DNA of 64,000 bases from a virus (Duplodnaviria; Caudoviricetes): the IMG/VR virus record IMGVR_UViG_2931714059_000002, positions 1-64,000 of that record; one strand, written 5' to 3'. Made by a program: the position numbers and the translations under genes. The notes beneath the pieces were generated by a model that ran no database searches, was not told the origin of the DNA, and worked only from the letters and a program-made list of their open reading frames with translations. The stretch's first letter is position 1, and every line of letters begins with the position of its first letter. Shown piece by piece: positions 1 to 64,000 of this stretch.

Positions 1-204
1 CTACGCCATGGGTGCGCCGCTGCGCCTATGAACGGTCAGCGCGGCGGTCGCGAGGCGGGGCAGCCGCACGAGCAGGAGGGCCAGGGCCTCGTCCTCGACC
101 AGGTAGTCGGGATCGTAGGCGGCGCGGATCTGCTGCCCTCGGTCCTGGTAGAGCAGGGCTCGGCTCCTGAGCGGAGCATGCTCTACCTGGATCGCTACGG
201 TCAC
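1..204 (-). CDS. Hypothetical protein downstream of the repressor
   Basis: 67 aa ORF with GGGGGA RBS upstream of ATG. Confidence 0.6.
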   Translation of the reverse strand: MTVAIQVEHAPLRSRALLYQDRGQQIRAAYDPDYLVEDEALALLLVRLPRLATAALTVHRRSGAPMA

Positions 205-369
205 ATGAGTCCCCCAATCCCGCGGGCCCGCAGAGCTCGCGATGGTTGTGCGAGGTCCGGTGATCGTAGGCCGATCACGTGATCTTGACGCTCACACTCG
301 CCCAACTGGGTGAGATTGGGGCATGAATCGTGACAATGCTGCCTATAGCATCATTGGTTTAGTTCTGGA

Positions 370-747
370 TTAACCCTCTTGCCGCCATCGCTCCGCGACA
401 GCACGGGCGACCCCCTCGTCAGTGCCGTCCCCCAACTCCCGCAGGAGCACTGCCGGCGAGCCGTCGGCCAGCTCCGACTCCTCGTAGCCCAGCAACTGGA
501 GGTGGGCGGCGGCGGCTACGACAGCCCGGGGCAAGCGGAGGCCGGCAGCGAGGGCAGAGATCAGCTCGGGGCGCGCCTCGAAGTGGCCTCCCCTGGAGAT
601 CTTGCCCAGGAGCCCGAGGCTGGGTCGGTAGCCAGTGTCGGGATCGATGGCGATCTTGAGGAAGTCTCGCTGAGTCAGCCGGCCGCCTCGCCCGCGCTCT
701 CCTACGCGCTGGCGGACCAGTTCCGTCAACGCGGCGCGCTGCTCCAT
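370..747 (-). CDS. XRE-like HTH repressor (cI-like)
   Basis: LTQRDFLKIAIDP..YRPSLGLLGKISRG..PELISALAAGLRLP pattern; divergent from Cro-like gene. Confidence 0.75.
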   Translation of the reverse strand: MEQRAALTELVRQRVGERGRGGRLTQRDFLKIAIDPDTGYRPSLGLLGKISRGGHFEARPELISALAAGLRLPRAVVAAAAHLQLLGYEESELADGSPAVLLRELGDGTDEGVARAVAERWRQEG

Positions 748-925
748 CCCGACACCCCTACCTCGGCACCCGACGGCGGGCGGGCCCAGCCGCCCCCCAG
801 CTCATCCGCCTCATTGTCCACTAGTTGCGCTGTGCTCTCTAGCGATCCAGCGAGCGCAAGGGGGCCGAATGGGGCATGCCATTCCTCCGTTCGAGCGCCC
901 CGGGCGCCCCTGGCGCTCTCCCCGA

Positions 926-974
926 TTGGACAGCGCTTATGCGCTGTGCTGCAATGAACACGAACGCGTTCATG
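926..974 (+). promoter_or_regulatory. Rightward early promoter with operators
   Basis: TTGGAC (926-931), N18, TGCAAT (950-955); dyad ACAGCGC-TTAT-GCGCTGT (930-947); dyad ATGAACACGAACGCGTTCAT (954-973). Confidence 0.6.
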
Positions 975-998
975 TACAGCGTGTTCAGCGGGAGAGCA

Positions 999-1640
999 AT
1001 GCGCACCACCAACCTCCAGTTGTATGACCCTGCGGAGATGCGGCGCCTGATGGCGTGCGCACCCAGCGGCGGACTGTCAATCCGCAAGCTGGCGGCCGTC
1101 GTTGGCATCGGAAAGAGCCGCCTGGGTCTACTGCTGACCACGGGTCCGTATCGGGTCAGCGACGCTGAGGCTGACCGGATCGCCCGCGCTCTCTCCGTGA
1201 ACAGAGGGCGCCTTTTCGCCTCGTTTGAACACGAACGCGTTCATGATTCGAAGGGATTGGGAGAGATGGCATCCGAACTATCGCTCAAGAGGCAAGCGGC
1301 CTCGCACGAGAGCTGGGCGCGCACGCCCAATCGCACGGCGCGCACCACCGCCGCTCGCAACGCCCTCGCTGAGCGCTGGCGTCGAGAGGCGCGGGAGATG
1401 CACCCGAACGGCACGGACGAGCAGATCGAGCAGGCTGCCGAGTCGCTGCGCAGCGCTCACTACGCGGACCTGGCACGTCGCTCCGCTCAGGCACGGCGCA
1501 TCAAGGGCCAACTCCAGCGCGAGAAGGACGACCGGCGGCGACGGCGCCTCGCCAAGCAGGCGGCTGAGCTGGCGCGCGAACTCCAGGAGGCCAGCGAGGG
1601 CGACGAGGCCGACGACTCGGCCGAGCTGAATGCGGCCTGA
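999..1640 (+). CDS. Cro-like HTH protein fused in frame to a helical phage domain (internal start at 1266)
   Basis: RBS GGGAGAG before ATG 999; LSIRKLAAVVGIGKSRLGLL HTH; second RBS and ATG at 1266 (SHESWARTPNRTART). Confidence 0.75.
   Translation: MRTTNLQLYDPAEMRRLMACAPSGGLSIRKLAAVVGIGKSRLGLLLTTGPYRVSDAEADRIARALSVNRGRLFASFEHERVHDSKGLGEMASELSLKRQAASHESWARTPNRTARTTAARNALAERWRREAREMHPNGTDEQIEQAAESLRSAHYADLARRSAQARRIKGQLQREKDDRRRRRLAKQAAELARELQEASEGDEADDSAELNAA
1226..1245. promoter_or_regulatory. Second copy of 20-bp operator TGAACACGAACGCGTTCATG
   Basis: Identical to 955-974. Confidence 0.7.
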
Positions 1641-1729
1641 CCGCACACCGAGGGGTCGCCCGATACCGCCAAGCAGCGGACGACCCCCAGCAACCCCTAC
1701 ACCGAGCAACCAGAACAGGAGGGGCAGGC

Positions 1730-2080
1730 ATGCAGCCTACCCAGGACATCGCGGCGGTGCTCCGTCGCGCCGTGACCGTGCTCGATGAGCGCGGTCGAAC
1801 CGTCGGCGATTTCGAGAACCGAGAAAGCTGTGCCGTCTGCGCGATCGGCGCCATCCGGGTCGCCGCCCACGACGACCCGTGGACGGACAGCGACCTGAGC
1901 ACTGCCGTCATCCGGGCTGTGGCGGCTCGGATCGACACGTCCACGATCATCGATCCCATCGAGCGCATCGCGGACTGGCACGACGAGCCCGGCCGCACCG
2001 ACGACGAGGTGACGATCCGGCTCGGCCGGATCGCCGACGAGTTCGAATGGGTCACCGCCCGCCGGGTGGTGGCGGCATGA
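1730..2080 (+). CDS. Hypothetical phage protein (DUF6197-like)
   Basis: VLRRAVTVLDERG..VCAIGAIR..IADWHDEPGRTDDEV; GGAGG RBS. Confidence 0.65.
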   Translation: MQPTQDIAAVLRRAVTVLDERGRTVGDFENRESCAVCAIGAIRVAAHDDPWTDSDLSTAVIRAVAARIDTSTIIDPIERIADWHDEPGRTDDEVTIRLGRIADEFEWVTARRVVAA

Positions 2081-2487
2081 GCGGGCCCGCGCGGCAGGTA
2101 CGCCGCCCGATCTCCGCACTACGCATGGCGCAGATCCGGGAGCTGTCGCGCCGTCACCCTCTGGCAGGCCCGGCGATCCGTGAGCTGCTGGCTGAGATCG
2201 CACGGCTGCGTGCGGAGGCGCGGCGCTGCGAGGCGAGCGCCGAGCTGTACCGGCGGCTCACTCCGGTGCTGCGGCAGGTTCTGCTCTGGCACGCGCAGGG
2301 CGTGCAGTTGGCGGACATGGCGGAGCGCCTGGACGTTTCCACGTCCACGATCACGGCCTACAGGGGCCGGATCTCCACCGCGCTCGGGGTGTCCACGATC
2401 ACTCAGGCCGTGGGGATCGCTGCTGCCGCTGGCCTGATCAGCGTGGAGCAGATCGCCAGCGGCGGCGGGACGGAGGGCAAGCCATGA
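2077..2487 (+). CDS. LuxR-type HTH regulator
   Basis: LTPVLRQVLLWHAQGVQLADMAERLDVSTSTITAYRGRISTALGV. Confidence 0.8.
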   Translation: MSGPARQVRRPISALRMAQIRELSRRHPLAGPAIRELLAEIARLRAEARRCEASAELYRRLTPVLRQVLLWHAQGVQLADMAERLDVSTSTITAYRGRISTALGVSTITQAVGIAAAAGLISVEQIASGGGTEGKP

Positions 2488-2630
2488 CCCACTCGGACAC
2501 CCGGCACCGGACAGTCGAGGAACTGCGGGCGTGCGCGCTGTGCAGCCCGCTGCGGCACCCGTCCCACCACAAGATTCGGCGCGAGGTGCAGCAGCGGCTG
2601 CCCAAGCAGACCCGAGCGGAGCGCACATGA
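2484..2630 (+). CDS. Small hypothetical protein (48 aa, CxxC)
   Basis: ATGA-coupled on both sides; MTHSDTRHRTVEELRACALCSPLRHP. Confidence 0.55.
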   Translation: MTHSDTRHRTVEELRACALCSPLRHPSHHKIRREVQQRLPKQTRAERT

Positions 2631-3568
2631 CGGACACCGAGCTGGCCGGGGCGCAGGCCCCGGCCGCCGGCCCCAAGAAGGGCCGAAGGAAGAAGAAGGA
2701 CGCGCCGCCGCTGGAGGGCGCGGCCCGTATCCCTGTGGCGCAGGAGACCACCGGCTACTACAAGGATCCTGTGACGGGCGAACGGCTCCGGCGCGTCACC
2801 ACGATCCTCAACGCGGGCCTGCCCAAGGGCGGCGGCCTCATGTACTGGCACGGCAAGGTCGTGGCCGAGACGGCGATGGAGCGGCTGCCGGAGCTGGTGG
2901 CCGCGAGCATGGACCCCAAGCGCCAGGCCGACATGCTGGCGTGGCTGACGCGCACGCCGGAGCGGGCGCGGGATGAGCGCGGTGATGTCGGCCGCGCGGT
3001 CCATCGGCTGATCGAGGCCCGGGTGTTGGGCCAGCCCGTTCCGCAGGAACTCCTGGACGACGTGACCCTGCGTCCTTTCCTCCGCCATTTCGAGCGGTGG
3101 GTAAAGGAGTGGGAGGTCGAGTTCGAGGCGTCCGAAATGGTCGTCGCGAATCAGCGAGAGGGCTACGCGGGGACGCTGGATTTCCTCTGCCGCTCGCGCG
3201 TCATCTCGCTGCTCCTGGGCCTTCCTCCGACGACTGTCTACCTCGGTGACACCAAGACCGGCGGCGAGCTGGACGTCAAGGGCGTGTACCCGGAGGCGGG
3301 CTACCAGATGTCCGCGTACCGCAGTGCGCGGGTGGGCTGGCTGCGCGAGGGCACGCAGGTGCCGATGCCCGCGACCGCGGAGACCGGCATCGTCCTGCAC
3401 CTGCGGCCGGAGGGCTACCGCCTGATCCCCGTAGACGCCGGGCCGAAGGTATTCGCCGAGTTCCAGTCCATCCATCGGGTCGCGAAAGGCCAGTGGACGA
3501 CCGCCAAAACCATTGTGGGCAGCGCGCTTTCCCTGCCCTCTGACGAAGAGATGGGGGAGGCTGCCTGA
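2627..3568 (+). CDS. PD-(D/E)XK (Cas4/RecE-like) exonuclease
   Basis: RVTTIL, RGDVGRAVHRLIE, YAGTLD, GDTKTG, QMSAY motifs. Confidence 0.85.
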   Translation: MTDTELAGAQAPAAGPKKGRRKKKDAPPLEGAARIPVAQETTGYYKDPVTGERLRRVTTILNAGLPKGGGLMYWHGKVVAETAMERLPELVAASMDPKRQADMLAWLTRTPERARDERGDVGRAVHRLIEARVLGQPVPQELLDDVTLRPFLRHFERWVKEWEVEFEASEMVVANQREGYAGTLDFLCRSRVISLLLGLPPTTVYLGDTKTGGELDVKGVYPEAGYQMSAYRSARVGWLREGTQVPMPATAETGIVLHLRPEGYRLIPVDAGPKVFAEFQSIHRVAKGQWTTAKTIVGSALSLPSDEEMGEAA

Positions 3569-4695
3569 TGCCTATCCTGGATTTGCAGCAGAGGATCCGC
3601 CAGCTCGGCGAGATTCGTATCGGCCACGTCGTGGATACCGGCCGGATCTCGAAGAAGACCGGCAAGGCTATCAAGCGGCCGGCGAAGCTGAATCGCTTCC
3701 GGCTGACTTCGCCCAGCGCCGAGATCCTCGGTGATGTCGCAAAGCTGTACGGCGGCGAAGTCCAGCCGTGGACACCGGCGAACGGCGGGCCCGCCGAGTT
3801 CGAGGTGTACACCAAGGCCGCCCGGCTGCCGGTGCTGGTGCCGCCGCGTGGCGCGATGAGCCAGTGGTACGAGCAGTGGCAGGGCTCGAAGTGCGTGCGC
3901 CGCTGCGACGGCCGAACGGAGGTCAAGTCCGAGCGTGCGTGCCCGTGTGACCCGGTCGACCGCGAGTGCAAGCCGACCACCCGCATCAACGTGATGCTCA
4001 GGGACGTGCCCGCGCTGGGGCAGTGGCTGCTGATCTCCCACGGCTACTACGCGGCGCTTGAGCTGCCGGGCGCGGCTGAGGTGCTGGCCATGGCCGGGGG
4101 CTACGTGGACGGCTGGCTCGGTATGGAAGAGCGCGTCGTCATGCGGGATGAGGGCCCGGCGCGTTTCATGGTCCCGACCCTGGATGTGGCTGCGACACCC
4201 CGCGCTCTGATGTCCGGTCAGGGGACGGCCGTGCAGTCCGTCACCGCCCCGGGCCGGGTCGCGATCGCGTCCGGGCGGCCCGACTACGCGGAGCTGGCGC
4301 GCGTCGCCACGACCGCCGATGAGGTCGGGGCGCTGTGGCGGCAGGCCAGTGCGGCCGGTCACCTGGACGACGACCTGGCGGCAGCGCTCAAGATGCGCGG
4401 CGAGCAGCTGCGCGCCGCCGAGGTCGAGGAGCCGGAGCCGGAGCCGGACGGCGAGTACGACGACGCCGAGCCGGAGCCGGACGAGGACGGCGCGATCGAC
4501 GCCGAGATCGTGGACGACGACGAGGAGCCGAGCGAGGTCTGGTACGCCATCGTCGCCGCTGCGGGGCGGCTCCAGCTGCCGATGCCGGAGGTCCAGGCCC
4601 GGTGTGTGGAGCAGATCGGGGTGCCGCCGTCCGAGGCGACGGCCGCTCAGCTCCGCGCGGTCCTGCGCGACATCAAGGCGGGGGGCGTGCGATGA
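3568..4695 (+). CDS. phiC31 gp3-like / recombination-directionality-factor-like protein
   Basis: MPILDLQQRIRQLGEIRIG, RPAKLNRFRLTS, RRCDG, CKPTTRINVML, GYYAALEL motifs. Confidence 0.7.
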   Translation: MPILDLQQRIRQLGEIRIGHVVDTGRISKKTGKAIKRPAKLNRFRLTSPSAEILGDVAKLYGGEVQPWTPANGGPAEFEVYTKAARLPVLVPPRGAMSQWYEQWQGSKCVRRCDGRTEVKSERACPCDPVDRECKPTTRINVMLRDVPALGQWLLISHGYYAALELPGAAEVLAMAGGYVDGWLGMEERVVMRDEGPARFMVPTLDVAATPRALMSGQGTAVQSVTAPGRVAIASGRPDYAELARVATTADEVGALWRQASAAGHLDDDLAAALKMRGEQLRAAEVEEPEPEPDGEYDDAEPEPDEDGAIDAEIVDDDEEPSEVWYAIVAAAGRLQLPMPEVQARCVEQIGVPPSEATAAQLRAVLRDIKAGGVR

Positions 4696-5417
4696 GCTGG
4701 ACGGATCAGCCGATGGCCGGGTTCGACTTGGAGACCACCGGTGTCAGCGTGGAGGACGATCGGGTCGTCACGGCGTGCGTGGCGCGGGTCGGCCGGGGCC
4801 TGACGACGGCACCGGTGACGTGGCTGGCTGACCCGGGGATCGACATCCCCGAGGGTGCGGCGGCTGTGCACGGCGTGACGACGGAGCGGGCCCGCGCGGA
4901 GGGCCGTCCGGCGGCCGAGGTCGTGGGCGAGATCGTCGCCTCTCTCGCCGAGGTCGTAGCGGATGGGCTCCCGATCGTGGCCATGAACGCCAGCTACGAC
5001 CTGACGCTCCTGGACCGGGAGGCGCGTCGCCACGGCGTCACGCCGCTGGTGGACGAGATCGGCGGTCCGGACCGGCTGCGGGTGATCGACCCGCGTGTGC
5101 TGGACAAGCGGATCGACCAGTTCCGGCGCGGGAGCCGCACGCTCACCGCGCTGTGCGCCCACTACGGGGTGCGGCTGGACGGTGCGCACTCCTCGGACGC
5201 TGACGCGCTGGCGGCGTGCCGCGTGGCGTGGCGCATCGGGCAGATCTCGCCGGGCCTGGCGGCGACGGACCTGGCTGTGCTGCACGAGCAGCAGATCGCA
5301 TGGGCCGCCGAGCAGGCCGACAGCCTCGCCGACTACTTCCGCAGTCGGGGCCGTGTGCAGGACGCGGCCGGTGTGCGCCGCGACTGGCCGCTGATCCCCG
5401 CCCAGCGCACCGCCTGA
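4692..5417 (+). CDS. DnaQ-like DEDDh 3'-5' exonuclease
   Basis: FDLETTG, MNASYDLTLL, AHSSDADA. Confidence 0.9.
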   Translation: MSWTDQPMAGFDLETTGVSVEDDRVVTACVARVGRGLTTAPVTWLADPGIDIPEGAAAVHGVTTERARAEGRPAAEVVGEIVASLAEVVADGLPIVAMNASYDLTLLDREARRHGVTPLVDEIGGPDRLRVIDPRVLDKRIDQFRRGSRTLTALCAHYGVRLDGAHSSDADALAACRVAWRIGQISPGLAATDLAVLHEQQIAWAAEQADSLADYFRSRGRVQDAAGVRRDWPLIPAQRTA

Positions 5418-5482
5418 CCTACCCCCCTTCACCCCTACTCGGTGCCGGGCCCTGCGTGGGCCCGGCACCCGGAGAACAACAT

Positions 5483-5839
5483 ATGAGCACCATCTTGAGC
5501 ATCCCCCCGGCGGTGACCGTCCCTCCGGCGGTGCACCTTCCCCGCTGCGTCTGGGTGCAGCACGGGTCTTGCGGCTGCATCACGGCCGCCGTGGCGGCGG
5601 CGCCCGCCGGGTCGAGGCCGCGGATGACGGCTGCGGACGCTGCTTCGGTGGCACAGCCGGACCCCGAGCGCCGCGCCCAGGACGTGGCGGACGGCCTGCG
5701 CTGGAAGCTGGTCCGGGTCACCGACTACATGACCGTGCGGTCCTGGGACTGTGCGCGTCACGCGCTGGCCCTGAGTCGCCCAGACGTGTCGGTGCTGCCG
5801 CTCCGCTCGCTGCCCAACACCGGGGCGGTGGCGGCCTGA
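5483..5839 (+). CDS. Hypothetical protein
   Basis: RBS GGAG, ATG 5483. Confidence 0.6.
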   Translation: MSTILSIPPAVTVPPAVHLPRCVWVQHGSCGCITAAVAAAPAGSRPRMTAADAASVAQPDPERRAQDVADGLRWKLVRVTDYMTVRSWDCARHALALSRPDVSVLPLRSLPNTGAVAA

Positions 5840-6297
5840 TGGCGATGTTCATGGAGCCGCTGGGCACGGACTGGGTGGCGCCGGAGCCGCCGCCGTGCCC
5901 GGACTGCGCGTGCTGCACGGCGCGGCTGTGCGGCCAGGGCCGGGCGCACCCGATGGGCTGCCGGGCTCTGGAGCGTGCCGGCGACCCGATCGTGGCGGGA
6001 TGCCCGTGCTCGGCCGCTGAGACCGCGGGGACGGCAGCGCACTACGCGGAGCGGCGCCGCGCGGCGCTGCTCCGCGAGCGGGACGGTGAGGCGCCGTCCG
6101 GCGTGGTGTGCGGGATGACCGCGCGGGACACGGACGGCCGGCGGGTGCGGTGCGGGGAGCCGGAGGGGCATCCGCTGGCGGTGCCGCACACGGACCTGCG
6201 GGCGGGGGCCGGTCGGCCGCGGTTCCGGTGGCACGCGATGTGCTCGTCCGACGCGGTGCCGGTGCAGCTCGCCGAGGCCGTAGGAGGTGCCGCGTGA
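5839..6297 (+). CDS. Cys-rich hypothetical protein
   Basis: CPDCACCTARLC; TGATG overlap. Confidence 0.6.
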   Translation: MAMFMEPLGTDWVAPEPPPCPDCACCTARLCGQGRAHPMGCRALERAGDPIVAGCPCSAAETAGTAAHYAERRRAALLRERDGEAPSGVVCGMTARDTDGRRVRCGEPEGHPLAVPHTDLRAGAGRPRFRWHAMCSSDAVPVQLAEAVGGAA

Positions 6298-6524
6298 CGC
6301 CGCTGGGGTGGATGTCCCTCGCGATCGCGTGGGCGTGTGGCGCCGCCAAGACCGCGCTGGAGCTGGAGCAGTGCGCCGGGCAGGTCGGCGCTGTCGTCGA
6401 TCTGAGCACGCTGCCGTCCTGGTGGCGGTGGCTGCTGCTCGCGGGTACCGCTGCGGCCTGGCCGGTGGTCCTGGTCGTGCTGCGCGTGCAGCGGCGGCTG
6501 CGCGCGAGGGGCGGTGTGTCGTGA
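6294..6524 (+). CDS. Small membrane protein
   Basis: GTGA overlap; hydrophobic segments. Confidence 0.55.
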   Translation: MTPLGWMSLAIAWACGAAKTALELEQCAGQVGAVVDLSTLPSWWRWLLLAGTAAAWPVVLVVLRVQRRLRARGGVS

Positions 6525-6703
6525 CGACGGTGATGGTGATCCTCGCCTGGGGCGCCGTCTCGGTGACCACCGGGCAGCTGGCCGAGGACGTATTCGACTA
6601 CGGCGAGACAGATCGGGCTGAGCGGCTCGCTATCTCGCTGCTGTGGTCGCTGTGGCCTGCGGTGGTGTTGCAGCTGCTGCTGTCCGGGCTGGGAGAGATC
6701 TGA
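6521..6703 (+). CDS. Small membrane protein
   Basis: GTGA overlap; two hydrophobic segments. Confidence 0.55.
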   Translation: MTTVMVILAWGAVSVTTGQLAEDVFDYGETDRAERLAISLLWSLWPAVVLQLLLSGLGEI

Positions 6704-7047
6704 TGCGTGCTCGGACGGCTGTGCAGCAGGAGCTGCTGTTCGCGGTGGGCCCGGAGGCCCGTCGCGTGGACGACTGGGAGGCGTGGCTGGAGGAGGTGCG
6801 GCCGGCCTTCGAACGGGCTGCAAGGTCGGGCCGGGAGTGGACGACGTATGAGGTCGCCCGTGCTGAGGATCTGCCGGACCCGCCGGACCCGGCGACGCAC
6901 TGGGGGCGGCTGATGACGCTGCTCCACGCGGAGGGCCTGGTGGAGGCTGCGGGTTGGGCTACGAGTCTGCGGCCGACGGTGCACTCCTCGGGGGTGCGGC
7001 GATGGCGCGGCACGGGGGCGGCCCGGGATTGGGAGGCTGCCGCATGA
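6703..7047 (+). CDS. Hypothetical protein (possible winged helix)
   Basis: TGATG overlap; WTTYEVAR..LPDPPDP..HWG. Confidence 0.65.
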   Translation: MRARTAVQQELLFAVGPEARRVDDWEAWLEEVRPAFERAARSGREWTTYEVARAEDLPDPPDPATHWGRLMTLLHAEGLVEAAGWATSLRPTVHSSGVRRWRGTGAARDWEAAA

Positions 7048-7514
7048 TCGGGATGCCTGCTGGGGTGCCGGATCTGGAGGTGACGGTGCGGCACATCCAG
7101 GCCGCGCCGCAGGGCTCCAAAAGCCATGTCGGGCGGGGCCGGATGATCGAGTCCTCGCGCCGTGTCGGACCGTGGCGGGACGCGGTGGTGCTGGCAGCCC
7201 GCTCAGCTGCGGCCGGGCGCGGCCTGGCCGCGCCGCTCGACGGGCCGCTGGCGGCGGAGATCGTCCTCACGGTCGTGCGGCCGGCCTCGGCCCCGGGCCG
7301 GGCGTGGCCAACGACGCGGTCCTCCGGGGACTTGGACAAACTGCTGCGATCTACGTGGGATGCGCTGGGCACTGCCGCGGTCATCGAGGACGACTCGCGG
7401 ATCGTGCAGGTCGCCGCGACCAAGGCGTACCCGGGTGGCTGTGCTGGTGCCCTGGATGGTCCGGGTGGCGTGATCCGGCTGTGGCGCATCGTGCCGGACG
7501 GGGTGATCGCGTGA
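7044..7514 (+). CDS. rusA: RusA-like Holliday junction resolvase
   Basis: APQGSK, WRDAV, GDLDKLLRSTWDAL, DDSRIV. Confidence 0.85.
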   Translation: MIGMPAGVPDLEVTVRHIQAAPQGSKSHVGRGRMIESSRRVGPWRDAVVLAARSAAAGRGLAAPLDGPLAAEIVLTVVRPASAPGRAWPTTRSSGDLDKLLRSTWDALGTAAVIEDDSRIVQVAATKAYPGGCAGALDGPGGVIRLWRIVPDGVIA

Positions 7515-7924
7515 CCGGCCGTCCGTGCCCGCAGGGGCATCCCGCGAGTGCACGGCGGCGCACCGCCTCTGGTCGCCGGCCGTGCATGGAGTGCCGGCGC
7601 GAGCGGGACCGGAGGCGTGCCGAGGAGCGCTGGGCGGCTCACCAGGGCCACGCCGTCATCGTCACGCGCTCGGGCAGGAGGCGGTGCGCCACCTGCTCGC
7701 GGGGTTATCGGTTGTCCCCTGTTGATGAGTCGGCGGTGATCCGCGCCGTTGACGGTGATCCTCCCGCGCGGCTGAGCCCTGCCGATCTGGCGGCTGCCGC
7801 GCTGCGGCTCACGGACCGCGAGCTGTCAGCGCGGGAGATCGCCCTGCGCGTGGGCTGCTCCGCCCGGACAGTGGTCCGCATCCGATCGGCGCGCCGTGCC
7901 GGACTGATCGGAGGTGCGCGGTGA
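7511..7924 (+). CDS. Zn-finger plus C-terminal HTH protein
   Basis: CPQGH, CMEC, CATC; LSAREIALRVGCSARTVVR. Confidence 0.7.
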   Translation: MTGRPCPQGHPASARRRTASGRRPCMECRRERDRRRAEERWAAHQGHAVIVTRSGRRRCATCSRGYRLSPVDESAVIRAVDGDPPARLSPADLAAAALRLTDRELSAREIALRVGCSARTVVRIRSARRAGLIGGAR

Positions 7925-8238
7925 CGCGTCGTCTGATCGCCGTGGCGGCCGGGCTGGTGGTGCTCGTGTCGCTGGTCGCGGCCTGCAACACGCAGCAGCA
8001 GCGGTGCCCGTCCCCGTCGCCGACGGTGCACATCAGGGCTGACGGCAACGGCGGCGAGGACCTGGCGGTGCTCGCCGCCGCCCCGGGCCGGGTGTCCGGC
8101 GGTGGCGGCGGAGGCCGGGGCGGAGTGAGTGGCGGCGGCCGGGCGCCGGCGCCGCGCCCTGCTCCAGTTCCGGTTCCGGTGCCCGTCGTGGTGGGCGGCT
8201 CCAGCGGCGGAGCTCCGTCGCCTGACTGCCGCTCGTGA
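7921..8238 (+). CDS. Putative lipoprotein
   Basis: Signal peptide with LVAAC lipobox. Confidence 0.6.
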   Translation: MTRRLIAVAAGLVVLVSLVAACNTQQQRCPSPSPTVHIRADGNGGEDLAVLAAAPGRVSGGGGGGRGGVSGGGRAPAPRPAPVPVPVPVVVGGSSGGAPSPDCRS

Positions 8239-8299
8239 CCTTGCGGGCCCCGGCGCTCTGCCGGGGCCCGCCCTCATCCATCTCATCGAGGAGAAGCGC

Positions 8300-8737
8300 A
8301 TGCCAAAGCTGGACAAGGACGCCCAGGTCGCCGTCAAGCTCGTCCCGGACGCCGGCCTGCTGGACCTGGCGCTGAGCGCCGAGCAGCGACGCAGCCTGTT
8401 CGAGCACCCGGGCAGCTCGGTCGTCGCGATCATCGAGCTGTCGTCAGCGAGCTACACGGGCCACGCGGCCAGCGAAGAGAAAGACCCGCAGGTGAAGCTG
8501 CGCGTGACGGCCTGCCAGGCCGCGCGTGACGGTGCGGAGGAGTCGGCGCTACGGACTGCGCAGCGGGCGATGTGGCGGCACCACCAGATCGAAGGGACTT
8601 TGGAAGAGGTCGGGCCGGGGCCGCGGTCGGCCGAGGCCGTCCTGGGTGACGCGCTGGCGGGCTACCCGACGGAGGACGAGTACGCGGAGCACCGGCGGTC
8701 TGAGCTGGCGCGGGAGCGTGCAGATTTCGTGCGATGA
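8300..8737 (+). CDS. Hypothetical protein
   Basis: RBS GAGGAG, ATG 8300. Confidence 0.7.
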   Translation: MPKLDKDAQVAVKLVPDAGLLDLALSAEQRRSLFEHPGSSVVAIIELSSASYTGHAASEEKDPQVKLRVTACQAARDGAEESALRTAQRAMWRHHQIEGTLEEVGPGPRSAEAVLGDALAGYPTEDEYAEHRRSELARERADFVR

Positions 8738-8739
8738 CA

Positions 8740-8791
8740 CGACACGAGATTGCGACTTGACATGGTGATTATGAATTGCCATACTGTGTCG
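8740..8791 (+). promoter_or_regulatory. Operator-flanked sigma70-type promoter P1 (replication operon)
   Basis: TTGACA 8757-62, N17, CATACT; operators CGACACGAGATTGCG and TGCCATACTGTGTCG. Confidence 0.8.
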
Positions 8792-8848
8792 CACGTGAGG
8801 GATCGAAACGCAGATCCGCACTCCAGCCGTGAACGTGAAAGGCAGCCC

Positions 8849-9283
8849 ATGGACCAGCCCACCTACACCGACGACGACCTCATCGCCGAGGCCGCGAAGC
8901 AGCACCGCCACCTCACCGAGGAGCCCGAGTACATGGGTGTCGGCGAGGCGATGGAGGACTCCCCCATCGCGTCGTCCACTGACGCCACGAAGTGGGGCGC
9001 CCTGATCGACAAGAACAGCGAGGACAGCGACGAGTACGACGCGGCGCGCGACGCGATCCACGACCTGATGACGGCCGCCGCCGACACGTCGCTCTGGGCG
9101 ATCACGCTCGGCAGGGACGGCCTGACGCCGCAGGCCGACGCCGCTCTGACCATCGGTGGCGACGGCGTTCCCCTCGCCCGTGTCCTCTTCGCGTTCGGTC
9201 CGGACGCCAACGAGGCCCTGCGCGATGGGCTCATCCAGGGCATCGGCGAGGTCATCGAGCGCTCTCTCAGGCTGTACCGCTGA
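8849..9283 (+). CDS. Hypothetical protein
   Basis: RBS GAAAGG, ATG 8849. Confidence 0.7.
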   Translation: MDQPTYTDDDLIAEAAKQHRHLTEEPEYMGVGEAMEDSPIASSTDATKWGALIDKNSEDSDEYDAARDAIHDLMTAAADTSLWAITLGRDGLTPQADAALTIGGDGVPLARVLFAFGPDANEALRDGLIQGIGEVIERSLRLYR

Positions 9284-9365
9284 CCCACCCAACCGGAGGG
9301 GCGGCTCGCCCCGCCCCTCCCCTACCCCTCCCGCCTCCACCACCCACCACAGGAAGACCTCACCC

Positions 9366-10682
9366 ATGGCACGCGGCCACGCCCGTATCGCCTCCACCAT
9401 CTGGGAGGACGCCGATTTCCTCGCCCTGACCACCGATCAGCAGCACCTGTACCTGTTCCTGCTCGGGCAGCCGAACCTCAGCCACGCGGGCGTGCTGCCG
9501 CTGACCTACCGGCGGTGGGCGCGCAAGGCGTCCGGGCTGGCCGCTCGCGACCTCGAGGACCGGATGGGCGCCCTGCACACGGCGCGGTTCGTGGTCGCCG
9601 ATGAGGACACAGAAGAGGTGCTGATCAGGACGTTCGTCCGCAACGACGGCGTGTGGAAGCAGCCGCGCATGATGGGCGCGATGGTGGCTGCCGCTGCCGA
9701 GATCGAGTCGCGGGCGCTGCGCGCGGCGCTGCTGGTCGAGGTGTTGCGGATCGACCTCGGGCAGCTGAGCGGCGAACCGACGAAGGCCGCCGGCGCCGGT
9801 GGCCTGTCCATCCGTGAGCAGGTCGCCGGTCACATTGCGGACCTGCATCAGCTGATCGACCCCACTGGGGGTTCCGCTACCCCCTCCGGAGGGGGGTCGG
9901 GAAGTCCCTCCGGAGGCCCTTCGGGAGGGGGCTCCGCATCTCCCACCGGAGGGGGGTCGGCAGGGAGGGTTGAGGGTGGTTCGGAGCCGCCCGGCAGGGC
10001 CGACCTGGGTACCAAGCAGGACCGCAACTCGTCCGGTGATCCCACGAATTCGGGGCACCACGAGGGTGGTTCGATCAACGGCCCTCTGACCAGCGGAAAC
10101 GACACGACGGAGGGGGGTGGGGAGGGGGATGGGGAACCCCATCCCGACCCCCTTGCGGAGGCCCCCTACGCGCGTGCGGGCGCGCGTCTTCCCCTAACCC
10201 CTAACCCCAGCCCCAGCCCCGTAAAAGAGGGGGGTCGTGCGCGCGAGGGGAAGACCGGCGGGCAGCAGCCTCCCGCCCGCCGACGGCCTGACGGCCTGAC
10301 CACCATCGACGACGCCGACTTCCAGCTGACCGACGCGATGCGCCGCTGGGTGCTGTCGACCTTCGGCGAAGGCTTTGACATCGACCACGCGACGAACCAG
10401 TTCGTCAGCCACTTCCGCTCCACCAACCAGCGCCGCGCGAACTGGGTGGAGGCATGGCGCAAGTGGGTCCGCGACGACCACAAGCGGGCCGCTGAGCGCT
10501 CCCAGCGCACCGGCAACCGTCCCGGGCAGACCGCCGGCACCGACGGCCGCGTGAGCGGCTGGGCCGAGCAGGCCCGGCGCTTCGCCGCTCAGGACGGCCA
10601 CCAGGCGACCACCCGGCAGCTCACCGCCGAGCAGGTCGACGACCTGTTCGCCACCGACAACCACGGAAGTGAGGTCCCATGA
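9366..10682 (+). CDS. Phage replication initiator (O-like)
   Basis: MARGHARIASTIWEDADFLAL..LYLFLLGQPNLSHAG N-terminus; G/S/P linker with iterons; C-terminal FVSHF..NWVEAWRKW. Confidence 0.75.
   Translation: MARGHARIASTIWEDADFLALTTDQQHLYLFLLGQPNLSHAGVLPLTYRRWARKASGLAARDLEDRMGALHTARFVVADEDTEEVLIRTFVRNDGVWKQPRMMGAMVAAAAEIESRALRAALLVEVLRIDLGQLSGEPTKAAGAGGLSIREQVAGHIADLHQLIDPTGGSATPSGGGSGSPSGGPSGGGSASPTGGGSAGRVEGGSEPPGRADLGTKQDRNSSGDPTNSGHHEGGSINGPLTSGNDTTEGGGEGDGEPHPDPLAEAPYARAGARLPLTPNPSPSPVKEGGRAREGKTGGQQPPARRRPDGLTTIDDADFQLTDAMRRWVLSTFGEGFDIDHATNQFVSHFRSTNQRRANWVEAWRKWVRDDHKRAAERSQRTGNRPGQTAGTDGRVSGWAEQARRFAAQDGHQATTRQLTAEQVDDLFATDNHGSEVP
9860..10150. repeat. Iteron-like repeats inside initiator gene (putative origin)
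   Basis: CCGGAGGGGGGTCGG at 9886-9900 and 9946-9960, plus degenerate GGAGGG copies. Confidence 0.55.
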
Positions 10683-11347
10683 ACCGCGAGGAGGCGTCCG
10701 TACTCCTGGGGCACGCCGCCGCTTTCGACAACCGTCGCGAGTCCGAGGCCGCGGCAGTCGCATGGGCTGCGGCTCTCCACGACATCCCGCTGGACCTGGA
10801 CACCTTGGGCACCGTCGCCCGGTACTACAGCACCCCGCCGGTGAACCCGAGCGAGCGTCTGTGGCTCCAGCCGCATCACGTCCGGGCCCTGCGGCGCAGC
10901 ATCCGTAGCGAGCGCGCCCACGGATTCAAGTACGTGCCGTCGGGACCCGATGAGCCGGTCGGTCGGTATCTGGCGCGGCTGCGTGGGCAGATCACCGCGA
11001 CGATCGACGGCCAGGCGCCTCCCTCGCCGCCACGGGCCATCGGACGGCGCCCCGTGGCCGCCCTGGCAGCCGGAGTCGGTGTGGGCGACCCAAGGGGCCA
11101 GCAGTCCCCCAAACGTCCGCACGCGGGCCCCCTGTCGCGTCGCTGCCCCACCTGCCAGGCACCCGTCGGTATCGCCTGCCGAAAGGGCACGGCGGGCAGC
11201 CGCAGGCGGCAGCCACACCCCGCCCGACGAGACGCCGTCCGCATCGCGGCCGGCCTCGCCCCCGAGTCCCGCGAGACCCCGGCCGAGATCGAAGCGCGCC
11301 GCAACGCCTCGGCCGCCTGGCTCGCCCAGCACCCGCAAGACACCTGA
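10679..11347 (+). CDS. Helicase-loader/inhibitor-like protein with C-terminal Zn finger
   Basis: EASVLLGHAAAFDNR..AWAAAL..WLQPHHV; CPTCQAPVGIAC..HPAR; follows initiator. Confidence 0.6.
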   Translation: MNREEASVLLGHAAAFDNRRESEAAAVAWAAALHDIPLDLDTLGTVARYYSTPPVNPSERLWLQPHHVRALRRSIRSERAHGFKYVPSGPDEPVGRYLARLRGQITATIDGQAPPSPPRAIGRRPVAALAAGVGVGDPRGQQSPKRPHAGPLSRRCPTCQAPVGIACRKGTAGSRRRQPHPARRDAVRIAAGLAPESRETPAEIEARRNASAAWLAQHPQDT

Positions 11348-11367
11348 CAACGAACGGAGAAACCGTC

Positions 11368-11757
11368 ATGGGCTACAACACCAGCATCACCGGCGAGATC
11401 AAGATCAGCCCGCCGCTGACCAACCGCGAGATCGCAGGCTCTGCATTCCTCCCAGGCACCACCAATCGCGATGTCCGCCTGGTGGTCGAGGAGGTCACCG
11501 TCGAGACCGACGACGGCACCCTCATCCGCCGCACGGCCACCGCCCTCGAGGCGTCCAGCGAGGGGCCGTACAAGGCGTACCACCTGATGGAGCACATCAC
11601 CGAGGCCATGACCACCTGGCCGGGCCACCAGTTCAGCGGCCATCTGGAGTGCTCCGGCGAGGACGCTGGCGACTTGTGGCGGGTCGTCGTCCGCGACAGC
11701 CGCGTGGAGCGGATCGAGCCCCGCATCGTCTGGCCCGACTCCCCCGATGCCGCATGA
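11368..11757 (+). CDS. Hypothetical protein (DUF6205-like)
   Basis: MGYNTSITGEIKISPPL..GEDAGDLWRV. Confidence 0.7.
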   Translation: MGYNTSITGEIKISPPLTNREIAGSAFLPGTTNRDVRLVVEEVTVETDDGTLIRRTATALEASSEGPYKAYHLMEHITEAMTTWPGHQFSGHLECSGEDAGDLWRVVVRDSRVERIEPRIVWPDSPDAA

Positions 11758-11972
11758 GCCTGCACCACACCGACCCCGCGAGCGGCCTGCGTCACGGTCA
11801 CATCCGCCACCCCGACGGGCAGCCGCCGACCCCGCAGGGCTGCCGCTGGTGCGGCACCCCCCAGCAGCACCACGGCCGCCGGTGGAGCGACAGCCACGGC
11901 GTGCACGCCTGGGAGCCCCTCACCGCCGCGCAGGTTCTCGCCCGCATGCGCGCCCGCCGCGCGGCCCGCTGA
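11754..11972 (+). CDS. Small Zn-binding hypothetical protein
   Basis: PQGCRWCG..HG..HAWEP. Confidence 0.6.
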   Translation: MSLHHTDPASGLRHGHIRHPDGQPPTPQGCRWCGTPQQHHGRRWSDSHGVHAWEPLTAAQVLARMRARRAAR

Positions 11973-12058
11973 CCACCAACGCCCGGTGCCGCCCCGCTGA
12001 TACCGGGGCGGCACCCGGACCCCACCAGCACACCACACGCCCCAGGAGGGCAGCACAC

Positions 12059-13186
12059 ATGAGCACTCAGCTCACCCCGGAGCGCGAGGCCACGGCCCGC
12101 GCCATCGCCCAGGCCGCGACCGACGACGAAATGATCGTGTCCGACTGCGAGGGCTCGCTGGAGGTCTGGCGCGTCGCCGCCCTGCCCAACTTCCAGCGCG
12201 ACGAGAACGGCTATCCCTCGTGGATCGTGCCGTCCTCGTACCGCCCCAACGACCTCGTGATCGAGATCGAACTGAGCACCTGGGACCGCGACGAGGACCC
12301 GTTCGACGACCAGCGGCGCGACGACATCGAGCAGCTGGTGGCCGCCCGGCAGGAGATCGTGCCCGCGCTGCTCGCCGAGATCGACCGGCTGCGCGCCGCT
12401 GCCGCCGCCCCGGACGAGGCCGATCAGCTGCGGTACAGCATGGGCGGCGCCCTCGACGCGCTGACCGCAGGCGACCACGAGCGGGCTGCCGCCATCCTCC
12501 GCGCCGCCGGTTCCATCGGGCAGCACGATCCGGCCGCCCCTGAGCCGACCGGCCTGCACTGGTCACCGCAGGACATCGCCCACGTCGATGACGGCACCGT
12601 CGAGCTCTACATGACGACCGCCGAGGGCATGCCGGCCATCCTCGCGCTGGAGCCCGCCCACGCCGCAGCTCTCGCCGCAGCGTGCGCGACGCAGGAGCCC
12701 GGCCCGGCAGCGGTGCTGCGCCTGGACCTGTACCGGGGCCCGGAGGTCACCGTGCGCCTGGACGACTGGGACCTCACCGCGCATCCCGAGCACGACGTGA
12801 CCGCGCACGCGCTGACTGTCCTGGCCGGCTGGGTCAGCGTGGTGGACACCGCCGAGCTGCCCGCCGGCGGGCCGCTGCGGATCGCTCACGCCTACCTGCC
12901 GGGCAACCCGGACACCGAACTCTCCGAGATCACCGCGTACCTGGACATCACCGAGATCGAAGGGGCGCACCGCGCCAGCTTCACCTGGACAGCGGCCGAC
13001 CCGGTCTTGCCGTCGGCCCAGCAACTGCTGCCGTGGGCCCAGCACCTCACCGAGGAGCAGCTGACCGAGCTGCTCGACGGCCTGGCCGACGCCGCCGTCC
13101 CCCACGCCCCGGCCAGCGACCGCCTCGCCCGCGTCACCGAGGTCCTCGCGGCCAGCCGTACCGCTGCCCTGGGCGGTGCGGCATGA
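12059..13186 (+). CDS. Hypothetical multi-domain protein
   Basis: RBS AGGAGG; VPALLAEIDRLRA motif. Confidence 0.7.
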   Translation: MSTQLTPEREATARAIAQAATDDEMIVSDCEGSLEVWRVAALPNFQRDENGYPSWIVPSSYRPNDLVIEIELSTWDRDEDPFDDQRRDDIEQLVAARQEIVPALLAEIDRLRAAAAAPDEADQLRYSMGGALDALTAGDHERAAAILRAAGSIGQHDPAAPEPTGLHWSPQDIAHVDDGTVELYMTTAEGMPAILALEPAHAAALAAACATQEPGPAAVLRLDLYRGPEVTVRLDDWDLTAHPEHDVTAHALTVLAGWVSVVDTAELPAGGPLRIAHAYLPGNPDTELSEITAYLDITEIEGAHRASFTWTAADPVLPSAQQLLPWAQHLTEEQLTELLDGLADAAVPHAPASDRLARVTEVLAASRTAALGGAA

Positions 13187-14073
13187 GCGAGCAGACCCGC
13201 AGCCGCACGGAGCAGATCCGGGCCCACGCGGAGGCCGCCATCACCCGCCGTCTGGGGTCATGGGACCCTGCCGCTCTGCGCAGCGTCACCCCCGACGGCC
13301 CCCACCACGTGGTGGTGGAGACCTCGTCCGGTGGCAATGCTCTGGCCGTCGCCCAACACCTCGCCGGGCTCGGGTACGGCGTCGAGGCCAGCGGCACGAC
13401 TGTCAGGGTCTCCCCGCCCGCCCCGGAGTCACCCAGTCGCCAGGAGCAGATCCGGGCCCTGCTCAGCCCGGAGCAGCGGCCCGCGACCGACGAGCTGCTG
13501 CTGAGCCTCGCCGAGTCTGTCCGTGACCGGCGCGAGCACCAGCACCCGACCGGGCCTCAGGAAGACCTCTTCTGCGGCAACCTGGCCGGGTGGGCGGGCG
13601 AGCGCATGGGTGCCGTCCTCGCCCGCCTGGCCGACACCGAGGACCAGGTCGACAAGCTCAAGAGGAAGCTCCGCACCGCGCTCGACGGAGTGGACGAGAA
13701 GCTCCGAGACTTGGACGCCGAGGTCCGCCGGTACGCAGCTGGTGAGGAGGCACCAGTCCTGTGGTCGGTGTACAACAAGATGCACCAGCGTGCTTTGCAG
13801 GCCGAGCACGAGGCTGGACGGCTCCGCGCTGAGCTGAAAGAACGCCAGAGCCGCGCGGAGGCAGGGGAAACCGAGGACTTCTTTCGGCCCGGAGTCACCT
13901 ACCAGCGGCGCCGATGGATCTTCCAGTGCCTCTCGGTCGGGCCCAAGCCGAACACCGACGAGACCCGCGCCATCGGTTGGCTCGGTCGACCGGGCGAAAC
14001 CGCCACCCCTACGGCCCTCCGCGCTGATGACTGGGCACACGGCGAGTGGCTCCCCCAGGGCGGTGCCGCATGA
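13183..14073 (+). CDS. Hypothetical coiled-coil protein
   Basis: ATGA overlap; DFFRPGVTY C-terminal domain. Confidence 0.7.
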   Translation: MSEQTRSRTEQIRAHAEAAITRRLGSWDPAALRSVTPDGPHHVVVETSSGGNALAVAQHLAGLGYGVEASGTTVRVSPPAPESPSRQEQIRALLSPEQRPATDELLLSLAESVRDRREHQHPTGPQEDLFCGNLAGWAGERMGAVLARLADTEDQVDKLKRKLRTALDGVDEKLRDLDAEVRRYAAGEEAPVLWSVYNKMHQRALQAEHEAGRLRAELKERQSRAEAGETEDFFRPGVTYQRRRWIFQCLSVGPKPNTDETRAIGWLGRPGETATPTALRADDWAHGEWLPQGGAA

Positions 14074-14600
14074 GCGCCAAGCCCATGACGCCGCACGCCG
14101 CCACAGTCCGACTGCGGCAGTACGGCGAGGAGACCGGCACCTACGGCAGCCGCTCCGAGCGCGCACTGCACGAGATCGCCACCGTGCTCGCCGAGGAGGT
14201 CACGCGCCTGCGCAGGTGGGCGGCGAGCCGGGAGCGCCGCGACGACGAGATCCGCGCCGCGCTCGCCGCCACCGAGATCCCCGAGGGTGAGGCCGGCGCC
14301 GACCTGATCGGCCTCGGCATGACCGTGCTCGCCCACCTGGACTCGCCGGTCTACCCCGAGACCTGGGACCCCGAGGACCGCGTCGCCGCGCTCCGCCAGC
14401 TCACCAGGCAGCTCACCGCCCGCCTCACGGACCAGGCCAGCGAGCTGGACGGCTACCGCGCGCTCGAACTCGGCGCCGTCGACGGACTCCTGTCCGCCAC
14501 GTGCCCCGACCCGGGACACCCGACATGGCTGCGCCAGGAGCACGACATGCGCAGCTGCCCCTGGTGCGCCCTCACCACTCGCCCCGCCCCCACGTACTGA
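14070..14600 (+). CDS. Hypothetical protein
   Basis: ATGA overlap; CPWC. Confidence 0.65.
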   Translation: MSAKPMTPHAATVRLRQYGEETGTYGSRSERALHEIATVLAEEVTRLRRWAASRERRDDEIRAALAATEIPEGEAGADLIGLGMTVLAHLDSPVYPETWDPEDRVAALRQLTRQLTARLTDQASELDGYRALELGAVDGLLSATCPDPGHPTWLRQEHDMRSCPWCALTTRPAPTY

Positions 14601-14654
14601 CCGCCCTGCCGCCCCGCCCACCAGCGGCAGGGCGGCCCACCCCGAAGGACAGCA

Positions 14655-15017
14655 ATGGACACGACCATGACTGCCGTCGACGGGCGCGACGCCCTCGCCA
14701 TCGTCATCATCCGACCCGGCGTGCCTGGCGGCCCTGACGTCTCGATCGAGGCCAACGCGAACGGCCTCAGCAAGGAGCAGGCCGCTCACGTCCTGCGGCA
14801 CGTCGCGGACCTGTGGGACCCCGCCGGTGCGGCTGGTGAGATCCAGTGGGCCGTGCGCGTCGACAACGGCGACAAGGAGCCCACCCTCGATGTCCGCGAC
14901 GGCCAGGACGACGCCGTCGCCGCGCTCGGCCGCTGGCGCCACAGCCACCCCCACGCCCAGCTCGTGCAGCGCACCGCCCACTACGGGCCGTGGCAGATCG
15001 CCGAGGAGCAGCACTGA
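14655..15017 (+). CDS. Hypothetical protein
   Basis: RBS GAAGGA. Confidence 0.65.
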   Translation: MDTTMTAVDGRDALAIVIIRPGVPGGPDVSIEANANGLSKEQAAHVLRHVADLWDPAGAAGEIQWAVRVDNGDKEPTLDVRDGQDDAVAALGRWRHSHPHAQLVQRTAHYGPWQIAEEQH

Positions 15018-15292
15018 TGGGCCACACCAACCGCGCCATCAGCGACGACGAGCGCCAGCGACGGCACCTCGCGTGGAACAGCGGCCTCACCGGCGAGTCG
15101 GCACCACCGCGGCGCATCTCCCCGCCCGGCGGCTGCGCCGACGAGCAGTGCGGGCAGATCCACATCGGCCCCGCGCCCGCCGGCATGACGCTCATCGCCG
15201 ACCAGACCGGCCGCGGTGAGCACCGCGCCTACTGCACCGGCCGCTGCGCGACCTACGGCGAGGCCCTCGCCGACGTGCGCGCCCTGCCCTGA
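15017..15292 (+). CDS. Hypothetical protein
   Basis: TGATG overlap; YCTGRC. Confidence 0.6.
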   Translation: MGHTNRAISDDERQRRHLAWNSGLTGESAPPRRISPPGGCADEQCGQIHIGPAPAGMTLIADQTGRGEHRAYCTGRCATYGEALADVRALP

Positions 15293-15362
15293 CCAACCCG
15301 GTGGCCGCCCCCGCCCGACACGGGGGCGGCCACCCACCACCCGTACCAGAGAGGAAGGGACC

Positions 15363-15797
15363 ATGTCCCCCACTACCCGCCAGGAACAGGGCGAACAGGC
15401 AGCCCAGCGCTGGAACACCGCGCATCCCATCGGCACGCAGGTCATCGCCTACCCCGTCACCCGGGACGACGCGCCGCTGTACACGTGGACCCGCAGCCGC
15501 GCGTGGACGCTCGGCCACGGTGACCCGGTCGTGACCGTCGAGGGCTACACCGGAGGAATCTGCCTGACCCACATCGACACCGTCGACGGCTGGGTCCTGA
15601 CGTCGCGGAACTACCTGGCGATCGAAGCGGCCATCGACCGCGACGGCACCTTCACCAAGCAGTACACCCGGTCGGTCGACGGCCGCATCGCCACCGTCGG
15701 TATGCGGATCGGCGAGAAGCCCGGCCACGTCGTCGCGTTCTTCGGCGACACGATCGTCCGCCGGCGCTCCGGCATCTACACCGTCCGCCGTCCCTGA
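15363..15797 (+). CDS. Hypothetical protein
   Basis: WNTAHPIGTQVIAYP..TRSRAWTLG. Confidence 0.7.
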   Translation: MSPTTRQEQGEQAAQRWNTAHPIGTQVIAYPVTRDDAPLYTWTRSRAWTLGHGDPVVTVEGYTGGICLTHIDTVDGWVLTSRNYLAIEAAIDRDGTFTKQYTRSVDGRIATVGMRIGEKPGHVVAFFGDTIVRRRSGIYTVRRP

Positions 15798-15863
15798 CGA
15801 CCCCCAACAGCAGTCCGCCCCGGGCCTCCCGGGGCGGACCTCACTACCAGAACGGAGAAGCCC

Positions 15864-16004
15864 ATGACCTGTGAGGACTGCGGCACCCGTCACTGCCACA
15901 GGTGCCGCACCCACTACTGCCTGGACGTGTGCCCCTGCGGGCGCAGCCACACGTGTGACTGCCAGTGCGACGCGCACGACCGCGCGCTGACCGACGCCGA
16001 CTGA
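15864..16004 (+). CDS. Cys/His-rich microprotein (46 aa, 10 Cys)
   Basis: RBS GGAG; MTCEDCGTRHCHRCRTHYCLDVCPCGRSHTCDCQCDAHDRALTDAD. Confidence 0.65.
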   Translation: MTCEDCGTRHCHRCRTHYCLDVCPCGRSHTCDCQCDAHDRALTDAD

Positions 16005-16068
16005 CCACCACGCGGGCCGCCCCCGGTGGCGGGGGCGGCCCCAACACCCGCGCGAGGAGCACCACCCC

Positions 16069-16473
16069 GTGGAGTACGTCCCCACCGACCGCACGATCGC
16101 CGGCCAACTCACGGCCGCCGCCCACCGGCTGCGCGGAGCCTCCCGCGCCGGCACCACAACCCCCCTCGTCCTCACCCCCGACACCGCCCGGCTACTCGCC
16201 GACCGGCTCACGCGCGAGGCGCAGATCGGCGCGGTCCCCGTACACCTCCTGGCCCTCACCGACGCCATCACCGCCCAAGAGCCGCCCCCGCCCGGCGCCG
16301 CCATCCTCCGCAGCGACCACGCTGCGGCCCGCCCCAGCGACGCCGAGCTGGCCAGCGCCACCCGCCAACTCCTCGCCCACCTCCACGACCACGACCCGGC
16401 CGCCGCCCGCGCTCTGGACACCGCGCTCCGCCGCTACACCCCGCAGCAGGTCAGCACCTCCACTGCGGCATGA
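16069..16473 (+). CDS. Hypothetical protein
   Basis: RBS GAGGAG, GTG start. Confidence 0.6.
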   Translation: MEYVPTDRTIAGQLTAAAHRLRGASRAGTTTPLVLTPDTARLLADRLTREAQIGAVPVHLLALTDAITAQEPPPPGAAILRSDHAAARPSDAELASATRQLLAHLHDHDPAAARALDTALRRYTPQQVSTSTAA

Positions 16474-16502
16474 CAACCCGACATGAACATGAAGGAGTCC
16501 AC

Positions 16503-16688
16503 ATGCCCGAGCACATCCCCCCGATGAAGCGCGTCCGCGTCCGCGGCGGACGCCACGTCCACGCCGTCGTACTCGACGCCGACGGCATCGCCCGCACCGC
16601 CTGCGGGAGCCGCAGGCTGCGAGCGGTCGACCGCAAGCAGCCCGCCAGCGAGCCGATCACCTGCCCGAACTGCCGCAAGGTCGCCTGA
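16503..16688 (+). CDS. Small Zn-ribbon protein
   Basis: RBS AAGGAG; HVH..TACG..ITCPNC. Confidence 0.65.
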   Translation: MPEHIPPMKRVRVRGGRHVHAVVLDADGIARTACGSRRLRAVDRKQPASEPITCPNCRKVA

Positions 16689-16779
16689 CCCCTGGTGGCC
16701 CGGCTGACGTCGGGCCACCCCATCACCAACCCCCAGGGGCCGCCTCCCGCCCGGCAGCCCCACCCGCTCAGGAGCCACC

Positions 16780-16971
16780 ATGCACCACCCCATCCCGGCC
16801 GGCGCCCGCGAGGACATCACCGCCGCCCTCACCCACTGGCACACCGTCACCCCCCAGGCACAGGCCACACCGGAGGCGCTCGCCGACTACCTGTGCGGCG
16901 TCCTCGCCGACTGCGGATGGCGCATCACCCCGACCGCCCAGGACACCTCACACCAGGACACGGCCGCATGA
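16780..16971 (+). CDS. Hypothetical protein
   Basis: RBS AGGAG. Confidence 0.55.
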   Translation: MHHPIPAGAREDITAALTHWHTVTPQAQATPEALADYLCGVLADCGWRITPTAQDTSHQDTAA

Positions 16972-17528
16972 CGATCACACCGCTCAAGGCGCCGGCCTTT
17001 CTCGCTGCGCTGCGCCCCGGCGAGAGCACCCCCTGCCGCACAGCGCCACGCCTATTCGACCCGGAGGCCGGCCCCCACTCCCGGGAGGAGGCCCGCGAGA
17101 TGTGCGGCACATGCCGGCTCCAGGAGGAGTGTCAGGACTGGGCGATCGCCGCGGGTGAGCCCCGCGGGCTGTGGGGCGGGCTGACGCCTATGGAGCGGCG
17201 CGAGCGCGGGGCGCGTCTGGTGGTGCAGCCCTCCAGGCGGCGGTGCTCTGCCTGCGGCCTGCCCGGGGCTCGCCGGGGGCACCGGACGTGCGGGCCCTGT
17301 GAGGCCGCAGCGGTCGAGGAGCGGCGGCGGGCGTGGCTGCGCGTCGAGCACGCGCGGCCGGACGGGGGGAGCGTGCGCGGGTACCGGCTGGAACTACTGC
17401 TGGGGTTGGAGACGTGCGAGCCGTGCCGGGCCGCGTGGCGGGAACGGAGGCGGAGTCTCGCGGACTCACGTCGGCTGGCCTGGGGAGGGTCACCCCCCTC
17501 ACGCATGCGACGCGACAAGGCGATTTGA
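16968..17528 (+). CDS. WhiB family transcription factor with C-terminal Zn-binding extension
   Basis: C..C-G-T-C..C and GLWGGLTPMERR. Confidence 0.9.
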   Translation: MTITPLKAPAFLAALRPGESTPCRTAPRLFDPEAGPHSREEAREMCGTCRLQEECQDWAIAAGEPRGLWGGLTPMERRERGARLVVQPSRRRCSACGLPGARRGHRTCGPCEAAAVEERRRAWLRVEHARPDGGSVRGYRLELLLGLETCEPCRAAWRERRRSLADSRRLAWGGSPPSRMRRDKAI

Positions 17529-17552
17529 CATCACCTTTCAATGTCGTATTCT
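17508..17552 (+). promoter_or_regulatory. Operator-flanked promoter P2
   Basis: CGACGCGACAAGGCGA; TTGACA 17525-30; TATTCT 17547-52. Confidence 0.7.
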
Positions 17553-17582
17553 GGGAGTCAGTTCGTCACTCCAGGGAGCACC

Positions 17583-17870
17583 GTGATCACCACACGCACA
17601 CAGCTGGCCGACCTGACGCAGGACCAGCTCGACGCGCTCTACGACCAGATCGCCCGCCTCGGCCGCGACGTGAGCGTGATGCACGACGGCATCAATCGGA
17701 CCACGCTCGAAGCCCTCGGGCAGCGACGGGAGATGCGGGAGATCAGCCGCCGCCTCGCTGCCGCCCGCGCCTACGCCACCGACAACGCCTCGCAGCTCTC
17801 CCAGGGCGGGCACACCGAACTGCTGCTCACCCTCGGCGTCCGCCGCCAGACTGAGGGCGGGCAGGCATGA
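17583..17870 (+). CDS. Hypothetical protein
   Basis: RBS AGGGAG, GTG; LADLTQDQLDALYD. Confidence 0.65.
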   Translation: MITTRTQLADLTQDQLDALYDQIARLGRDVSVMHDGINRTTLEALGQRREMREISRRLAAARAYATDNASQLSQGGHTELLLTLGVRRQTEGGQA

Positions 17871-18480
17871 CACACCGCAGCACCGACGGGCGCGCCCTGG
17901 GACCGCGAGGGCAGCAGACCCGCAAGGCGATCCTGCGCAGCCTCTCCCGGCGGCTCGCCGACACCCCGTATCAGAAGCTCTCAGTCCAGCGTGTGGCGTA
18001 CATGGCTGGGCAGACGGACGTCAACTTCTACCGGTACTTCACGAACATCGACGCCGCCGTCCTGGCGCTGGCCGACGAGGTCGCCGACGAGGGATACAAC
18101 GCGGACTTCACCAGCCCCTACGAGTGGCGGACTCTCGCCACGGCTACCCGGATCGTCGCGGACTTCTGCGCGCTGTACGCCAGGCACCGCCCGATCCTGC
18201 GCGTGGTCGAACTGCGCGCGGCCGAGGGTTACACCGAGTACGCCGCCACTCGGGCCCACTTCCTGTACGGCCTCCAGGTGGGCCTGGAGCAGGCCGCATC
18301 GCGCCACCGTCCGGACGCGTCGGACGAGGCGCTGTCCGCCCTCGTCGCGCCGCTCGTGGGAATGCTCGCGGCCCTCGCCGCACACCCGGCGCAGGACAAC
18401 GCCGTACAGGGTACGCGGCGGAGATCCTCCATGCCGCTGTGACCGGCGCGCCCGTGTACGTGGCCGCCAGCGAGTACTGA
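17867..18480 (+). CDS. TetR family regulator with probable frameshift near 18410
   Basis: GRALGPRGQQTRKAIL..VAYMAGQTDVNFYRYF; GC3-rich continuation in another frame to TGA 18480. Confidence 0.75.
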
Positions 18481-18491
18481 CCAACCACCAC

Positions 18492-18518
18492 GGCCCCGCC
18501 CCGAGTACGGGCGGGGCC
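18492..18518 (+). terminator. GC-rich hairpin
   Basis: GGCCCCGCCC..GGGCGGGGCC. Confidence 0.5.
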
Positions 18519-18520
18519 CG

Positions 18521-18599
18521 CGACGGCCGGCCACCCACCTGCCGCGCCTGCCTCACAACAGCCCGCCGCATCACCGCACAAGGAGCAAATCACATGAGC
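18521..18599 (+). repeat. Approx. 78-bp direct repeat, copy 1 (copy 2 at 19792-19869)
   Basis: Both read CGACGGCCGGCCACC..AGGAGCA..CACATGAGC. Confidence 0.9.
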
Positions 18600-19226
18600 A
18601 TGAACGACTGTGAAGAGCTGCAATACCTTATCGACCGTGCCCGAGCCGACGGCTTGTCACCCGCCGAAGGCATCGAGATCGCCGCAGCAGTCGAGCGGCT
18701 CCGGGACGAACTGACCGCCACGCACGAACTGGCCGCCCGCACCCATCGCGCCTACTACGACCTCGCGCGGACGCTCTACCGCCGCGAGGAGACGAGCGCC
18801 GATTCTCGCGCGACGTTGCCCATCACCGACGCCATGGTCCAAGCCGCTGGCGTAGCCATTGAGAGGGAGTGCCTGACCCGGCTGGGGCGGAGCCTGGGAA
18901 CCGCCTACCGGGACGACATCGCCCACGCTGCGCTCGTAGCTGCTCGGGCGGTCGCATCTCCAGGCGCCAGGACTGAGCAGCCCGTCGGCAACTCGATGTC
19001 GGGCGGCCAGGCCGACACCGTCGTCCAGGCGGGGACGGTGAACGGCGGCATCAGCACCGGCACCCACACCGTCATCAACGAGCCCACAGGCCCCGTCAAC
19101 ACGGGAGACGGCGCCCAGATCGTCACCACCTACAGCGGCACCATCACCCAGCAAGTCGGGCAGGGGCACGCCGTCGTCGGCGATGTGCACGGCGGGCTGC
19201 ACTACAACGCCGGCGACCATTCATGA
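18594..19226 (+). CDS. Hypothetical protein with Gly/Val/Asn-rich C-terminal repeats
   Basis: RBS AAGGAG; VVQAGTVNGGI repeats. Confidence 0.65.
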   Translation: MSMNDCEELQYLIDRARADGLSPAEGIEIAAAVERLRDELTATHELAARTHRAYYDLARTLYRREETSADSRATLPITDAMVQAAGVAIERECLTRLGRSLGTAYRDDIAHAALVAARAVASPGARTEQPVGNSMSGGQADTVVQAGTVNGGISTGTHTVINEPTGPVNTGDGAQIVTTYSGTITQQVGQGHAVVGDVHGGLHYNAGDHS

Positions 19227-19867
19227 CCGCCGTATCCATCACGGCAACCGGCGCCACAGGACTGTCCCCAGGCCAGATCGCCGAGCTGCGCGAACGGGCC
19301 CGCCACGAGGCTGGCCCTTTCGTAGACCCTCACCTCGCCCAGCGAATCCGCGTGCACAACGCGGAGTGGGCGTCCGCGATCCTCGGCCACCCATTCCCCG
19401 GCCAGCACCGGGTCACCTGGCCCGACCTGTACCTGCTGCACATCGCCGCCGAGGCAGAGCCGTCCCCTCCCCCGCCGCCGCTGGCAACCGCAGCAGCAGC
19501 CCGCCACCGCGCCGAGCGGGAAACCGCCCGAGCTGCCGTCGAGCAGGCGTACCGGCAGCAGGTCGAGGAGTGGGAGCAGTTGGCTGCCGGACTTGCCGAT
19601 CTCGGCGTCCGTGCCGAGGTCCGCCACAACTACACCTCGCACCGGCACCTTGACTGCTACCGCCAGGGGGGCGACCACATCTACCTGCTGGATGACCTGC
19701 ACATCGGCCGCCTTCAACGATCGGCCGGGCGTGTCCTGTGCTTCACGCCCAGCCGCGCCAAGGACCTCCAGGACTTTCCCGATGCCGCCACCGACGGCCG
19801 GCCACCGACCTGCCGCGCTTGCCTCACCACCGCGCGCCGCATCACCACACGAGGAGCAGTCACATGA
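19223..19867 (+). CDS. Hypothetical protein
   Basis: ATGA overlaps; ends PTCRAC. Confidence 0.7.
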   Translation: MTAVSITATGATGLSPGQIAELRERARHEAGPFVDPHLAQRIRVHNAEWASAILGHPFPGQHRVTWPDLYLLHIAAEAEPSPPPPPLATAAAARHRAERETARAAVEQAYRQQVEEWEQLAAGLADLGVRAEVRHNYTSHRHLDCYRQGGDHIYLLDDLHIGRLQRSAGRVLCFTPSRAKDLQDFPDAATDGRPPTCRACLTTARRITTRGAVT

Positions 19868-20424
19868 GCGGGCCCACTCTGGACGACGACCCGGCCGAGG
19901 TCACCGTAGACGGTGACGTCTGGTCCCGGATCGGCATCACCTCCAACGCCCGGCACCTGTATGCGCCCCGGGACCGTCGCCCGTGGGATCGCCGTGAGGC
20001 GACGCTGCCCGCGCTCGTCGCCGCCAGCCACACCGTGGTGCCCAGGCACCCCGCCGAGGCGGAAGTGGAGCAGCTGCGTCACCAGCTCCGCAGCCTCAGG
20101 GCGGACTACCGACGCGCGGTCGCCGAGGCCCGGGGCCGGAAGGAGTACGGCGAGCGCCTCGCGGCGCAGCTGGAGCAGCTCGGCCAGCCGGTGCATGAGC
20201 GCGAGGAGCCCGCTGCGGAACGGTCGGCCTCGCCCCGATACCCGCTGATGGTGCAGCTCCCCGGCGGGCGCGTCCGGCACGCCGCCCGACAGGCCCCCAA
20301 CGGCCGCGTGTCCACGCTGTGCGGCAAGGCCGGGCGCCCCATCAGCGACGGCTCCGAGCTCTCGTACTGCCGCGCCTGTGCGAGCCGGCCGAACCCCATC
20401 TCCCAGCAGTACGCCGGGACCTGA
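19864..20424 (+). CDS. Hypothetical protein with C-terminal Zn motif
   Basis: RH..TLCG..YCRAC. Confidence 0.65.
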   Translation: MSGPTLDDDPAEVTVDGDVWSRIGITSNARHLYAPRDRRPWDRREATLPALVAASHTVVPRHPAEAEVEQLRHQLRSLRADYRRAVAEARGRKEYGERLAAQLEQLGQPVHEREEPAAERSASPRYPLMVQLPGGRVRHAARQAPNGRVSTLCGKAGRPISDGSELSYCRACASRPNPISQQYAGT

Positions 20425-20426
20425 GC

Positions 20427-20810
20427 GTGCCGATCCGCCCCGAGCAGCGCGCCCTGTACCCGCCGGACTGGCCGGAGATCTCCCGCCGCATCCGCGCGGA
20501 CCGGGCCGCCTGGCGGTGCGAGTGCGACGGCCGGTGCGGCGTCCCCCACGACGCGGGGCGCTGCCCAGCCGTCCACGGCCAACCGAGCCCGCTCACCGGA
20601 TCAAGGGTCGTACTCACCGTCGCGCACCTCGACCACCAGCCGACCAACTGCTCCCCGGACAACCTCATGGCCGCCTGCCAGGCGTGCCACCTGCGATACG
20701 ACGCCGACCACCACCGGCAAACCGCCGCCACCACCCGCCGCGCCGCCATCGAGGCAGCCGGCCAGACCGCCCTCAACATCCCGCTCGGGCACCTGGAGAT
20801 CACCCCATGA
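20427..20810 (+). CDS. HNH endonuclease-like protein
   Basis: YPPDW..RCEC..VVLTVAHLDH..NLMAACQACHLRYD. Confidence 0.8.
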   Translation: MPIRPEQRALYPPDWPEISRRIRADRAAWRCECDGRCGVPHDAGRCPAVHGQPSPLTGSRVVLTVAHLDHQPTNCSPDNLMAACQACHLRYDADHHRQTAATTRRAAIEAAGQTALNIPLGHLEITP

Positions 20811-21952
20811 CGTACCCACTGGACGATGCCGACAGCGTGCAGCGCCTGGCGCTCAACGTCATCGCCGAACAGGCTGCCGAGACACAGACCCTGACCCGGG
20901 TCATCGGTCAGCAGGACAGCGACGACTCGGTCCGTGCCGGCATCCAGACCGCGATGCGCGGCATCGCCGCGGCGACGCTGCACCGCATCGCCGGCCAACT
21001 GCCCGACGCCACGCCAGCTCACCGGGAGTGGCTGGAGGAGCAGGCCGACGGCCTCCACCTGGACGTCACCGAGATCCTCACCGGCGCGTGGGGCACCCCG
21101 CCCGACGACCCGGACGGGGCGCCCAGCGAGGCGCCCACAGTCGTCACGGACCCCACCGCTCCGGACCAGGTCCTCGTCACCATCCCGGACCTGCGGTACC
21201 TGGAGACCGACGCCGGAACCTGGTCCGCGCAGATCGGCCTGTATCGGTACCACCTGCTCGCTCTGCGGGACGAGATTGACCGCTTCATCCCGCCGTCCGG
21301 CGCGGTGGCCGGCGCCCTCGCGCGCGAGCTGGAGCGCAGCACCCACCAGGCGGAGGAGTCACGGCGCGCCGTGACCCGCCTCGCCACGCTGATCCGCGAC
21401 TCTCAGCAGCTCCTCGACGTCGTCCAGGAGGACGGCAACGGCCGGTGGCTGTGGGGCGAGATCGAGGGCGCCCTGCGCCAAGCTGAGACGGCCGTTCAGC
21501 CCCTCGGGGGGGCGCTGCTGCCGCATCAGCTGCGGGATGAGCCCGAGCGTCTGGACCGGCGCTCACTGCCCGTGATGCCCGCAGACGACGAGACGGCAGT
21601 GCGCGATCGCGTGGCCGGCGGCGAGGGGCTGTCGCCGGAGCTGGCGCGCGCGCTGTGGCAGGAGCTGGAGCGCACCCGCGTTGAGCGGAGCGCCTGGATG
21701 CTGGAGGTGCAGCGTGCCGCTGCCGAGGAGCAGCGGCACGAGCGGTTCGAGGTGGCGGCCGGCGCTCGGATGCTCCAGCACATGACGGCCGAGGTCCAGC
21801 GGATGGCAGACCGGATGACGCCCGATCAGGTCGCGTCGCGCCGCGTCGCGTGGGAGCAGGCGCTGCCGGGCGCTGCTGGGAGCCCGTCCGAGTACCGGAT
21901 GGTCGAGATGCGGGCGGCGGCGTGGCGCGCGGCGCGCCCGGGGCTGTCGTGA
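20807..21952 (+). CDS. Hypothetical protein
   Basis: ATGA overlap; 381 aa. Confidence 0.7.
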   Translation: MTYPLDDADSVQRLALNVIAEQAAETQTLTRVIGQQDSDDSVRAGIQTAMRGIAAATLHRIAGQLPDATPAHREWLEEQADGLHLDVTEILTGAWGTPPDDPDGAPSEAPTVVTDPTAPDQVLVTIPDLRYLETDAGTWSAQIGLYRYHLLALRDEIDRFIPPSGAVAGALARELERSTHQAEESRRAVTRLATLIRDSQQLLDVVQEDGNGRWLWGEIEGALRQAETAVQPLGGALLPHQLRDEPERLDRRSLPVMPADDETAVRDRVAGGEGLSPELARALWQELERTRVERSAWMLEVQRAAAEEQRHERFEVAAGARMLQHMTAEVQRMADRMTPDQVASRRVAWEQALPGAAGSPSEYRMVEMRAAAWRAARPGLS

Positions 21953-22218
21953 GTCGGCCCTATCAGGAGACCGGTGAGGGCCTGCGCTGCCCGATCGAGG
22001 ACTGCACGGCCCGGGTCGAGGAGTGGGAGCTGCACGAGCACCTGGAGGACGAGCACGAGCGGGACGAGCTGATCGACTGTCTCGTCCAGCTGGCGCCGGA
22101 TCTGCCGTACCACCGCGATGTGGAGTGCGAGATGTGCGGCGCGTGTGGCGCTCGACCCGGTGATCACCCGCTGTGCGAGAGCTGCGAGACGCGCCAAGGG
22201 TGGCATTTCCGCGGCTGA
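21949..22218 (+). CDS. Zn-finger hypothetical protein
   Basis: CPIEDC..HLEDEH; CEMCGAC..CESC. Confidence 0.6.
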   Translation: MSRPYQETGEGLRCPIEDCTARVEEWELHEHLEDEHERDELIDCLVQLAPDLPYHRDVECEMCGACGARPGDHPLCESCETRQGWHFRG

Positions 22219-22227
22219 AATTAAGGT

Positions 22228-22261
22228 CGCCTCGCCCCCGGACTGTCCCGGGGGCGAGGCG
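22228..22261. terminator. Intrinsic terminator hairpin (U-rich tail on - strand)
   Basis: CGCCTCGCCCCCGG-N6-CCGGGGGCGAGGCG. Confidence 0.75.
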
Positions 22262-22264
22262 CTG

Positions 22265-22391
22265 TCGTGTGTGGGCGACGGGACCGGGGGCCACTCCGTC
22301 CCCGCGCAGTGGGCCCCGCCTGACTGCGGCACTGCCTGCGGGAGGGTCCGTTTGCACGGCCCCGACCTGTTCCCGGCTCCCGTCGCCACAC
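22265..22391 (-). ncRNA. Candidate structured ncRNA (multibranch)
   Basis: -10 TACGCT upstream; long closing stem; CCGT-GCAA-ACGG tetraloop; terminator downstream. Confidence 0.5.
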
Positions 22392-22443
22392 TGAGCGTAC
22401 CGGTCGTCACCACAAGCGCGCCTGGTTTCTGTGCCCTTGGGCG

Positions 22444-22519
22444 TGTCCGGACAGCATCCGGACAAGCTATCCGGGGCGCTCCGGACAAGGCGCGGACAAG
22501 CTTCTGATCTGCGAGGACA
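22444..22519. repeat. TCCGGACA repeat cluster
   Basis: TGTCCGGACA 22444; TCCGGACA 22457 and 22480; GCGGACA 22492; CTGATCTGCGAGGACA 22504. Confidence 0.8.
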
Positions 22520-22543
22520 TGGCGGGCAAGCCTATCCGGAGTA

Positions 22544-22589
22544 CGACACGACATGGTGCTTTGACATCACCATGCGATGTCGCAATACT
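22544..22589 (+). promoter_or_regulatory. Operator-flanked promoter P3
   Basis: TTGACA 22561-66, N17, AATACT; operators on both sides of -35. Confidence 0.85.
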
Positions 22590-22621
22590 TGACCCATCGC
22601 CACCCACCCAGGGAGAAACAG

Positions 22622-23176
22622 ATGACTGCCAGCACCATCGCCGCCACCACCGTCCTCCGCGCGCTGGCCGCCGCTGGCATCACCGACCCGGCCCGCACCG
22701 CGCAGGCCCTGGACGCCGCCGGCCTCCTCACGCCCACCGCCGACCCGGCTCCGGCTCCGGCGAGCATCGACATCACCGTGCTGTCGCTCATCGACGGATC
22801 CGTGCAGACCGTCACCCTGACCGACTACTACACCCAGGACATCGACGGCGAGCACAAGATCGCTGGCCGTGTGGACGCCGACGAGGCAGTGATCGGGCCG
22901 GTCGTCATCAAGGTGACCCTGCCCGACGGCACGCGCATCTTCCGGTCGGCCGAGTCCCAGATGACGAAGTTCGGCTTCGGGCGCCCCTACCTGGCCATGC
23001 GGTCGCACAGCGCGACCGGGCCCGCGAGCGAAGCGTTCGTTCTCGGCTACAACACGGCGCTCGGGGCCGTGGAAGAGACCCGGTCGACCTACCGCCGCGC
23101 GCAGCTGGACATCAACCGCATCGGGCGGAGTGAGCACGCCACCGACTTCACCCTCATCTTCCCTCGCCTCAGCTAG
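22622..23176 (+). CDS. Hypothetical protein
   Basis: RBS AGGGAG. Confidence 0.7.
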   Translation: MTASTIAATTVLRALAAAGITDPARTAQALDAAGLLTPTADPAPAPASIDITVLSLIDGSVQTVTLTDYYTQDIDGEHKIAGRVDADEAVIGPVVIKVTLPDGTRIFRSAESQMTKFGFGRPYLAMRSHSATGPASEAFVLGYNTALGAVEETRSTYRRAQLDINRIGRSEHATDFTLIFPRLS

Positions 23177-23269
23177 CCAGCCTGCCGCCGGACTGGCGGA
23201 CAAGGGGCGCCAGCGCCCTGAGCTGTGCGGATGGGTGTCCGGACCGTCCGGACACCCATCCCGGGAATG

Positions 23270-23315
23270 CGACACGAGATGGCGATTTGACATCGCCATG
23301 TGATGTCGCAATGAT
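23270..23315 (+). promoter_or_regulatory. Operator-flanked promoter P4
   Basis: ATGGCGAT-TTGAC-ATCGCCAT; TTGACA 23287, N17, AATGAT. Confidence 0.85.
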
Positions 23316-23345
23316 GGGCACATCGACACCACCTAGGGAGATCCG

Positions 23346-23540
23346 ATGGCACGCACCGACCACCACGGCCCCCGCCAGATCCCCACCCGCACCGCGCTCT
23401 ACCGCGCCAGCCCCGGCGTCCGCACCCGCCACCAGCGCGCCGCCCACAAGCAGAACCGCCAGGGCGCCCGCCTCGCCCTCCGCCAGGGCACCGAGCCGCC
23501 CCGAACACAGCGCCGCCGCGTGGACTGGGACGTCACCTGA
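23346..23540 (+). CDS. Small basic protein
   Basis: RBS AGGGAG; RAAHKQNRQGARLALRQG.EP..WD. Confidence 0.65.
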   Translation: MARTDHHGPRQIPTRTALYRASPGVRTRHQRAAHKQNRQGARLALRQGTEPPRTQRRRVDWDVT

Positions 23541-23604
23541 GAGCCCGGACAAGCACCTGACCTGCACGGACAAAGACCGGACAACACCTCACCTGGGAGA
23601 GACC

Positions 23605-23841
23605 ATGAAGATCGACGACACCTACGACACCTACGAGACCACCGGCCAGCTCCTGACTCGGATCATCGAGGGCCCCGCCACGGTCGAGGATGTATGGCTG
23701 CTGGTCATCGTGCGCGGCGAGAACCTCCGGACGCTCCACCACATGAAGCACGTCGCCAACCAGCACGGCATGCCGGCGCTGCGGAAGCTCATCCGGGACT
23801 TCGGACGCTATGAGGCCCGGCGGATCGCCAAGACCTGCTGA
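23605..23841 (+). CDS. Hypothetical protein
   Basis: RBS GGGAGAG. Confidence 0.6.
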   Translation: MKIDDTYDTYETTGQLLTRIIEGPATVEDVWLLVIVRGENLRTLHHMKHVANQHGMPALRKLIRDFGRYEARRIAKTC

Positions 23842-23847
23842 CTGCAC

Positions 23848-23900
23848 CCTCAACGACTGATGCCCGACCCCTTCGCGGGGTCGGGCATCAGTCGTTGAGG
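23848..23900. terminator. Bidirectional terminator (24-bp perfect stem)
   Basis: CCTCAACGACTGATGCCCGACCCC-TTCGC-reverse complement, between convergent genes. Confidence 0.85.
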
Positions 23901-24034
23901 CGCGGTCGTTCCTGGCTCACATCGCACGCCTTGGCTATGAGGTACTGCGCGATGGAGTCAGATTCACTATCGACCTGTTCCGCACCCAGGGCGCCCCCCT
24001 CGGAGCGAAGGACGCGGGTGCGCACGGCGAGCAC
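23888..24034 (-). CDS. Possible 48-aa ORF downstream of the repressor
   Basis: RBS GAGAGG, GTG start; not in the ORF track. Confidence 0.35.
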   Translation of the reverse strand: MLAVRTRVLRSEGGALGAEQVDSESDSIAQYLIAKACDVSQERPRLND

Positions 24035-24058
24035 ATTACTACCTCTCGCACTGCCGGC

Positions 24059-24760
24059 CTACGCGCCCTCCTCGCGGCCGGCCGTCTCGCCGGCGGACGG
24101 CGCGTGCTCGACACGCCAGCCCTCCCGCGTCAGCATGCCCTCGGCCTGGAGGCGATCCAAAGCCTTGCCGACCACATCGAGTGACGCCCCGTAGGTCTCC
24201 GCGAGCTCGGCCGCCGGTGGCAGGGGCGTGCCGGCCGCTGCGTCGGCGTAGTCCCGGCGCAGCATCTGCACCAGATGCTCCGAGGTCACCCGCCACGGCG
24301 GCAGGCCGGCATCTCTCCGCATGGCGTCGATGTAGTTCTGATCGTAGGGCGCCGCGGCAGCCAGCTGCTTGGGCGAGACCTCCTGGGCCTCAATGAGGCG
24401 CAGCAGCTCGGCGTGCACCTCCGTGCGCAGTTCCTCCAGGCGATCCTGGGCCGCTTGGTGCGCCTGCGCCTTGCGCTTGACCTCCCGGATCGCAGCCTGG
24501 GACGTCATGTCCTCGGAGACGGCCGGCAGCCTACGCCCACTTTCGGCTGCGGACTTGGCCGAGCGCTCGACCGTCCGGCGCGAGTAGCCAGCCGCCTCAG
24601 CGAGGTTGCCGGTGGTGGCCGTACCGGCGATCTTGTGGGCGGCGACAGCGTCTTGGAGCGGCTTGCGGGTCTTTGTGATCTGGGTCTGGGCGTCCTTGAT
24701 CCGGCTGGTCAGGTCCCTGAGCGTGGCGAGGGGATCGGGGGCTCTCTGGGTGGTGGGCAT
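24059..24760 (-). CDS. Triple-HTH repressor (two HTH repeats plus GntR-like wHTH)
   Basis: LAEAAGYSRRTV, LAAAAPYDQNYI, LPPAAELAETYGASLDVVGKALDRLQAEG; probable leaderless start (CATCAT-N6-ATG). Confidence 0.75.
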   Translation of the reverse strand: MPTTQRAPDPLATLRDLTSRIKDAQTQITKTRKPLQDAVAAHKIAGTATTGNLAEAAGYSRRTVERSAKSAAESGRRLPAVSEDMTSQAAIREVKRKAQAHQAAQDRLEELRTEVHAELLRLIEAQEVSPKQLAAAAPYDQNYIDAMRRDAGLPPWRVTSEHLVQMLRRDYADAAAGTPLPPAAELAETYGASLDVVGKALDRLQAEGMLTREGWRVEHAPSAGETAGREEGA

Positions 24761-24766
24761 GCGGGC

Positions 24767-24848
24767 ATGATGCCACAGTGCGACACGGCATTGCGACATC
24801 ACATGGCGACTTGACATTGCGACACAACATGGCGATTATGGATGTCAA
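24767..24848. promoter_or_regulatory. Divergent promoter region P5 with three operators
   Basis: CGACA-N5-TKGCG at 24781, 24794, 24820; TTGACA 24811, N17, GATTAT. Confidence 0.85.
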
Positions 24849-24881
24849 GCGTAAGTCGCATCCAGCGCCGAGGGGACCACC

Positions 24882-25463
24882 ATGCGCATCACCGCCCGCC
24901 AGACCACCGCCCGCACCGAGACCGACCTGACCCGCGCCATCGAGCGCGAGCAGCCCGTCACGGTGACTTACCTGGCGGAGGAGACGCGGGACGTGATCGC
25001 CGTGGACTCCACCGGCCAGGCCGCGCGCCGCACCGTCAAAACCGGCGGCCACGTGGAGATCGTCCGCACCATCGAGCCGCGCGACCGCATCACCACCCGC
25101 GCCGGACACACCGTCATCAAGGCGCTGTGCCGCAAGTCCGGCGGGCACCGCAGCTACCGCCTTGACCGCCTCGTGTCCTACACCGTGCACCGGGGCACCC
25201 ACCTCATCGCCGAGCCCGCCCCGCGCACGGCCCGGACGCTGGACGACATCTCCACGGGCTGCACCCTCGGGCACGGCAAGCACCGCTACACCGTGACCGC
25301 CAACGGCACCCCCGTGCACCACGGCACCGAGCCCGGCCCGGCCCACGCCGCCCTCGCGGGCGCCGGACGAAGCGCCCGGACCGTCGCCGCCGCCGAGGAC
25401 GGCACGTACTGCCTGGATGCCACCCGGCACATGACGGCGCGCGGCGCCCTCACGGACATCTGA
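24882..25463 (+). CDS. Standalone WYL-domain protein
   Basis: LTRAIEREQPVTVTY..VRTIEP..KALCRKSGGHRSYRLDRL; no HTH. Confidence 0.8.
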   Translation: MRITARQTTARTETDLTRAIEREQPVTVTYLAEETRDVIAVDSTGQAARRTVKTGGHVEIVRTIEPRDRITTRAGHTVIKALCRKSGGHRSYRLDRLVSYTVHRGTHLIAEPAPRTARTLDDISTGCTLGHGKHRYTVTANGTPVHHGTEPGPAHAALAGAGRSARTVAAAEDGTYCLDATRHMTARGALTDI

Positions 25464-25486
25464 CACAGAATCAGGAGAACCACCCC

Positions 25487-25897
25487 ATGCGAATCAGCCC
25501 TCACACCCCCTACGTCCAGGCCGTCGCCGAGGCCCTCGCCGCCCTCGAGCTCCCGCAGCCCGACGCCGTCACCCTCCACACCGCCCAGGCCGCGTACCGG
25601 GAGGTGCACACCGCCGAGCTGATGTGGACCCGCCCGTCCGCCCACTGGCCGACGCAGCTGCGCGTCGGCTGGCACTCCGGGTACGGCTGGTACGCCACCT
25701 CCGGCCGCGCCGTACACCACCGGGCACGCCTGCACACGATGCTGGCGGGAGACCCGGGCGAGGTCGCCGACACCATCCGGCACCTCATCACCTACGGCCC
25801 CGCGTCCCGCCTCACCACGATCGGGCTCGGCCTGTGGGAGCACTCCGAGGCGCTGACCGGCGAGCGCCTCGCCGACGAGCTGGACGCGTACCTGTGA
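25487..25897 (+). CDS. Hypothetical protein
   Basis: RBS AGGAG. Confidence 0.65.
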   Translation: MRISPHTPYVQAVAEALAALELPQPDAVTLHTAQAAYREVHTAELMWTRPSAHWPTQLRVGWHSGYGWYATSGRAVHHRARLHTMLAGDPGEVADTIRHLITYGPASRLTTIGLGLWEHSEALTGERLADELDAYL

Positions 25898-26372
25898 GCG
25901 CCGCATTCCGGGCGAGCCTCCGGCTCCTGACCATCGTGCGCAGCGCCGACGGCGGCCCCGACCGTCGGACCTCGGTCGCGGACGCGCGGATCGCGCTCGC
26001 TGCCGCGCGCGGCCTGCTGGACGAGGTGTGCCCCGCCAGCGGGATGCGGACCTCGGAGGCCGCGTGTCGCATCGTGGCCGGCGAGTGGGCGGAGCTGCTG
26101 GCCGACGGCCGGCCGCCGTCCCAGCACCGGCGGATCCGGTACGGGCGGGTACGGCAGCTGTGGGCGAGCGGCACCCCGAGCTGGTCGCCGCGATCTGGCC
26201 GGAGCTGCCGCCCGAGCCGGACCTGGACCTGTGCAGCGTCTGCCGTGACGAGGACTGCACGCGGCCGTGGGCCGCCGCCTCGTCCATCTGCATGACTGCT
26301 GGCTGCTACGCCCCGCACGACGAACACCGGGACGACGACGAGGGCACCACGTGCCGTGCGTTCCGGCTCTGA
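25894..26372 (+). pseudogene. Hypothetical protein with probable frameshift near 26165
   Basis: Coding-like frame switches from ..RVRQLW to ERHPELVAAIWPELPPEPDLDLCSVC. Confidence 0.5.
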
Positions 26373-26468
26373 CCGCCGCCCGGACTCTCTGTCCGGACAG
26401 CTCGGGATAACTCCCCGGACAACCCACCTGACCTGCAAGGACATTGCCCGGACACCCATCCCGGAGTG

Positions 26469-26514
26469 CGACACACGATGGTGATTTGACATCGCCATGT
26501 GATGTCGCAATACT
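26469..26514 (+). promoter_or_regulatory. Operator-flanked promoter P6
   Basis: TTGACA 26486, N17, AATACT; near copy of P4 cassette. Confidence 0.85.
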
Positions 26515-26544
26515 TGATCCATCGACACCGACAAGGGAGATCCG

Positions 26545-26796
26545 ATGACCGCCGCCGTCCTCGCCGCGAACACCGCCGCCGTCCTCGTCATCGCGATCGC
26601 CCCCATCGCCGAGGAGGCCGACGAGACCCCCCAGTGCTGGGACTGCGGCGCCGAGACCCCCGACGGCGTGGACGAGGACACCGCCCGGGACGAGCACGAG
26701 TGGGAGCAGAGCGAGGAAGACGGGCACCTCCGCTGCGACATCTGCGCCAACCCGGACGGCCCCGCCCACCGGTACGACCGCGCCTACTGGTGCTGA
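26545..26796 (+). CDS. Small acidic Zn-finger protein
   Basis: CWDC..CDIC; RBS AGGGAG. Confidence 0.65.
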   Translation: MTAAVLAANTAAVLVIAIAPIAEEADETPQCWDCGAETPDGVDEDTARDEHEWEQSEEDGHLRCDICANPDGPAHRYDRAYWC

Positions 26797-26856
26797 CCCA
26801 CCAACCCCGCCCGGCCCCACCAGGGGCCGGGCCCCACGCCCCCGGAAGGAAGACGG

Positions 26857-27087
26857 ATGAGCCTCACCTATCTGCCCGCCGCCCAGATCATCCCGGGCGA
26901 CGTGATCTACACCGACGGCCGCCGCACCGCGCTGGTACTCGCCGTCGAGGCGGACGCTCAGAAGCCCGGCCGCGTGCTGATCTCCGTGGGCTGGGAATCG
27001 CCCATCACCCTCGCCCAGAGGGCCGTCATCGCCGTCGCAACGCTCCACCCGCGCACCAACCCCGGCCCGCAGCCACTGACCACCTGA
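26857..27087 (+). CDS. Small beta-rich hypothetical protein
   Basis: AAQIIPGDVI motif; RBS. Confidence 0.6.
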   Translation: MSLTYLPAAQIIPGDVIYTDGRRTALVLAVEADAQKPGRVLISVGWESPITLAQRAVIAVATLHPRTNPGPQPLTT

Positions 27088-27198
27088 CCGGGGCGTCCGG
27101 CCCCCTCCCTGCCGGACGCCCCACCCCAGGGCCTGCCCCGGACTCCCACCCCTCCCGGGGCGGGCCCACCCACACCCACCACCTCACGAGAGGCCAGC

Positions 27199-28242
27199 AT
27201 GACCAACACCGAGACCCGCAACGCCGTCAGCATCCTGGGCGGCAGGGTCCACCAGTCGATCGACATCCACGGCACCGCGTCGGCCTGGCCGTGGTGCCGC
27301 ACCGGCACACAGGACAGCGCCGGCACCCGGTACCAGTTCACCGACAAGCCGGTGACCTGTCGGAACTGCCTCATGTACATCGCCCGCCGCGCAGAGGCCG
27401 CGCGCCTGGCCGCCGCGTCGCCTCTCGCCGCCGCCGCGTACCAGCTCGGGCGGACCGTGGAGGACACCAACGCCGAACGGGCCAAGGCACCGACGCAGCC
27501 CACCCGCACCGGCCCCACCTACACGGAGGGCGACCGCATCAGCGTGCCGCGCGGCCCCGCCAGCGTCATCAGCCACGTCCGGGGAGAGGTCGCCTACAGC
27601 CTCGACAGCCAGGGCGGCGAGTGGTTCATCCCCGAGGACTCCCCCGACCTCCGCCCGCTTGAGAACGAGTCGCCGGCCACCACGGACCCGCGCCCGGTCA
27701 TTGAGGGCGTCATCGTGGAGCACTCCGGCACCGCCCAGGGGAGCCGCCCCGCCGACGCCACGCACCCCGACGTGATCGCTGCCCGTGCCGCGTTGGACGG
27801 CAACGCCGTAGCGACTATGACGGACCACCACGACACCACCGAGCCGACCGGCGCGGAGCAGCAGGTGCGCGGGTACCTGATCGAGCCCCGCAACCCGGGA
27901 ACCGTCCGCGTCTACTGGCTCGAGGGCGGCACCGTCGTGACGCGCGAGACCTACCTCCACGGCGCCGCCCTCGACGGCCTCGCCGACCGGCTGACCCGGC
28001 GGGGATGGCACGTGTGGCCGCTCACCGCCGCCTCGAAATGCGTCATCGCCGACCGCCCCGCCCCGGCTCCCACGAAGCCCGACATCCCCATGTCCGTCGG
28101 CTACGTCAACCGCCGCGATGGCGAGGAGTGCGCGCAGATCGAGATCAGTGGCGCGGACCTGGCCGCGCTCACCGCCGGGGACCGGGAGGCCGTGGAGCGG
28201 CTCCGGGTCGTGATTGCCGAAGCCGCAGCCCGATTCAACTGA
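27199..28242 (+). CDS. Hypothetical mosaic protein
   Basis: RVH..PWC..VTCRNC N-terminus; RPVIEGVIVEH. Confidence 0.7.
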   Translation: MTNTETRNAVSILGGRVHQSIDIHGTASAWPWCRTGTQDSAGTRYQFTDKPVTCRNCLMYIARRAEAARLAAASPLAAAAYQLGRTVEDTNAERAKAPTQPTRTGPTYTEGDRISVPRGPASVISHVRGEVAYSLDSQGGEWFIPEDSPDLRPLENESPATTDPRPVIEGVIVEHSGTAQGSRPADATHPDVIAARAALDGNAVATMTDHHDTTEPTGAEQQVRGYLIEPRNPGTVRVYWLEGGTVVTRETYLHGAALDGLADRLTRRGWHVWPLTAASKCVIADRPAPAPTKPDIPMSVGYVNRRDGEECAQIEISGADLAALTAGDREAVERLRVVIAEAAARFN

Positions 28243-28313
28243 CCAGCCCGCCCGGTCCCCATCACGGGGGCCGGGCCCGCCCAACCGCCCAACCATTCCC
28301 AGGGGAACCGCAC

Positions 28314-29093
28314 ATGAGCACCACCACCGTCCGAACCAGCCCCGGCGTCGCCATCGCCCAGCACATCGGCACCCGCACCGAGCAGTGCGACGCCGCCGCC
28401 ATCCGCACCAACAAGGCCACCGGTGTCCGTGCGCTCGTACTCCTCGACGGAATCGGCGACACCCCCACCGTCCGCGACTGGACGCGCGACGCCGCCCAGC
28501 GCCTCGCGATCGTCGCCGCCCGCGTCGGCGACGCCGAGACCGCGCTCCGAGCCGAGTACGAGCGGTACGCAGCCCCCCAGCGTGGCAGCGGCATCGAGGA
28601 GGACCCGCCCGGCGCGGCGGCGATCGTCGCCGTCACCCGCCCCGGCCAGCCGATCACGATCGCCTGGGCAGGAGACTGCCGCGCCTACGCGATCACCCGC
28701 AGCGAGGCCCGCCAGCTCACGGCCGACCACAACCTCCGCCGCGTCTGGCCTCCGTGCGCGACGCACAACGGCGGCAACCGCCACCGCATCACCTCGCACC
28801 TCGGCGACTGCCTCACGGACGACGAGGTCAAGGCCCTCCACAACCACCCCGCGATCGAGGCCACCACCTACACGCCCAGCGCTCCCGGTACCCGGCTCCT
28901 GCTGGCAACCGACGGCGCCTACGAGCCGCATGAGGCAACCACCTACCCCCTCACGCTGCTCGCCGAGGGGCCCATGCGCATCGCCGCCGCCAACGGCGTC
29001 CAGGACGCCGTGGCCACGGCCGAGGCCGCCACCGAGCCCGACATCCACGCGGACAACGCGACCATCCTGCTCGCCCGCGTCGACCCCTCCTGA
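28314..29093 (+). CDS. PP2C/PPM-type Ser/Thr phosphatase
   Basis: GTRTEQCDA, LLDGIG, WAGDCRAY, LTADH, LATDG, DNAT. Confidence 0.85.
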   Translation: MSTTTVRTSPGVAIAQHIGTRTEQCDAAAIRTNKATGVRALVLLDGIGDTPTVRDWTRDAAQRLAIVAARVGDAETALRAEYERYAAPQRGSGIEEDPPGAAAIVAVTRPGQPITIAWAGDCRAYAITRSEARQLTADHNLRRVWPPCATHNGGNRHRITSHLGDCLTDDEVKALHNHPAIEATTYTPSAPGTRLLLATDGAYEPHEATTYPLTLLAEGPMRIAAANGVQDAVATAEAATEPDIHADNATILLARVDPS

Positions 29094-29156
29094 CCATCCC
29101 ACGGCCGCCCCCGCCCCAGGGGCAGCCCACCCCACCAGAGAAAGGGCCCCGTCATC

Positions 29157-29612
29157 GTGACGACGCTCAGCCGCTACGCCCGCAACCCGCGCTCCGGCGC
29201 CTACCACTACGGCGCCGACGCCGACAACGGCGACACCACCCTGCTGTGCAGCGACTCCACCTACCGGCAGGAGGACATCGTCAGCAACCCGAGCGGCTAC
29301 GGCCAGCTCGCGTCCCTCGCCGCGCCCACCGCCCGGCACACCGAGTGCCGCAAATGCAGTCGGGTCCGGATCGAGCTGGCCGCGCCCAAGGTCTCCGCCA
29401 GCGCCCAGGCCGCCCAGCTAGCCCGCACGCACCGCCTCAGCGACCGCATGGTGACCGCCCTGCTCACCGGTGCGACAGACGGCCGCCTGACCGGCCTCAC
29501 CGGGACACTCACCGGGCTCGTGCAGCGCGGCCTGGCCGAGGAGTACGACGGCACCTACGGGCTGACCACCTTGGGACGCGAGGTCCTGTGCGGCCTCGTC
29601 GACATCGCCTGA
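29157..29612 (+). CDS. Hypothetical protein (Zn motif plus wHTH-like tail)
   Basis: CRKC; LTGLVQRGL..LTTLGREV. Confidence 0.6.
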   Translation: MTTLSRYARNPRSGAYHYGADADNGDTTLLCSDSTYRQEDIVSNPSGYGQLASLAAPTARHTECRKCSRVRIELAAPKVSASAQAAQLARTHRLSDRMVTALLTGATDGRLTGLTGTLTGLVQRGLAEEYDGTYGLTTLGREVLCGLVDIA

Positions 29613-29670
29613 CACCCCGGGCCCCGGCACGACGCCGGGGCCCACCCCCACCGAGCACGGAACGGACCCC

Positions 29671-30414
29671 GTGGACACCCTCATCGCCCTCGCCGTCATC
29701 GCCAGCGTCGTCTGGCTCATCACCAGCAGCCGCGCGCACCGCCGCCCGCCGGGCCGCCCAGGCCGCATCCCCCGGCCACGCCGGCACCGCGACCACGGCG
29801 CCGGCGCCTCCGCCGCACGCCGCGCCTCCCAACTCGCCCAAGACGCCCGCGGCGGCCCCGGCCGCCGCCTCCTGGCCGCCGCCGGCATCACCACCCGCGG
29901 CGCCGCCCGCGACCAACGGGCCGCTGCACAGTGGAGGTCAGGGGCCGTCGGCGAGCAGCTGACCGCCGCGATCCTCGCCGGAATCCCCGGCATCCACGTG
30001 CTGCACGACCGGGCCCTGCCCCGGGGCAGGGCGAACGTCGACCACCTGGTGATCACGCCGGACGGCAAGGTGCTGCTCGTGGACTCGAAGCTCTGGAGCG
30101 GCCACTTCCGCATCAGCGTCACCCGCGACGGCCGACTCCTCCACGGCACCGCCGACCGCACCCGCTCGCTGAACTCCGCGCGCTACGAAGCCGAGCAGGT
30201 ATCCGCCGCCCTCGGTGGCCTGCCCGTCACCATCCTCATCGCCGTGCACCGCGCACCCATCACGGACGGCGCCATCACCACCGACGACGGCATCTGCATC
30301 ATCCCGGCCGGCACCCTCCCAGACACCATCCGGGCGCTGTCCGGACGGGCCCGGACAACCGCCCGGCGCCTCGCCGAACAGGCCGACCGGGCCCTCCCCC
30401 CGCACGCCCACTGA
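29671..30414 (+). CDS. NERD-domain nuclease with N-terminal TM
   Basis: GAVGEQLT, VLHDRALP..NVDHLVI, VDSKLW. Confidence 0.85.
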   Translation: MDTLIALAVIASVVWLITSSRAHRRPPGRPGRIPRPRRHRDHGAGASAARRASQLAQDARGGPGRRLLAAAGITTRGAARDQRAAAQWRSGAVGEQLTAAILAGIPGIHVLHDRALPRGRANVDHLVITPDGKVLLVDSKLWSGHFRISVTRDGRLLHGTADRTRSLNSARYEAEQVSAALGGLPVTILIAVHRAPITDGAITTDDGICIIPAGTLPDTIRALSGRARTTARRLAEQADRALPPHAH

Positions 30415-30422
30415 CCCGCAAC

Positions 30423-30477
30423 GGCGGCCGGACAGCTGTCCGGCCGCCCTGTCCGGACAGCACGGACAAGTTGTCCG
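30423..30477. repeat. CCGGACA/TGTCCGG palindrome cluster
   Basis: GGCGGCCGGACAGCTGTCCGGCCGCC; TGTCCGGACA 30450; CGGACAAGTTGTCCG. Confidence 0.8.
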
Positions 30478-30539
30478 AATCCCCCCGCGCCCGCCATCAG
30501 ACGACCTACGGTGCTCCCAGCCAGCCACAGGAGATCCCC

Positions 30540-31199
30540 ATGCACGCGCCGCCCGCCGGACGCCGCCGTAACGCCCAGCTCATCGCCGCCGCCGCCTGCA
30601 TCATTGGCGACTGTGCCCAGGCCGCCGGCGACATCTACGGCCCGATCGCCGCCCACATCTCCGTACCGGACGCCGACCCCGACGGGCCCGTCGTGGTCTC
30701 CGGACGCCACCTCACCGTGCTCGCGGCCACCGCACCGGCACGGCTCGACCGCGCCCGGCAGCTCGACCGAACGGCGTGGGCCGCCGAGGCCAGCGCCGAG
30801 GACCAGGACCAAGCTGCCGCCCACGCTGAGCGTGCCGTCCTCGCCGAGGCCGCTGCCGTCTTGGACATGGAGCCCGCCGGCGAACCTGCCGCGTGGCCGG
30901 CCGGAGTCCCCGAGATCACCCCCGCGCACGGCGCCGCGATGGCGCCCATCGCCGCCGCCGAGGAACTGCTGGCGGACGACATCACCGCGGAGCGCGTGCA
31001 GTTGCTCGCCCAGGAGCACGACGCGCACGCCGGCGAGATCATCGCCGAGGCCATCACCCAGGCGTCCGCCTGCGCATGCCTCGCCCTCGACCAGGCCCGG
31101 GACATCCTGACGACCGACCCGTCCGCCGCCGCTGAACTCGCCATCGCCGCGACCCGCCACCTCGCGGACCTCGTCACCGTCGCCTCGATCGACGCGTAA
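30540..31199 (+). CDS. Hypothetical helical protein
   Basis: RBS AGGAG. Confidence 0.65.
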   Translation: MHAPPAGRRRNAQLIAAAACIIGDCAQAAGDIYGPIAAHISVPDADPDGPVVVSGRHLTVLAATAPARLDRARQLDRTAWAAEASAEDQDQAAAHAERAVLAEAAAVLDMEPAGEPAAWPAGVPEITPAHGAAMAPIAAAEELLADDITAERVQLLAQEHDAHAGEIIAEAITQASACACLALDQARDILTTDPSAAAELAIAATRHLADLVTVASIDA

Positions 31200-31209
31200 G
31201 GACAAGACC

Positions 31210-32229
31210 ATGCCAACGACACACCTGCGTGCCTGTGACGTGCCCGAGGTCCGGCAGGATCTACTCCGATGGGCTCAACAAAACGCCGAACGCGGAAAGC
31301 GCGCCCAGGGCGCTATCCACGTCAACGCCTTCACCGAGCCGTCGATGTTCCAGTCCTCGGCGGCGGCGGCCGAGCTGTACTACGTCAACGACGTTATGAC
31401 GAGACTCGCCCGTGACATCGGCGAAGGGCTCCCCGTCTGCGCATTCGACGTCGACTCTCTGCCAGCGCCAACGGGCCTCCTGGTGTGGTCTGATGATTCG
31501 AGCGCGCACACCCAGAACCTCGGCAAACCCCGGGCAGTGCTGTGGTGCCGTACCGGGCTGACACTGCGCGTCGCCGTTCTGGACGACGCCGGCCCCTACC
31601 GCCGCGAATTGGAGAAACTGGGGAGGCGAGTAGATCCGACCTGGGCGAGTGAGGTCGCCCTGTCCCTCGCGGGTGACCTAGCGCTGGGCTTCGGCACAGC
31701 GATCCCACTGAACGTTGAGACCGACTGGGACGAAGTGAAGCATGCCTGGAGCGTCGACAGGCACGGCCGCCCCGCCAAGGACCGCTTCCATGTGGGAGCT
31801 GACAGGCTCAACAGTATCCACGGCGAGCAACTCGGCGTAATCCGCACTCTGCTGGGCACGCTCCTGCTCATCCGACAGCCAGCCGAGGCCCGGCGCGCCC
31901 TGTGGCAGTCCGACGACGTGCAACCCGACGCGGCAGCCCGTAAGCGCCTACGCCGAGCCGGTGCTGAGCGGCCCGACGCGACGGTGCGTTACATCACGCT
32001 GCGCCAGAACGTTCGCCCCTTAAGCGACGATGCCGAGACATCGGGCCGCAGTGCGCGCACCTACAGAAGCCAGTGGTTCGTCCGGCCTCACCGGCGCACC
32101 TACCCCGACCGGAACGACCCTACGGGCTACTCCCGAAAGTGGGTCGGCCCCTACCTCGTCACCCCCGCAGGATGCGAGAGCGCTCCCATCCTCGGTCGGG
32201 AACGCATCGTGCACGTGCTCCGCCGCTGA
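31210..32229 (+). CDS. Hypothetical protein, lower GC3
   Basis: 339 aa; QWFVRPHRR..KWVGPY C-terminus. Confidence 0.7.
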   Translation: MPTTHLRACDVPEVRQDLLRWAQQNAERGKRAQGAIHVNAFTEPSMFQSSAAAAELYYVNDVMTRLARDIGEGLPVCAFDVDSLPAPTGLLVWSDDSSAHTQNLGKPRAVLWCRTGLTLRVAVLDDAGPYRRELEKLGRRVDPTWASEVALSLAGDLALGFGTAIPLNVETDWDEVKHAWSVDRHGRPAKDRFHVGADRLNSIHGEQLGVIRTLLGTLLLIRQPAEARRALWQSDDVQPDAAARKRLRRAGAERPDATVRYITLRQNVRPLSDDAETSGRSARTYRSQWFVRPHRRTYPDRNDPTGYSRKWVGPYLVTPAGCESAPILGRERIVHVLRR

Positions 32230-32236
32230 CCTCGGA

Positions 32237-32929
32237 TCAGGGGCGCGGCCCCTGATTGATTCGCTCCCAAAGGGGATTGAGCGGATTCTCCTCCTGGCCG
32301 AGGGGGAGCTGATGGACAGAGAACTTCCAGTCTCGGCCGTCTTCAGCGCTCAGCCGTGCCAGTGCCTGGCTTAGTGCCCAAACGCTCTCCTCCCACTCCC
32401 TGCCGTCCCGCACGAGCCCGTCCGTGTAGGAGTCGTGCGCATCGAACGCGCAGCCGCAATGGGTCCGCTGTGCTTCCGCGTCGATCTCCCGGCCCAGCGT
32501 GGCGGCCAGCTCTCGTAGTTCAGCGTTCTCCGCGGTGTCGGGTAGCGCCTTCATCAGCAGCGTCCAGCGCTGTCTCACCGGCGCAACTTCCGTGAGCTTC
32601 CTGAACCCGGGGGCGTACTCTTCCCAGGCCCGGCGCGCCTCCGCAACTGCACGAACCGCATTCCGGTGCGCCAGATCCAACCGCTGTGCTCGGTCCTCGC
32701 GGATCCTTCGGGGTGCAACCCAGCGAGCATGCGCCCGGTGCAGCGGCTCCATCAGAAGATCCCGGAGAGGCCCGTCGGGTACCCGCTCCTGCTTCGCCTG
32801 CTTCAAGGCGCTCCGGCGTCCCCAGATTCTTCCGAGGATCGTGGAGAGGACCGCCGACGCCGAGGCCGTCGCCAGCGGCAGCCATGTGCTCATGCTCATC
32901 CGCGCAGCATCGCGTGCGATTCGGGACAT
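32237..32929 (-). CDS. Hypothetical moron protein with N-terminal hydrophobic segment
   Basis: Opposite strand; atypical codon use; start uncertain. Confidence 0.55.
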   Translation of the reverse strand: MSRIARDAARMSMSTWLPLATASASAVLSTILGRIWGRRSALKQAKQERVPDGPLRDLLMEPLHRAHARWVAPRRIREDRAQRLDLAHRNAVRAVAEARRAWEEYAPGFRKLTEVAPVRQRWTLLMKALPDTAENAELRELAATLGREIDAEAQRTHCGCAFDAHDSYTDGLVRDGREWEESVWALSQALARLSAEDGRDWKFSVHQLPLGQEENPLNPLWERINQGPRP

Positions 32930-33033
32930 GCGACAACATCCGGCCACTCTGGCCACTACCCGCTGTGGCCGCGCGGTGGCTGATACGCGGCTATCCGTGA
33001 CGCTGCGCAGCGGATACTCTCGGACGTCGGAAG

Positions 33034-33051
33034 TATTCCGGAATAGTCAAG
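33034..33051. promoter_or_regulatory. GntR operator TATTCCGGAATA (copy 1)
   Basis: Palindrome downstream of -10 TACTCT (33015-20). Confidence 0.75.
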
Positions 33052-33078
33052 GCACAGCGAAAGAGAGGTGCGGCCCGG

Positions 33079-33837
33079 ATGGATGACCGCCACGTGAAGC
33101 GCTACGAGGATCTCGCCGCGACACTGCGCCGCCGGATCGCCGACGGCACCTACCCCGCCGGGAGCGACTTGCCGACCGTCCAGCAGATGAGCAGCGAGCA
33201 TGGCGTCACCATCAGCACCGTGCAAGCCGCCATGCAGACCCTGCGGCGCGACGGCCTGGTGGACAGTGGCCAAGGTCGACGCTCCCGCGTCCTCGCGCAA
33301 CGCGCCATTATCAGCCATTCCGCGTCATACCTGGCGCAGGACGGCGATGGCCGACAGGCCCTGACCTGGGCGCAGCACATGGCCAGCCTCGGCATGCGCG
33401 GGGAGCAGATCCTCGGGCACGTCGGTGAGGCGCCGGCGCCGGAGGACATCGCGCAGCACCTGGGCGTAGCCCCCGGCGACCCGGTACTGCTACGCGGCCG
33501 GGAAATGCTCGCGGACGGCGAGGTCGTCGAACTCGCGGACTCCTGGTACCCGCTGGACATCGCATCCGGCACGGGACTGGCACAGCGGCGCCTGGTGCGC
33601 GGCGGCCTCCCGGCAGTGCTCGCCGAGCGCGGCCTGCGGGCGGTGGAGGTCGAGGAGATCGTCACCAGCCCAGTGCCGGGGCCGGAGGCGTGCGAGAGGC
33701 TGCGGATCACGCCGGACGACCGGATCCTCCGCAAGGTGCGCGTGTACTACGCGGAGGAGGGCCAGGCGGTGGCCGTGGACGCCAGCACGATGCGCGGCAG
33801 CCGACATGAGCTGAGGTACCGGCTGCCGGTGCACTGA
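33079..33837 (+). CDS. GntR/HutC (UTRA) repressor, KorSA/TraR-like
   Basis: YEDLAATLRRRIADGTYPAGSDLPT; UTRA region ELADSWYP..EVEEIV. Confidence 0.9.
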   Translation: MDDRHVKRYEDLAATLRRRIADGTYPAGSDLPTVQQMSSEHGVTISTVQAAMQTLRRDGLVDSGQGRRSRVLAQRAIISHSASYLAQDGDGRQALTWAQHMASLGMRGEQILGHVGEAPAPEDIAQHLGVAPGDPVLLRGREMLADGEVVELADSWYPLDIASGTGLAQRRLVRGGLPAVLAERGLRAVEVEEIVTSPVPGPEACERLRITPDDRILRKVRVYYAEEGQAVAVDASTMRGSRHELRYRLPVH

Positions 33838-33905
33838 TGCTCTGACCTGCGCAGATGAGGGCGGACCGTGATGGTCCGCCCTTTCGCGCGTCCGATTACC
33901 GGACA

Positions 33906-33949
33906 CTATTCCGGAACAGCTTGACTATTCCGGAATAGGTGACCAAGAT
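33906..33949 (+). promoter_or_regulatory. GntR-repressed promoter of the spread-like operon
   Basis: CTATTCCGGAA 33906; TTGACT 33921, N17, CAAGAT; CTATTCCGGAATAG 33925-38. Confidence 0.8.
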
Positions 33950-33956
33950 GGCCTAC

Positions 33957-34157
33957 ATGACCTACCGAGAGCGATCGGTCAGCTACACCCCGCTGACTGT
34001 CACGCAGGTATCGGGGCTGCTGGGCATCTCCCGGCGCACCGTCCTCCGTGAGATCCAGCGGGGCAACCTGGCCGCCGTGAAACCGGGCGGCATGTACCGG
34101 ATCGACCCGGGCGAGTACGCGGCCTACCGCGATCGGTCCCGAGTCCTCCCCGGCTGA
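33957..34157 (+). CDS. Excisionase-like HTH_17 protein
   Basis: LTVTQVSGLLGISRRTVLREIQRGNLAAVKPGGMYRI. Confidence 0.85.
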   Translation: MTYRERSVSYTPLTVTQVSGLLGISRRTVLREIQRGNLAAVKPGGMYRIDPGEYAAYRDRSRVLPG

Positions 34158-34260
34158 CCGGCCAGCTCCCGGAAAGGGAGCGGCCCCGGCGTTGGGCGTT
34201 GCACCGCCCGCCGGGGCCAGTGATCAACACCCCATCCAGCGTGAACAAGGAGTGATCGAC

Positions 34261-34410
34261 GTGCAGCGTAGTACGTCCACCCAGCACCGCGCCCGGCCGG
34301 GCACCATCCGGCCGCCGCACGTCCAGGTGCCCGCGCCCCAGGGCGCACGCCTCGGGCGCGTCATCGACGCCATCACCGGTACCCGGCAGGGGGGTGGCCG
34401 CCGTGGCTGA
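34261..34410 (+). CDS. Small hypothetical protein
   Basis: RBS AAGGAG, GTG. Confidence 0.5.
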   Translation: MQRSTSTQHRARPGTIRPPHVQVPAPQGARLGRVIDAITGTRQGGGRRG

Positions 34411-34540
34411 GCAGGACCTGCGGGACTACCGCAACGCCGCGCCGCAGCGCGACCCCCAGGCCGTCAAGGACGCCGTGCGCAACGCCCAGACGAGCGGCGC
34501 GTCCACCGGCTCGGCCGCGTCGCAGGGAGCGAAGCGATGA
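34403..34540 (+). CDS. Small hypothetical protein
   Basis: Coupled; MAEQDLRDYRNAAPQRDP. Confidence 0.5.
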   Translation: MAEQDLRDYRNAAPQRDPQAVKDAVRNAQTSGASTGSAASQGAKR

Positions 34541-34926
34541 GCACCACCATCGACCGAGCCCTCTCCATCGCCCGGCAGTCCATCACGTGGCACGCCTACG
34601 GCCAGCAGGTCACCGGCCCGCAGGTAGCCACCCACCTCGACGCCGCCCGCGAGCGGGTCGCCGAGGTCGGCTGGCACCCGAACGGGATGACCACCTCGCT
34701 GTTCGGCCAGCTCACGGCTGCCGCCGAGCGGGGGCGGGGGACCGCGTCCACCCGCTTCGTCGCCGGGCTCGTCATCCTCTCCGTGCTGCGCGCCCGTACC
34801 GGGGCCTCCGTCGCCTCGCACGAGGTGTGGGAGCGCCAGACCGGCCGCTCCCGCGACGACGTGCAGCAGTTGCTGCACGACGCCGCCGCCGTCGCCCGCG
34901 ACGCCGGGCCCAAGGGGGCCAGCTGA
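34537..34926 (+). CDS. Hypothetical protein (DUF6197-like)
   Basis: VAEVGW..WERQTGRSRDDVQQLL. Confidence 0.65.
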   Translation: MSTTIDRALSIARQSITWHAYGQQVTGPQVATHLDAARERVAEVGWHPNGMTTSLFGQLTAAAERGRGTASTRFVAGLVILSVLRARTGASVASHEVWERQTGRSRDDVQQLLHDAAAVARDAGPKGAS

Positions 34927-35057
34927 TGGCCGCCCAGCAGCCCAAGCCCGCCCCCGGCGACCAGGACAACGGCCAGGAGCCGACCGCCGCCGAGACCCTC
35001 ATCCGCCGCTACGGCGACCTGATCCGCCGACACCAGACCGGAGGCACCCCCTCATGA
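34926..35057 (+). CDS. Small hypothetical protein
   Basis: TGATG overlap. Confidence 0.45.
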   Translation: MAAQQPKPAPGDQDNGQEPTAAETLIRRYGDLIRRHQTGGTPS

Positions 35058-35176
35058 AGACCAAGCACCAGACCTGCGCCTTCCCCCGCGAGTGCGGCGC
35101 CTGCCAGGGCTGGGGGACCGTCGTCGGCCCCAACGGCAAGGGCATCAAGCCCTGCCCGAACGGCTGCAAGAAGTAG
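35054..35176 (+). CDS. Cys-rich microprotein
   Basis: MKTKHQTCAFPRECGACQGWG..PCPNGCKK; RBS GGAGG. Confidence 0.6.
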   Translation: MKTKHQTCAFPRECGACQGWGTVVGPNGKGIKPCPNGCKK

Positions 35177-35329
35177 CAGCCCCGCGCCGTCCGGCCCCGC
35201 TCCCGGGGCCGGACGGCCACCCGACCGCCAGCTGTGTAGGCCGCACCCCGCCCCCTCCCTGCCGTGGGGTGCGGTCCACAGAGCCGACGAGAGCCACCAC
35301 CCCCGACCACGCACGAGAAAGGGCGCCCG

Positions 35330-36448
35330 ATGGAGCCCGGACAGACCCCCGCCCAGCCGGGCACCGCGCCGGCCGAGAACCCGTACATCAAGTACCGCAC
35401 CGAGCGGCGCACACGGAAGGTGTGGCACAGCGAGGACGGCGTCAACTACGAGCTGATCAACGACGACTACGACGTCCGCGTACCCGTTCCGCCCCGGGAC
35501 AGCGACCTGATCGTCCTGCGCCTCGTGACCGGCGCGACCATCTTCATGGTCACCGCCGCCCTCGCGTGGTCGACGGCCGGCATTGGTGACCTGCTGTCCA
35601 TGTCCGTGGCCGCGCCCATCGCCTACGCCGCCGCGATCGGATTCGACGCCGCGTGGATGACCTGCATGGGCATCGAGTGGCTCAACCGCTACCGGCCCGA
35701 GCGTGCCCGCAAGGCGATGATCGCCGGGCACCTGTGCCTCATCGTGTCCATTGCGGCCGTCAGCGCACACGGAGGCATCAAGGTCGGCTCCGCGTGGGTC
35801 GCAGTCATCGGCGCCACGGTCAGCGTCATCGCGAAAGCGATGTGGATGTTGCTGCTGAGCCACACCGCGCTGGAGCTGGACCCGCGGGCCCGGAAGTGGA
35901 TGGCGCGGATCGAGGCTCGGCACGGCTCGCAGCTCGCCATCGCCAGCTGGCAGCGAGGTCTCCACCGCACGCAGGCCCGCCACGCGGCGCTGGTCGCAGC
36001 CCTCGGCGTGCCCGGACAGCTCCCGGACATGCAGTCCGGGCAGGCGGACAGCCCGATCCCGACCACCGGACAGACCCCGGGCGCACCGGTGCTGACCTCG
36101 GCGGACACGCGTCCGGACACTGTCCCGGCGCTGTCCGGGCCGGTACCTCCCGTGCCCGCTCCGCAGGTGCCGCAGGTGGCGCAGGTGCCGCAGCCGCTGG
36201 GCGCGCCGAGCACTCCCCCGCCGCCGCCGCCTCCGAACGACGAGCAGGACGAGAACAAGAAGCAGGACCGGGCGGACGAGGTCGTACCGATCGAGCGGGG
36301 CAACCTGACCGCCGCCCTCCGCAAGCTCCTCGCTGCCGGCATCACCGACCCCACCACCGCGCACCGCATGGTCGTGGAGGCCGGCATCACCGACGCCAAG
36401 GCGGACACCGTCAGCCGCACCATGCGCCGCCTCCAGCGGAGCGCCTGA
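35330..36448 (+). CDS. SpdB/DUF2637-like 4-TM protein with C-terminal putative DNA-binding domain
   Basis: WSTAGIGDLL, AAIGFDAAWMTCMGIEW; Pro-rich linker; KADTVSRTMRRL tail. Confidence 0.7.
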   Translation: MEPGQTPAQPGTAPAENPYIKYRTERRTRKVWHSEDGVNYELINDDYDVRVPVPPRDSDLIVLRLVTGATIFMVTAALAWSTAGIGDLLSMSVAAPIAYAAAIGFDAAWMTCMGIEWLNRYRPERARKAMIAGHLCLIVSIAAVSAHGGIKVGSAWVAVIGATVSVIAKAMWMLLLSHTALELDPRARKWMARIEARHGSQLAIASWQRGLHRTQARHAALVAALGVPGQLPDMQSGQADSPIPTTGQTPGAPVLTSADTRPDTVPALSGPVPPVPAPQVPQVAQVPQPLGAPSTPPPPPPPNDEQDENKKQDRADEVVPIERGNLTAALRKLLAAGITDPTTAHRMVVEAGITDAKADTVSRTMRRLQRSA

Positions 36449-36702
36449 TGCTGCGCCAGCTGCTCGCGCGCCTGCTGCGCCGCCGTTCCTCGGAGGAGCA
36501 GCCCACCGTGCGGCTGCTCCTCCCCGGCCCCCACCAGCCCCAGCCGGACCCCACGCCCGGCCCGCTCCCCGCCCTGCCGCCCGACATCGCGCGGCTCCAG
36601 AACCCGGCCCCGGCCGATCCGGCCGCCCCCGACCACACCGAGATCGCTGTCCGCCGCATCCTCCGGGACCGCGGCGTACACCCCGGAGGACGCCCCCGAT
36701 GA
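36448..36702 (+). CDS. Hypothetical protein
   Basis: TGATG overlap. Confidence 0.55.
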   Translation: MLRQLLARLLRRRSSEEQPTVRLLLPGPHQPQPDPTPGPLPALPPDIARLQNPAPADPAAPDHTEIAVRRILRDRGVHPGGRPR

Positions 36703-37430
36703 CCACCCACCAGCAGCAGCCGGGCAACTGGCTGGACGAGCTGTACGACGGGCCCGGCGCCACCCCGCTGGAGTACGCGGCCCGGCCTGCCCTGCCGCCT
36801 GGGCCGACCACGAGCAACTGCCCGGTCGAGGGGCGCATCATCCCGCCCGCCCCGAACACCCCGCCCGCCACGGCTCCCCCGCCGCCGCGGGCACCCCACC
36901 CGGGGCCGGTCGCGCCCCCCGGCACGCCAGACCTCCCGCCGTGGCGGGTGCCCGACACCCCGCCCGCGCCTCCACCGGCGCCTCCACCGCAGCAGGTGAT
37001 CGCGCCGGTCGTACTCCCCGAGAACCTGACCATCGAGCTGCGCTGGGAGGACCCCCCGCCGCCGCCCACGAACTGGCAGAGGTTCAAGACCTGGGTCAAG
37101 ACCCGGACGCACCCGGTCAGCACCCTCGCTGGGATCGGGCTGGCGTTCGTGCCGATCCCCGAGGTCGGCTACGGCGCTGCGGCGATCTGGGGCTCTCTCC
37201 TCCTGCGGATCCGGGGGGCAGCGGGCGCCGATTGGGGCTACGCCGCTGCCATCGCCGCCATCGTCGTCGCCTCTGCGTGGGCCTGGTGCATGCGCGATGT
37301 CGTGATCGTCCGCATGGAGTGGCCCCGCGTCCTGCTCACCCGATTCGTCGTCGCCACTGTGGCGGTCGGCGCCCTGTCCGTCATCCACCCCTGGGACCCG
37401 ATCCAGGGCCTCACCGGAGTGCCACTGTGA
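36699..37430 (+). CDS. Pro-rich membrane protein
   Basis: Pro-rich N-terminus; several C-terminal TM segments. Confidence 0.7.
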   Translation: MTTHQQQPGNWLDELYDGPGATPLEYAARPALPPGPTTSNCPVEGRIIPPAPNTPPATAPPPPRAPHPGPVAPPGTPDLPPWRVPDTPPAPPPAPPPQQVIAPVVLPENLTIELRWEDPPPPPTNWQRFKTWVKTRTHPVSTLAGIGLAFVPIPEVGYGAAAIWGSLLLRIRGAAGADWGYAAAIAAIVVASAWAWCMRDVVIVRMEWPRVLLTRFVVATVAVGALSVIHPWDPIQGLTGVPL

Positions 37431-37945
37431 CCACCGACCAGCTCACCTACGGCGGCGCTGCCGTCGCCATCGGAATCGTCGCCGTCTTTCTGATCTTCTG
37501 GTGGGTCAAGGACGACCACAAGATCACCAAGGCCCTCGGTATCGCCGCTCTGCTCGCGGTCGGCGCCCTCTTCACGGTGTGCACCGGCGGCCTCCTCGGC
37601 GTGGCCGGCGGGGCCGCGGCGAACGGCACCAACCAGGCCGGTCGCATCGCAGCCGGCGGGACCGGAGCGCTCGACGGCAACATCGCCACCGCGCCCACCC
37701 AGCAACTGACGGGCGGCGCCGCCATCATCCTCGTGGTGCTGCTGGCCGTTTTCGCGATCAACGTCTACCTGGCCAAGAAGTCGCAGGACATGCTCCGCAT
37801 CGCGCGGAACATCCTTCTGCCCATCGCCGGTGCCTCGCTCGCGCTCTCGGCTGGAGGCGCCGAATTCCTCAACGACTACCTGTACAGCTGGCTCAACGAT
37901 TCCGGCCAGCCCCTGGACGACTGGCTGAACGGAAGGGAGTCATGA
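37427..37945 (+). CDS. 4-TM membrane protein
   Basis: GTGA overlap; hydrophobic. Confidence 0.7.
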   Translation: MTTDQLTYGGAAVAIGIVAVFLIFWWVKDDHKITKALGIAALLAVGALFTVCTGGLLGVAGGAAANGTNQAGRIAAGGTGALDGNIATAPTQQLTGGAAIILVVLLAVFAINVYLAKKSQDMLRIARNILLPIAGASLALSAGGAEFLNDYLYSWLNDSGQPLDDWLNGRES

Positions 37946-38928
37946 CCACTATCGGACTGCTCCTCGTTGTCATTGCTCTCGTTACGGCGTTTGCCTTTCA
38001 GCGGAAGCTCGTCACTGCCGTTTCTGTGCGCATCACAGTGGGCGGCGAAATCATCACGCGCAAGTCTCGCCGATCTGTTATCCGCTGGGCCCGGTGCGAG
38101 CCAAAGCCGGAAGTGGAGGAGACAAAGGAAGGCAAGAGGAAGCGCGGCAAGAAGAGCGAAAGCAAGTCCTCGGGAGAGGTCGCGAATTCCAAGTCTGAGG
38201 GAATCGCGTCTCCGGCCAATGCAGCGAACGACGGGGGAGAGGGCGACACCAAGAAAGACCCCGACGAGACCAAGGCCCAGCGCGCCTTTGAAATTACCCT
38301 TCGCGTCGCGCTGCTCCTCGGCCTCACGTATGCCGCATTCCGCGCGCTCGTCGCCTGGCCCTGGATCGCCGTTGTGCTGTCCCTGCTGTGCGGCATCGCC
38401 GCGTGGGTGGCCGGCGCCCCCGACGAGGACCAGGCCGCGGCGAACGACATCGAGGAGCCAGGGGAGCGTGAGATGAGCCCCCGCGAGGAACTGCTGCGCT
38501 GGTTCCGCGACACCATCGGCGAGGACAACGGCATCCACCTCCAGGACGCCTACCCCGCACTGCGCCAAGCCCTCCCCGAGGACAGCCCACCGCAGCAGCT
38601 CACCAACCCGGCGCTGCGGGCCCTCCTCGACCACCACCAGATCCCCATCCGTGAGCGCATGTCAGCGCGGGGCGTGGACGGCCGCACAGGGGTCCACCGC
38701 GGGGACGTCGAGGCGGCTCTGCGGGAGCTGCTCCAGACACTCCCCGCCCCCACCGAGAGCGCCCCCTCTCCTAGCCCCTCTCGGGCCACTCTCGGACCCC
38801 TTGACCTGCGGAAATCTCGGGCGCCGAGAGAGGACGAGAGTGGCCGAGAGAACCGCTCTCGGATGTCCGAGAGCGCCCCCGAGAGGGGCGCCACCCCGGA
38901 CTTCAGCAGCGGCCTCGTGCGGATGTGA
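37942..38928 (+). CDS. Membrane protein with TraB-like C-terminal winged helix and no ATPase
   Basis: TM segments, then GIHLQDAY..LRALLDHHQIPIR..RTGVHRGDV; no Walker A. Confidence 0.6.
   Translation: MTTIGLLLVVIALVTAFAFQRKLVTAVSVRITVGGEIITRKSRRSVIRWARCEPKPEVEETKEGKRKRGKKSESKSSGEVANSKSEGIASPANAANDGGEGDTKKDPDETKAQRAFEITLRVALLLGLTYAAFRALVAWPWIAVVLSLLCGIAAWVAGAPDEDQAAANDIEEPGEREMSPREELLRWFRDTIGEDNGIHLQDAYPALRQALPEDSPPQQLTNPALRALLDHHQIPIRERMSARGVDGRTGVHRGDVEAALRELLQTLPAPTESAPSPSPSRATLGPLDLRKSRAPREDESGRENRSRMSESAPERGATPDFSSGLVRM
38753..38885. repeat. clt-like array of CCGAGAG/CTCTCGG repeats
   Basis: About 10 exact or near copies in both orientations around TTGACCTGCGGAAA (38801). Confidence 0.7.
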
Positions 38929-39020
38929 GACCGACGCCACCCCCGTTGTGCACCTCACCGTGCACATCGGGTCGGCGCCGCCATCCACGCTGACATCACA
39001 CCCTCAACCAGGAGCCACGC

Positions 39021-39590
39021 ATGATCACCAAGGCCCTCGAGCGCGTCGCGCTCACCGCCCTCCTCGACACCGCGTTCAGCGCGCTGCACCCAGCGATGGA
39101 TCACTGGGCGCAGCGCGGCGAGGACGCACGCCTCAAGGGCCTCGCTGGCCGCCAGCTGGTGCACGCCGACGGCACGCCGGCCACTGGCGAGGACGGCCGA
39201 CCGACGATGACGGCGTCCGCGTGCGGGCGTCGGGCCGCGGCCCGACACGTCGCCGGATACACCCTCGGGCAGGTCGTCGGAACGCTGGCCGTGACGCGCG
39301 CTCTCGGATATCGCGTACCGCCCGGCGCACTTCTTGCCGGAGCCGCGATCAATGCGGTGACGCATTTCGTCATTGACCGGCGCACCCCTCTCCTGTACCT
39401 CGCCAAGGCGGCCCGGAAAGACGGCTACGTCGCTCACTGCGGTGTCGTCCGGAGGGATCCCGAGACGGGCGAATTCAAGAGCGATACTTTCGGGCCCGGA
39501 ACGGCCGCTATGGAGCTGGACCAGTCCGCTCACCGATTCATCGGCCTCGGCGCGGCCGTGGTCACCGCAGCTCTCGCTGTACGCCGCTGA
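39021..39590 (+). CDS. DUF3307-like membrane protein
   Basis: HPAMDHWAQ, RHVAGYT, THFVIDRR, LDQSAH. Confidence 0.75.
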   Translation: MITKALERVALTALLDTAFSALHPAMDHWAQRGEDARLKGLAGRQLVHADGTPATGEDGRPTMTASACGRRAAARHVAGYTLGQVVGTLAVTRALGYRVPPGALLAGAAINAVTHFVIDRRTPLLYLAKAARKDGYVAHCGVVRRDPETGEFKSDTFGPGTAAMELDQSAHRFIGLGAAVVTAALAVRR

Positions 39591-39689
39591 CACTCTGTCG
39601 GCTGCCTCCCCCGTCGGTCACGCACCGGCGGGGCAGAGGGGAGCCGGACAGCAATTCAGCAGACCGGACAGCGAGAAAGGCAGAGGCGA

Positions 39690-39911
39690 ATGGGCTTTTT
39701 CGGGAAGAGCAAGAAGGCCAGTGAAGCGACGCAGACGCATTGGTTCGTGAACGTTCAGACCCGCCGCCCGGACGGAACCCAGGCCGGTTGGGCCGGAATT
39801 ATCGAGCGGCAGACAGCGATGACCGCCCAGGAGGCGCGGGACATCGCCGAGGCGCGAGTACGAGCTGAGGCACCGTCGGGGACGGTCATCCTCTCGTCCA
39901 CCGCCAACTAG
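39690..39911 (+). CDS. Hypothetical protein
   Basis: MGFFGKSKK; RBS GAGG. Confidence 0.6.
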   Translation: MGFFGKSKKASEATQTHWFVNVQTRRPDGTQAGWAGIIERQTAMTAQEARDIAEARVRAEAPSGTVILSSTAN

Positions 39912-39999
39912 CCGCCTGGGGCGGGCGGCAGCTTCCAGGCACCCGCCCGCCCCAGGCACCCGCCCCAGTACCGCCGTACAGAGAGCAGGACCGCCCATC

Positions 40000-40104
40000 A
40001 TGGCAGCGCGCACCATCACCGTCGGACGCCGACCTACCTGCTGCGGCAGCCCCATGCGCCCCCACGCTGGGCGCGGTTGGGTCTGCATCGTCAAGGACCA
40101 CTGA
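40000..40104 (+). CDS. Microprotein (PTCCGSPM..WVC)
   Basis: RBS AGGA; 34 aa. Confidence 0.45.
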   Translation: MAARTITVGRRPTCCGSPMRPHAGRGWVCIVKDH

Positions 40105-40207
40105 CCAACCCGGCACCGAGATCACGGGCATGCTCTGGCCGGAATCCGGCAGCTAGCCCAACTCGGGCCCCTACCGTACCGATACGCACAGACGAGGAGA
40201 CCTCACC

Positions 40208-40381
40208 ATGCCGGACACCACACCCACCGTGCTGAGCGCCGACGACGCGGAGCAGCTGGCAGCGGCAGCCGACACTGCCGGGCCGCAGGCCGGCCTCATC
40301 GTGCAGCAGCTGCTCAACGGCCAGCGACTGGGGCAGATCTCTGACGCGACGTGGGGCGATGCCTCCAGCGAGGCACACTGA
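40208..40381 (+). CDS. Tyrosine-recombinase box-I-like fragment
   Basis: VLSADDAEQL..LLNGQRLGQISDATWGD; RBS GAGGAG. Confidence 0.45.
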   Translation: MPDTTPTVLSADDAEQLAAAADTAGPQAGLIVQQLLNGQRLGQISDATWGDASSEAH

Positions 40382-40794
40382 TGACCGCCCAGGAGACGCA
40401 GGTGCTGCTGGCGGACGATGTGCAGCGCCTGACCGCCGACCCCGCGATCCCCGCGACGATCCGATCTCTCTTCCTGCTGCTGTGGGAGGGAGAGATGCGG
40501 CTCGGTGACATCTTGTCGGCCGATGTCCGAGACGTGGACATCGCGGCCCACCAGATCCGGGTCGACACCAGCAAGGAGCGCCGAGGACCCTGGTCTGCGC
40601 CCATCAGCGACCAGGCAGCGACGCTGCTGCATCACGTGATCGGAGACCGCACAGCCGGGCCACTGTTCACGGCTCCATCCGGGCGCCCCTTGTCCCGGGA
40701 CGCCGCTGCGCGCAGTGCCCAACGGTACGGCTACGGCCTGCACGCATTCAGGCGAGCCGGCCGCGAGCATCGGCTTGCTACCACCGCGCGCTGA
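40381..40794 (+). CDS. Minimal tyrosine-recombinase-like catalytic domain lacking the Tyr nucleophile region
   Basis: LLWEGEMRLGDIL, SK, GPLF, LHAFR, then stop. Confidence 0.7.
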   Translation: MTAQETQVLLADDVQRLTADPAIPATIRSLFLLLWEGEMRLGDILSADVRDVDIAAHQIRVDTSKERRGPWSAPISDQAATLLHHVIGDRTAGPLFTAPSGRPLSRDAAARSAQRYGYGLHAFRRAGREHRLATTAR

Positions 40795-40861
40795 CACCGA
40801 GCCGCAGACCAAGGGGGGACCGCGTAGCCCGCGGTCCCCCTACTCGCGTTCAGAGGAGCGC

Positions 40862-40881
40862 CCCGTACACGGCGGTACGGT
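40862..40881 (+). promoter_or_regulatory. Late promoter motif copy 1
   Basis: CCCGTACACG-N4-TACGGT. Confidence 0.6.
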
Positions 40882-40928
40882 CCCCACGGCCGCCCGGAGC
40901 GGGCGGCACCCTACGAGAGGACAGCGCG

Positions 40929-41222
40929 ATGAGTTTGCCGATCGAGATCACCCAGGTCCGTGAGCTGGAGCGGAAGTTCCCCCCGCGGCCGAGCGAGACG
41001 CCCACCTACGTACTGACGCTGCTCCACCAGCCCAAGAAGGGCACCCCCGTCCACCTCATGACCATGCGGAGCGCCGGCCCGCTCCCCTCCCCCATCGACG
41101 GGGAAGACATCGACGTCCACGGCGAGGCCCTGACCGTCGTCCGCTCCACCCAGGCCATCGGCCGCGACACCAAGACCGGCGCGCCCATCGTGCGCACCGA
41201 ACTGCTCGTAGACGCCGCCTAA
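40929..41222 (+). CDS. Hypothetical protein
   Basis: RBS GAGAGGA. Confidence 0.6.
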   Translation: MSLPIEITQVRELERKFPPRPSETPTYVLTLLHQPKKGTPVHLMTMRSAGPLPSPIDGEDIDVHGEALTVVRSTQAIGRDTKTGAPIVRTELLVDAA

Positions 41223-41341
41223 CCACCCCAGGTCACACGCCGGTCACACCCGGCTCATAACGGCCCACGCTCCGCGCACGATCGGGCACGATCCCCCTGC
41301 ACATACCGTCTCAGCCCACCTCAGCAGGGGGATATCCCACG

Positions 41342-41938
41342 ATGACCAGACACCGCGCCACCGCCGCCCTCGCCCTGGCCGCCGCCGTACTCCTCGCCGG
41401 CTGCTCCTCGAGCAGCGACGACAGCATCAGCGACACCCCGCCCGCCTCGGGCAGCGACACCAACGCCGAGGCCGGCACCGAGCCGGCCGACGACAACGCC
41501 CAGCCGGACGGGGCCGCGGACGGGGACCTCTCCCCGGGCGACACGCACACCTGGGACGACGGTGTGTCACTGACGGTCGGCCAGCTCACCGAGTACACCC
41601 CGACTGCGGAGGACGCCCCGTTCGTGCCGGAGGGCGAGACCCCGTTCATCGCGCCGCTGACGATCGCCAACGGCAGCGCCGAGCCGGTCGACATCGCGGA
41701 CCTAGCGATCACCGCCGACGGCATCACCACCGGCGGCATGCTCACCGGCGTGTACTTCGCCGACGTGACGGACCTGCCGGGCGGCCGGGTCGCCCCCGGC
41801 GCCGAGACCACCATCACGCTGGCCTGGACGATCGATGAGGCCGCGCACGGCCGGGACGTGGCCATCGCCGCTCTGCGCGTCACCGAAACGATGCCGGCCG
41901 CGACGCCGACGTGGTCCGGGACGATCGCCGCGCCGTAG
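41342..41938 (+). CDS. Lipoprotein (DUF4352-like)
   Basis: LAGC lipobox; beta-rich domain. Confidence 0.8.
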   Translation: MTRHRATAALALAAAVLLAGCSSSSDDSISDTPPASGSDTNAEAGTEPADDNAQPDGAADGDLSPGDTHTWDDGVSLTVGQLTEYTPTAEDAPFVPEGETPFIAPLTIANGSAEPVDIADLAITADGITTGGMLTGVYFADVTDLPGGRVAPGAETTITLAWTIDEAAHGRDVAIAALRVTETMPAATPTWSGTIAAP

Positions 41939-42167
41939 CAAGTCCCGATAGGCTGAACCGCAGTGCTCTCGCGCAGGGGGCCTGACCCGGTGCCCCCCGG
42001 GGGCAGGCCCAGTGCGAGATGCGGGTGGGCCCGGCCGATTACATCGCGGTCGGGCCCGCCGCTGTGTCACGGCCGCTACACTCTCCGTATCGCGACAAGG
42101 TGGCACCACCCCTCTCGCGCGCCTGCCCCGCCCACCCCCCGGCGCGGGGCAGGCCCCTCTCCCCCGG

Positions 42168-42187
42168 CCCGTACACGCTCATACCCT
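42168..42187 (+). promoter_or_regulatory. Late promoter motif copy 2
   Basis: CCCGTACACG-CTCA-TACCCT. Confidence 0.8.
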
Positions 42188-42221
42188 GCTGATCCAGACA
42201 CCGCAGCAGGGAGGGGGCGAC

Positions 42222-42725
42222 ATGGCCAGTAAGGCGCAGCGCGACAAGGGCCGGGCCCGCGAGGTGCGCGTGGTCGAGCTGCGGCTCCAAGGATGGGGAT
42301 TCGAGCAGATCGCCGCCGAGGTCGGGTACGCCGACCGCGCCGGAGCCCACAAGGCGTTCAGCCGCGCGATGCAGGCGGCGCTGGAGGAGCAGGCCAAGGA
42401 CCGCAATGAGCTGGCCCAGGCCGAGCTGGAGCGCCTGGACTGGGTGATCCGCTCCATGTCGCCCGCCCTGGCGATGGGCGACCACCGTGCGGCTCAGGCC
42501 ATCCTCGGAGCGATCGACCGCCGCACCCGCCTCCTCGGCCTGGATGCGCCGCAGCGCGCCGAGGTGACAGTCCACCAGCCACCCGGCAGCGAGGAGGAGC
42601 GGCAGCAGCGGCTCGCCGCCGTGGCTGCCGAGATCATGCGCCGCACGCAGAGCGGCGGGCCGCTGGACGAGGAGAGGCTGCTGTCCGGACCGCGCCCGGA
42701 CATGCCCGGACAGGGCGAGTCATGA
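42222..42725 (+). CDS. Terminase small subunit
   Basis: LRLQGWGFEQIAAEVGY HTH; DRRTRLLGLDAP; precedes TerL. Confidence 0.8.
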   Translation: MASKAQRDKGRAREVRVVELRLQGWGFEQIAAEVGYADRAGAHKAFSRAMQAALEEQAKDRNELAQAELERLDWVIRSMSPALAMGDHRAAQAILGAIDRRTRLLGLDAPQRAEVTVHQPPGSEEERQQRLAAVAAEIMRRTQSGGPLDEERLLSGPRPDMPGQGES

Positions 42726-44311
42726 GCGCTCTGACCAGGGCGGACAGTGTGTCCGGACAGCAAGACAGCCTCGCGAACATGTCCGACGCCGAGCTGGAGG
42801 CCGAGCTGCGCCGGCTGGCCGCATGGCGGGACCCGGCCACCATGGGCCTGTACCTCAACAGCGACAACCCGGACGTCTTCAAGGTCCGCGCGCACCACCG
42901 GCTGATCGCCGCGAGCCTCGCGCAACTCGGCCCTCAGAACGACAGGTTGCTCGTTATCACCCCACCGCAGGTCGGCAAGTCCACGCTGGTCAGCGAGTTG
43001 ATGTCCTGGTGGTGGCTCACCCTCCACCCCCGTGACCGCATCGCCATCACCTCCTACGCGGCCTCGTTGGCGCTGAAGAAGTCGAGGACTGTTCGCCGCT
43101 GGGTGGCCGAGCATGGGCACGAGTTCGGCCTGCGGCTCCAGCCCGGCGACTCCGCCATCTACGACTGGTCACTCACCACCGGCGGCGGTATCCGCGCTGC
43201 TGGCGTCGGTGGCTCCCTCACCGGATTCCCGACCACCGGCGTGGGCATCGTCGACGACCCGCACAAGGACCGCGCCGAGGCGGAGAGCCCGCTGATGCGC
43301 ACCCGGGTCTGGGAGTGGTGGTCATCAGTGTTCCTATCTCGGCTGCGGCCGGGCGTGCCCCTAGCGCTGGTCCTCACCCACTGGCATGAGGACGACCTGG
43401 CGGGCCGCGTCCTCGCCCAGGAGGGCCGCGTCGAGGAAGGCGGCCGGTGGCGCGTCGTGCACCTGGAGGCGATCCACACCGGCCTCCACGGGCCCGACCC
43501 CATGGGCCGCGCACCGGGCGAGCCCCTCACTCATCCCGCGATCCCCGACGAGGACCAGGCGGCGCTTACCGCGCACTGGGACGACAAGCGCCGCACCTCC
43601 ACACCGCGCGACTGGGGATCGCTCTACCAGGGCGACCCGAAGCCGGCGGAGGGTGCGCTGCTGACGGCCAACCTGCTCATGGCCCGTCGCTGCCCCAGCC
43701 CGGCCGAGGCGCAGCGCCGCGCCGTGGCCGTGGACCCGTCCGGAGGCGGCCGGGACACCGCCGGCATCATGGCCGGCTACCTCGGTACGGATGAGCGGCT
43801 GTACCTAACGCACGACCGGACCGCGGTCATGTCGTCCGATGCGTGGTCCCGCGCCGCCTGCAAGCTCGCTGCGGAGACCGGGGCGCAGATCATCTACGTG
43901 GAGCGCAACTACGGCGGCGACATGACCACGCTCGCCGTCCGCACCGCGTGGGACGCGCTCCAGCGCGAGGGCGTCATCCCCTCCGACCTGCTGCCGCCCT
44001 ACGTGCAGCCCGTCACCGCGCGCACCGGCAAACTGCTGCGCGCGGAGCCGATCGCGCAGCAGTGGCAGGAGGACCGGGTACGGACCGCCGGGGCGGCCGG
44101 GCCGCTCGTGGAACTGGAACAGGAGTGGGCGACGTGGCAGCCCGGCGCCGCCTCCCCCGGCCGGATCGACGCCTCCGTGTACCTCGCCTACGGACTGCTG
44201 CGACCCCCGTCGACCGCACAGGCCATCAGCTCCCCCGCTGGCATCTCCCTCGCGCAGGCGGCCAGTTCAGGCCGCACCGGCTCCGGTCTCGGCGCTGTGC
44301 GGCTGCGGTAG
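42722..44311 (+). CDS. Terminase large subunit
   Basis: PPQVGKS Walker A, IVDDPHK, WHEDDLAG, VAVDPS, SPGRIDA. Confidence 0.95.
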   Translation: MSALTRADSVSGQQDSLANMSDAELEAELRRLAAWRDPATMGLYLNSDNPDVFKVRAHHRLIAASLAQLGPQNDRLLVITPPQVGKSTLVSELMSWWWLTLHPRDRIAITSYAASLALKKSRTVRRWVAEHGHEFGLRLQPGDSAIYDWSLTTGGGIRAAGVGGSLTGFPTTGVGIVDDPHKDRAEAESPLMRTRVWEWWSSVFLSRLRPGVPLALVLTHWHEDDLAGRVLAQEGRVEEGGRWRVVHLEAIHTGLHGPDPMGRAPGEPLTHPAIPDEDQAALTAHWDDKRRTSTPRDWGSLYQGDPKPAEGALLTANLLMARRCPSPAEAQRRAVAVDPSGGGRDTAGIMAGYLGTDERLYLTHDRTAVMSSDAWSRAACKLAAETGAQIIYVERNYGGDMTTLAVRTAWDALQREGVIPSDLLPPYVQPVTARTGKLLRAEPIAQQWQEDRVRTAGAAGPLVELEQEWATWQPGAASPGRIDASVYLAYGLLRPPSTAQAISSPAGISLAQAASSGRTGSGLGAVRLR

Positions 44312-44326
44312 ACGCCCGGGGAGCTG

Positions 44327-44346
44327 CCCGTACACGCACATACCCT
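44327..44346 (+). promoter_or_regulatory. Late promoter motif copy 3
   Basis: CCCGTACACG-CACA-TACCCT; leaderless GTG 7 nt downstream. Confidence 0.85.
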
Positions 44347-44353
44347 GCCGTCT

Positions 44354-44749
44354 GTGAGCACCGCAGACATCTACCTCATCGTCACCGGAGTCCTCAGCAT
44401 CGGCGCCGCCGCCCGGCTGACGCGGCTCGTCGTCGACGACACCATCACCGCGCCGATCCGGGACGCCATCACCACGCGGGGCGATACCCGCGGCGGCACC
44501 TGGGCGTGGGCGAGCAAGCTCGTCAGCTGTACGTGGTGCGCGTCGATCTGGGTCACGGCTGGCGTCGGCGCCGCGCACTGGCTGGCCGGGGACACCCGCC
44601 TCTACCTGTACGTAGCCGCAGGGCTGACGATCGCCTACATCGTGCCGCTCGCTCGGGATTGGCTGGACGCTCCGCCTCCGGTCCGGCAGGTCGAGGTAGC
44701 GCCGCTCCAGGTGACGCACCAGCACGTCATCACCGACCGTCGCCGCTGA
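44354..44749 (+). CDS. DUF1360-like membrane protein
   Basis: ARLTRLVVDDTITAPIR..LVSCTWCASIW. Confidence 0.8.
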   Translation: MSTADIYLIVTGVLSIGAAARLTRLVVDDTITAPIRDAITTRGDTRGGTWAWASKLVSCTWCASIWVTAGVGAAHWLAGDTRLYLYVAAGLTIAYIVPLARDWLDAPPPVRQVEVAPLQVTHQHVITDRRR

Positions 44750-44767
44750 GCGGGGAGAGGAGCACTC

Positions 44768-46285
44768 ATGGCCTGGCCCTGGAGGCGGTCCCGCCCGCCC
44801 ATCGACCCTGGCGACGGCGCCGTGCAGCGGCACGAGGTCGCCGGCACGCTGCTCTCATCCGCCGCGCTCGTGTCCCGCAGGCAGGTCCGTACCGTCCTCG
44901 GTCAGCGCCAGCCGTGGCAGGCCGAGGCATGGGATATGTACGACCGGGTCAGCGAGATCAAGTCCGGCACCCGCTGGGCGAGCAACGCCTGCTCCCGCGC
45001 CCGCCTGTACGTCGGGCGTGTCGACCCGGACGGCAGCTCGGAGCCGGCACCAATCGACGCGCAGGACGACGACGAGGACCAGGAGCTGGTGGCGCAGCTC
45101 CTCGCGCCGCTGGGCGAGCTGGCCGGTGGGCAGGACGGGCAGTCCGAGATGCTGCGGCGGATGTCCATCCTGCTGGACGTCCCCGGGGAGATGTACCTCG
45201 TGGGGTACGACGACGAGCAGCTGGGCCGCCGGTGGGTCGTGGCCTCTCCCAGCGAGATCCGCTCAGGCGGGGGCGGGCGGATCCACCTCGCCAGCCAGGA
45301 GATCCCGGGCGCGCAGATCAAGCTGCACCTGGACTCGGCATCCGTGATTCGGATCTGGCACCCGCACGCGCAGTGGGCCGCCCGGCCCGACAGCCCGATG
45401 CAGGCCCTCCTCGACCCGCTCCGGGAGCTACAGGGCCTGTCCGGACACGTCATGGCCACCACCGACTCGCGCCTGGCGGGCGCCGGCCTGCTGCTGGCGT
45501 CGCAGGACGTGGTGCCTGGCGCGATGGGACAGAGCGAGGGCGCCAATCCGGCGCACGGTGGGGCCCTCGCCCAGGCGCTGCTGGAGGCCATGGCCACGCC
45601 TCTCAAGGACCGTGACTCGGCTGCGAGCATTGTGCCGCTGCTGCTGACCGCTCCCGGCGACATCAAGGGCAAGCTGGAGCACATTGACTTCGTGACCCAA
45701 CTGGACAAGGAGGTGCTGCCGCTGCGGGAGTCCGCGATCCGACGCGTCGCCGTCGGGATGGACATGCCGCCCGAACAGCTCCTGGGCCTGGGCGACATCA
45801 ACCACTGGTCCGCTTGGCTGGTCGAGGAGACCGGCGTCAAACTGCATATCAGTCCCAAGCTGGGGCTGCTGTGCCACGCCCTGAACACGCACTTCTACCG
45901 GCCGTCTCTGCGCGCCCTCGGGGTCCCGAACCCCGAGCAGTACACGATCTGGTACAACACCTCGGCTCTGGAGCGACGCGCCAACTCCGGGCCCGAAGCG
46001 GCGCAGGCGCACGAGCGCGGGCTGCTGTCCGACATCTCGTACCTGCGGGCGCTCGGCTACTCCCGCGACGACATGCCGGACGACGTCGAGCAGGAGCGGC
46101 GCGTGCTGCTGCGGATCGCCCTGGCGCACCCCTACCTGGCGCCCCCGATCCTCGCCGACCTGGGCATCACCGTGCCGGGCCTCGCGGAGGCCGCCGCCGC
46201 CATGCCGCGCCGTACCGCGACAACGGCCCCGGCCTCACCGGCAGCTGAGCCGCAGCTGTCCCGACCCGGGCCCCCCGCCTCATGA
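44768..46285 (+). CDS. Portal protein
   Basis: WQAEAWDMYD, SRLAGAG, RVAVGMDMPPEQLLG..NHWSAW. Confidence 0.9.
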   Translation: MAWPWRRSRPPIDPGDGAVQRHEVAGTLLSSAALVSRRQVRTVLGQRQPWQAEAWDMYDRVSEIKSGTRWASNACSRARLYVGRVDPDGSSEPAPIDAQDDDEDQELVAQLLAPLGELAGGQDGQSEMLRRMSILLDVPGEMYLVGYDDEQLGRRWVVASPSEIRSGGGGRIHLASQEIPGAQIKLHLDSASVIRIWHPHAQWAARPDSPMQALLDPLRELQGLSGHVMATTDSRLAGAGLLLASQDVVPGAMGQSEGANPAHGGALAQALLEAMATPLKDRDSAASIVPLLLTAPGDIKGKLEHIDFVTQLDKEVLPLRESAIRRVAVGMDMPPEQLLGLGDINHWSAWLVEETGVKLHISPKLGLLCHALNTHFYRPSLRALGVPNPEQYTIWYNTSALERRANSGPEAAQAHERGLLSDISYLRALGYSRDDMPDDVEQERRVLLRIALAHPYLAPPILADLGITVPGLAEAAAAMPRRTATTAPASPAAEPQLSRPGPPAS

Positions 46286-47367
46286 CCGCGCCCGTCGAGC
46301 AGGCCGCGGCGTGGCGCCGGTCGTGCCTGGACATGGCTACCCGCCGGGCTCTGGAGCGCGCCGGGCAGTGGCTGCTGCACTCCAGCGGCCGGCCCCTACG
46401 CGGCCAGTACCGGCACGTACCGCTGCACTCCATCCACGTGCACGTCGCGGCGCAGCAGCACCAGGTCGACCGCATGCTGCACGGGGCGTACCGCGAGTTC
46501 GTGGCCTCGACTCCCGACCAGGTGGCGCTGCACCAGTCCGTCGACCAGTACGTGCGGGCCCTGATCCTGTCCCGGGAGGAGCACCGCACGGAGTATCTCG
46601 ACACGGTCATCCGCCAGTCCGAGCAGCCCGAGGCCGTCGCCGAGGCCGAGATGTACACCGCGGTGCGCGCGGCCGTCGGCGAGTACCTGGACGCCGTCCG
46701 GACCGGGCTCCTCGGCCTGGACGCGCTCACGGCCGCCGCCGGCGGGCCGGATGACCCGCTGGACTGGTCGGCATGGCCGGACGCCTCGGTGTGGTCCCGG
46801 ATCGTGGAGCGCGTCATCGCCCCTGTGCAGCGCCGGATCTGGGAGCGCTCCTACCGGCAGGCCGCACCGGACGCCCCGGCCGGCGCCGAGGCTGCGGCGG
46901 ACGACCTGAGCCGGACGCTGGTGGAGCGGCTCTCCGGACTGCCCCGCCGTGTGTGGGACCGGCTGCGCGCCGCAACCAGCACGGGGCTGGCGCGCGGTGA
47001 GCAGCTGCCGGAGCTGCGGGCCCGCCTCGGGCAGCAGGCCACGCTCGAGGAGTGGGACGGCACCATCCGCACGATGACCCGCACCGAGACCATGTCCGCC
47101 CTCAACTCCGGCGGCCTCGCGGCGGCCATCGACGAGCAGGACCGCACCGGCCGCACCTGGACCAAGACCTGGGTGGCCACCCTCGACGGCCGCACCCGGC
47201 CGTCGCACGCCGCCGCAGATGGCCAGACCCGGCCCATCGGCGAGCCGTTCACCGTCGGCGCCGCCCGGCTCCAGCACCCAGGCGATCCGCTCGCGCCGCC
47301 CGGCGAGACCGTCAACTGCCGCTGTACCGCCACCTATCGCCTCTCATCTGGAGGATCTGCACGATGA
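46282..47367 (+). CDS. MuF-like minor head protein
   Basis: RTE, KTWVATLDGRTRPSH, PGDP, NCRC. Confidence 0.9.
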   Translation: MTAPVEQAAAWRRSCLDMATRRALERAGQWLLHSSGRPLRGQYRHVPLHSIHVHVAAQQHQVDRMLHGAYREFVASTPDQVALHQSVDQYVRALILSREEHRTEYLDTVIRQSEQPEAVAEAEMYTAVRAAVGEYLDAVRTGLLGLDALTAAAGGPDDPLDWSAWPDASVWSRIVERVIAPVQRRIWERSYRQAAPDAPAGAEAAADDLSRTLVERLSGLPRRVWDRLRAATSTGLARGEQLPELRARLGQQATLEEWDGTIRTMTRTETMSALNSGGLAAAIDEQDRTGRTWTKTWVATLDGRTRPSHAAADGQTRPIGEPFTVGAARLQHPGDPLAPPGETVNCRCTATYRLSSGGSAR

Positions 47368-49514
47368 CCCAGCGCACGCACTGGCGGTCTCTGACAGCCG
47401 CCGCCGCCCCGATCGAGGTCGCCGACGACGGCACGTGGAGCGGCCCGATCACGTGGACTGACACCTGGTCGGCGGACGGCCGGCGTCTCGCAGCGCTCGA
47501 CGGCGAGATCCCGACCCGGCCCCTGCCCCTGCCCGTCGCCGTGCAGTGGCACCTGGCGCAGGGGCACGAAGGCGCCGAGGTCGGCCTGGCCCGCCTCGAT
47601 GAGGTGTGGCAGGACGGGCACGCGGTCTGGGGCCGGGGCGTCATCGACATGCAGGACCCACGCGGCCCCGAGCTGGCCCGGAAGATCCGCAACGGATTCC
47701 TCCGATTCGCTTCCGCCGACGTGGACGACGTGGAGATGCGAGCCGTCGCGATCGGCCCGGACGGGGAAGTCCTCGACAGCGAGCCGCCCGAGGGCGGGGC
47801 AGTCGGGGAGCTGTGGACTCGCTGGCGCATCATGGGCGTGACTCTCCTCGCTCACCCCGCTTTCCCGGGCGCGCACATCGCCGTTGCGCCGACTACGCCC
47901 GCCCCGGAGCCGGAGGCCACGCCGGTACCCGTGGAGGTCGAGCTGACCGCCGCTGCTGAGCTGGCAGAGGATGACGAGGACGACGGCCAGGAACCGGAGC
48001 CGGACGGCCCCGTCGCGGCCGGCCTCGTCATCAAAGCCGCGGACACCGGCCGTGTGCTGATGCTCCAGCGGTCCCTGGACGACGATGACGACCCGGCCCG
48101 CGGCACGTGGGAGTTCCCCGGCGGCGGCATTGAGGACGGCGAGGAGCCGCTGCACGCGGCGCTCCGCGAGTGGCAGGAGGAGACCGGCGCGACCCTGCCG
48201 GAGGACCTGCTGATCTCGGACGGGTGGATCTCCGAGAACGGCGTGTACGCCGGGTTCATCGCGGTAGTCCCCACCGAAGACACCATCGCCATCAACACCG
48301 ATCACGAGGACCGGAAGGTCCGCAACCCGGACGACCCCGACGGCGACCACATCGAGGTCGTCGCCTGGTGGGACCCGGCCGAACTGCCCGACATGCCAGC
48401 GCTCCGCGACGAGGTCCGGGCCACCCCGTGGCACCTCATCGCCGAGGCGCGCATCGCCGAGGAGCCGGACGACGGCCCGGCCGATGACGTGCCCGATGGC
48501 GAGCTGAGCGGCGCCCTCACGGCGGCGGCGTTCCGGCTGGATGGCTGGACCCCGCCCGCCGCGTGGTTCGCGGACCCGCAGATGCCGGGCCCGCAGCCCA
48601 TCACCGTGGACGACGACGGCCGCGTGTCCGGGCACCTCGCCGCTTGGCACGTGCCCCACCGCTCCTACCCAGGGCGCGACATCACCGCACCCCGCAGCAG
48701 CACCGGCTACGCCGCGTTCAACACCAGGCCGCTGGCAACCGCTGACGGCCTGGTCGACGTCGGCCTCATCACCATGGACACCGGGCACGCCGGCCTCCAG
48801 CTCGGCCGTCAGCAGGCCGCGCGGCACTACGACGACACCGGCACCATGGCCGCTGTCGTCCGCGCCGGGGAGGACGCGCACGGCATCTGGCTGGCGGGGG
48901 CCGTCCTGCCGTGGCTGACGGACGAGCAGCGGATGCGGCTGTCCCTGTCACGGTTCTCCGGTGACTGGCGCAGCGAGAGCGGGGCGATGGAGCTGGTGGC
49001 CGCGCTCGCCGTCAACACCGAGGGCTTCCCCGTGCCAGCGGCACCGTCCGGTGACCGGGAGGAGTACGCGCTGATCGCGGCCGGGGCGCTGCCCAGCAGC
49101 CGGCAGACCGCCCGCGTGACGGCCGCGCTCGATGCCGGGCGGCGCCTCCAGACGTGGCAGGCCGGGCGGTCGATCCGCTCCCCCCGGATGCTGGCGCTGG
49201 CCGCGTCCGCCAGCGAACCGACCGACCGGGAGGAGGACCTACCGCCTCTGGACGGCATCGAGCCCGACCCCGAGGCCCTCGCGGAGGCCCTGAACTGGGT
49301 AGACGACGTGGGCGGGCTGCCCAGGTACATCCGCCGGATCGCGGATCACCTGATGCGGGAGGGCCGCACCGAGTCCCACGCCATTGCCATCGCCGTCAAC
49401 GCGGTCAAGCGCTGGTGCCGGGGCGGCGGCGACGTGAAGGCCGACACCCGCGCGAAGGCGTGCGCGGCCGTCGCCGAGTGGACCGCGAAGCGGGCGCGCG
49501 CCCGCGCGTCCTGA
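47364..49514 (+). CDS. Capsid maturation protease-like protein with inserted Nudix domain
   Basis: SADGR..PLP..H..PAF domain; Nudix box GGIEDGEEPLHAALREWQEETG; second head domain GHLAAW..SGDWR..LAVN. Confidence 0.8.
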   Translation: MTQRTHWRSLTAAAAPIEVADDGTWSGPITWTDTWSADGRRLAALDGEIPTRPLPLPVAVQWHLAQGHEGAEVGLARLDEVWQDGHAVWGRGVIDMQDPRGPELARKIRNGFLRFASADVDDVEMRAVAIGPDGEVLDSEPPEGGAVGELWTRWRIMGVTLLAHPAFPGAHIAVAPTTPAPEPEATPVPVEVELTAAAELAEDDEDDGQEPEPDGPVAAGLVIKAADTGRVLMLQRSLDDDDDPARGTWEFPGGGIEDGEEPLHAALREWQEETGATLPEDLLISDGWISENGVYAGFIAVVPTEDTIAINTDHEDRKVRNPDDPDGDHIEVVAWWDPAELPDMPALRDEVRATPWHLIAEARIAEEPDDGPADDVPDGELSGALTAAAFRLDGWTPPAAWFADPQMPGPQPITVDDDGRVSGHLAAWHVPHRSYPGRDITAPRSSTGYAAFNTRPLATADGLVDVGLITMDTGHAGLQLGRQQAARHYDDTGTMAAVVRAGEDAHGIWLAGAVLPWLTDEQRMRLSLSRFSGDWRSESGAMELVAALAVNTEGFPVPAAPSGDREEYALIAAGALPSSRQTARVTAALDAGRRLQTWQAGRSIRSPRMLALAASASEPTDREEDLPPLDGIEPDPEALAEALNWVDDVGGLPRYIRRIADHLMREGRTESHAIAIAVNAVKRWCRGGGDVKADTRAKACAAVAEWTAKRARARAS

Positions 49515-49539
49515 CGAACCGAAAGATCAAGGAGAAGCC

Positions 49540-49737
49540 ATGTCTTGCTGTGGACGTACCGGCCGAGGCGCCGCCCGCCCCCTATCCCAGTCCGGCCAGC
49601 CCGTCGCGTGGCGGCACTACCAGCCATCCGGCGGCAGCGTCGACTACGCCGATCGGGACCGCGCCGACCACGCCAGGGACAAGATCGGCGGCACCGTTAC
49701 CAAGATCGACACCCGGACAGGAGCACCCATCGCATGA
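49540..49737 (+). CDS. Small protein (MSCCG)
   Basis: RBS AAGGAG. Confidence 0.65.
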   Translation: MSCCGRTGRGAARPLSQSGQPVAWRHYQPSGGSVDYADRDRADHARDKIGGTVTKIDTRTGAPIA

Positions 49738-49958
49738 TCGACGCCACCGGCCGCCACCCGGCCGTACAAGCCCTCGCCCGACACTTCGAGTACGGGCACC
49801 TACGGGAGGATCTCCAGCCCGTCAGCAAGCTGTTCCACGACCTGGCAGCCGAACTGCTGCCGCTGGTGCCCGACGACCCGGAGCTGACAGCGGCTCTGCG
49901 GCACCTGCTGGAGGCCAAGGACGCCGCCGTGAGGGCCGCCGTCGTCGCATCCGAGTGA
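49734..49958 (+). CDS. Helical-hairpin protein, Acb2/Tad1-like candidate
   Basis: HFEYGHL..LQPVSKLF..PELTAALRHLLEAKDAAVRA. Confidence 0.6.
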   Translation: MIDATGRHPAVQALARHFEYGHLREDLQPVSKLFHDLAAELLPLVPDDPELTAALRHLLEAKDAAVRAAVVASE

Positions 49959-49962
49959 CCAG

Positions 49963-49982
49963 CCCGTACACGCATATACCCT
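49963..49982 (+). promoter_or_regulatory. Late promoter motif copy 4
   Basis: CCCGTACACG-CATA-TACCCT before capsid gene. Confidence 0.85.
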
Positions 49983-50047
49983 GACACTGCTCTGACTGGT
50001 TGGTGGACCGAGAGCTCGTGACGACCCCTGTCTGAGGACTGGACCCC

Positions 50048-51859
50048 ATGAGCTTTCTGACCGATCTGCTTGCCCGCCTCGCCGACCTGCCCGAGGACCA
50101 GCGCGCCGACGCCATCCGGGAGGCGCTGACCTCGGCGGCCGACCTCGACACCGGCGCCCTGAGCGCCGATGTCGTGGCTCGCTTCGCCGCCGCCCAGGAG
50201 GCCGGCATCACTTCCGATGAGGAGGTCGCCGCCGTCCAGGTCCTGGCCGCCGTTGCCGACGGCATCCAGGCCCACGAGCAGGCCACGGAGGCGCGGCAGG
50301 AGCAGCTGGCCAGCGTGACCTCCCGCATCAACACCCTGGTGCCGCCCAACCCCGAACCGGCCGGAGAGCCCACCGGGGCGGACCCGGCGCCCGCCCCGGC
50401 CGAGCCGGTGGCCGCCGAACCGGCCCCGGCGCCGCAGGCCGTCGCCGCCTCGGCTGTGCGGCCCTCCCCCGCGCCGATCCCGCTGGGCCGCGTGCCGTCC
50501 ACCCCGCCCCCCGCCACCGACTCGGAGCCGGGCCGCGACACGTACTCGCTGGTCGCCGCCGCTGACGTGTCCGTCGGGACCTCGACCTACCAGGCGGGTC
50601 TGAAGCTCGACGGCCTGGTGGACTTCGGGAAGATCTGGGGCGAGCGGATGCGGGCCGTCCTCGGCAGCAAGGGCCGCGAACGTCGCCAGGTGCCGATCGC
50701 TCGTATCCAGCGGCACAGCCCTGCCGAGCTGACTGTCGGCGACGCCACCGACCACGTGCGCGGCCAGGAGGTCATGCGGCTGGCGACGGACGAGTCCCGC
50801 CTTCCGGGCGGAAGCCTCGTCGCCGCGGGCGGCTGGTGCGCGCCGTCCGAGACGCTGTACGACCTGTGCGACCTGCGGATCAGCGACCAGGGCATGGTGT
50901 CGCTCCCGACGATCACCGCGACCCGGGGCGGCATCCGCTACCCGTCCGATTTCGACTGGGCCGCGCTGTGGGGCTCGGTGGGCTTCCACCAGACCGAGGC
51001 CCAGGCGATCGCGGGCGAGCCGAAGCCGTGCCTGGAGGTGCCCTGCGACGACGACTTTCAGGAGTGCCGTCTCGACGTGGACGGCGTGTGCATCCGCACG
51101 CCGATCCTCACCGAACGCGGCTGGCCTGAAAGGGTCGCGCAGTTCACGGAGGGTGCTCTCGCGATCCACAAGCACCAGCTGAATGCGCGCACGATCGCGC
51201 GCATGGAGGCGCTGTCCACGGCGATCACCATGCCCGCACCGGGCGCCCCGGACCCGCAGGCCGCGGTGACCGACCTGCACGGGCCTGGGGCGATCGAGTC
51301 GGTGCTGTCGATGCTGGAGCTCCAGGTCCAGTACCAGCGGTACCGCGAGCGCCTGGACCAGGGCCAGAGCCTGGAGATGCTGGCGCCGTTCTGGCTGCGT
51401 GGCATCTTGAAGTCGGACTTGAGGAAGAAGCTGGGGATCGATAACCGCTGGTCAGTGACCGACGCCCAGCTGGACACCTACCTGCGCAGCGTCGGTGTCG
51501 CCCCGCAGTGGGTGTACGACTGGCAGGACGCCTACGCCGATGGCGATGAGGGCGGGTTCGGCGGGATCGTGCCCACCGCGTGGCCCGGCGAGGTCAAGAT
51601 CCTCCTGTACCGCGCCGGGACTTTCTTCCAGCTCCAGGCCGATGTCATCTCGCTCGATGGCGTGTACGACCACGACAGCCTCACCCGCAACATGTACACC
51701 TCCCTCTTCACCGAGGAAGGGACTCAGGTCTGCCGCCGCTGCGGCGAGTCCTACGTGATCACCATCCCGCTGTGCGCGTCCGGTCTGTCGGGCGGCGTGC
51801 AGTCGGTCACCTGCATCACGGCTCCGCCTGCCGAGCCGGCTGAGGCCCCGGCTGCCTGA
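50048..51859 (+). CDS. Major capsid protein with N-terminal scaffold region
   Basis: LVAAGGWCAPSETLYD, RGGI, K.C..VPC, LFTEEG. Confidence 0.9.
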   Translation: MSFLTDLLARLADLPEDQRADAIREALTSAADLDTGALSADVVARFAAAQEAGITSDEEVAAVQVLAAVADGIQAHEQATEARQEQLASVTSRINTLVPPNPEPAGEPTGADPAPAPAEPVAAEPAPAPQAVAASAVRPSPAPIPLGRVPSTPPPATDSEPGRDTYSLVAAADVSVGTSTYQAGLKLDGLVDFGKIWGERMRAVLGSKGRERRQVPIARIQRHSPAELTVGDATDHVRGQEVMRLATDESRLPGGSLVAAGGWCAPSETLYDLCDLRISDQGMVSLPTITATRGGIRYPSDFDWAALWGSVGFHQTEAQAIAGEPKPCLEVPCDDDFQECRLDVDGVCIRTPILTERGWPERVAQFTEGALAIHKHQLNARTIARMEALSTAITMPAPGAPDPQAAVTDLHGPGAIESVLSMLELQVQYQRYRERLDQGQSLEMLAPFWLRGILKSDLRKKLGIDNRWSVTDAQLDTYLRSVGVAPQWVYDWQDAYADGDEGGFGGIVPTAWPGEVKILLYRAGTFFQLQADVISLDGVYDHDSLTRNMYTSLFTEEGTQVCRRCGESYVITIPLCASGLSGGVQSVTCITAPPAEPAEAPAA

Positions 51860-51875
51860 CCCTCCCCCTGATCAG

Positions 51876-51960
51876 GCGGCCCGGAGAGCGACGCGCGACA
51901 CGCATCCATCCCCCCAGCGGTGCGTGTCGCGCGGTGCCCACTCCCACCTCTCCGGGCCGC
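51876..51960 (+). terminator. Long stem-loop after capsid gene
   Basis: CGCGCGACACGCA..TGCGTGTCGCGCG inside GCGGCCCGGAGAG..CTCTCCGGGCCGC. Confidence 0.55.
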
Positions 51961-51988
51961 CGCCCCGTCGACCAGCGCGGAGGCGCTC

Positions 51989-53401
51989 ATGTCCACTCCC
52001 ACACCGGCCGCGCCACGCGCGGAGGTCGCTCCGCCGCCGCTGGAGCCGTACAGCTACGGCCTGCTGTCCGTCGCCCGCGTCATGTCAGGCGAGGGCCGGT
52101 GGCAGGTCGGCGGTGTCGAGTACCCCACCGACGCGTGCGCTCAGGGCGGGTCAGTGCCTGGGTCGTGCCCGGTGCCCGTGGGTGGCGGTGAGGAGCGCAC
52201 CGCTGTCCTGACCGCGACGCCGGGTGGCGGGGACGGCACGGGCGGGTACGGGGTGCTGGTGGTGCCGGCTGCGCCGGACTCAACGTCTGGTGTGGTGTTG
52301 GTCGCTGACGAGCGGCTGCCGGGCCCGGTCGATGTCGAGGTCGTCCCGCCCGGCGAGCTGGGCCTGCTGCGCATGCAGCTCCAGCCCGGTCAGCGGCACG
52401 AGTTGGCGACGCCGGCCGACGGGCTGTGGCGCCTGGCGGTCGGCGCCGGGGACTGCCCCGAGGTCGGCTGGGAGGTGCCTTACGCGGCTGGTCAGGAGGC
52501 TCTCGCGGGCTGCCTGACGATCGCCTACCCGGTGGTGTGGTCGTCGTCCCCGGACAGCGAGACCGCGGTGACCTACGAGGTCCACGACACCAGCACCCAG
52601 GAGGTCGTGGACCGGGGCACGGTCGCGCCGGGCGAGACCCGGCCGCCGGTTGTCTACCCGTCGCCTGGCACCTACGAGCTGACGTTCCGCATCCCGGGCG
52701 CCGGCAACACGGTGGAAGGGCAGCTGTCGCTGCCGGGCGGCACGCTGACGCAGGACCTGCTGCTCGTCACCCCGGCGGGCTCGTCGCACGACAAGCCGAT
52801 CGGCGGCGGCCTGGACTGGGTCAGTGGCGCACTGCCGTTCACGGTGTACAGCAGGGCCGAGTGCAACCGGGTGGGCTTCCCGGAGGCCGTGGCCGTCGCT
52901 GAGCGCCGCCTGCGCCTCATCGAGGAGCGTGAGGTCGAGCGCGCGTTCAGCCTCTACCTGGGGACCCTGACGCACCGACTGCCGCTCGGCGAGGACCCGG
53001 TGCCGCTGCTCGTGGCGCTCGGCGCGCTGGAGCAGGACGCCGCCCTGCACTACGCCGGCGCTCCGACGCTCCACGCCCCGCGCTGGACACAGCCGGCGTG
53101 GACGCACCTCAGCCTCGTGGAGCCGGCCGGGCCCATGATGCGCACCGCCGTCACGAGCCGAGTCGCGTTCGGCGGCGGCTACTACGACGACCCACGCGCG
53201 CCGCTGCCGCCCGCCCCCGCCAGTGGCGAGTTCTGGTTGCTGGCGACCGGCACGGTCACCGCCCGCCGCAGCTCGCCCTTCACCCGCGAGGCGTTCGATC
53301 CGCCGACCAACCGTGCGCTGGCGATCAGCGAGCGCACCTACGCCCTTGACCACGACTGCTACACCGCGGCCGTCCTCGTCTCCCTCGGAGGTACCCCCTG
53401 A
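51989..53401 (+). CDS. Minor capsid/head protein with beta-rich insertion
   Basis: YGLLSVA, PFTVY..C, E..VER, AISERTY. Confidence 0.7.
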   Translation: MSTPTPAAPRAEVAPPPLEPYSYGLLSVARVMSGEGRWQVGGVEYPTDACAQGGSVPGSCPVPVGGGEERTAVLTATPGGGDGTGGYGVLVVPAAPDSTSGVVLVADERLPGPVDVEVVPPGELGLLRMQLQPGQRHELATPADGLWRLAVGAGDCPEVGWEVPYAAGQEALAGCLTIAYPVVWSSSPDSETAVTYEVHDTSTQEVVDRGTVAPGETRPPVVYPSPGTYELTFRIPGAGNTVEGQLSLPGGTLTQDLLLVTPAGSSHDKPIGGGLDWVSGALPFTVYSRAECNRVGFPEAVAVAERRLRLIEEREVERAFSLYLGTLTHRLPLGEDPVPLLVALGALEQDAALHYAGAPTLHAPRWTQPAWTHLSLVEPAGPMMRTAVTSRVAFGGGYYDDPRAPLPPAPASGEFWLLATGTVTARRSSPFTREAFDPPTNRALAISERTYALDHDCYTAAVLVSLGGTP

Positions 53402-53862
53402 TGCCGCCCGTCATCTACCCGGAGCCCGGCGAGCGCCTGCCCGCGCTGGTGCGCCGCACGCTGGCCGCTCTGCCGGCCGATCAGCGGCACCGCGTCACGG
53501 TGGTGACTGGCGGCGTGCGGTACGGCCTGGACGTGCCCGATGTCCTCACCGCGCCGGATGCACCGCCGCCCCACACCGACGACCACGGTCCGGCCGACGG
53601 CGGGATCGTCAACTCCGCCGCCCTGAAGCACATCGGGGAGGGCGGCGGACCGATCGAGGTGCTCCCCCCGTCCCAGCTGCCCGACGGTCTCGTGACCGCC
53701 TCGCTCCCCCAGGGCGACGACGGCCCCGAGCAGACCGAAGACCTCCCGGCTGATGCCAAGGACGAGACCCCCCTCGACCCCCTGACCGCCGCCTTGACCG
53801 CCGCCCCGACCCCCCGCAAGACCAACAGCAGCAGCGCCAAGCGGCGCCGCGCGAAGGAGTAA
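53401..53862 (+). CDS. Hypothetical virion-module protein
   Basis: TGATG overlap. Confidence 0.6.
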   Translation: MPPVIYPEPGERLPALVRRTLAALPADQRHRVTVVTGGVRYGLDVPDVLTAPDAPPPHTDDHGPADGGIVNSAALKHIGEGGGPIEVLPPSQLPDGLVTASLPQGDDGPEQTEDLPADAKDETPLDPLTAALTAAPTPRKTNSSSAKRRRAKE

Positions 53863-53864
53863 CG

Positions 53865-55853
53865 ATGCCGGCCATCGAGTGCCCATCCCTGGTGCGCGGC
53901 GTGGCGCTGCGCGCGACCCGCCTGGACCCGTGCGGCCGGCCGATGTACGGCGACTGCAACCAGGTCGTCAGCAAGGGCTTCATCAGCGTGCAAATGTCCC
54001 CGCAGACCGAGGAGGGGGAATCGATCAGCGTCACGAATGCCGCTGGAGAGACGTGCGTGTCGGAGGCCCCCTGTACGCAGATCAGCGGCATCAACACGAC
54101 GATCGAGTTCTGCGCCGTCGATCCCGACCTCGTCAACATCCTCAACCCCACGTATGAGCCGTACCTGGACTGGCAGGGCAACACGATCGGTTGGGACACC
54201 CCGGGCCGCCTGACCTGCGACCAGGGATTCGCCCTGGAGGTGTGGACCGGGACCGCGCGCTCCGATGCCGCGTGCACTGGTGGAGGCGGACAGGGCTCAT
54301 GGGGCTACCTGCTGCTGCCGTGGGTCATCGGCGGCGCCGAGGGCGACCTGACCATCGGCAACAGCGCGCTCACCTTCACTTTCGCCGGTCGCACGAAGCT
54401 CGGCCACGGCTGGCGGCGCGGCCCCTACCCGGTACAGGCCGGCGAGGGCGGCGTCCCGTCCCCCATGCTCCAGCCGATCCTTCCGGACAAGCACCGGCGA
54501 TTCTTCACGACTTCGATCCGTCCGCCCGAGGCCGAGTGCGGTTGCCAGCCGGTGGACCGCCCGACGCCGGACCCGGCGGACCTGTACATCACGGGTATGC
54601 CGGGCGAGTCGCCGCGGCGCACGGTGCGCCTGCGCGCCGATAACCACGGTTTCGGACCGGTCGTCATCAACTGGGGCGACGGCTCCGCGCCGCAGGAGGC
54701 GCAGGATGGTGCGTGGGTCACCCACACGTACACGACGGACGGCGACTACACGATCAGCGTCGCCGACAAGGAAACCCCGGTCGTCACCGCAACCCGGGAC
54801 ATCACCGTGCCGATCCCGGCGGATGAGCCGACGGTGACGCTGACCGGGCCCGACCCGGACAATCGGTACGTGGTGGCGGCGACGGTGGTACTGCCGCCGC
54901 AGGCCGCGACTGGGGCGACGCTCGACTGGGGCGACGGCTCCGACGTCCAGGAGGTGACCGTCGGCGAGGACAGCACGGTGACGGTGCTGCACACCTACAC
55001 CGTGCCGGGCGTGTACACGGTCACGGTGCGGCGCGGCGACATCGACACCTACCGGGGTCGGGCGGCGATCCGTGTGCCGGTGACGGAGGCGCCGGACGCC
55101 ACCGTCGCCGTCGACACCGAGGACCCGTCGGGCCTGAGTGTGGTCCTCACCTACGACAACGCCGGGCGTGGGCCGGTGAGTATCACGTGGGGTGCGGGCG
55201 GCACGCCGCAGCAGGCGGAGGAGACTGGCACGGCCTCGCACACCTACGCGCAGCCGGGGGACTACGTGATCCGGGTGCAGTCCCTCGGGGACCCGGCGGC
55301 GTCCACCCAGGTGCCGGTGACGGTGCCGATGGACCTGCCGGCGGAACCGCTCACCGTGACGGTGGCGGGCGACAACTCGGACCCCACCGGCATGACCGTG
55401 GTCGCGACGGTCGACAACAACGGCCAGGGCCCCGTCGCGCTCGTGTGGGGCGACGGCCAGGAGGACGCTGGAGTCACCGGGTCGGCGTCGCACACCTACG
55501 CGGCGGCCGGTACCTACACGGTGACCGCCACGGACGAGGACGACGCGGCCCGCACGGGCAGCGCCGAGGTGACGGTGCCCGTGGAGGTCGAGCAGCCGGC
55601 GCCGAGCGTGACGCTCGCCCAGGACCCGGACGACGCCACCGGCATGACGGTGACCGCGACGGTCGACAACGGCCTGTTCGGGCCGGTCGGTATCGCCTGG
55701 GGCGACGGTGAGGAGAGCACCGACGTGCCGGGTGACGGCACGGTCTCGCACCAGTACGCCGAGGAGGGCACCTACACCGTCACCGTGACCGACGAGGACA
55801 ACGCCGCGGCCCCGGCGGGGACGGCGACCGTCACCGTCCCTGTGGGCGGCTGA
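53865..55853 (+). CDS. Major tail tube protein with five PKD/Ig-like repeats
   Basis: RATRLDPCG, GFALEVW, YLLLP; five WG(D/A)G..H.Y...G.Y units. Confidence 0.9.
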   Translation: MPAIECPSLVRGVALRATRLDPCGRPMYGDCNQVVSKGFISVQMSPQTEEGESISVTNAAGETCVSEAPCTQISGINTTIEFCAVDPDLVNILNPTYEPYLDWQGNTIGWDTPGRLTCDQGFALEVWTGTARSDAACTGGGGQGSWGYLLLPWVIGGAEGDLTIGNSALTFTFAGRTKLGHGWRRGPYPVQAGEGGVPSPMLQPILPDKHRRFFTTSIRPPEAECGCQPVDRPTPDPADLYITGMPGESPRRTVRLRADNHGFGPVVINWGDGSAPQEAQDGAWVTHTYTTDGDYTISVADKETPVVTATRDITVPIPADEPTVTLTGPDPDNRYVVAATVVLPPQAATGATLDWGDGSDVQEVTVGEDSTVTVLHTYTVPGVYTVTVRRGDIDTYRGRAAIRVPVTEAPDATVAVDTEDPSGLSVVLTYDNAGRGPVSITWGAGGTPQQAEETGTASHTYAQPGDYVIRVQSLGDPAASTQVPVTVPMDLPAEPLTVTVAGDNSDPTGMTVVATVDNNGQGPVALVWGDGQEDAGVTGSASHTYAAAGTYTVTATDEDDAARTGSAEVTVPVEVEQPAPSVTLAQDPDDATGMTVTATVDNGLFGPVGIAWGDGEESTDVPGDGTVSHQYAEEGTYTVTVTDEDNAAAPAGTATVTVPVGG

Positions 55854-55946
55854 CGCATCATCTCCGCCGCCCCGGGGGCGGGCTCTTGGGCTGGGACTCT
55901 CCGAGCCCCGGGGCGGCGGGCTCATCACACCGACAGGGGACATCGC

Positions 55947-56792
55947 ATGGATGAGGTCCGGGACGACGACAGCCCGTGCGGGCCGTGGCCGGTCGACCTG
56001 ACGTGCTGCCCCGGCTGGCCGGAGGACCCGGCCGACTGGGAGCCCGCGCACCACCTGGCGGTGGAGATCGCCACCGACGTCCTGTGGCGGCTGACGGGCG
56101 GCCGGTACGGGCTGTGCGAGGAGCTGATCCGGCCGTGCCGCACCGCGTGCTCCTCGGGGCGCGGCGGCGCGCTGGCGTGGGGCGCGGGCGGTCTGCTCTC
56201 CCCGACTCTCGGGCCGGGCGGCCGGTGGAGCAACGGCGGCGGCTGTGGCTGCCGGTCGGGCTGCTCGTGCCGGCCGCTGTGCGCGATCGACCTGCCGGGG
56301 CCCGTCCATGAGGTGCTGGAGGTCCGGCTGTCCGGGCATGTCCTCCCGGTGTCCGCGTGGACTGTCCATCATGTCCCCGCAGGTGGGAGGCTTGTCCGGA
56401 CAGACGGCGGGTGCTGGCCGGACTGCCAGGACATGACGCGTCCGGACACCGATCCGGACACGATGTCTGTCCGCTACCTCCTCGGCCGCGACGTGCCGGC
56501 CGCCGGGCGGCGCGCCGCCGGCCAGTTGGCGTGCGAGATCTACAAGCAGTGCACCAGGTCCAGCGGGTGTGCTCTCCCCGCCGGGGTGAAGACCGTCACG
56601 AGAGAGGGCGTGTCCTACGAGATCGTGCCGCCCGGGGACTGGCCGGAGACGCTGCGCATGCACCTGCCGCAGGTGTGGGCGTGGGTGCAGCTCGCCGCCC
56701 CGCGGCCCGGGGCGACCCGGCCCGCGCTGTACTCCCTGGACCTGCCGGGCCCGCCGCTCGCCACCCGCTACCGGCCCGGAGGCCGCCCATGA
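55947..56792 (+). CDS. Head-to-tail adaptor
   Basis: LWRLTGGRYGLC, WPDCQD, LACE, VTREGVS. Confidence 0.8.
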   Translation: MDEVRDDDSPCGPWPVDLTCCPGWPEDPADWEPAHHLAVEIATDVLWRLTGGRYGLCEELIRPCRTACSSGRGGALAWGAGGLLSPTLGPGGRWSNGGGCGCRSGCSCRPLCAIDLPGPVHEVLEVRLSGHVLPVSAWTVHHVPAGGRLVRTDGGCWPDCQDMTRPDTDPDTMSVRYLLGRDVPAAGRRAAGQLACEIYKQCTRSSGCALPAGVKTVTREGVSYEIVPPGDWPETLRMHLPQVWAWVQLAAPRPGATRPALYSLDLPGPPLATRYRPGGRP

Positions 56793-57313
56793 CCACCCCC
56801 ACCAAGCAGCTGCTGCCGGGCGACGCCGACCCCCTGTGGGGCCCCGTCCTCACCAGCCTCACCACCTGCCTGTGCGCCACGCTCACCGCCGCCGGACGGC
56901 CCGCCTGCGCCTGCTGCCTCGTGTGGGGCGCCGGGCCCCCGTCGCACGACTGGTGCGATTGCGACTGCGGCGACGGCAGCGGCCAGGCGTGGGTGCGGCT
57001 CGTGCGCCTGGACCCGATCGTCGACTACGGCGCCGCCAGCGGCGGCCGGTGCGGGGCCTGGCGGATGCGTGCCGTCATCGAGGCCGGCATCTCCCGCTGC
57101 GTCGCCGTCGCCGGGCCGGACGGAAGCGCCCCCGAGTGCGATCAGCGTGAGGCTGACGCCCTGTCGGCGCTCGCCGACGCGCGGCTGCTGCGGCAGGCCA
57201 TCGCCTGCTGTGACGCCCTGGCCGACCTGCGCGTTGAGCCGGACACCATGCGCCCGACCGGCCCGCAAGGCGGGTGCGCGGGCGCCATCATGCAGATCAC
57301 CGTGGAGGCGTAG
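56789..57313 (+). CDS. Tail terminator-like protein
   Basis: GQAWVRL, GISRC, GPQGGCAG. Confidence 0.65.
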   Translation: MTTPTKQLLPGDADPLWGPVLTSLTTCLCATLTAAGRPACACCLVWGAGPPSHDWCDCDCGDGSGQAWVRLVRLDPIVDYGAASGGRCGAWRMRAVIEAGISRCVAVAGPDGSAPECDQREADALSALADARLLRQAIACCDALADLRVEPDTMRPTGPQGGCAGAIMQITVEA

Positions 57314-57457
57314 ATGTCCGGACCCACTGCCGTAGTCCTCGTCGTCGGCATCGGCGGGCTCGTCATGATCGTGGCGATCATCGCCGGCGTCGCCGCCTGG
57401 AAGCACGTCAAGGTCGCACAGATCGAGCAGGCCCCGGCCCCCCGGGCGCGGCGATGA
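57314..57457 (+). CDS. Small single-TM protein
   Basis: MSGPTAVVLVVGIGGLVMIVAIIAGVAAWK. Confidence 0.5.
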   Translation: MSGPTAVVLVVGIGGLVMIVAIIAGVAAWKHVKVAQIEQAPAPRARR

Positions 57458-57879
57458 GCAGCCGCGTGCGCGTCGACCTGGACGAGGCCGCGATCGCCCG
57501 CGATCTCGGCGTGGACGGTCGCGTCGGCGAACTGGTGCGGCAGGCCACCAACGACGTGGCCGCCGCCGCCCAGCGCCGCGCACCCGTCGTCAACGGGCAG
57601 CTCCGCGCGTCGATCCGCACCTCGGTGACCGGCACCGGCTCCGAGGTGCGGGGCGAGGTGTACACACCGCTGGAGTACGCCCGGTACGTACACGAGGGCA
57701 CCGGCATCTACGGGCCCGCCCGCCGGCCGATCCGGCCCGTGCGCGCCAAGGCCCTGTCGTGGCGCGGCCCCGGCGGCCGGCGCGTGTTCGCGGCCGAGGT
57801 ACGTGGGCAGCGCCCCAACCCGTTCCTGCTGGACGCCCTCATGGAGGCGTCGCCCTGGCCGGTCACGCGCGGCAGTTGA
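57454..57879 (+). CDS. HK97 gp10-like tail completion protein
   Basis: APVVNGQLRASI, YARYVHEGT, PNPFL. Confidence 0.85.
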   Translation: MSSRVRVDLDEAAIARDLGVDGRVGELVRQATNDVAAAAQRRAPVVNGQLRASIRTSVTGTGSEVRGEVYTPLEYARYVHEGTGIYGPARRPIRPVRAKALSWRGPGGRRVFAAEVRGQRPNPFLLDALMEASPWPVTRGS

Positions 57880-57883
57880 GCAG

Positions 57884-57903
57884 CCCGTACACGCACATAC
57901 CCT
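57884..57903 (+). promoter_or_regulatory. Late promoter motif copy 5
   Basis: CCCGTACACG-CACA-TACCCT. Confidence 0.85.
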
Positions 57904-57942
57904 GCCAGGAACAGAGATACCTCCCAGCTCAGGAGTACCGAT

Positions 57943-58410
57943 ATGGCCAACATCGAGACCGAATTTCTGATCGACGGCGACGAGGGTTACGACCCGGACA
58001 GCGCCCCCAAGGTCCCCGTCCGGGTAGACGGGGACGTCTACACCGCGCACTGCCCGAAAGACTCGGTGCTTCTGCTGCTGGCCGACCTCCAAGGAGACAT
58101 CACTGACGCCAGCCGTGTCCGCACCATCGTGGAGCAGCTGCTGCTCGGCACGTTCGACGAGGACGATGCTCAGGCGCTGCTCGCCAAGATCTTCGACCCG
58201 TCCAACCGGCGCGTGAGCATGGCCTATGTCGTCTCCCTGATGAACAAGATCGTCAAGCATTTCGAGGACTACCTCGGCATGCAGATCACGGTCGAGGAGA
58301 CCGCGAAGAACCGGGCCCAGCGCCGCGCGACAAAGGCCCCTGCCAAGAAGGCTGCCGCGAAGAAGACCAGCACGCGGAAGCCTGCCGCGAAGTCGTCGGC
58401 CGCCGCGTGA
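57943..58410 (+). CDS. Tail assembly chaperone
   Basis: Position before tape measure; AKK-rich tail. Confidence 0.65.
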   Translation: MANIETEFLIDGDEGYDPDSAPKVPVRVDGDVYTAHCPKDSVLLLLADLQGDITDASRVRTIVEQLLLGTFDEDDAQALLAKIFDPSNRRVSMAYVVSLMNKIVKHFEDYLGMQITVEETAKNRAQRRATKAPAKKAAAKKTSTRKPAAKSSAAA

Positions 58411-58982
58411 CGTTCGGCCCTGTCTCCCAGGGCCGCGTGCCGTTCAGCGTGAACGGCGACCCGTACTCCCTGGTGCTGCCTGACGACGGGCGTGTCCTCG
58501 CTGGCATCGCAGCGTCCGGGGAGTGGTCCCAGATCGTCCCCGGCCTGCTCGATGACGACGACTGGCACGAGTGGATGGACCGGCTCCGGGACCCGCGCGA
58601 CCCGCTCCAGTACCGGGTGTGCTGGCGGGTCGCGCTCGGCCTGGCCGAGCGCATCTACGGCATGCCCTGGTGGGCGGCGCACCGGCTGTGCACCATCGCG
58701 GTGGATCAGTGGAGGGTGTACGAGCCGTGGACCGTCACGAGAGGCTTCGACCCCGGGGCGGCGCCGGCGCACCGCATCTGCGCGTCAATCCTCGCCTGGG
58801 CGCGATCGTCCTGCCAGAAGGAGAGCGAGCTCGCGCGGCTGGACCACACGATTTTCACGCCGCCGCCGGAGTGGGTCAGCGTGACCGGCCCGGCCCGGCC
58901 AGCGGGGTTCAGTGACGCCGAGCTGGAGCAGCAGGCGGCGCAATTCGCAGCGTTCGCTCCGCACGAGATCGCCGATTCGTGA
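58407..58982 (+). CDS. Second tail assembly chaperone-like protein
   Basis: GMPWWAAHRL motif; position. Confidence 0.6.
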   Translation: MTFGPVSQGRVPFSVNGDPYSLVLPDDGRVLAGIAASGEWSQIVPGLLDDDDWHEWMDRLRDPRDPLQYRVCWRVALGLAERIYGMPWWAAHRLCTIAVDQWRVYEPWTVTRGFDPGAAPAHRICASILAWARSSCQKESELARLDHTIFTPPPEWVSVTGPARPAGFSDAELEQQAAQFAAFAPHEIADS

Positions 58983-59174
58983 CCCGGCTGGCTGGCGTGA
59001 TGCCAGCCAGCCCCCAGGTAGAACAGAGGCCCCCGCCGCAATGCGCGACAGGGGCCAGAGTGCCGCGGATATTGGACCCTCCGCGCGGCGTTGGGGTGGC
59101 ACTGGACAGCGGTCCCGGGATGGCTGCCTCGGCTCCTGTGGGCAGCATAGCGATCACGGGGACCGCGCCACCTG

Positions 59175-59194
59175 CCCGTACACGCACGTACTCT
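59175..59194 (+). promoter_or_regulatory. Late promoter motif copy 6
   Basis: CCCGTACACG-CACG-TACTCT before tape measure. Confidence 0.8.
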
Positions 59195-59269
59195 GGCCGC
59201 AGGTAGCTGACTGGCTGGTGGGCCGGGCGCCGCACCCCCTTGGGGTGCCGTGTGCCCGGAGGTGCCCCC

Positions 59270-62200
59270 GTGACGACGCCGTCCTACGGCCGCGCCTCCG
59301 TCCAAATCGTCGCCGACCTCAGCACGTTCCGGCCCGAGCTGCGCCGCGAACTCGACCGCGCGGGCCGCGACGGCGGGCGGGCCCTTGATGACGCGCTGCG
59401 CCGTCAGCTCCGCGATACCGGGACCCGCGCGGGACGGCAGATCCGGCAGGACCTGGAGCGGGCGCTGCGTGGCCTGCGCGTCAGGGTCGATGTCGTGGCG
59501 CCGACGGCGGGGGTGCGGCGCGAGATCGAGCGGGCGCTGCGTGGCCTGCGGGCACAGGTCGCGGTCACGGCCGACGCCGACCGGGCGCGCCGCGATGTGC
59601 AGCGGGCGCTCGCGGGGCTGCGGGCCGAGGTCGATGTCCACGCCAATCTGACCGGCCTGCGACGGGAGTTGCAGCGCGGCCTGCGGGCGCTCCCGCCTGT
59701 CCAGGTGCGCGTCGACCCCGACTCGCCCCGCAGCTTCCATCGCGCCCTTCAGCGCGGTATGCGGGCGCTGCCGCCCGTGCGGGTGCGGGTCGATACGGAC
59801 ATCGACACGGCGGCGCTGACGCGTCAGCTGACCGCCGCGCTGCGGGCCGTTCCACTGCCGCCGTTGGTGCTGCCCGGTGGCGGCAATCAGGGGGGCGGGA
59901 GCGGACCGAACGCTGGGGCGATCGCGGCCCTGGGAGGTGCGGCACGCTCGGCAAGCTCGGCTCTGGCCTCGCTGTCCAAGGCCCTGGCGATCACGGGGCT
60001 GGTCAGTGCGCTGGCGGCCGGCATCGGTGGCCTGATCGCCGCGCTGGGGTCGCTGGTCGGCGCTGCCGGTCAGGCAGTCGCCCAGATCGCCGCGCTGTCT
60101 GCTGAGCTGGCGCCGGCGGTCGGGATCCTCGCGGCGGCTCCGGCCGCTGTGGCTGGACTGGGTGCCGCGCTCGGGGCGCTCATCGTCGGGTTTCAGGGCA
60201 TGGGCGATGCCCTGTTCGGCGATGCTGAGAAGTTCGAGGCGGCGCTGGAGGGGCTGGCGCCGGCCGCTGCGGACGTGGCCGTCGAGTTCCGGGGTCTGGG
60301 CGACCAGCTCACGGAGATCCGGCAGACCGTACAGCAGGCCATGTTCGAGCCGCTGGTCGGTGAGGTCGGCCGCCTGTACGAGGCGCTGTCGGGGCCGCTG
60401 TCCGACGGGCTCACCGCCATCTCGGCAGAGTTCGGCCGGGCCGCTCTGGGCGTCTCCGAGTTCCTGCGGTCAGCGCGGGGGATCGCGTCGATCGAGTCGA
60501 TCATGGCCGGTACGACGCAGGCCACCCGCGGTTTCGCTGACGGCCTCCAGCCGCTGATCGCCGGGTTCTTCGAGATCTCGGCGGCGGTTCAGGACGCCTT
60601 CGGCGAGCGGTTCGGTGACTCTCTCGCCAGCCTGATGACGAGGTTCGGCGAGTTCATGTCGCGGGCGGCCGAATCGGGCGACGCGGTCCGCTGGGTTGAG
60701 GACGCCCTCGTCGTGTTCCGGGAGCTGGGGCAGCTCGCGGCGTCCGTGGGCGGCATCATCCGCACCGTCTTCACCGCCGCGTCCGAGGTCAATGAGAACC
60801 TCCTCGGCGCCCTCAACGCCAACCTCGCCGCGCTCGATGCGTTCTTCAAGAGCGCGGAGGGGCAGGAGACGCTCCTCAACGTCTTCACCGGGCTGCACGC
60901 CATCGGCACCGCCATGGGGCCCGTCTTCCTGGAGCTGGTGCGCGTCATCGGGCAACTGGCGCCCGCGTTCGTACCGCTGTCGGAGGTCGTCGGCCCTGGC
61001 CTGGTTTCGGTCATCCAGGCCCTCGGCCGCGCCCTCGACGTAGTCCTGGAGCAGATGCAGGGCAGCTTCGGCGACGTGGCGGACACGGTCGTCGCTCTGC
61101 TCGATCAGGTCGGGCCGCTCCTTGCCGCCCTGATCGCCCAGTTCTCCCTGGCTGCGGGGCCCGCGCAGGAGCTGATCGCCGTACTCGGTCCCGGGCTGAC
61201 GCAGGTAGTGCAGGCCCTCGGCCCTGCCGTCGCCTCGCTGGTGTCCGGCCTCGGTCCGGCGATCTCCGCGCTGCTTCCCGGTCTGATCTTGGTAGCGGAC
61301 GGCATCGCCGGCGCATTCGACGCGATCGGGCCGGCCCTTGGCCCGGTCGGTGCCGCGCTCGGTGAGGTGCTGTCCGCCGCCGCGCCCCTGTTGCCGGTCG
61401 TCGGTCAGCTCGTGGCGCTGGTCGGAGGGGCATTCGCGACAGCCCTGTCCCTCGCCGCGCAGGTGGTGGCGCCCCTGGTGCAGGTCCTCGCGTCCAGCCT
61501 CGCGCCGGTCCTCCCCCAGCTCGCGGGCGCTTTCGAGCAGGTCGGGGCTGCGCTGGGCCCAGTGGCGGCCCAGATCGGCGGGGCCTTGGCCGACGCGGTC
61601 GCGGCGATCCTGCCGCACTTCCTGGCGGTCCTGCCGGTCCTCCTCGACGGGCTGATCCCGGCTCTGCTGGCTGTGACCACCGCGGTGATGCCGCTCGTAC
61701 CCGTCCTGTTGGACCTGGTCGTGGTTGCACTGGAGCCGCTGCTCGGCGTACTGCCGGATGTGGCCGGCCTCCTCGTCTCTCTGACGGAGGCGGCGCTGCC
61801 GCTGATCGAGATTGCCGTTGCCCTGCTGATCCCCATCACCCAGGTCACGGGCGCCCTACTCGGATTCGTGTCGGCGGGCGTGGTGGTCCCGGTGATCCAG
61901 GGCATCGTGTGGGCGCTGGATCTGCTGGTCTCCGCCGTAGAGGCCGTCCTGTGGCCGATCGAGGCTGCGGTCGACGGGATCATCGGCGTTTTCCAGTGGC
62001 TGTACGACCGGCTGGTGGGCAACAGCATCATCCCGGACCTCATCAACGGCATCGCGTCCTGGTTCAGTCGGCTCCCGGGCATGGTGTACGGGCTGGTCGA
62101 GGGATTCGTCGCAACGGTGGTCGGCTTCTTCGTGGGGCTGCCGGGCCGCGTGGTCAACGCCTTGGCGGGCCTCGGGACTCGCCTTGCATCCTCGATCGCC

Positions 62201-62659
62201 GGCTCGGGTGTCGTGTCCTCCGTCCGCACGGCGGTCAACAACCTCATCAGCAACATCGCCACCTGGTTCAGTGCGTTGCCGGGCCGGGTGGCGTCCGCGA
62301 TCGGTGACATCGGGTCCACGGTCGTGGACTCGGTGACGGGCGGCCTGGGCAAGCTGGGCAGCCTGATTGGACTGGCGGACGGCGCGATCGTGCGGTCGCC
62401 GCTGATCGCTCAGATCGGCGAGGCCGGCCCGGAGGTCGTGATCCCGCTGACGCGGCCGGAGCGCGCGGCTGAGCTGGTGCAGCAGTCGGGGCTGCTGGAC
62501 ATCCTCGCCCGCCAGGGCCTCCACATCGGCGGCGCGATGAGCAGCACCAGCAACACCACCACCATCAACAACCACTGGCACATGAAGTCGAACATGTCCG
62601 ATCCGATGGTCCTCGCGCAGCACTGGCAGGGGCAGATCGCCCGAGCAGCGGGGGTGTGA
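59270..62659 (+). CDS. Tape measure protein
   Basis: About 1130 aa, Ala/Leu/Gly-rich; GRASVQI; LVGNSIIPDL; IGEAGPEVVIPL. Confidence 0.95.
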   Translation: MTTPSYGRASVQIVADLSTFRPELRRELDRAGRDGGRALDDALRRQLRDTGTRAGRQIRQDLERALRGLRVRVDVVAPTAGVRREIERALRGLRAQVAVTADADRARRDVQRALAGLRAEVDVHANLTGLRRELQRGLRALPPVQVRVDPDSPRSFHRALQRGMRALPPVRVRVDTDIDTAALTRQLTAALRAVPLPPLVLPGGGNQGGGSGPNAGAIAALGGAARSASSALASLSKALAITGLVSALAAGIGGLIAALGSLVGAAGQAVAQIAALSAELAPAVGILAAAPAAVAGLGAALGALIVGFQGMGDALFGDAEKFEAALEGLAPAAADVAVEFRGLGDQLTEIRQTVQQAMFEPLVGEVGRLYEALSGPLSDGLTAISAEFGRAALGVSEFLRSARGIASIESIMAGTTQATRGFADGLQPLIAGFFEISAAVQDAFGERFGDSLASLMTRFGEFMSRAAESGDAVRWVEDALVVFRELGQLAASVGGIIRTVFTAASEVNENLLGALNANLAALDAFFKSAEGQETLLNVFTGLHAIGTAMGPVFLELVRVIGQLAPAFVPLSEVVGPGLVSVIQALGRALDVVLEQMQGSFGDVADTVVALLDQVGPLLAALIAQFSLAAGPAQELIAVLGPGLTQVVQALGPAVASLVSGLGPAISALLPGLILVADGIAGAFDAIGPALGPVGAALGEVLSAAAPLLPVVGQLVALVGGAFATALSLAAQVVAPLVQVLASSLAPVLPQLAGAFEQVGAALGPVAAQIGGALADAVAAILPHFLAVLPVLLDGLIPALLAVTTAVMPLVPVLLDLVVVALEPLLGVLPDVAGLLVSLTEAALPLIEIAVALLIPITQVTGALLGFVSAGVVVPVIQGIVWALDLLVSAVEAVLWPIEAAVDGIIGVFQWLYDRLVGNSIIPDLINGIASWFSRLPGMVYGLVEGFVATVVGFFVGLPGRVVNALAGLGTRLASSIAGSGVVSSVRTAVNNLISNIATWFSALPGRVASAIGDIGSTVVDSVTGGLGKLGSLIGLADGAIVRSPLIAQIGEAGPEVVIPLTRPERAAELVQQSGLLDILARQGLHIGGAMSSTSNTTTINNHWHMKSNMSDPMVLAQHWQGQIARAAGV

Positions 62660-62663
62660 GCAG

Positions 62664-63905
62664 GTGTACAGCGGCTACATGGATCTGGCCGGCGTCGAGA
62701 TCATCAACTCGGGCCGGGCGCACGTCTACGCCACCGCGCGGGGCGTGCCGATCACCTGCGAGCCGTGCCCGGAGATCGCCGGCGCCGTCGGCGACCTGCC
62801 ATACCGGGACCCGGTGACCGACAACGCACCGTGGCACGACCCGCAGATCCCGCAGTCCGCCGGCCTCCTCGGCGTCATGGGCCTGGCCGTCACCGGGTTT
62901 GACCGGGGCACAACGGAGCGCTCGCCGGTGCAGCTGGTCGGGGACGGCGCAGCGCTGGGGGTGCTGCGGCGCACGCACCGCGAGATCGGCTACACGGTCC
63001 TGATGATCGCCATCAGCGACTGCGCGCTGTCCTACGGACTGGAGTGGCTGTCGTCCGCGCTGCTGGGCGGGGCGTGCGACGGCGCTTCTTGTGCGGGCGA
63101 CCAGCTGTGCATGTTCTCCTGCTGCCCGACCGGCAGTGATACGGAGCTGCGGCACGTCTACGACGTGGGGCTACTGGACGGCCCGCAGGTCACACAGACT
63201 CAGCGGCTCTCCAACGGCGTGATCCTGGCGACGGTGACTTTCGCGCTCGCGGCTGGCAACCCGCACATCTTCCGCGAGCCGCTGGCGGCTTCCACGTCAT
63301 GGGTGGACCTCGGCGGCGGCGTCGTCGCGAACCTCGATCCGGACGCCGTGTACGACCTGTGCCAGCCCCCGCCGCCGTGCCTGGACGACCCCACGTGCCC
63401 GCCGCCGCCCCTCCCTCCGTTGCCCCCGATGCCGATCTCCCCGTGCTACCCGACCGGCGTTGACCGCTTCCGAGGCAGCGTCATCAGCCTCGGCGTCCTC
63501 GATCAACCGCAGTGGCTGGAGACCGTCCCCGTGGTCGAGGTGCAGACCGGCGCGAGCGAGATGAGGCGCCTGGTGATCCGCGGCTGGGCCAACCCCCAGG
63601 GCATCCCCTGCGCTGACGTGACGGACCCCTGCTCGGCGTGCTGGCACATCACCATCCCGTACCTGCCACCCGGATCCGTCTTGACAGTCGACGGCCGCAC
63701 GCAGCGCGCGGTGGTCGAGTGCCCCTCGGAGATCGGCACGTCCACGGCCGCGCCGACCCTGTACGGGCCCGAGGGCTCGTCGTTCGAGTGGCCCTCGTTC
63801 AGCTGCCCCAGCGGGTTCTGCGTCGAGGTCCTGTCCCTGGACGCGCACACCGCGCCGGACGCGCGGGCCCGCGTGCAGCTCGTCCCCCGATCGGACATGG
63901 GGTGA
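62664..63905 (+). CDS. Distal/minor tail protein
   Basis: Follows tape measure; APWHDP, YGLEWL, LTVDG. Confidence 0.8.
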   Translation: MYSGYMDLAGVEIINSGRAHVYATARGVPITCEPCPEIAGAVGDLPYRDPVTDNAPWHDPQIPQSAGLLGVMGLAVTGFDRGTTERSPVQLVGDGAALGVLRRTHREIGYTVLMIAISDCALSYGLEWLSSALLGGACDGASCAGDQLCMFSCCPTGSDTELRHVYDVGLLDGPQVTQTQRLSNGVILATVTFALAAGNPHIFREPLAASTSWVDLGGGVVANLDPDAVYDLCQPPPPCLDDPTCPPPPLPPLPPMPISPCYPTGVDRFRGSVISLGVLDQPQWLETVPVVEVQTGASEMRRLVIRGWANPQGIPCADVTDPCSACWHITIPYLPPGSVLTVDGRTQRAVVECPSEIGTSTAAPTLYGPEGSSFEWPSFSCPSGFCVEVLSLDAHTAPDARARVQLVPRSDMG

Positions 63906-63912
63906 CCCGGCC

Positions 63913-64000
63913 GTGAGCGTCCTCGGATGCGCCCAGGAGTACCGCGCCGTCATCCACTGGCGCGGCGGCGGCCGGCCGTACACCTCCCCCGCCATCTCCT
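63913..64000 (+). CDS. Next minor tail protein (partial)
   Basis: GTG start MSVLGCAQEYRAVIHWRGG, open to window end. Confidence 0.55.
   Translation, partial: MSVLGCAQEYRAVIHWRGGGRPYTSPAIS

What the first reader, a model, noticed from the sequence alone, without database searches (positions are those of the whole stretch)
22444..56460. Phage-wide clusters of a TGTCCGGACA/CCGGACA motif, dense inside a membrane-anchored putative DNA-binding gene
Seen: the perfect palindrome TGTCCGGACA occurs at 22444, 26390, 30450, 42750, 45438 and 56393. My rough hand estimate at about 73% GC is well under 0.1 expected per 64 kb. Most copies sit in clusters of half-sites, with further clusters at 23231-23259 (14-bp inverted repeat), 23545-83, 36011-36139, 39644-70 and 42682-712. 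Inside the head-tail adaptor (56320-56460) the codons are visibly AT3-rich where TGTCC words occur, suggesting selection on the DNA itself. The first three sites are about 4 kb apart. One of the densest clusters is in the linker of 35330-36448 (4 TM plus C-terminal helical domain). Known: Streptomyces plasmid SpdA binds a palindrome in its own gene. Inference: a membrane protein tethers or moves phage DNA via dispersed sites, i.e. a segregation or intramycelial spreading system in a tailed phage.
Basis: partly seen in the sequence, partly recalled or inferred. Interest (0 to 1): 0.88.

Follow-up and report, generated by a model that had tools for sequence, protein, structure and literature searches.

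The report
Docking-word clusters for phage membrane protein
A Streptomyces prophage has scattered clusters of one ten-letter DNA word through its genome; they are most likely landing sites for the DNA-binding tail of its own plasmid-type membrane 'spread' protein, which would tie the phage DNA to the cell membrane.

Summary
TGTCCGGACA occurs 6 times (0.11 expected) and its half-site forms 9 clusters in the window, against 0.07 in simulations. Half-sites sit about 11 bp apart, so they lie on one face of the helix. Four clusters lie inside genes, in several reading frames, and one is written into the head-tail adaptor gene with rare codons.

The word follows one protein. All type A elements examined carry the clusters: 7 prophages and 15 of 15 viral-contig loci whose 35330-36448 homologue has the '(A/E)DTVxRTRRR' tail. 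Homologues with another tail carry a looser TCCGGA word or none. Related phages without the gene have no clusters. No other protein family is shared by all these elements.

The protein has four membrane helices, a floppy linker and a small three-helix tail. It most resembles SpdB/SpdB2 spread proteins of Streptomyces plasmids, not SpdA.

My best reading (about 0.55) is that these are multivalent docking sites tying phage DNA to the membrane. Binding and purpose (spreading, segregation, replication anchoring or promoter control) are untested.

SpdB2 homologues in actinophages are already in print. Earlier notes of this scan report SpdB-like genes carpeted with their own words on other DNA. New here are the genome-wide spread and the lack of a TraB pump.

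The parts
35330..36448 (+). Gene for a 372-aa SpdB-like membrane protein. It has an N-terminal beta-hairpin, four membrane helices, a long helix, a roughly 100-aa disordered Pro-rich linker and a C-terminal three-helix HTH-like tail.
   Evidence: AF2 model; phrog_35187, E 2e-63; no hit in the local Pfam or NCBIfam; nearest named Atlas clusters carry SpdB_N / HTH_SpdB_C.
36305..36442 (+). Coding region of the C-terminal three-helix domain (aa 326-371). Its third helix carries the conserved 'ADTVSRTMRR' stretch and is the proposed reader of the motif.
   Evidence: pLDDT is mostly above 90 in this region of the whole-protein model. R, T and R of helix 3 are invariant in 20 tails. Fold matches are weak and go to HTH DNA-binding domains.
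36012..36138 (.). Cluster of 8 GGACA/TGTCC words inside the linker codons of the SpdB-like gene, in all three reading-frame offsets.
   Evidence: Conserved in the G005 relative. The same position holds a cluster in the G253 homologue, which is 30% identical, and in 13 of 15 viral type A loci.
22444..22520 (.). Intergenic cluster: the palindrome plus 4 co-oriented half-sites at spacings of 11/23/11/21 bp, upstream of an early TTGACA promoter/operator repeat.
23197..23254 (.). Intergenic cluster with an inverted pair, upstream of the second early promoter/operator repeat.
23545..23583 (+). Intergenic cluster of three co-oriented half-sites (spacing 21 and 11 bp) before the gene at 23605.
26390..26454 (.). 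Intergenic cluster: the palindrome plus 3 co-oriented half-sites at spacings of 22/22/11 bp, upstream of the third early promoter/operator repeat.
30338..30476 (.). Cluster across the 3' end of the NERD-domain gene and the following intergenic space, including a palindrome at 30450.
   Evidence: Conserved in G005.
39644..39670 (+). Pair of half-sites 20 bp apart, just upstream of a 73-aa ORF (39690-39911).
42682..42785 (.). Cluster across the end of the putative small-terminase gene and the first codons of the large-terminase gene, with a palindrome at 42750.
   Evidence: TerL matches Terminase_6N. Present in G005, with individual words turned over.
45438..45447 (.). Lone palindrome inside the gene 44768-46285.
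56329..56473 (.). Symmetric array in the head-tail adaptor gene: six TGTCC words, the central palindrome at 56393, then GGACA words. It is written with rare A/T-ending codons.
   Evidence: The adaptor matches phrog_783. Homologues in G127 and G253 lack the array.

Best explanation
The tGTCCGGACa words are docking sites for the C-terminal helix-turn-helix tail of the phage's own SpdB-like membrane protein (35330-36448).

Proposed mechanism:
- The protein sits in the membrane through four helices and probably forms oligomers.
- Its disordered linker of about 100 residues lets several tails reach the DNA.
- Each cluster offers 3-11 sites one helical turn apart, so several tails can bind one face of the DNA together.
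- Nine clusters over 34 kb would hold much of the phage chromosome at the membrane.
- One cluster lies in the protein's own gene, as sps does in spdA.

Shown: the enrichment, the phasing, the selection at DNA level, the protein architecture, and the co-variation of word and tail across elements.

Inferred: that the tail binds the word, and what the tether is for. Possible purposes are anchoring replication, stable inheritance or movement along hyphae, or control of the three early promoters that have a cluster just upstream.
For: 1. Enrichment and clustering.

2. Helical phasing. Distances between successive same-orientation half-sites peak at 10-12 bp (50 cases), 21-23 bp (16 cases) and again near 33 and 45 bp. 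This covers 224 sites in 40 clusters of six elements.

3. Selection on the DNA. Intragenic words occupy all three frame offsets. GC3 falls to 0.80 against 0.96 in the adaptor-gene array. Adaptor homologues in G127 and G253 have only 2 and 1 words in the whole gene. The four intragenic clusters vanish when codons are shuffled.

4. Co-occurrence. Two distant prophages, found only through the motif pattern, each carry a homologue of this protein:
   - G253: 81 half-sites and 9 palindromes in 100 kb.
   - G127: 66 half-sites and 8 palindromes in 76 kb.
   It is the only non-structural protein shared by the window, G127, G253, G312, G123 and G327. Within +/-10 kb of 21 type A loci no other family is present in all; the next best is in 15 of 21.

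5. Co-variation with the tail:
   - Of 15 viral-contig loci with the '(A/E)DTVxRTRRR' tail, 15 have a cluster of at least 3 half-sites, and 13 have one inside the homologue's own gene.
   - Of 3 loci with the 'DGYVRTVNSRD' tail, 0 have such a cluster. The whole genome of phage SF3 has no palindrome.
   - 'PDTVDRYIR' tails go with TCCGGA clusters that lack the outer T-G...C-A preference.

6. Natural control among TerL relatives. G001 has the gene and has clustered CCGGACA, 26 forward and 6 reverse. G002, G003 and G004 lack the gene and have 0.31-0.41 sites per kb, unclustered.

7. The tail is a confident three-helix domain with invariant R/T/R in helix 3. Its best fold matches, though weak, are HTH DNA-binding domains.

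8. Precedent. SpdB2 is an oligomeric four-helix membrane protein that binds dsDNA (PMC4447253, section 13). sps lies inside spdA (PMC4170104).
Against: - No binding has been measured. The link is correlation among related mobile elements, and relatedness inflates such counts.
- Two type A loci (L218, L226) and G127 have no cluster inside the gene itself.
- In 5 of 15 viral loci the clusters are confined to the gene, or nearly so, within the 20 kb seen. Dispersal is therefore not a fixed feature of the family.
- Published SpdB2 binding is non-specific (PMC4447253).
- Fold matches are weak: Z at most 5.3 and Foldseek E at least 2.3.
- The same word pair occurs at host loci. It was found in 96 of 401 Streptomyces genomes, including a conserved site before a DoxX-domain gene.
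- A mycobacterial transcription factor, MscA, binds TTGTCCGGACAA (PMC11711680, section 20). A host reader therefore cannot be excluded.
- 13 of 40 clusters are mostly intergenic, against 10-16% intergenic DNA. Three sit 33 bp or more upstream of early -35 boxes. Both facts also fit a regulator.
- The record has no pump, which weakens the 'spreading' part.
Confidence: 0.55

Rival explanations
1. The words are operators for a soluble transcription factor, either a phage regulator or a conserved host factor of the MscA kind. That factor switches early and late phage operons, and the membrane protein gene merely belongs to its regulon.
For: - Three clusters lie directly upstream of the early TTGACA promoter repeats, and others lie at gene starts.
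- Clusters are enriched two- to three-fold in intergenic DNA.
- TTGTCCGGACAA is a proven operator of MscA in M. smegmatis (PMC11711680, section 20).
- Paired words occur at host loci in 96 of 401 Streptomyces genomes, against few for the reversed control. One is a conserved intergenic site.
- The palindrome fits the GT...AC shape of GntR-type operators; that shape is recalled from memory.
Against: - 27 of 40 clusters are mostly inside coding sequence, including a structural gene recoded at a cost in codon usage.
- Arrays of up to 11 phased sites are unusual for an operator.
- No GntR-type protein was found in G127, G253, G312, G123 or G327, and only 3 of 24 loci have one within 10 kb.
- No other protein family is common to the elements that carry the motif.
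- Phages related by TerL but lacking the membrane protein lack the clusters.
Confidence: 0.2
2. The words guide a DNA motor or an end-processing enzyme, for example a host FtsK/SffA-type or resident-plasmid TraB translocase in the manner of clt or KOPS, or the phage terminase.
For: - Strand bias of the half-site: 39 to 18 in the window, 26 to 6 in G001, and 146 co-oriented against 78 anti-oriented with transcription.
- One cluster sits at the terS/terL junction.
- clt regions consist of direct 8-bp repeats read by TraB (PMC4447253, introduction).
Against: - The full site is a palindrome, and several arrays are symmetric (56329-56473), which makes a poor directional signal.
- There is no FtsK_SpoIIIE domain in the record.
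- The terS homologue is not shared by the motif-bearing phages; there is only a 28% match in G253.
- The terS/terL cluster is absent from G127 and G253.
Confidence: 0.08
3. The clusters are a by-product of low-complexity peptides (PDT, SGQ and SGH repeats) or of codon usage, with no function as DNA.
For: Linkers and N-termini of many homologues hold PDT/SGH/GHPDT peptides. Type B linkers are rich in Asp-Pro.
Against: - Five of nine clusters in the window are intergenic.
- Intragenic words use several frames.
- Codon shuffling removes the intragenic clusters.
- The adaptor array lies in a conserved folded region and uses rare codons.

Confidence: 0.02

Closest known systems
SpdB / SpdB2 spread proteins of Streptomyces conjugative plasmids (pIJ101 SpdB, pSVH1 SpdB2)
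   Same: - Integral membrane protein with four helices that binds dsDNA and is encoded on actinomycete mobile elements.
[quoted passage not shown]
- The nearest named Atlas clusters carry Pfam SpdB_N and HTH_SpdB_C.
- A homologue on the 10.5-kb plasmid pADI95-16c sits beside a DUF3307 gene and an AAA ATPase gene.
   Different: - Published binding is non-specific and no cognate word is described.
- Here a specific 10-bp word follows the tail type and is spread in clusters over the whole phage genome.
- This phage has no TraB-type pump.
- No direct sequence match to a named SpdB2 was obtained.
- phiC31 gave only a marginal hit and has no clusters.
SpdA2 and its sps palindromes (pIJ101)
   Same: A palindromic binding site, repeated 2-3 times, lies inside the gene of the protein that binds it. 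It has a mild effect on plasmid stability (PMC4170104, results and discussion read).
   Different: - SpdA proteins are small and soluble, with an N-terminal DNA-binding region.
- sps is CGTCACGTGACG, which is absent from the window.
- sps is local, not dispersed.
TraB-clt of Streptomyces plasmids
   Same: Short direct repeats are read by the HTH of a membrane-associated DNA-handling protein (PMC4447253, introduction).
   Different: TraB is an FtsK-like ATPase, and none is present here. clt is one locus, and its repeats are not palindromic. The pSVH1 repeat sequence is recalled from memory, not seen in a call.
Dispersed anchoring or centromere-like sites: RacA-ram and Noc-NBS of Bacillus subtilis, the four sopC sites of prophage N15, and membrane protein p16.7 of phage phi29 (all recalled, not checked in a call)
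   Same: Many copies of a short site scattered over a replicon are bound by one protein that links the DNA to the pole, membrane or partition machinery. p16.7 is a phage membrane protein with a C-terminal DNA-binding domain.
   Different: - The protein families are unrelated.
- p16.7 binds without sequence preference.
- None has phased arrays written into its own gene.
MscA box2 (TTGTCCGGACAA) of Mycobacterium smegmatis
   Same: The same 10-bp core is bound by an actinobacterial protein, as shown by EMSA and reporter assays (PMC11711680, section 20).
   Different: There is a single site at one promoter, bound by a soluble host regulator. Its family is not stated in the parts I read, and the supplementary figures could not be seen.

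Membership tests
SpdB/SpdB2 spread proteins (Pfam SpdB_N PF27080 + HTH_SpdB_C PF27079) | N-terminal integral membrane domain with four helices | tested here: met
   The AF2 model has helices at 58-89, 95-118, 123-152 and 155-179, with pLDDT about 80-90.
SpdB/SpdB2 spread proteins (Pfam SpdB_N PF27080 + HTH_SpdB_C PF27079) | Small C-terminal helix-turn-helix domain | tested here: met
   Three helices at 326-371, mostly pLDDT above 90. The domain modelled alone gives the same result. Best fold matches are HTH DNA-binding domains, but weak.
SpdB/SpdB2 spread proteins (Pfam SpdB_N PF27080 + HTH_SpdB_C PF27079) | Match to the family's profile HMMs | not testable with these tools
   The local Pfam copy lacks PF27079 and returned neither SpdB family at E up to 10. 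The only lead is the Atlas: the nearest named cluster scores 0.95 with SpdB_N on 46% of its members, and a cluster with 87-88% SpdB_N/HTH_SpdB_C scores 0.87.
SpdB/SpdB2 spread proteins (Pfam SpdB_N PF27080 + HTH_SpdB_C PF27079) | Encoded in a tra/spd operon beside a TraB (FtsK-like) translocase | tested here: not met
   No FtsK_SpoIIIE match in the 80-kb record at E up to 0.01. A homologue on plasmid pADI95-16c does lie near an AAA ATPase gene.
SpdB/SpdB2 spread proteins (Pfam SpdB_N PF27080 + HTH_SpdB_C PF27079) | Sequence similarity to a named SpdB/SpdB2 | tested here: inconclusive
   tblastn against 72,556 plasmids found 3 records, all annotated as hypothetical. phiC31 gp25 gave E 0.008 with the family HMM.
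SpdA / sps | Soluble protein of 117-163 aa with an N-terminal DNA-binding region | tested here: not met
   The protein is 372 aa, has four membrane helices and has a C-terminal tail. Family features are from PMC4170104.
SpdA / sps | 12-bp palindrome CGTCACGTGACG in or at the gene | tested here: not met
   0 matches in the window at up to 1 mismatch.
ParABS partition system | A ParB-type centromere-binding protein | tested here: not met
   No ParB_N match in the record. ParA was not searched as a family. None appeared among the 59 window proteins scanned against Pfam.
Repressor 'stoperator' sites of cluster A mycobacteriophages (recalled) | Single asymmetric sites, one orientation relative to transcription, mostly in short intergenic gaps | tested here: inconclusive
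   There is an orientation bias (146 co-oriented against 78). However, the sites are palindromic, arrayed at 11-bp phase, and mostly in coding sequence.

The most novel reading that the evidence does not exclude
Temperate Streptomyces phages carry a self-contained, pump-less DNA-to-membrane tether. An SpdB-like protein reads phased tGTCCGGACa arrays scattered along the phage chromosome like a dispersed centromere. This lets phage DNA be held at hyphal membranes or cross-walls and be inherited or passed along the mycelium without virions, possibly by borrowing a host or resident-plasmid translocase. The same contacts would also gate the early promoters.
Probability: 0.2. Interest if true: 0.85.

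Novelty: new variant of a known kind. Interest (0 to 1): 0.6.

Why it matters
How Streptomyces plasmids, and perhaps phages, move double-stranded DNA through a mycelium is only partly understood. SpdB2 is called the key spread protein, yet it has no known DNA target.

A specific word that tracks the SpdB-like tail would give that family a testable recognition code. It would explain why these genes are riddled with odd repeats. It would also show that a tailed phage can organise its whole chromosome around a membrane protein, even recoding a structural gene to do so.

The work also yields a simple bioinformatic rule for annotating many actinomycete prophages: the type of tail predicts the word.

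Tried and rejected
- **Maximal-order Markov k-mer test.** It hid the motif because its sub-words are also enriched. The order-3 model was used instead.
- **Close relatives in databases.** Megablast of 24 kb found no phage record, and only two short plasmid matches (4% and under 1% of the query). A single-protein scan of viral contigs with the 35330 protein found none. An alignment of closer homologues (A2) found 18 loci.
Rejected: no GntR-type protein in five motif-bearing elements.
- **SpdA/sps.** Rejected (PMC4170104).
- **Gene 38026-38928 as a TraB remnant.** It has no significant similarity to the 580-aa protein or the AAA ATPase of plasmid pADI95-16c. The 39021 protein weakly matches that plasmid's DUF3307 protein, E 2e-5.
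- **Fold search of the whole model.** No match at E up to 0.001.
- **Local Pfam and NCBIfam.** No family for the protein.
- **DUF2637.** Not found in the record.
- **phiC31.** No clusters. Its three regularly spaced TCCGGA words lie at 16002-16038 within the annotated tail-fibre gene with collagen-like repeats.
- **Expression.** No RNA holder was listed for 33000-40000, and read laying was not used. This says nothing about expression.
- **Literature.** The word TGTCCGGACA occurs in 27 papers, of which 15 were listed. Of those, only the MscA paper concerns bacteria. Searches on SpdB2/intramycelial/TraB and on Streptomyces/prophage/spd/conjugative listed no report of a cognate word for SpdB-like proteins. 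A search for the TraB repeat word returned only unrelated papers. The pZL12 paper (Zhong et al. 2010) is not held; I saw only its citation and a mention in PMC4487206. Supplementary files of PMC11711680 and PMC4447253 were not seen; they may state MscA's family and show the conserved boxes.
- **Complex prediction.** Not used, because it takes no DNA.

Full report
**What the window is.**
- The window is the first 64 kb of an 80,217-bp provirus record rated 100% complete. It has 71.6% G+C.
- My GC3-based gene calls put nearly all genes from 1257 to 68766 on the + strand.
- It is a tailed temperate phage. It has a large terminase (Terminase_6N), a Mu-F-like head protein, a head-tail adaptor (phrog_783) and a phiC31 Gp3-like recombination directionality factor.
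- Between the early and late genes lies a plasmid-like block. It holds a GntR/UTRA regulator (33079-33837), an excisionase-type HTH gene (33939), a DUF6197 gene, some small ORFs and several membrane proteins, among them 35330-36448.

- TGTCCGGACA occurs six times, at the stated places, against 0.11 expected.
- CCGGACA occurs 57 times against 18.7 expected; 39 copies are on the + strand and 18 on the - strand.
- In an order-3 Markov background the 10-mer and its sub-words are among the most enriched words of the record. The others are two unrelated motif sets: TATTCCGGAATA and the early promoter/operator repeat.
- Four Streptomyces genomes carry 4-12 copies of the palindrome in 5.7-9.4 Mb. Three of the seven copies in G005 lie in a prophage related to this one.
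- The half-sites form nine clusters in the window, against 0.07 (at most 1) in 100 simulations.
- Pooled over six elements, distances between successive same-orientation half-sites peak at 10-12, 21-23, about 33 and about 45 bp. That is one site per helical turn.
- The position weights read tGtCCGGACA: each 'half-site' is a degenerate copy of the palindrome.

**The words are selected as DNA.**
- Five of the nine clusters are intergenic. The four intragenic ones disappear when codons are shuffled within genes.
- Within genes the words fall in different reading frames.
- In the head-tail adaptor gene, six TGTCC words, a central palindrome and then GGACA words form a symmetric array. It is written with rare A/T-ending codons: GC3 is 0.80 over 54 codons against 0.96 over the other 227, Fisher p = 2e-4.
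- That stretch of the protein aligns with homologues in two distant prophages, whose genes hold only 2 and 1 such words.
- In the closely related G005 prophage (77-94.5% nucleotide identity) the clusters are kept. At the terminase junction individual words have moved while the cluster persists.

- I searched 401 Streptomyces genomes for the palindrome followed within 30 bp by a half-site. 96 genomes matched, and the reversed control was rare. One match is in G138, an unpublished genome.
- Several matches fell close together in single regions. I fetched two of these regions, in G253 and G127, and they proved to be prophages only distantly related to this one, with structural proteins 27-66% identical. 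G253 has 81 half-sites and 9 palindromes in 100 kb. G127 has 66 half-sites and 8 palindromes in 76 kb.
- The only non-structural protein they share with the window is the homologue of 35330-36448. The same holds when G312, G123 and G327 are added.
- In G253 the homologue is 30% identical, yet a cluster again sits in the linker codons.

**Co-variation with the tail.** Homologues occur in 35 of 401 Streptomyces genomes; this is a floor because the search was shortened. Their membrane domains align, but their C-terminal tails fall into classes.
- **Type A, '(A/E)DTVxRTRRR'.** This class includes the window, G005, G127, G253, G312, G123, G327, and 15 loci from viral contigs.
  - All 15 viral loci have at least one cluster of three or more half-sites.
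  - 13 of the 15 have a cluster inside the homologue's own gene. L218 and L226 do not, nor does G127.
  - About ten of the 15 have further clusters outside the gene. In about five the clusters are confined to the gene, or nearly so, within the 20 kb seen.
- **Type C, 'DGYVRTVNSRD'.** Three loci, including the isolated phage SF3, have no such cluster. The whole SF3 genome has no palindrome.
- **Type B, 'PDTVDRYIR'.** These carry TCCGGA clusters in the linker and at one or two other places, without the outer T-G...C-A preference.
- **TerL relatives.** G001 has a type A gene and has clustered, strand-biased CCGGACA (26 forward, 6 reverse). G002, G003 and G004 have no homologue and 0.31-0.41 unclustered sites per kb.
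- **Other candidate readers.**
  - Within 10 kb of 21 type A loci no other protein family is universal.
  - GntR-type regulators are absent from five of the motif-bearing elements.
  - Across the 401 genomes, motif pairs occur in 15 of 35 genomes with a homologue and in 81 of 366 without one. That is a weak association, p = 0.011 (counts).

**The protein.**
- The AF2 model, built on 30 sequences, gives:
  - a beta-hairpin at 22-52;
  - four membrane helices at 58-179;
  - a long helix at 185-225;
  - a disordered Pro-rich linker at 226-322;
  - a confident three-helix domain at 326-371.
- In 20 aligned tails one R of helix 1 and R, T, R of helix 3 are invariant.
- The tail modelled alone matches best the HTH DNA-binding domains of Mu, Mos1 and IstA transposases, ArgR, Fur and a small terminase. 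These matches are weak: Z at most 5.3 and Foldseek E at least 2.3. The whole model matches nothing clearly.
- The family is small: 299 representatives at E up to 0.001 among 1.84 billion. It corresponds to phrog_35187.
- Three plasmids hold homologues. On the 10.5-kb pADI95-16c the gene is followed by DUF3307, a 580-aa protein and an AAA ATPase.
- The ESM Atlas places the protein next to clusters carrying Pfam SpdB_N, HTH_SpdB_C and DUF2637. I could not run those models.

**What is known.**
- In PMC4447253 (introduction and section 13 read), SpdB2 of pSVH1 is an oligomeric membrane protein with four helices. It forms pores, binds dsDNA non-specifically and is essential for plasmid spreading. 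[quoted passage not shown]
- In PMC4170104 (results and discussion read), SpdA2 binds the palindrome CGTCACGTGACG inside its own gene and mildly affects plasmid stability. That word is absent here, and SpdA is a different kind of protein.
- phiC31 itself gave only a marginal family hit and has no clusters.
- The word TTGTCCGGACAA is an operator of MscA in M. smegmatis (PMC11711680, section 20). A conserved Streptomyces intergenic site before a DoxX-domain gene carries two copies. A host reader therefore remains possible.
- My searches listed no report of a cognate word for SpdB-like proteins.

**Earlier notes of this scan.**
- After reaching this reading I looked them up.
- They report, on at least seven other genomes, SpdB-like genes 'carpeted' with a word that changes with the tail. 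One of those words is GGACA/TGTCC.
- Many other notes report prophages with TraB/Spd modules and name the plasmid-phage pZL12 as a laboratory precedent. I saw that paper only as a citation.
- These are unchecked AI notes and not independent evidence, but they agree with my reading.
- What differs in this window is that the clusters are spread over 34 kb, reaching early promoters, the terminase junction and a structural gene, and that the phage has no TraB-type pump and no ParB.

**Reading and odds.**
- I put about 0.55 on the clusters being multivalent docking sites for the tail of the SpdB-like protein, tying phage DNA to the membrane.
- I put about 0.2 on a soluble regulator from phage or host, about 0.08 on a motor or packaging signal, and about 0.02 on a by-product of coding. 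The remainder is unassigned.
- The purpose of the tether is open:
  - Three clusters end 33 bp or more upstream of early -35 boxes, so promoter control is as likely as segregation or spreading.
  - 27 of 40 clusters lie mostly in coding sequence, which argues for a structural role.
- The decisive experiments are binding assays with wild-type and mutated arrays, tail swaps, ChIP-seq, and deletion or recoding in the phage.

Noticed in passing
window 22535-22600, 23260-23330, 26460-26530: Three copies of an early promoter-like repeat. A TTGACA -35 box sits inside nested inverted repeats (ATGGCGAT-N5-ATCGCCAT, flanked by GCGACA...TGTCGC). Each copy lies downstream of a CCGGACA cluster and near the divergent repressor-like gene 24059-24760. 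ATGTCGCAAT and TTTGACAT are among the most enriched words.
   Followed up: partly
window around 33900 and the GntR/UTRA gene 33079-33837: TATTCCGGAATA-type palindromes are strongly enriched: TATTCCGGAA occurs 5 times against about 0 expected. They share the TCCGGA core with the main motif but differ outside it.
   Followed up: partly
L123, L138, L139 (Streptomyces genomes G355, G205, G037), about position 1500-1530 of each locus: A conserved host intergenic site, TGTCCGGACA-N12-TCCGGACA spanning a TTGAC box, lies between an rRNA-methylase-like gene and a 484-aa DoxX-domain gene. It is identical in at least four genomes and nearly so in two more. It may be the operator of a host regulator such as the mycobacterial MscA, which binds TTGTCCGGACAA.
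   Followed up: partly
G196:C444:14001-54000 (L204, L205): The locus of a homologue with a different tail ('LRKDVGRLRRRIEKE') has no CCGGACA clusters. It is very rich in a GACTTTGCAAAGTC-type palindrome: TTTGCAAA occurs 10 times against 0.0 expected. This may be that tail's own word or another regulator's operator.
   Followed up: no
Homologues P0003, P0012, P0022, P0026, P0069 and L001:3438-3485: Many homologues begin with peptides such as SGHPDT or GHPDT, and their linkers hold PDT/SGQ runs. These are the protein-level shadow of CCGGACA words written at the 5' end and in the linker of the gene.
   Followed up: partly
window 40351-40794: An ORF of 147 aa matches only positions 2-120 of the 172-position Phage_integrase profile (E 5e-9). 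It is probably a remnant of a tyrosine recombinase between the plasmid-like block and the late genes.
   Followed up: no
G373:C1:3375646-3375691: A tandem run of the word at 9-bp spacing (a palindrome followed by three CCCGGACAG units) in a Streptomyces chromosome, outside any element I examined.
   Followed up: no
window 47364-49514: A NUDIX domain (E 5e-18) sits at residues 217-345 of a 716-aa protein encoded directly after the Mu-F-like head-morphogenesis gene.
   Followed up: no
whole record G000: Further over-represented palindromes include GAACGCGTTC and ATCACGTGAT; each has a count of 4 when both strands are tallied, that is 2 sites. CGTACTC(C) is also enriched and may belong to the late promoter that another note describes.
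   Followed up: no
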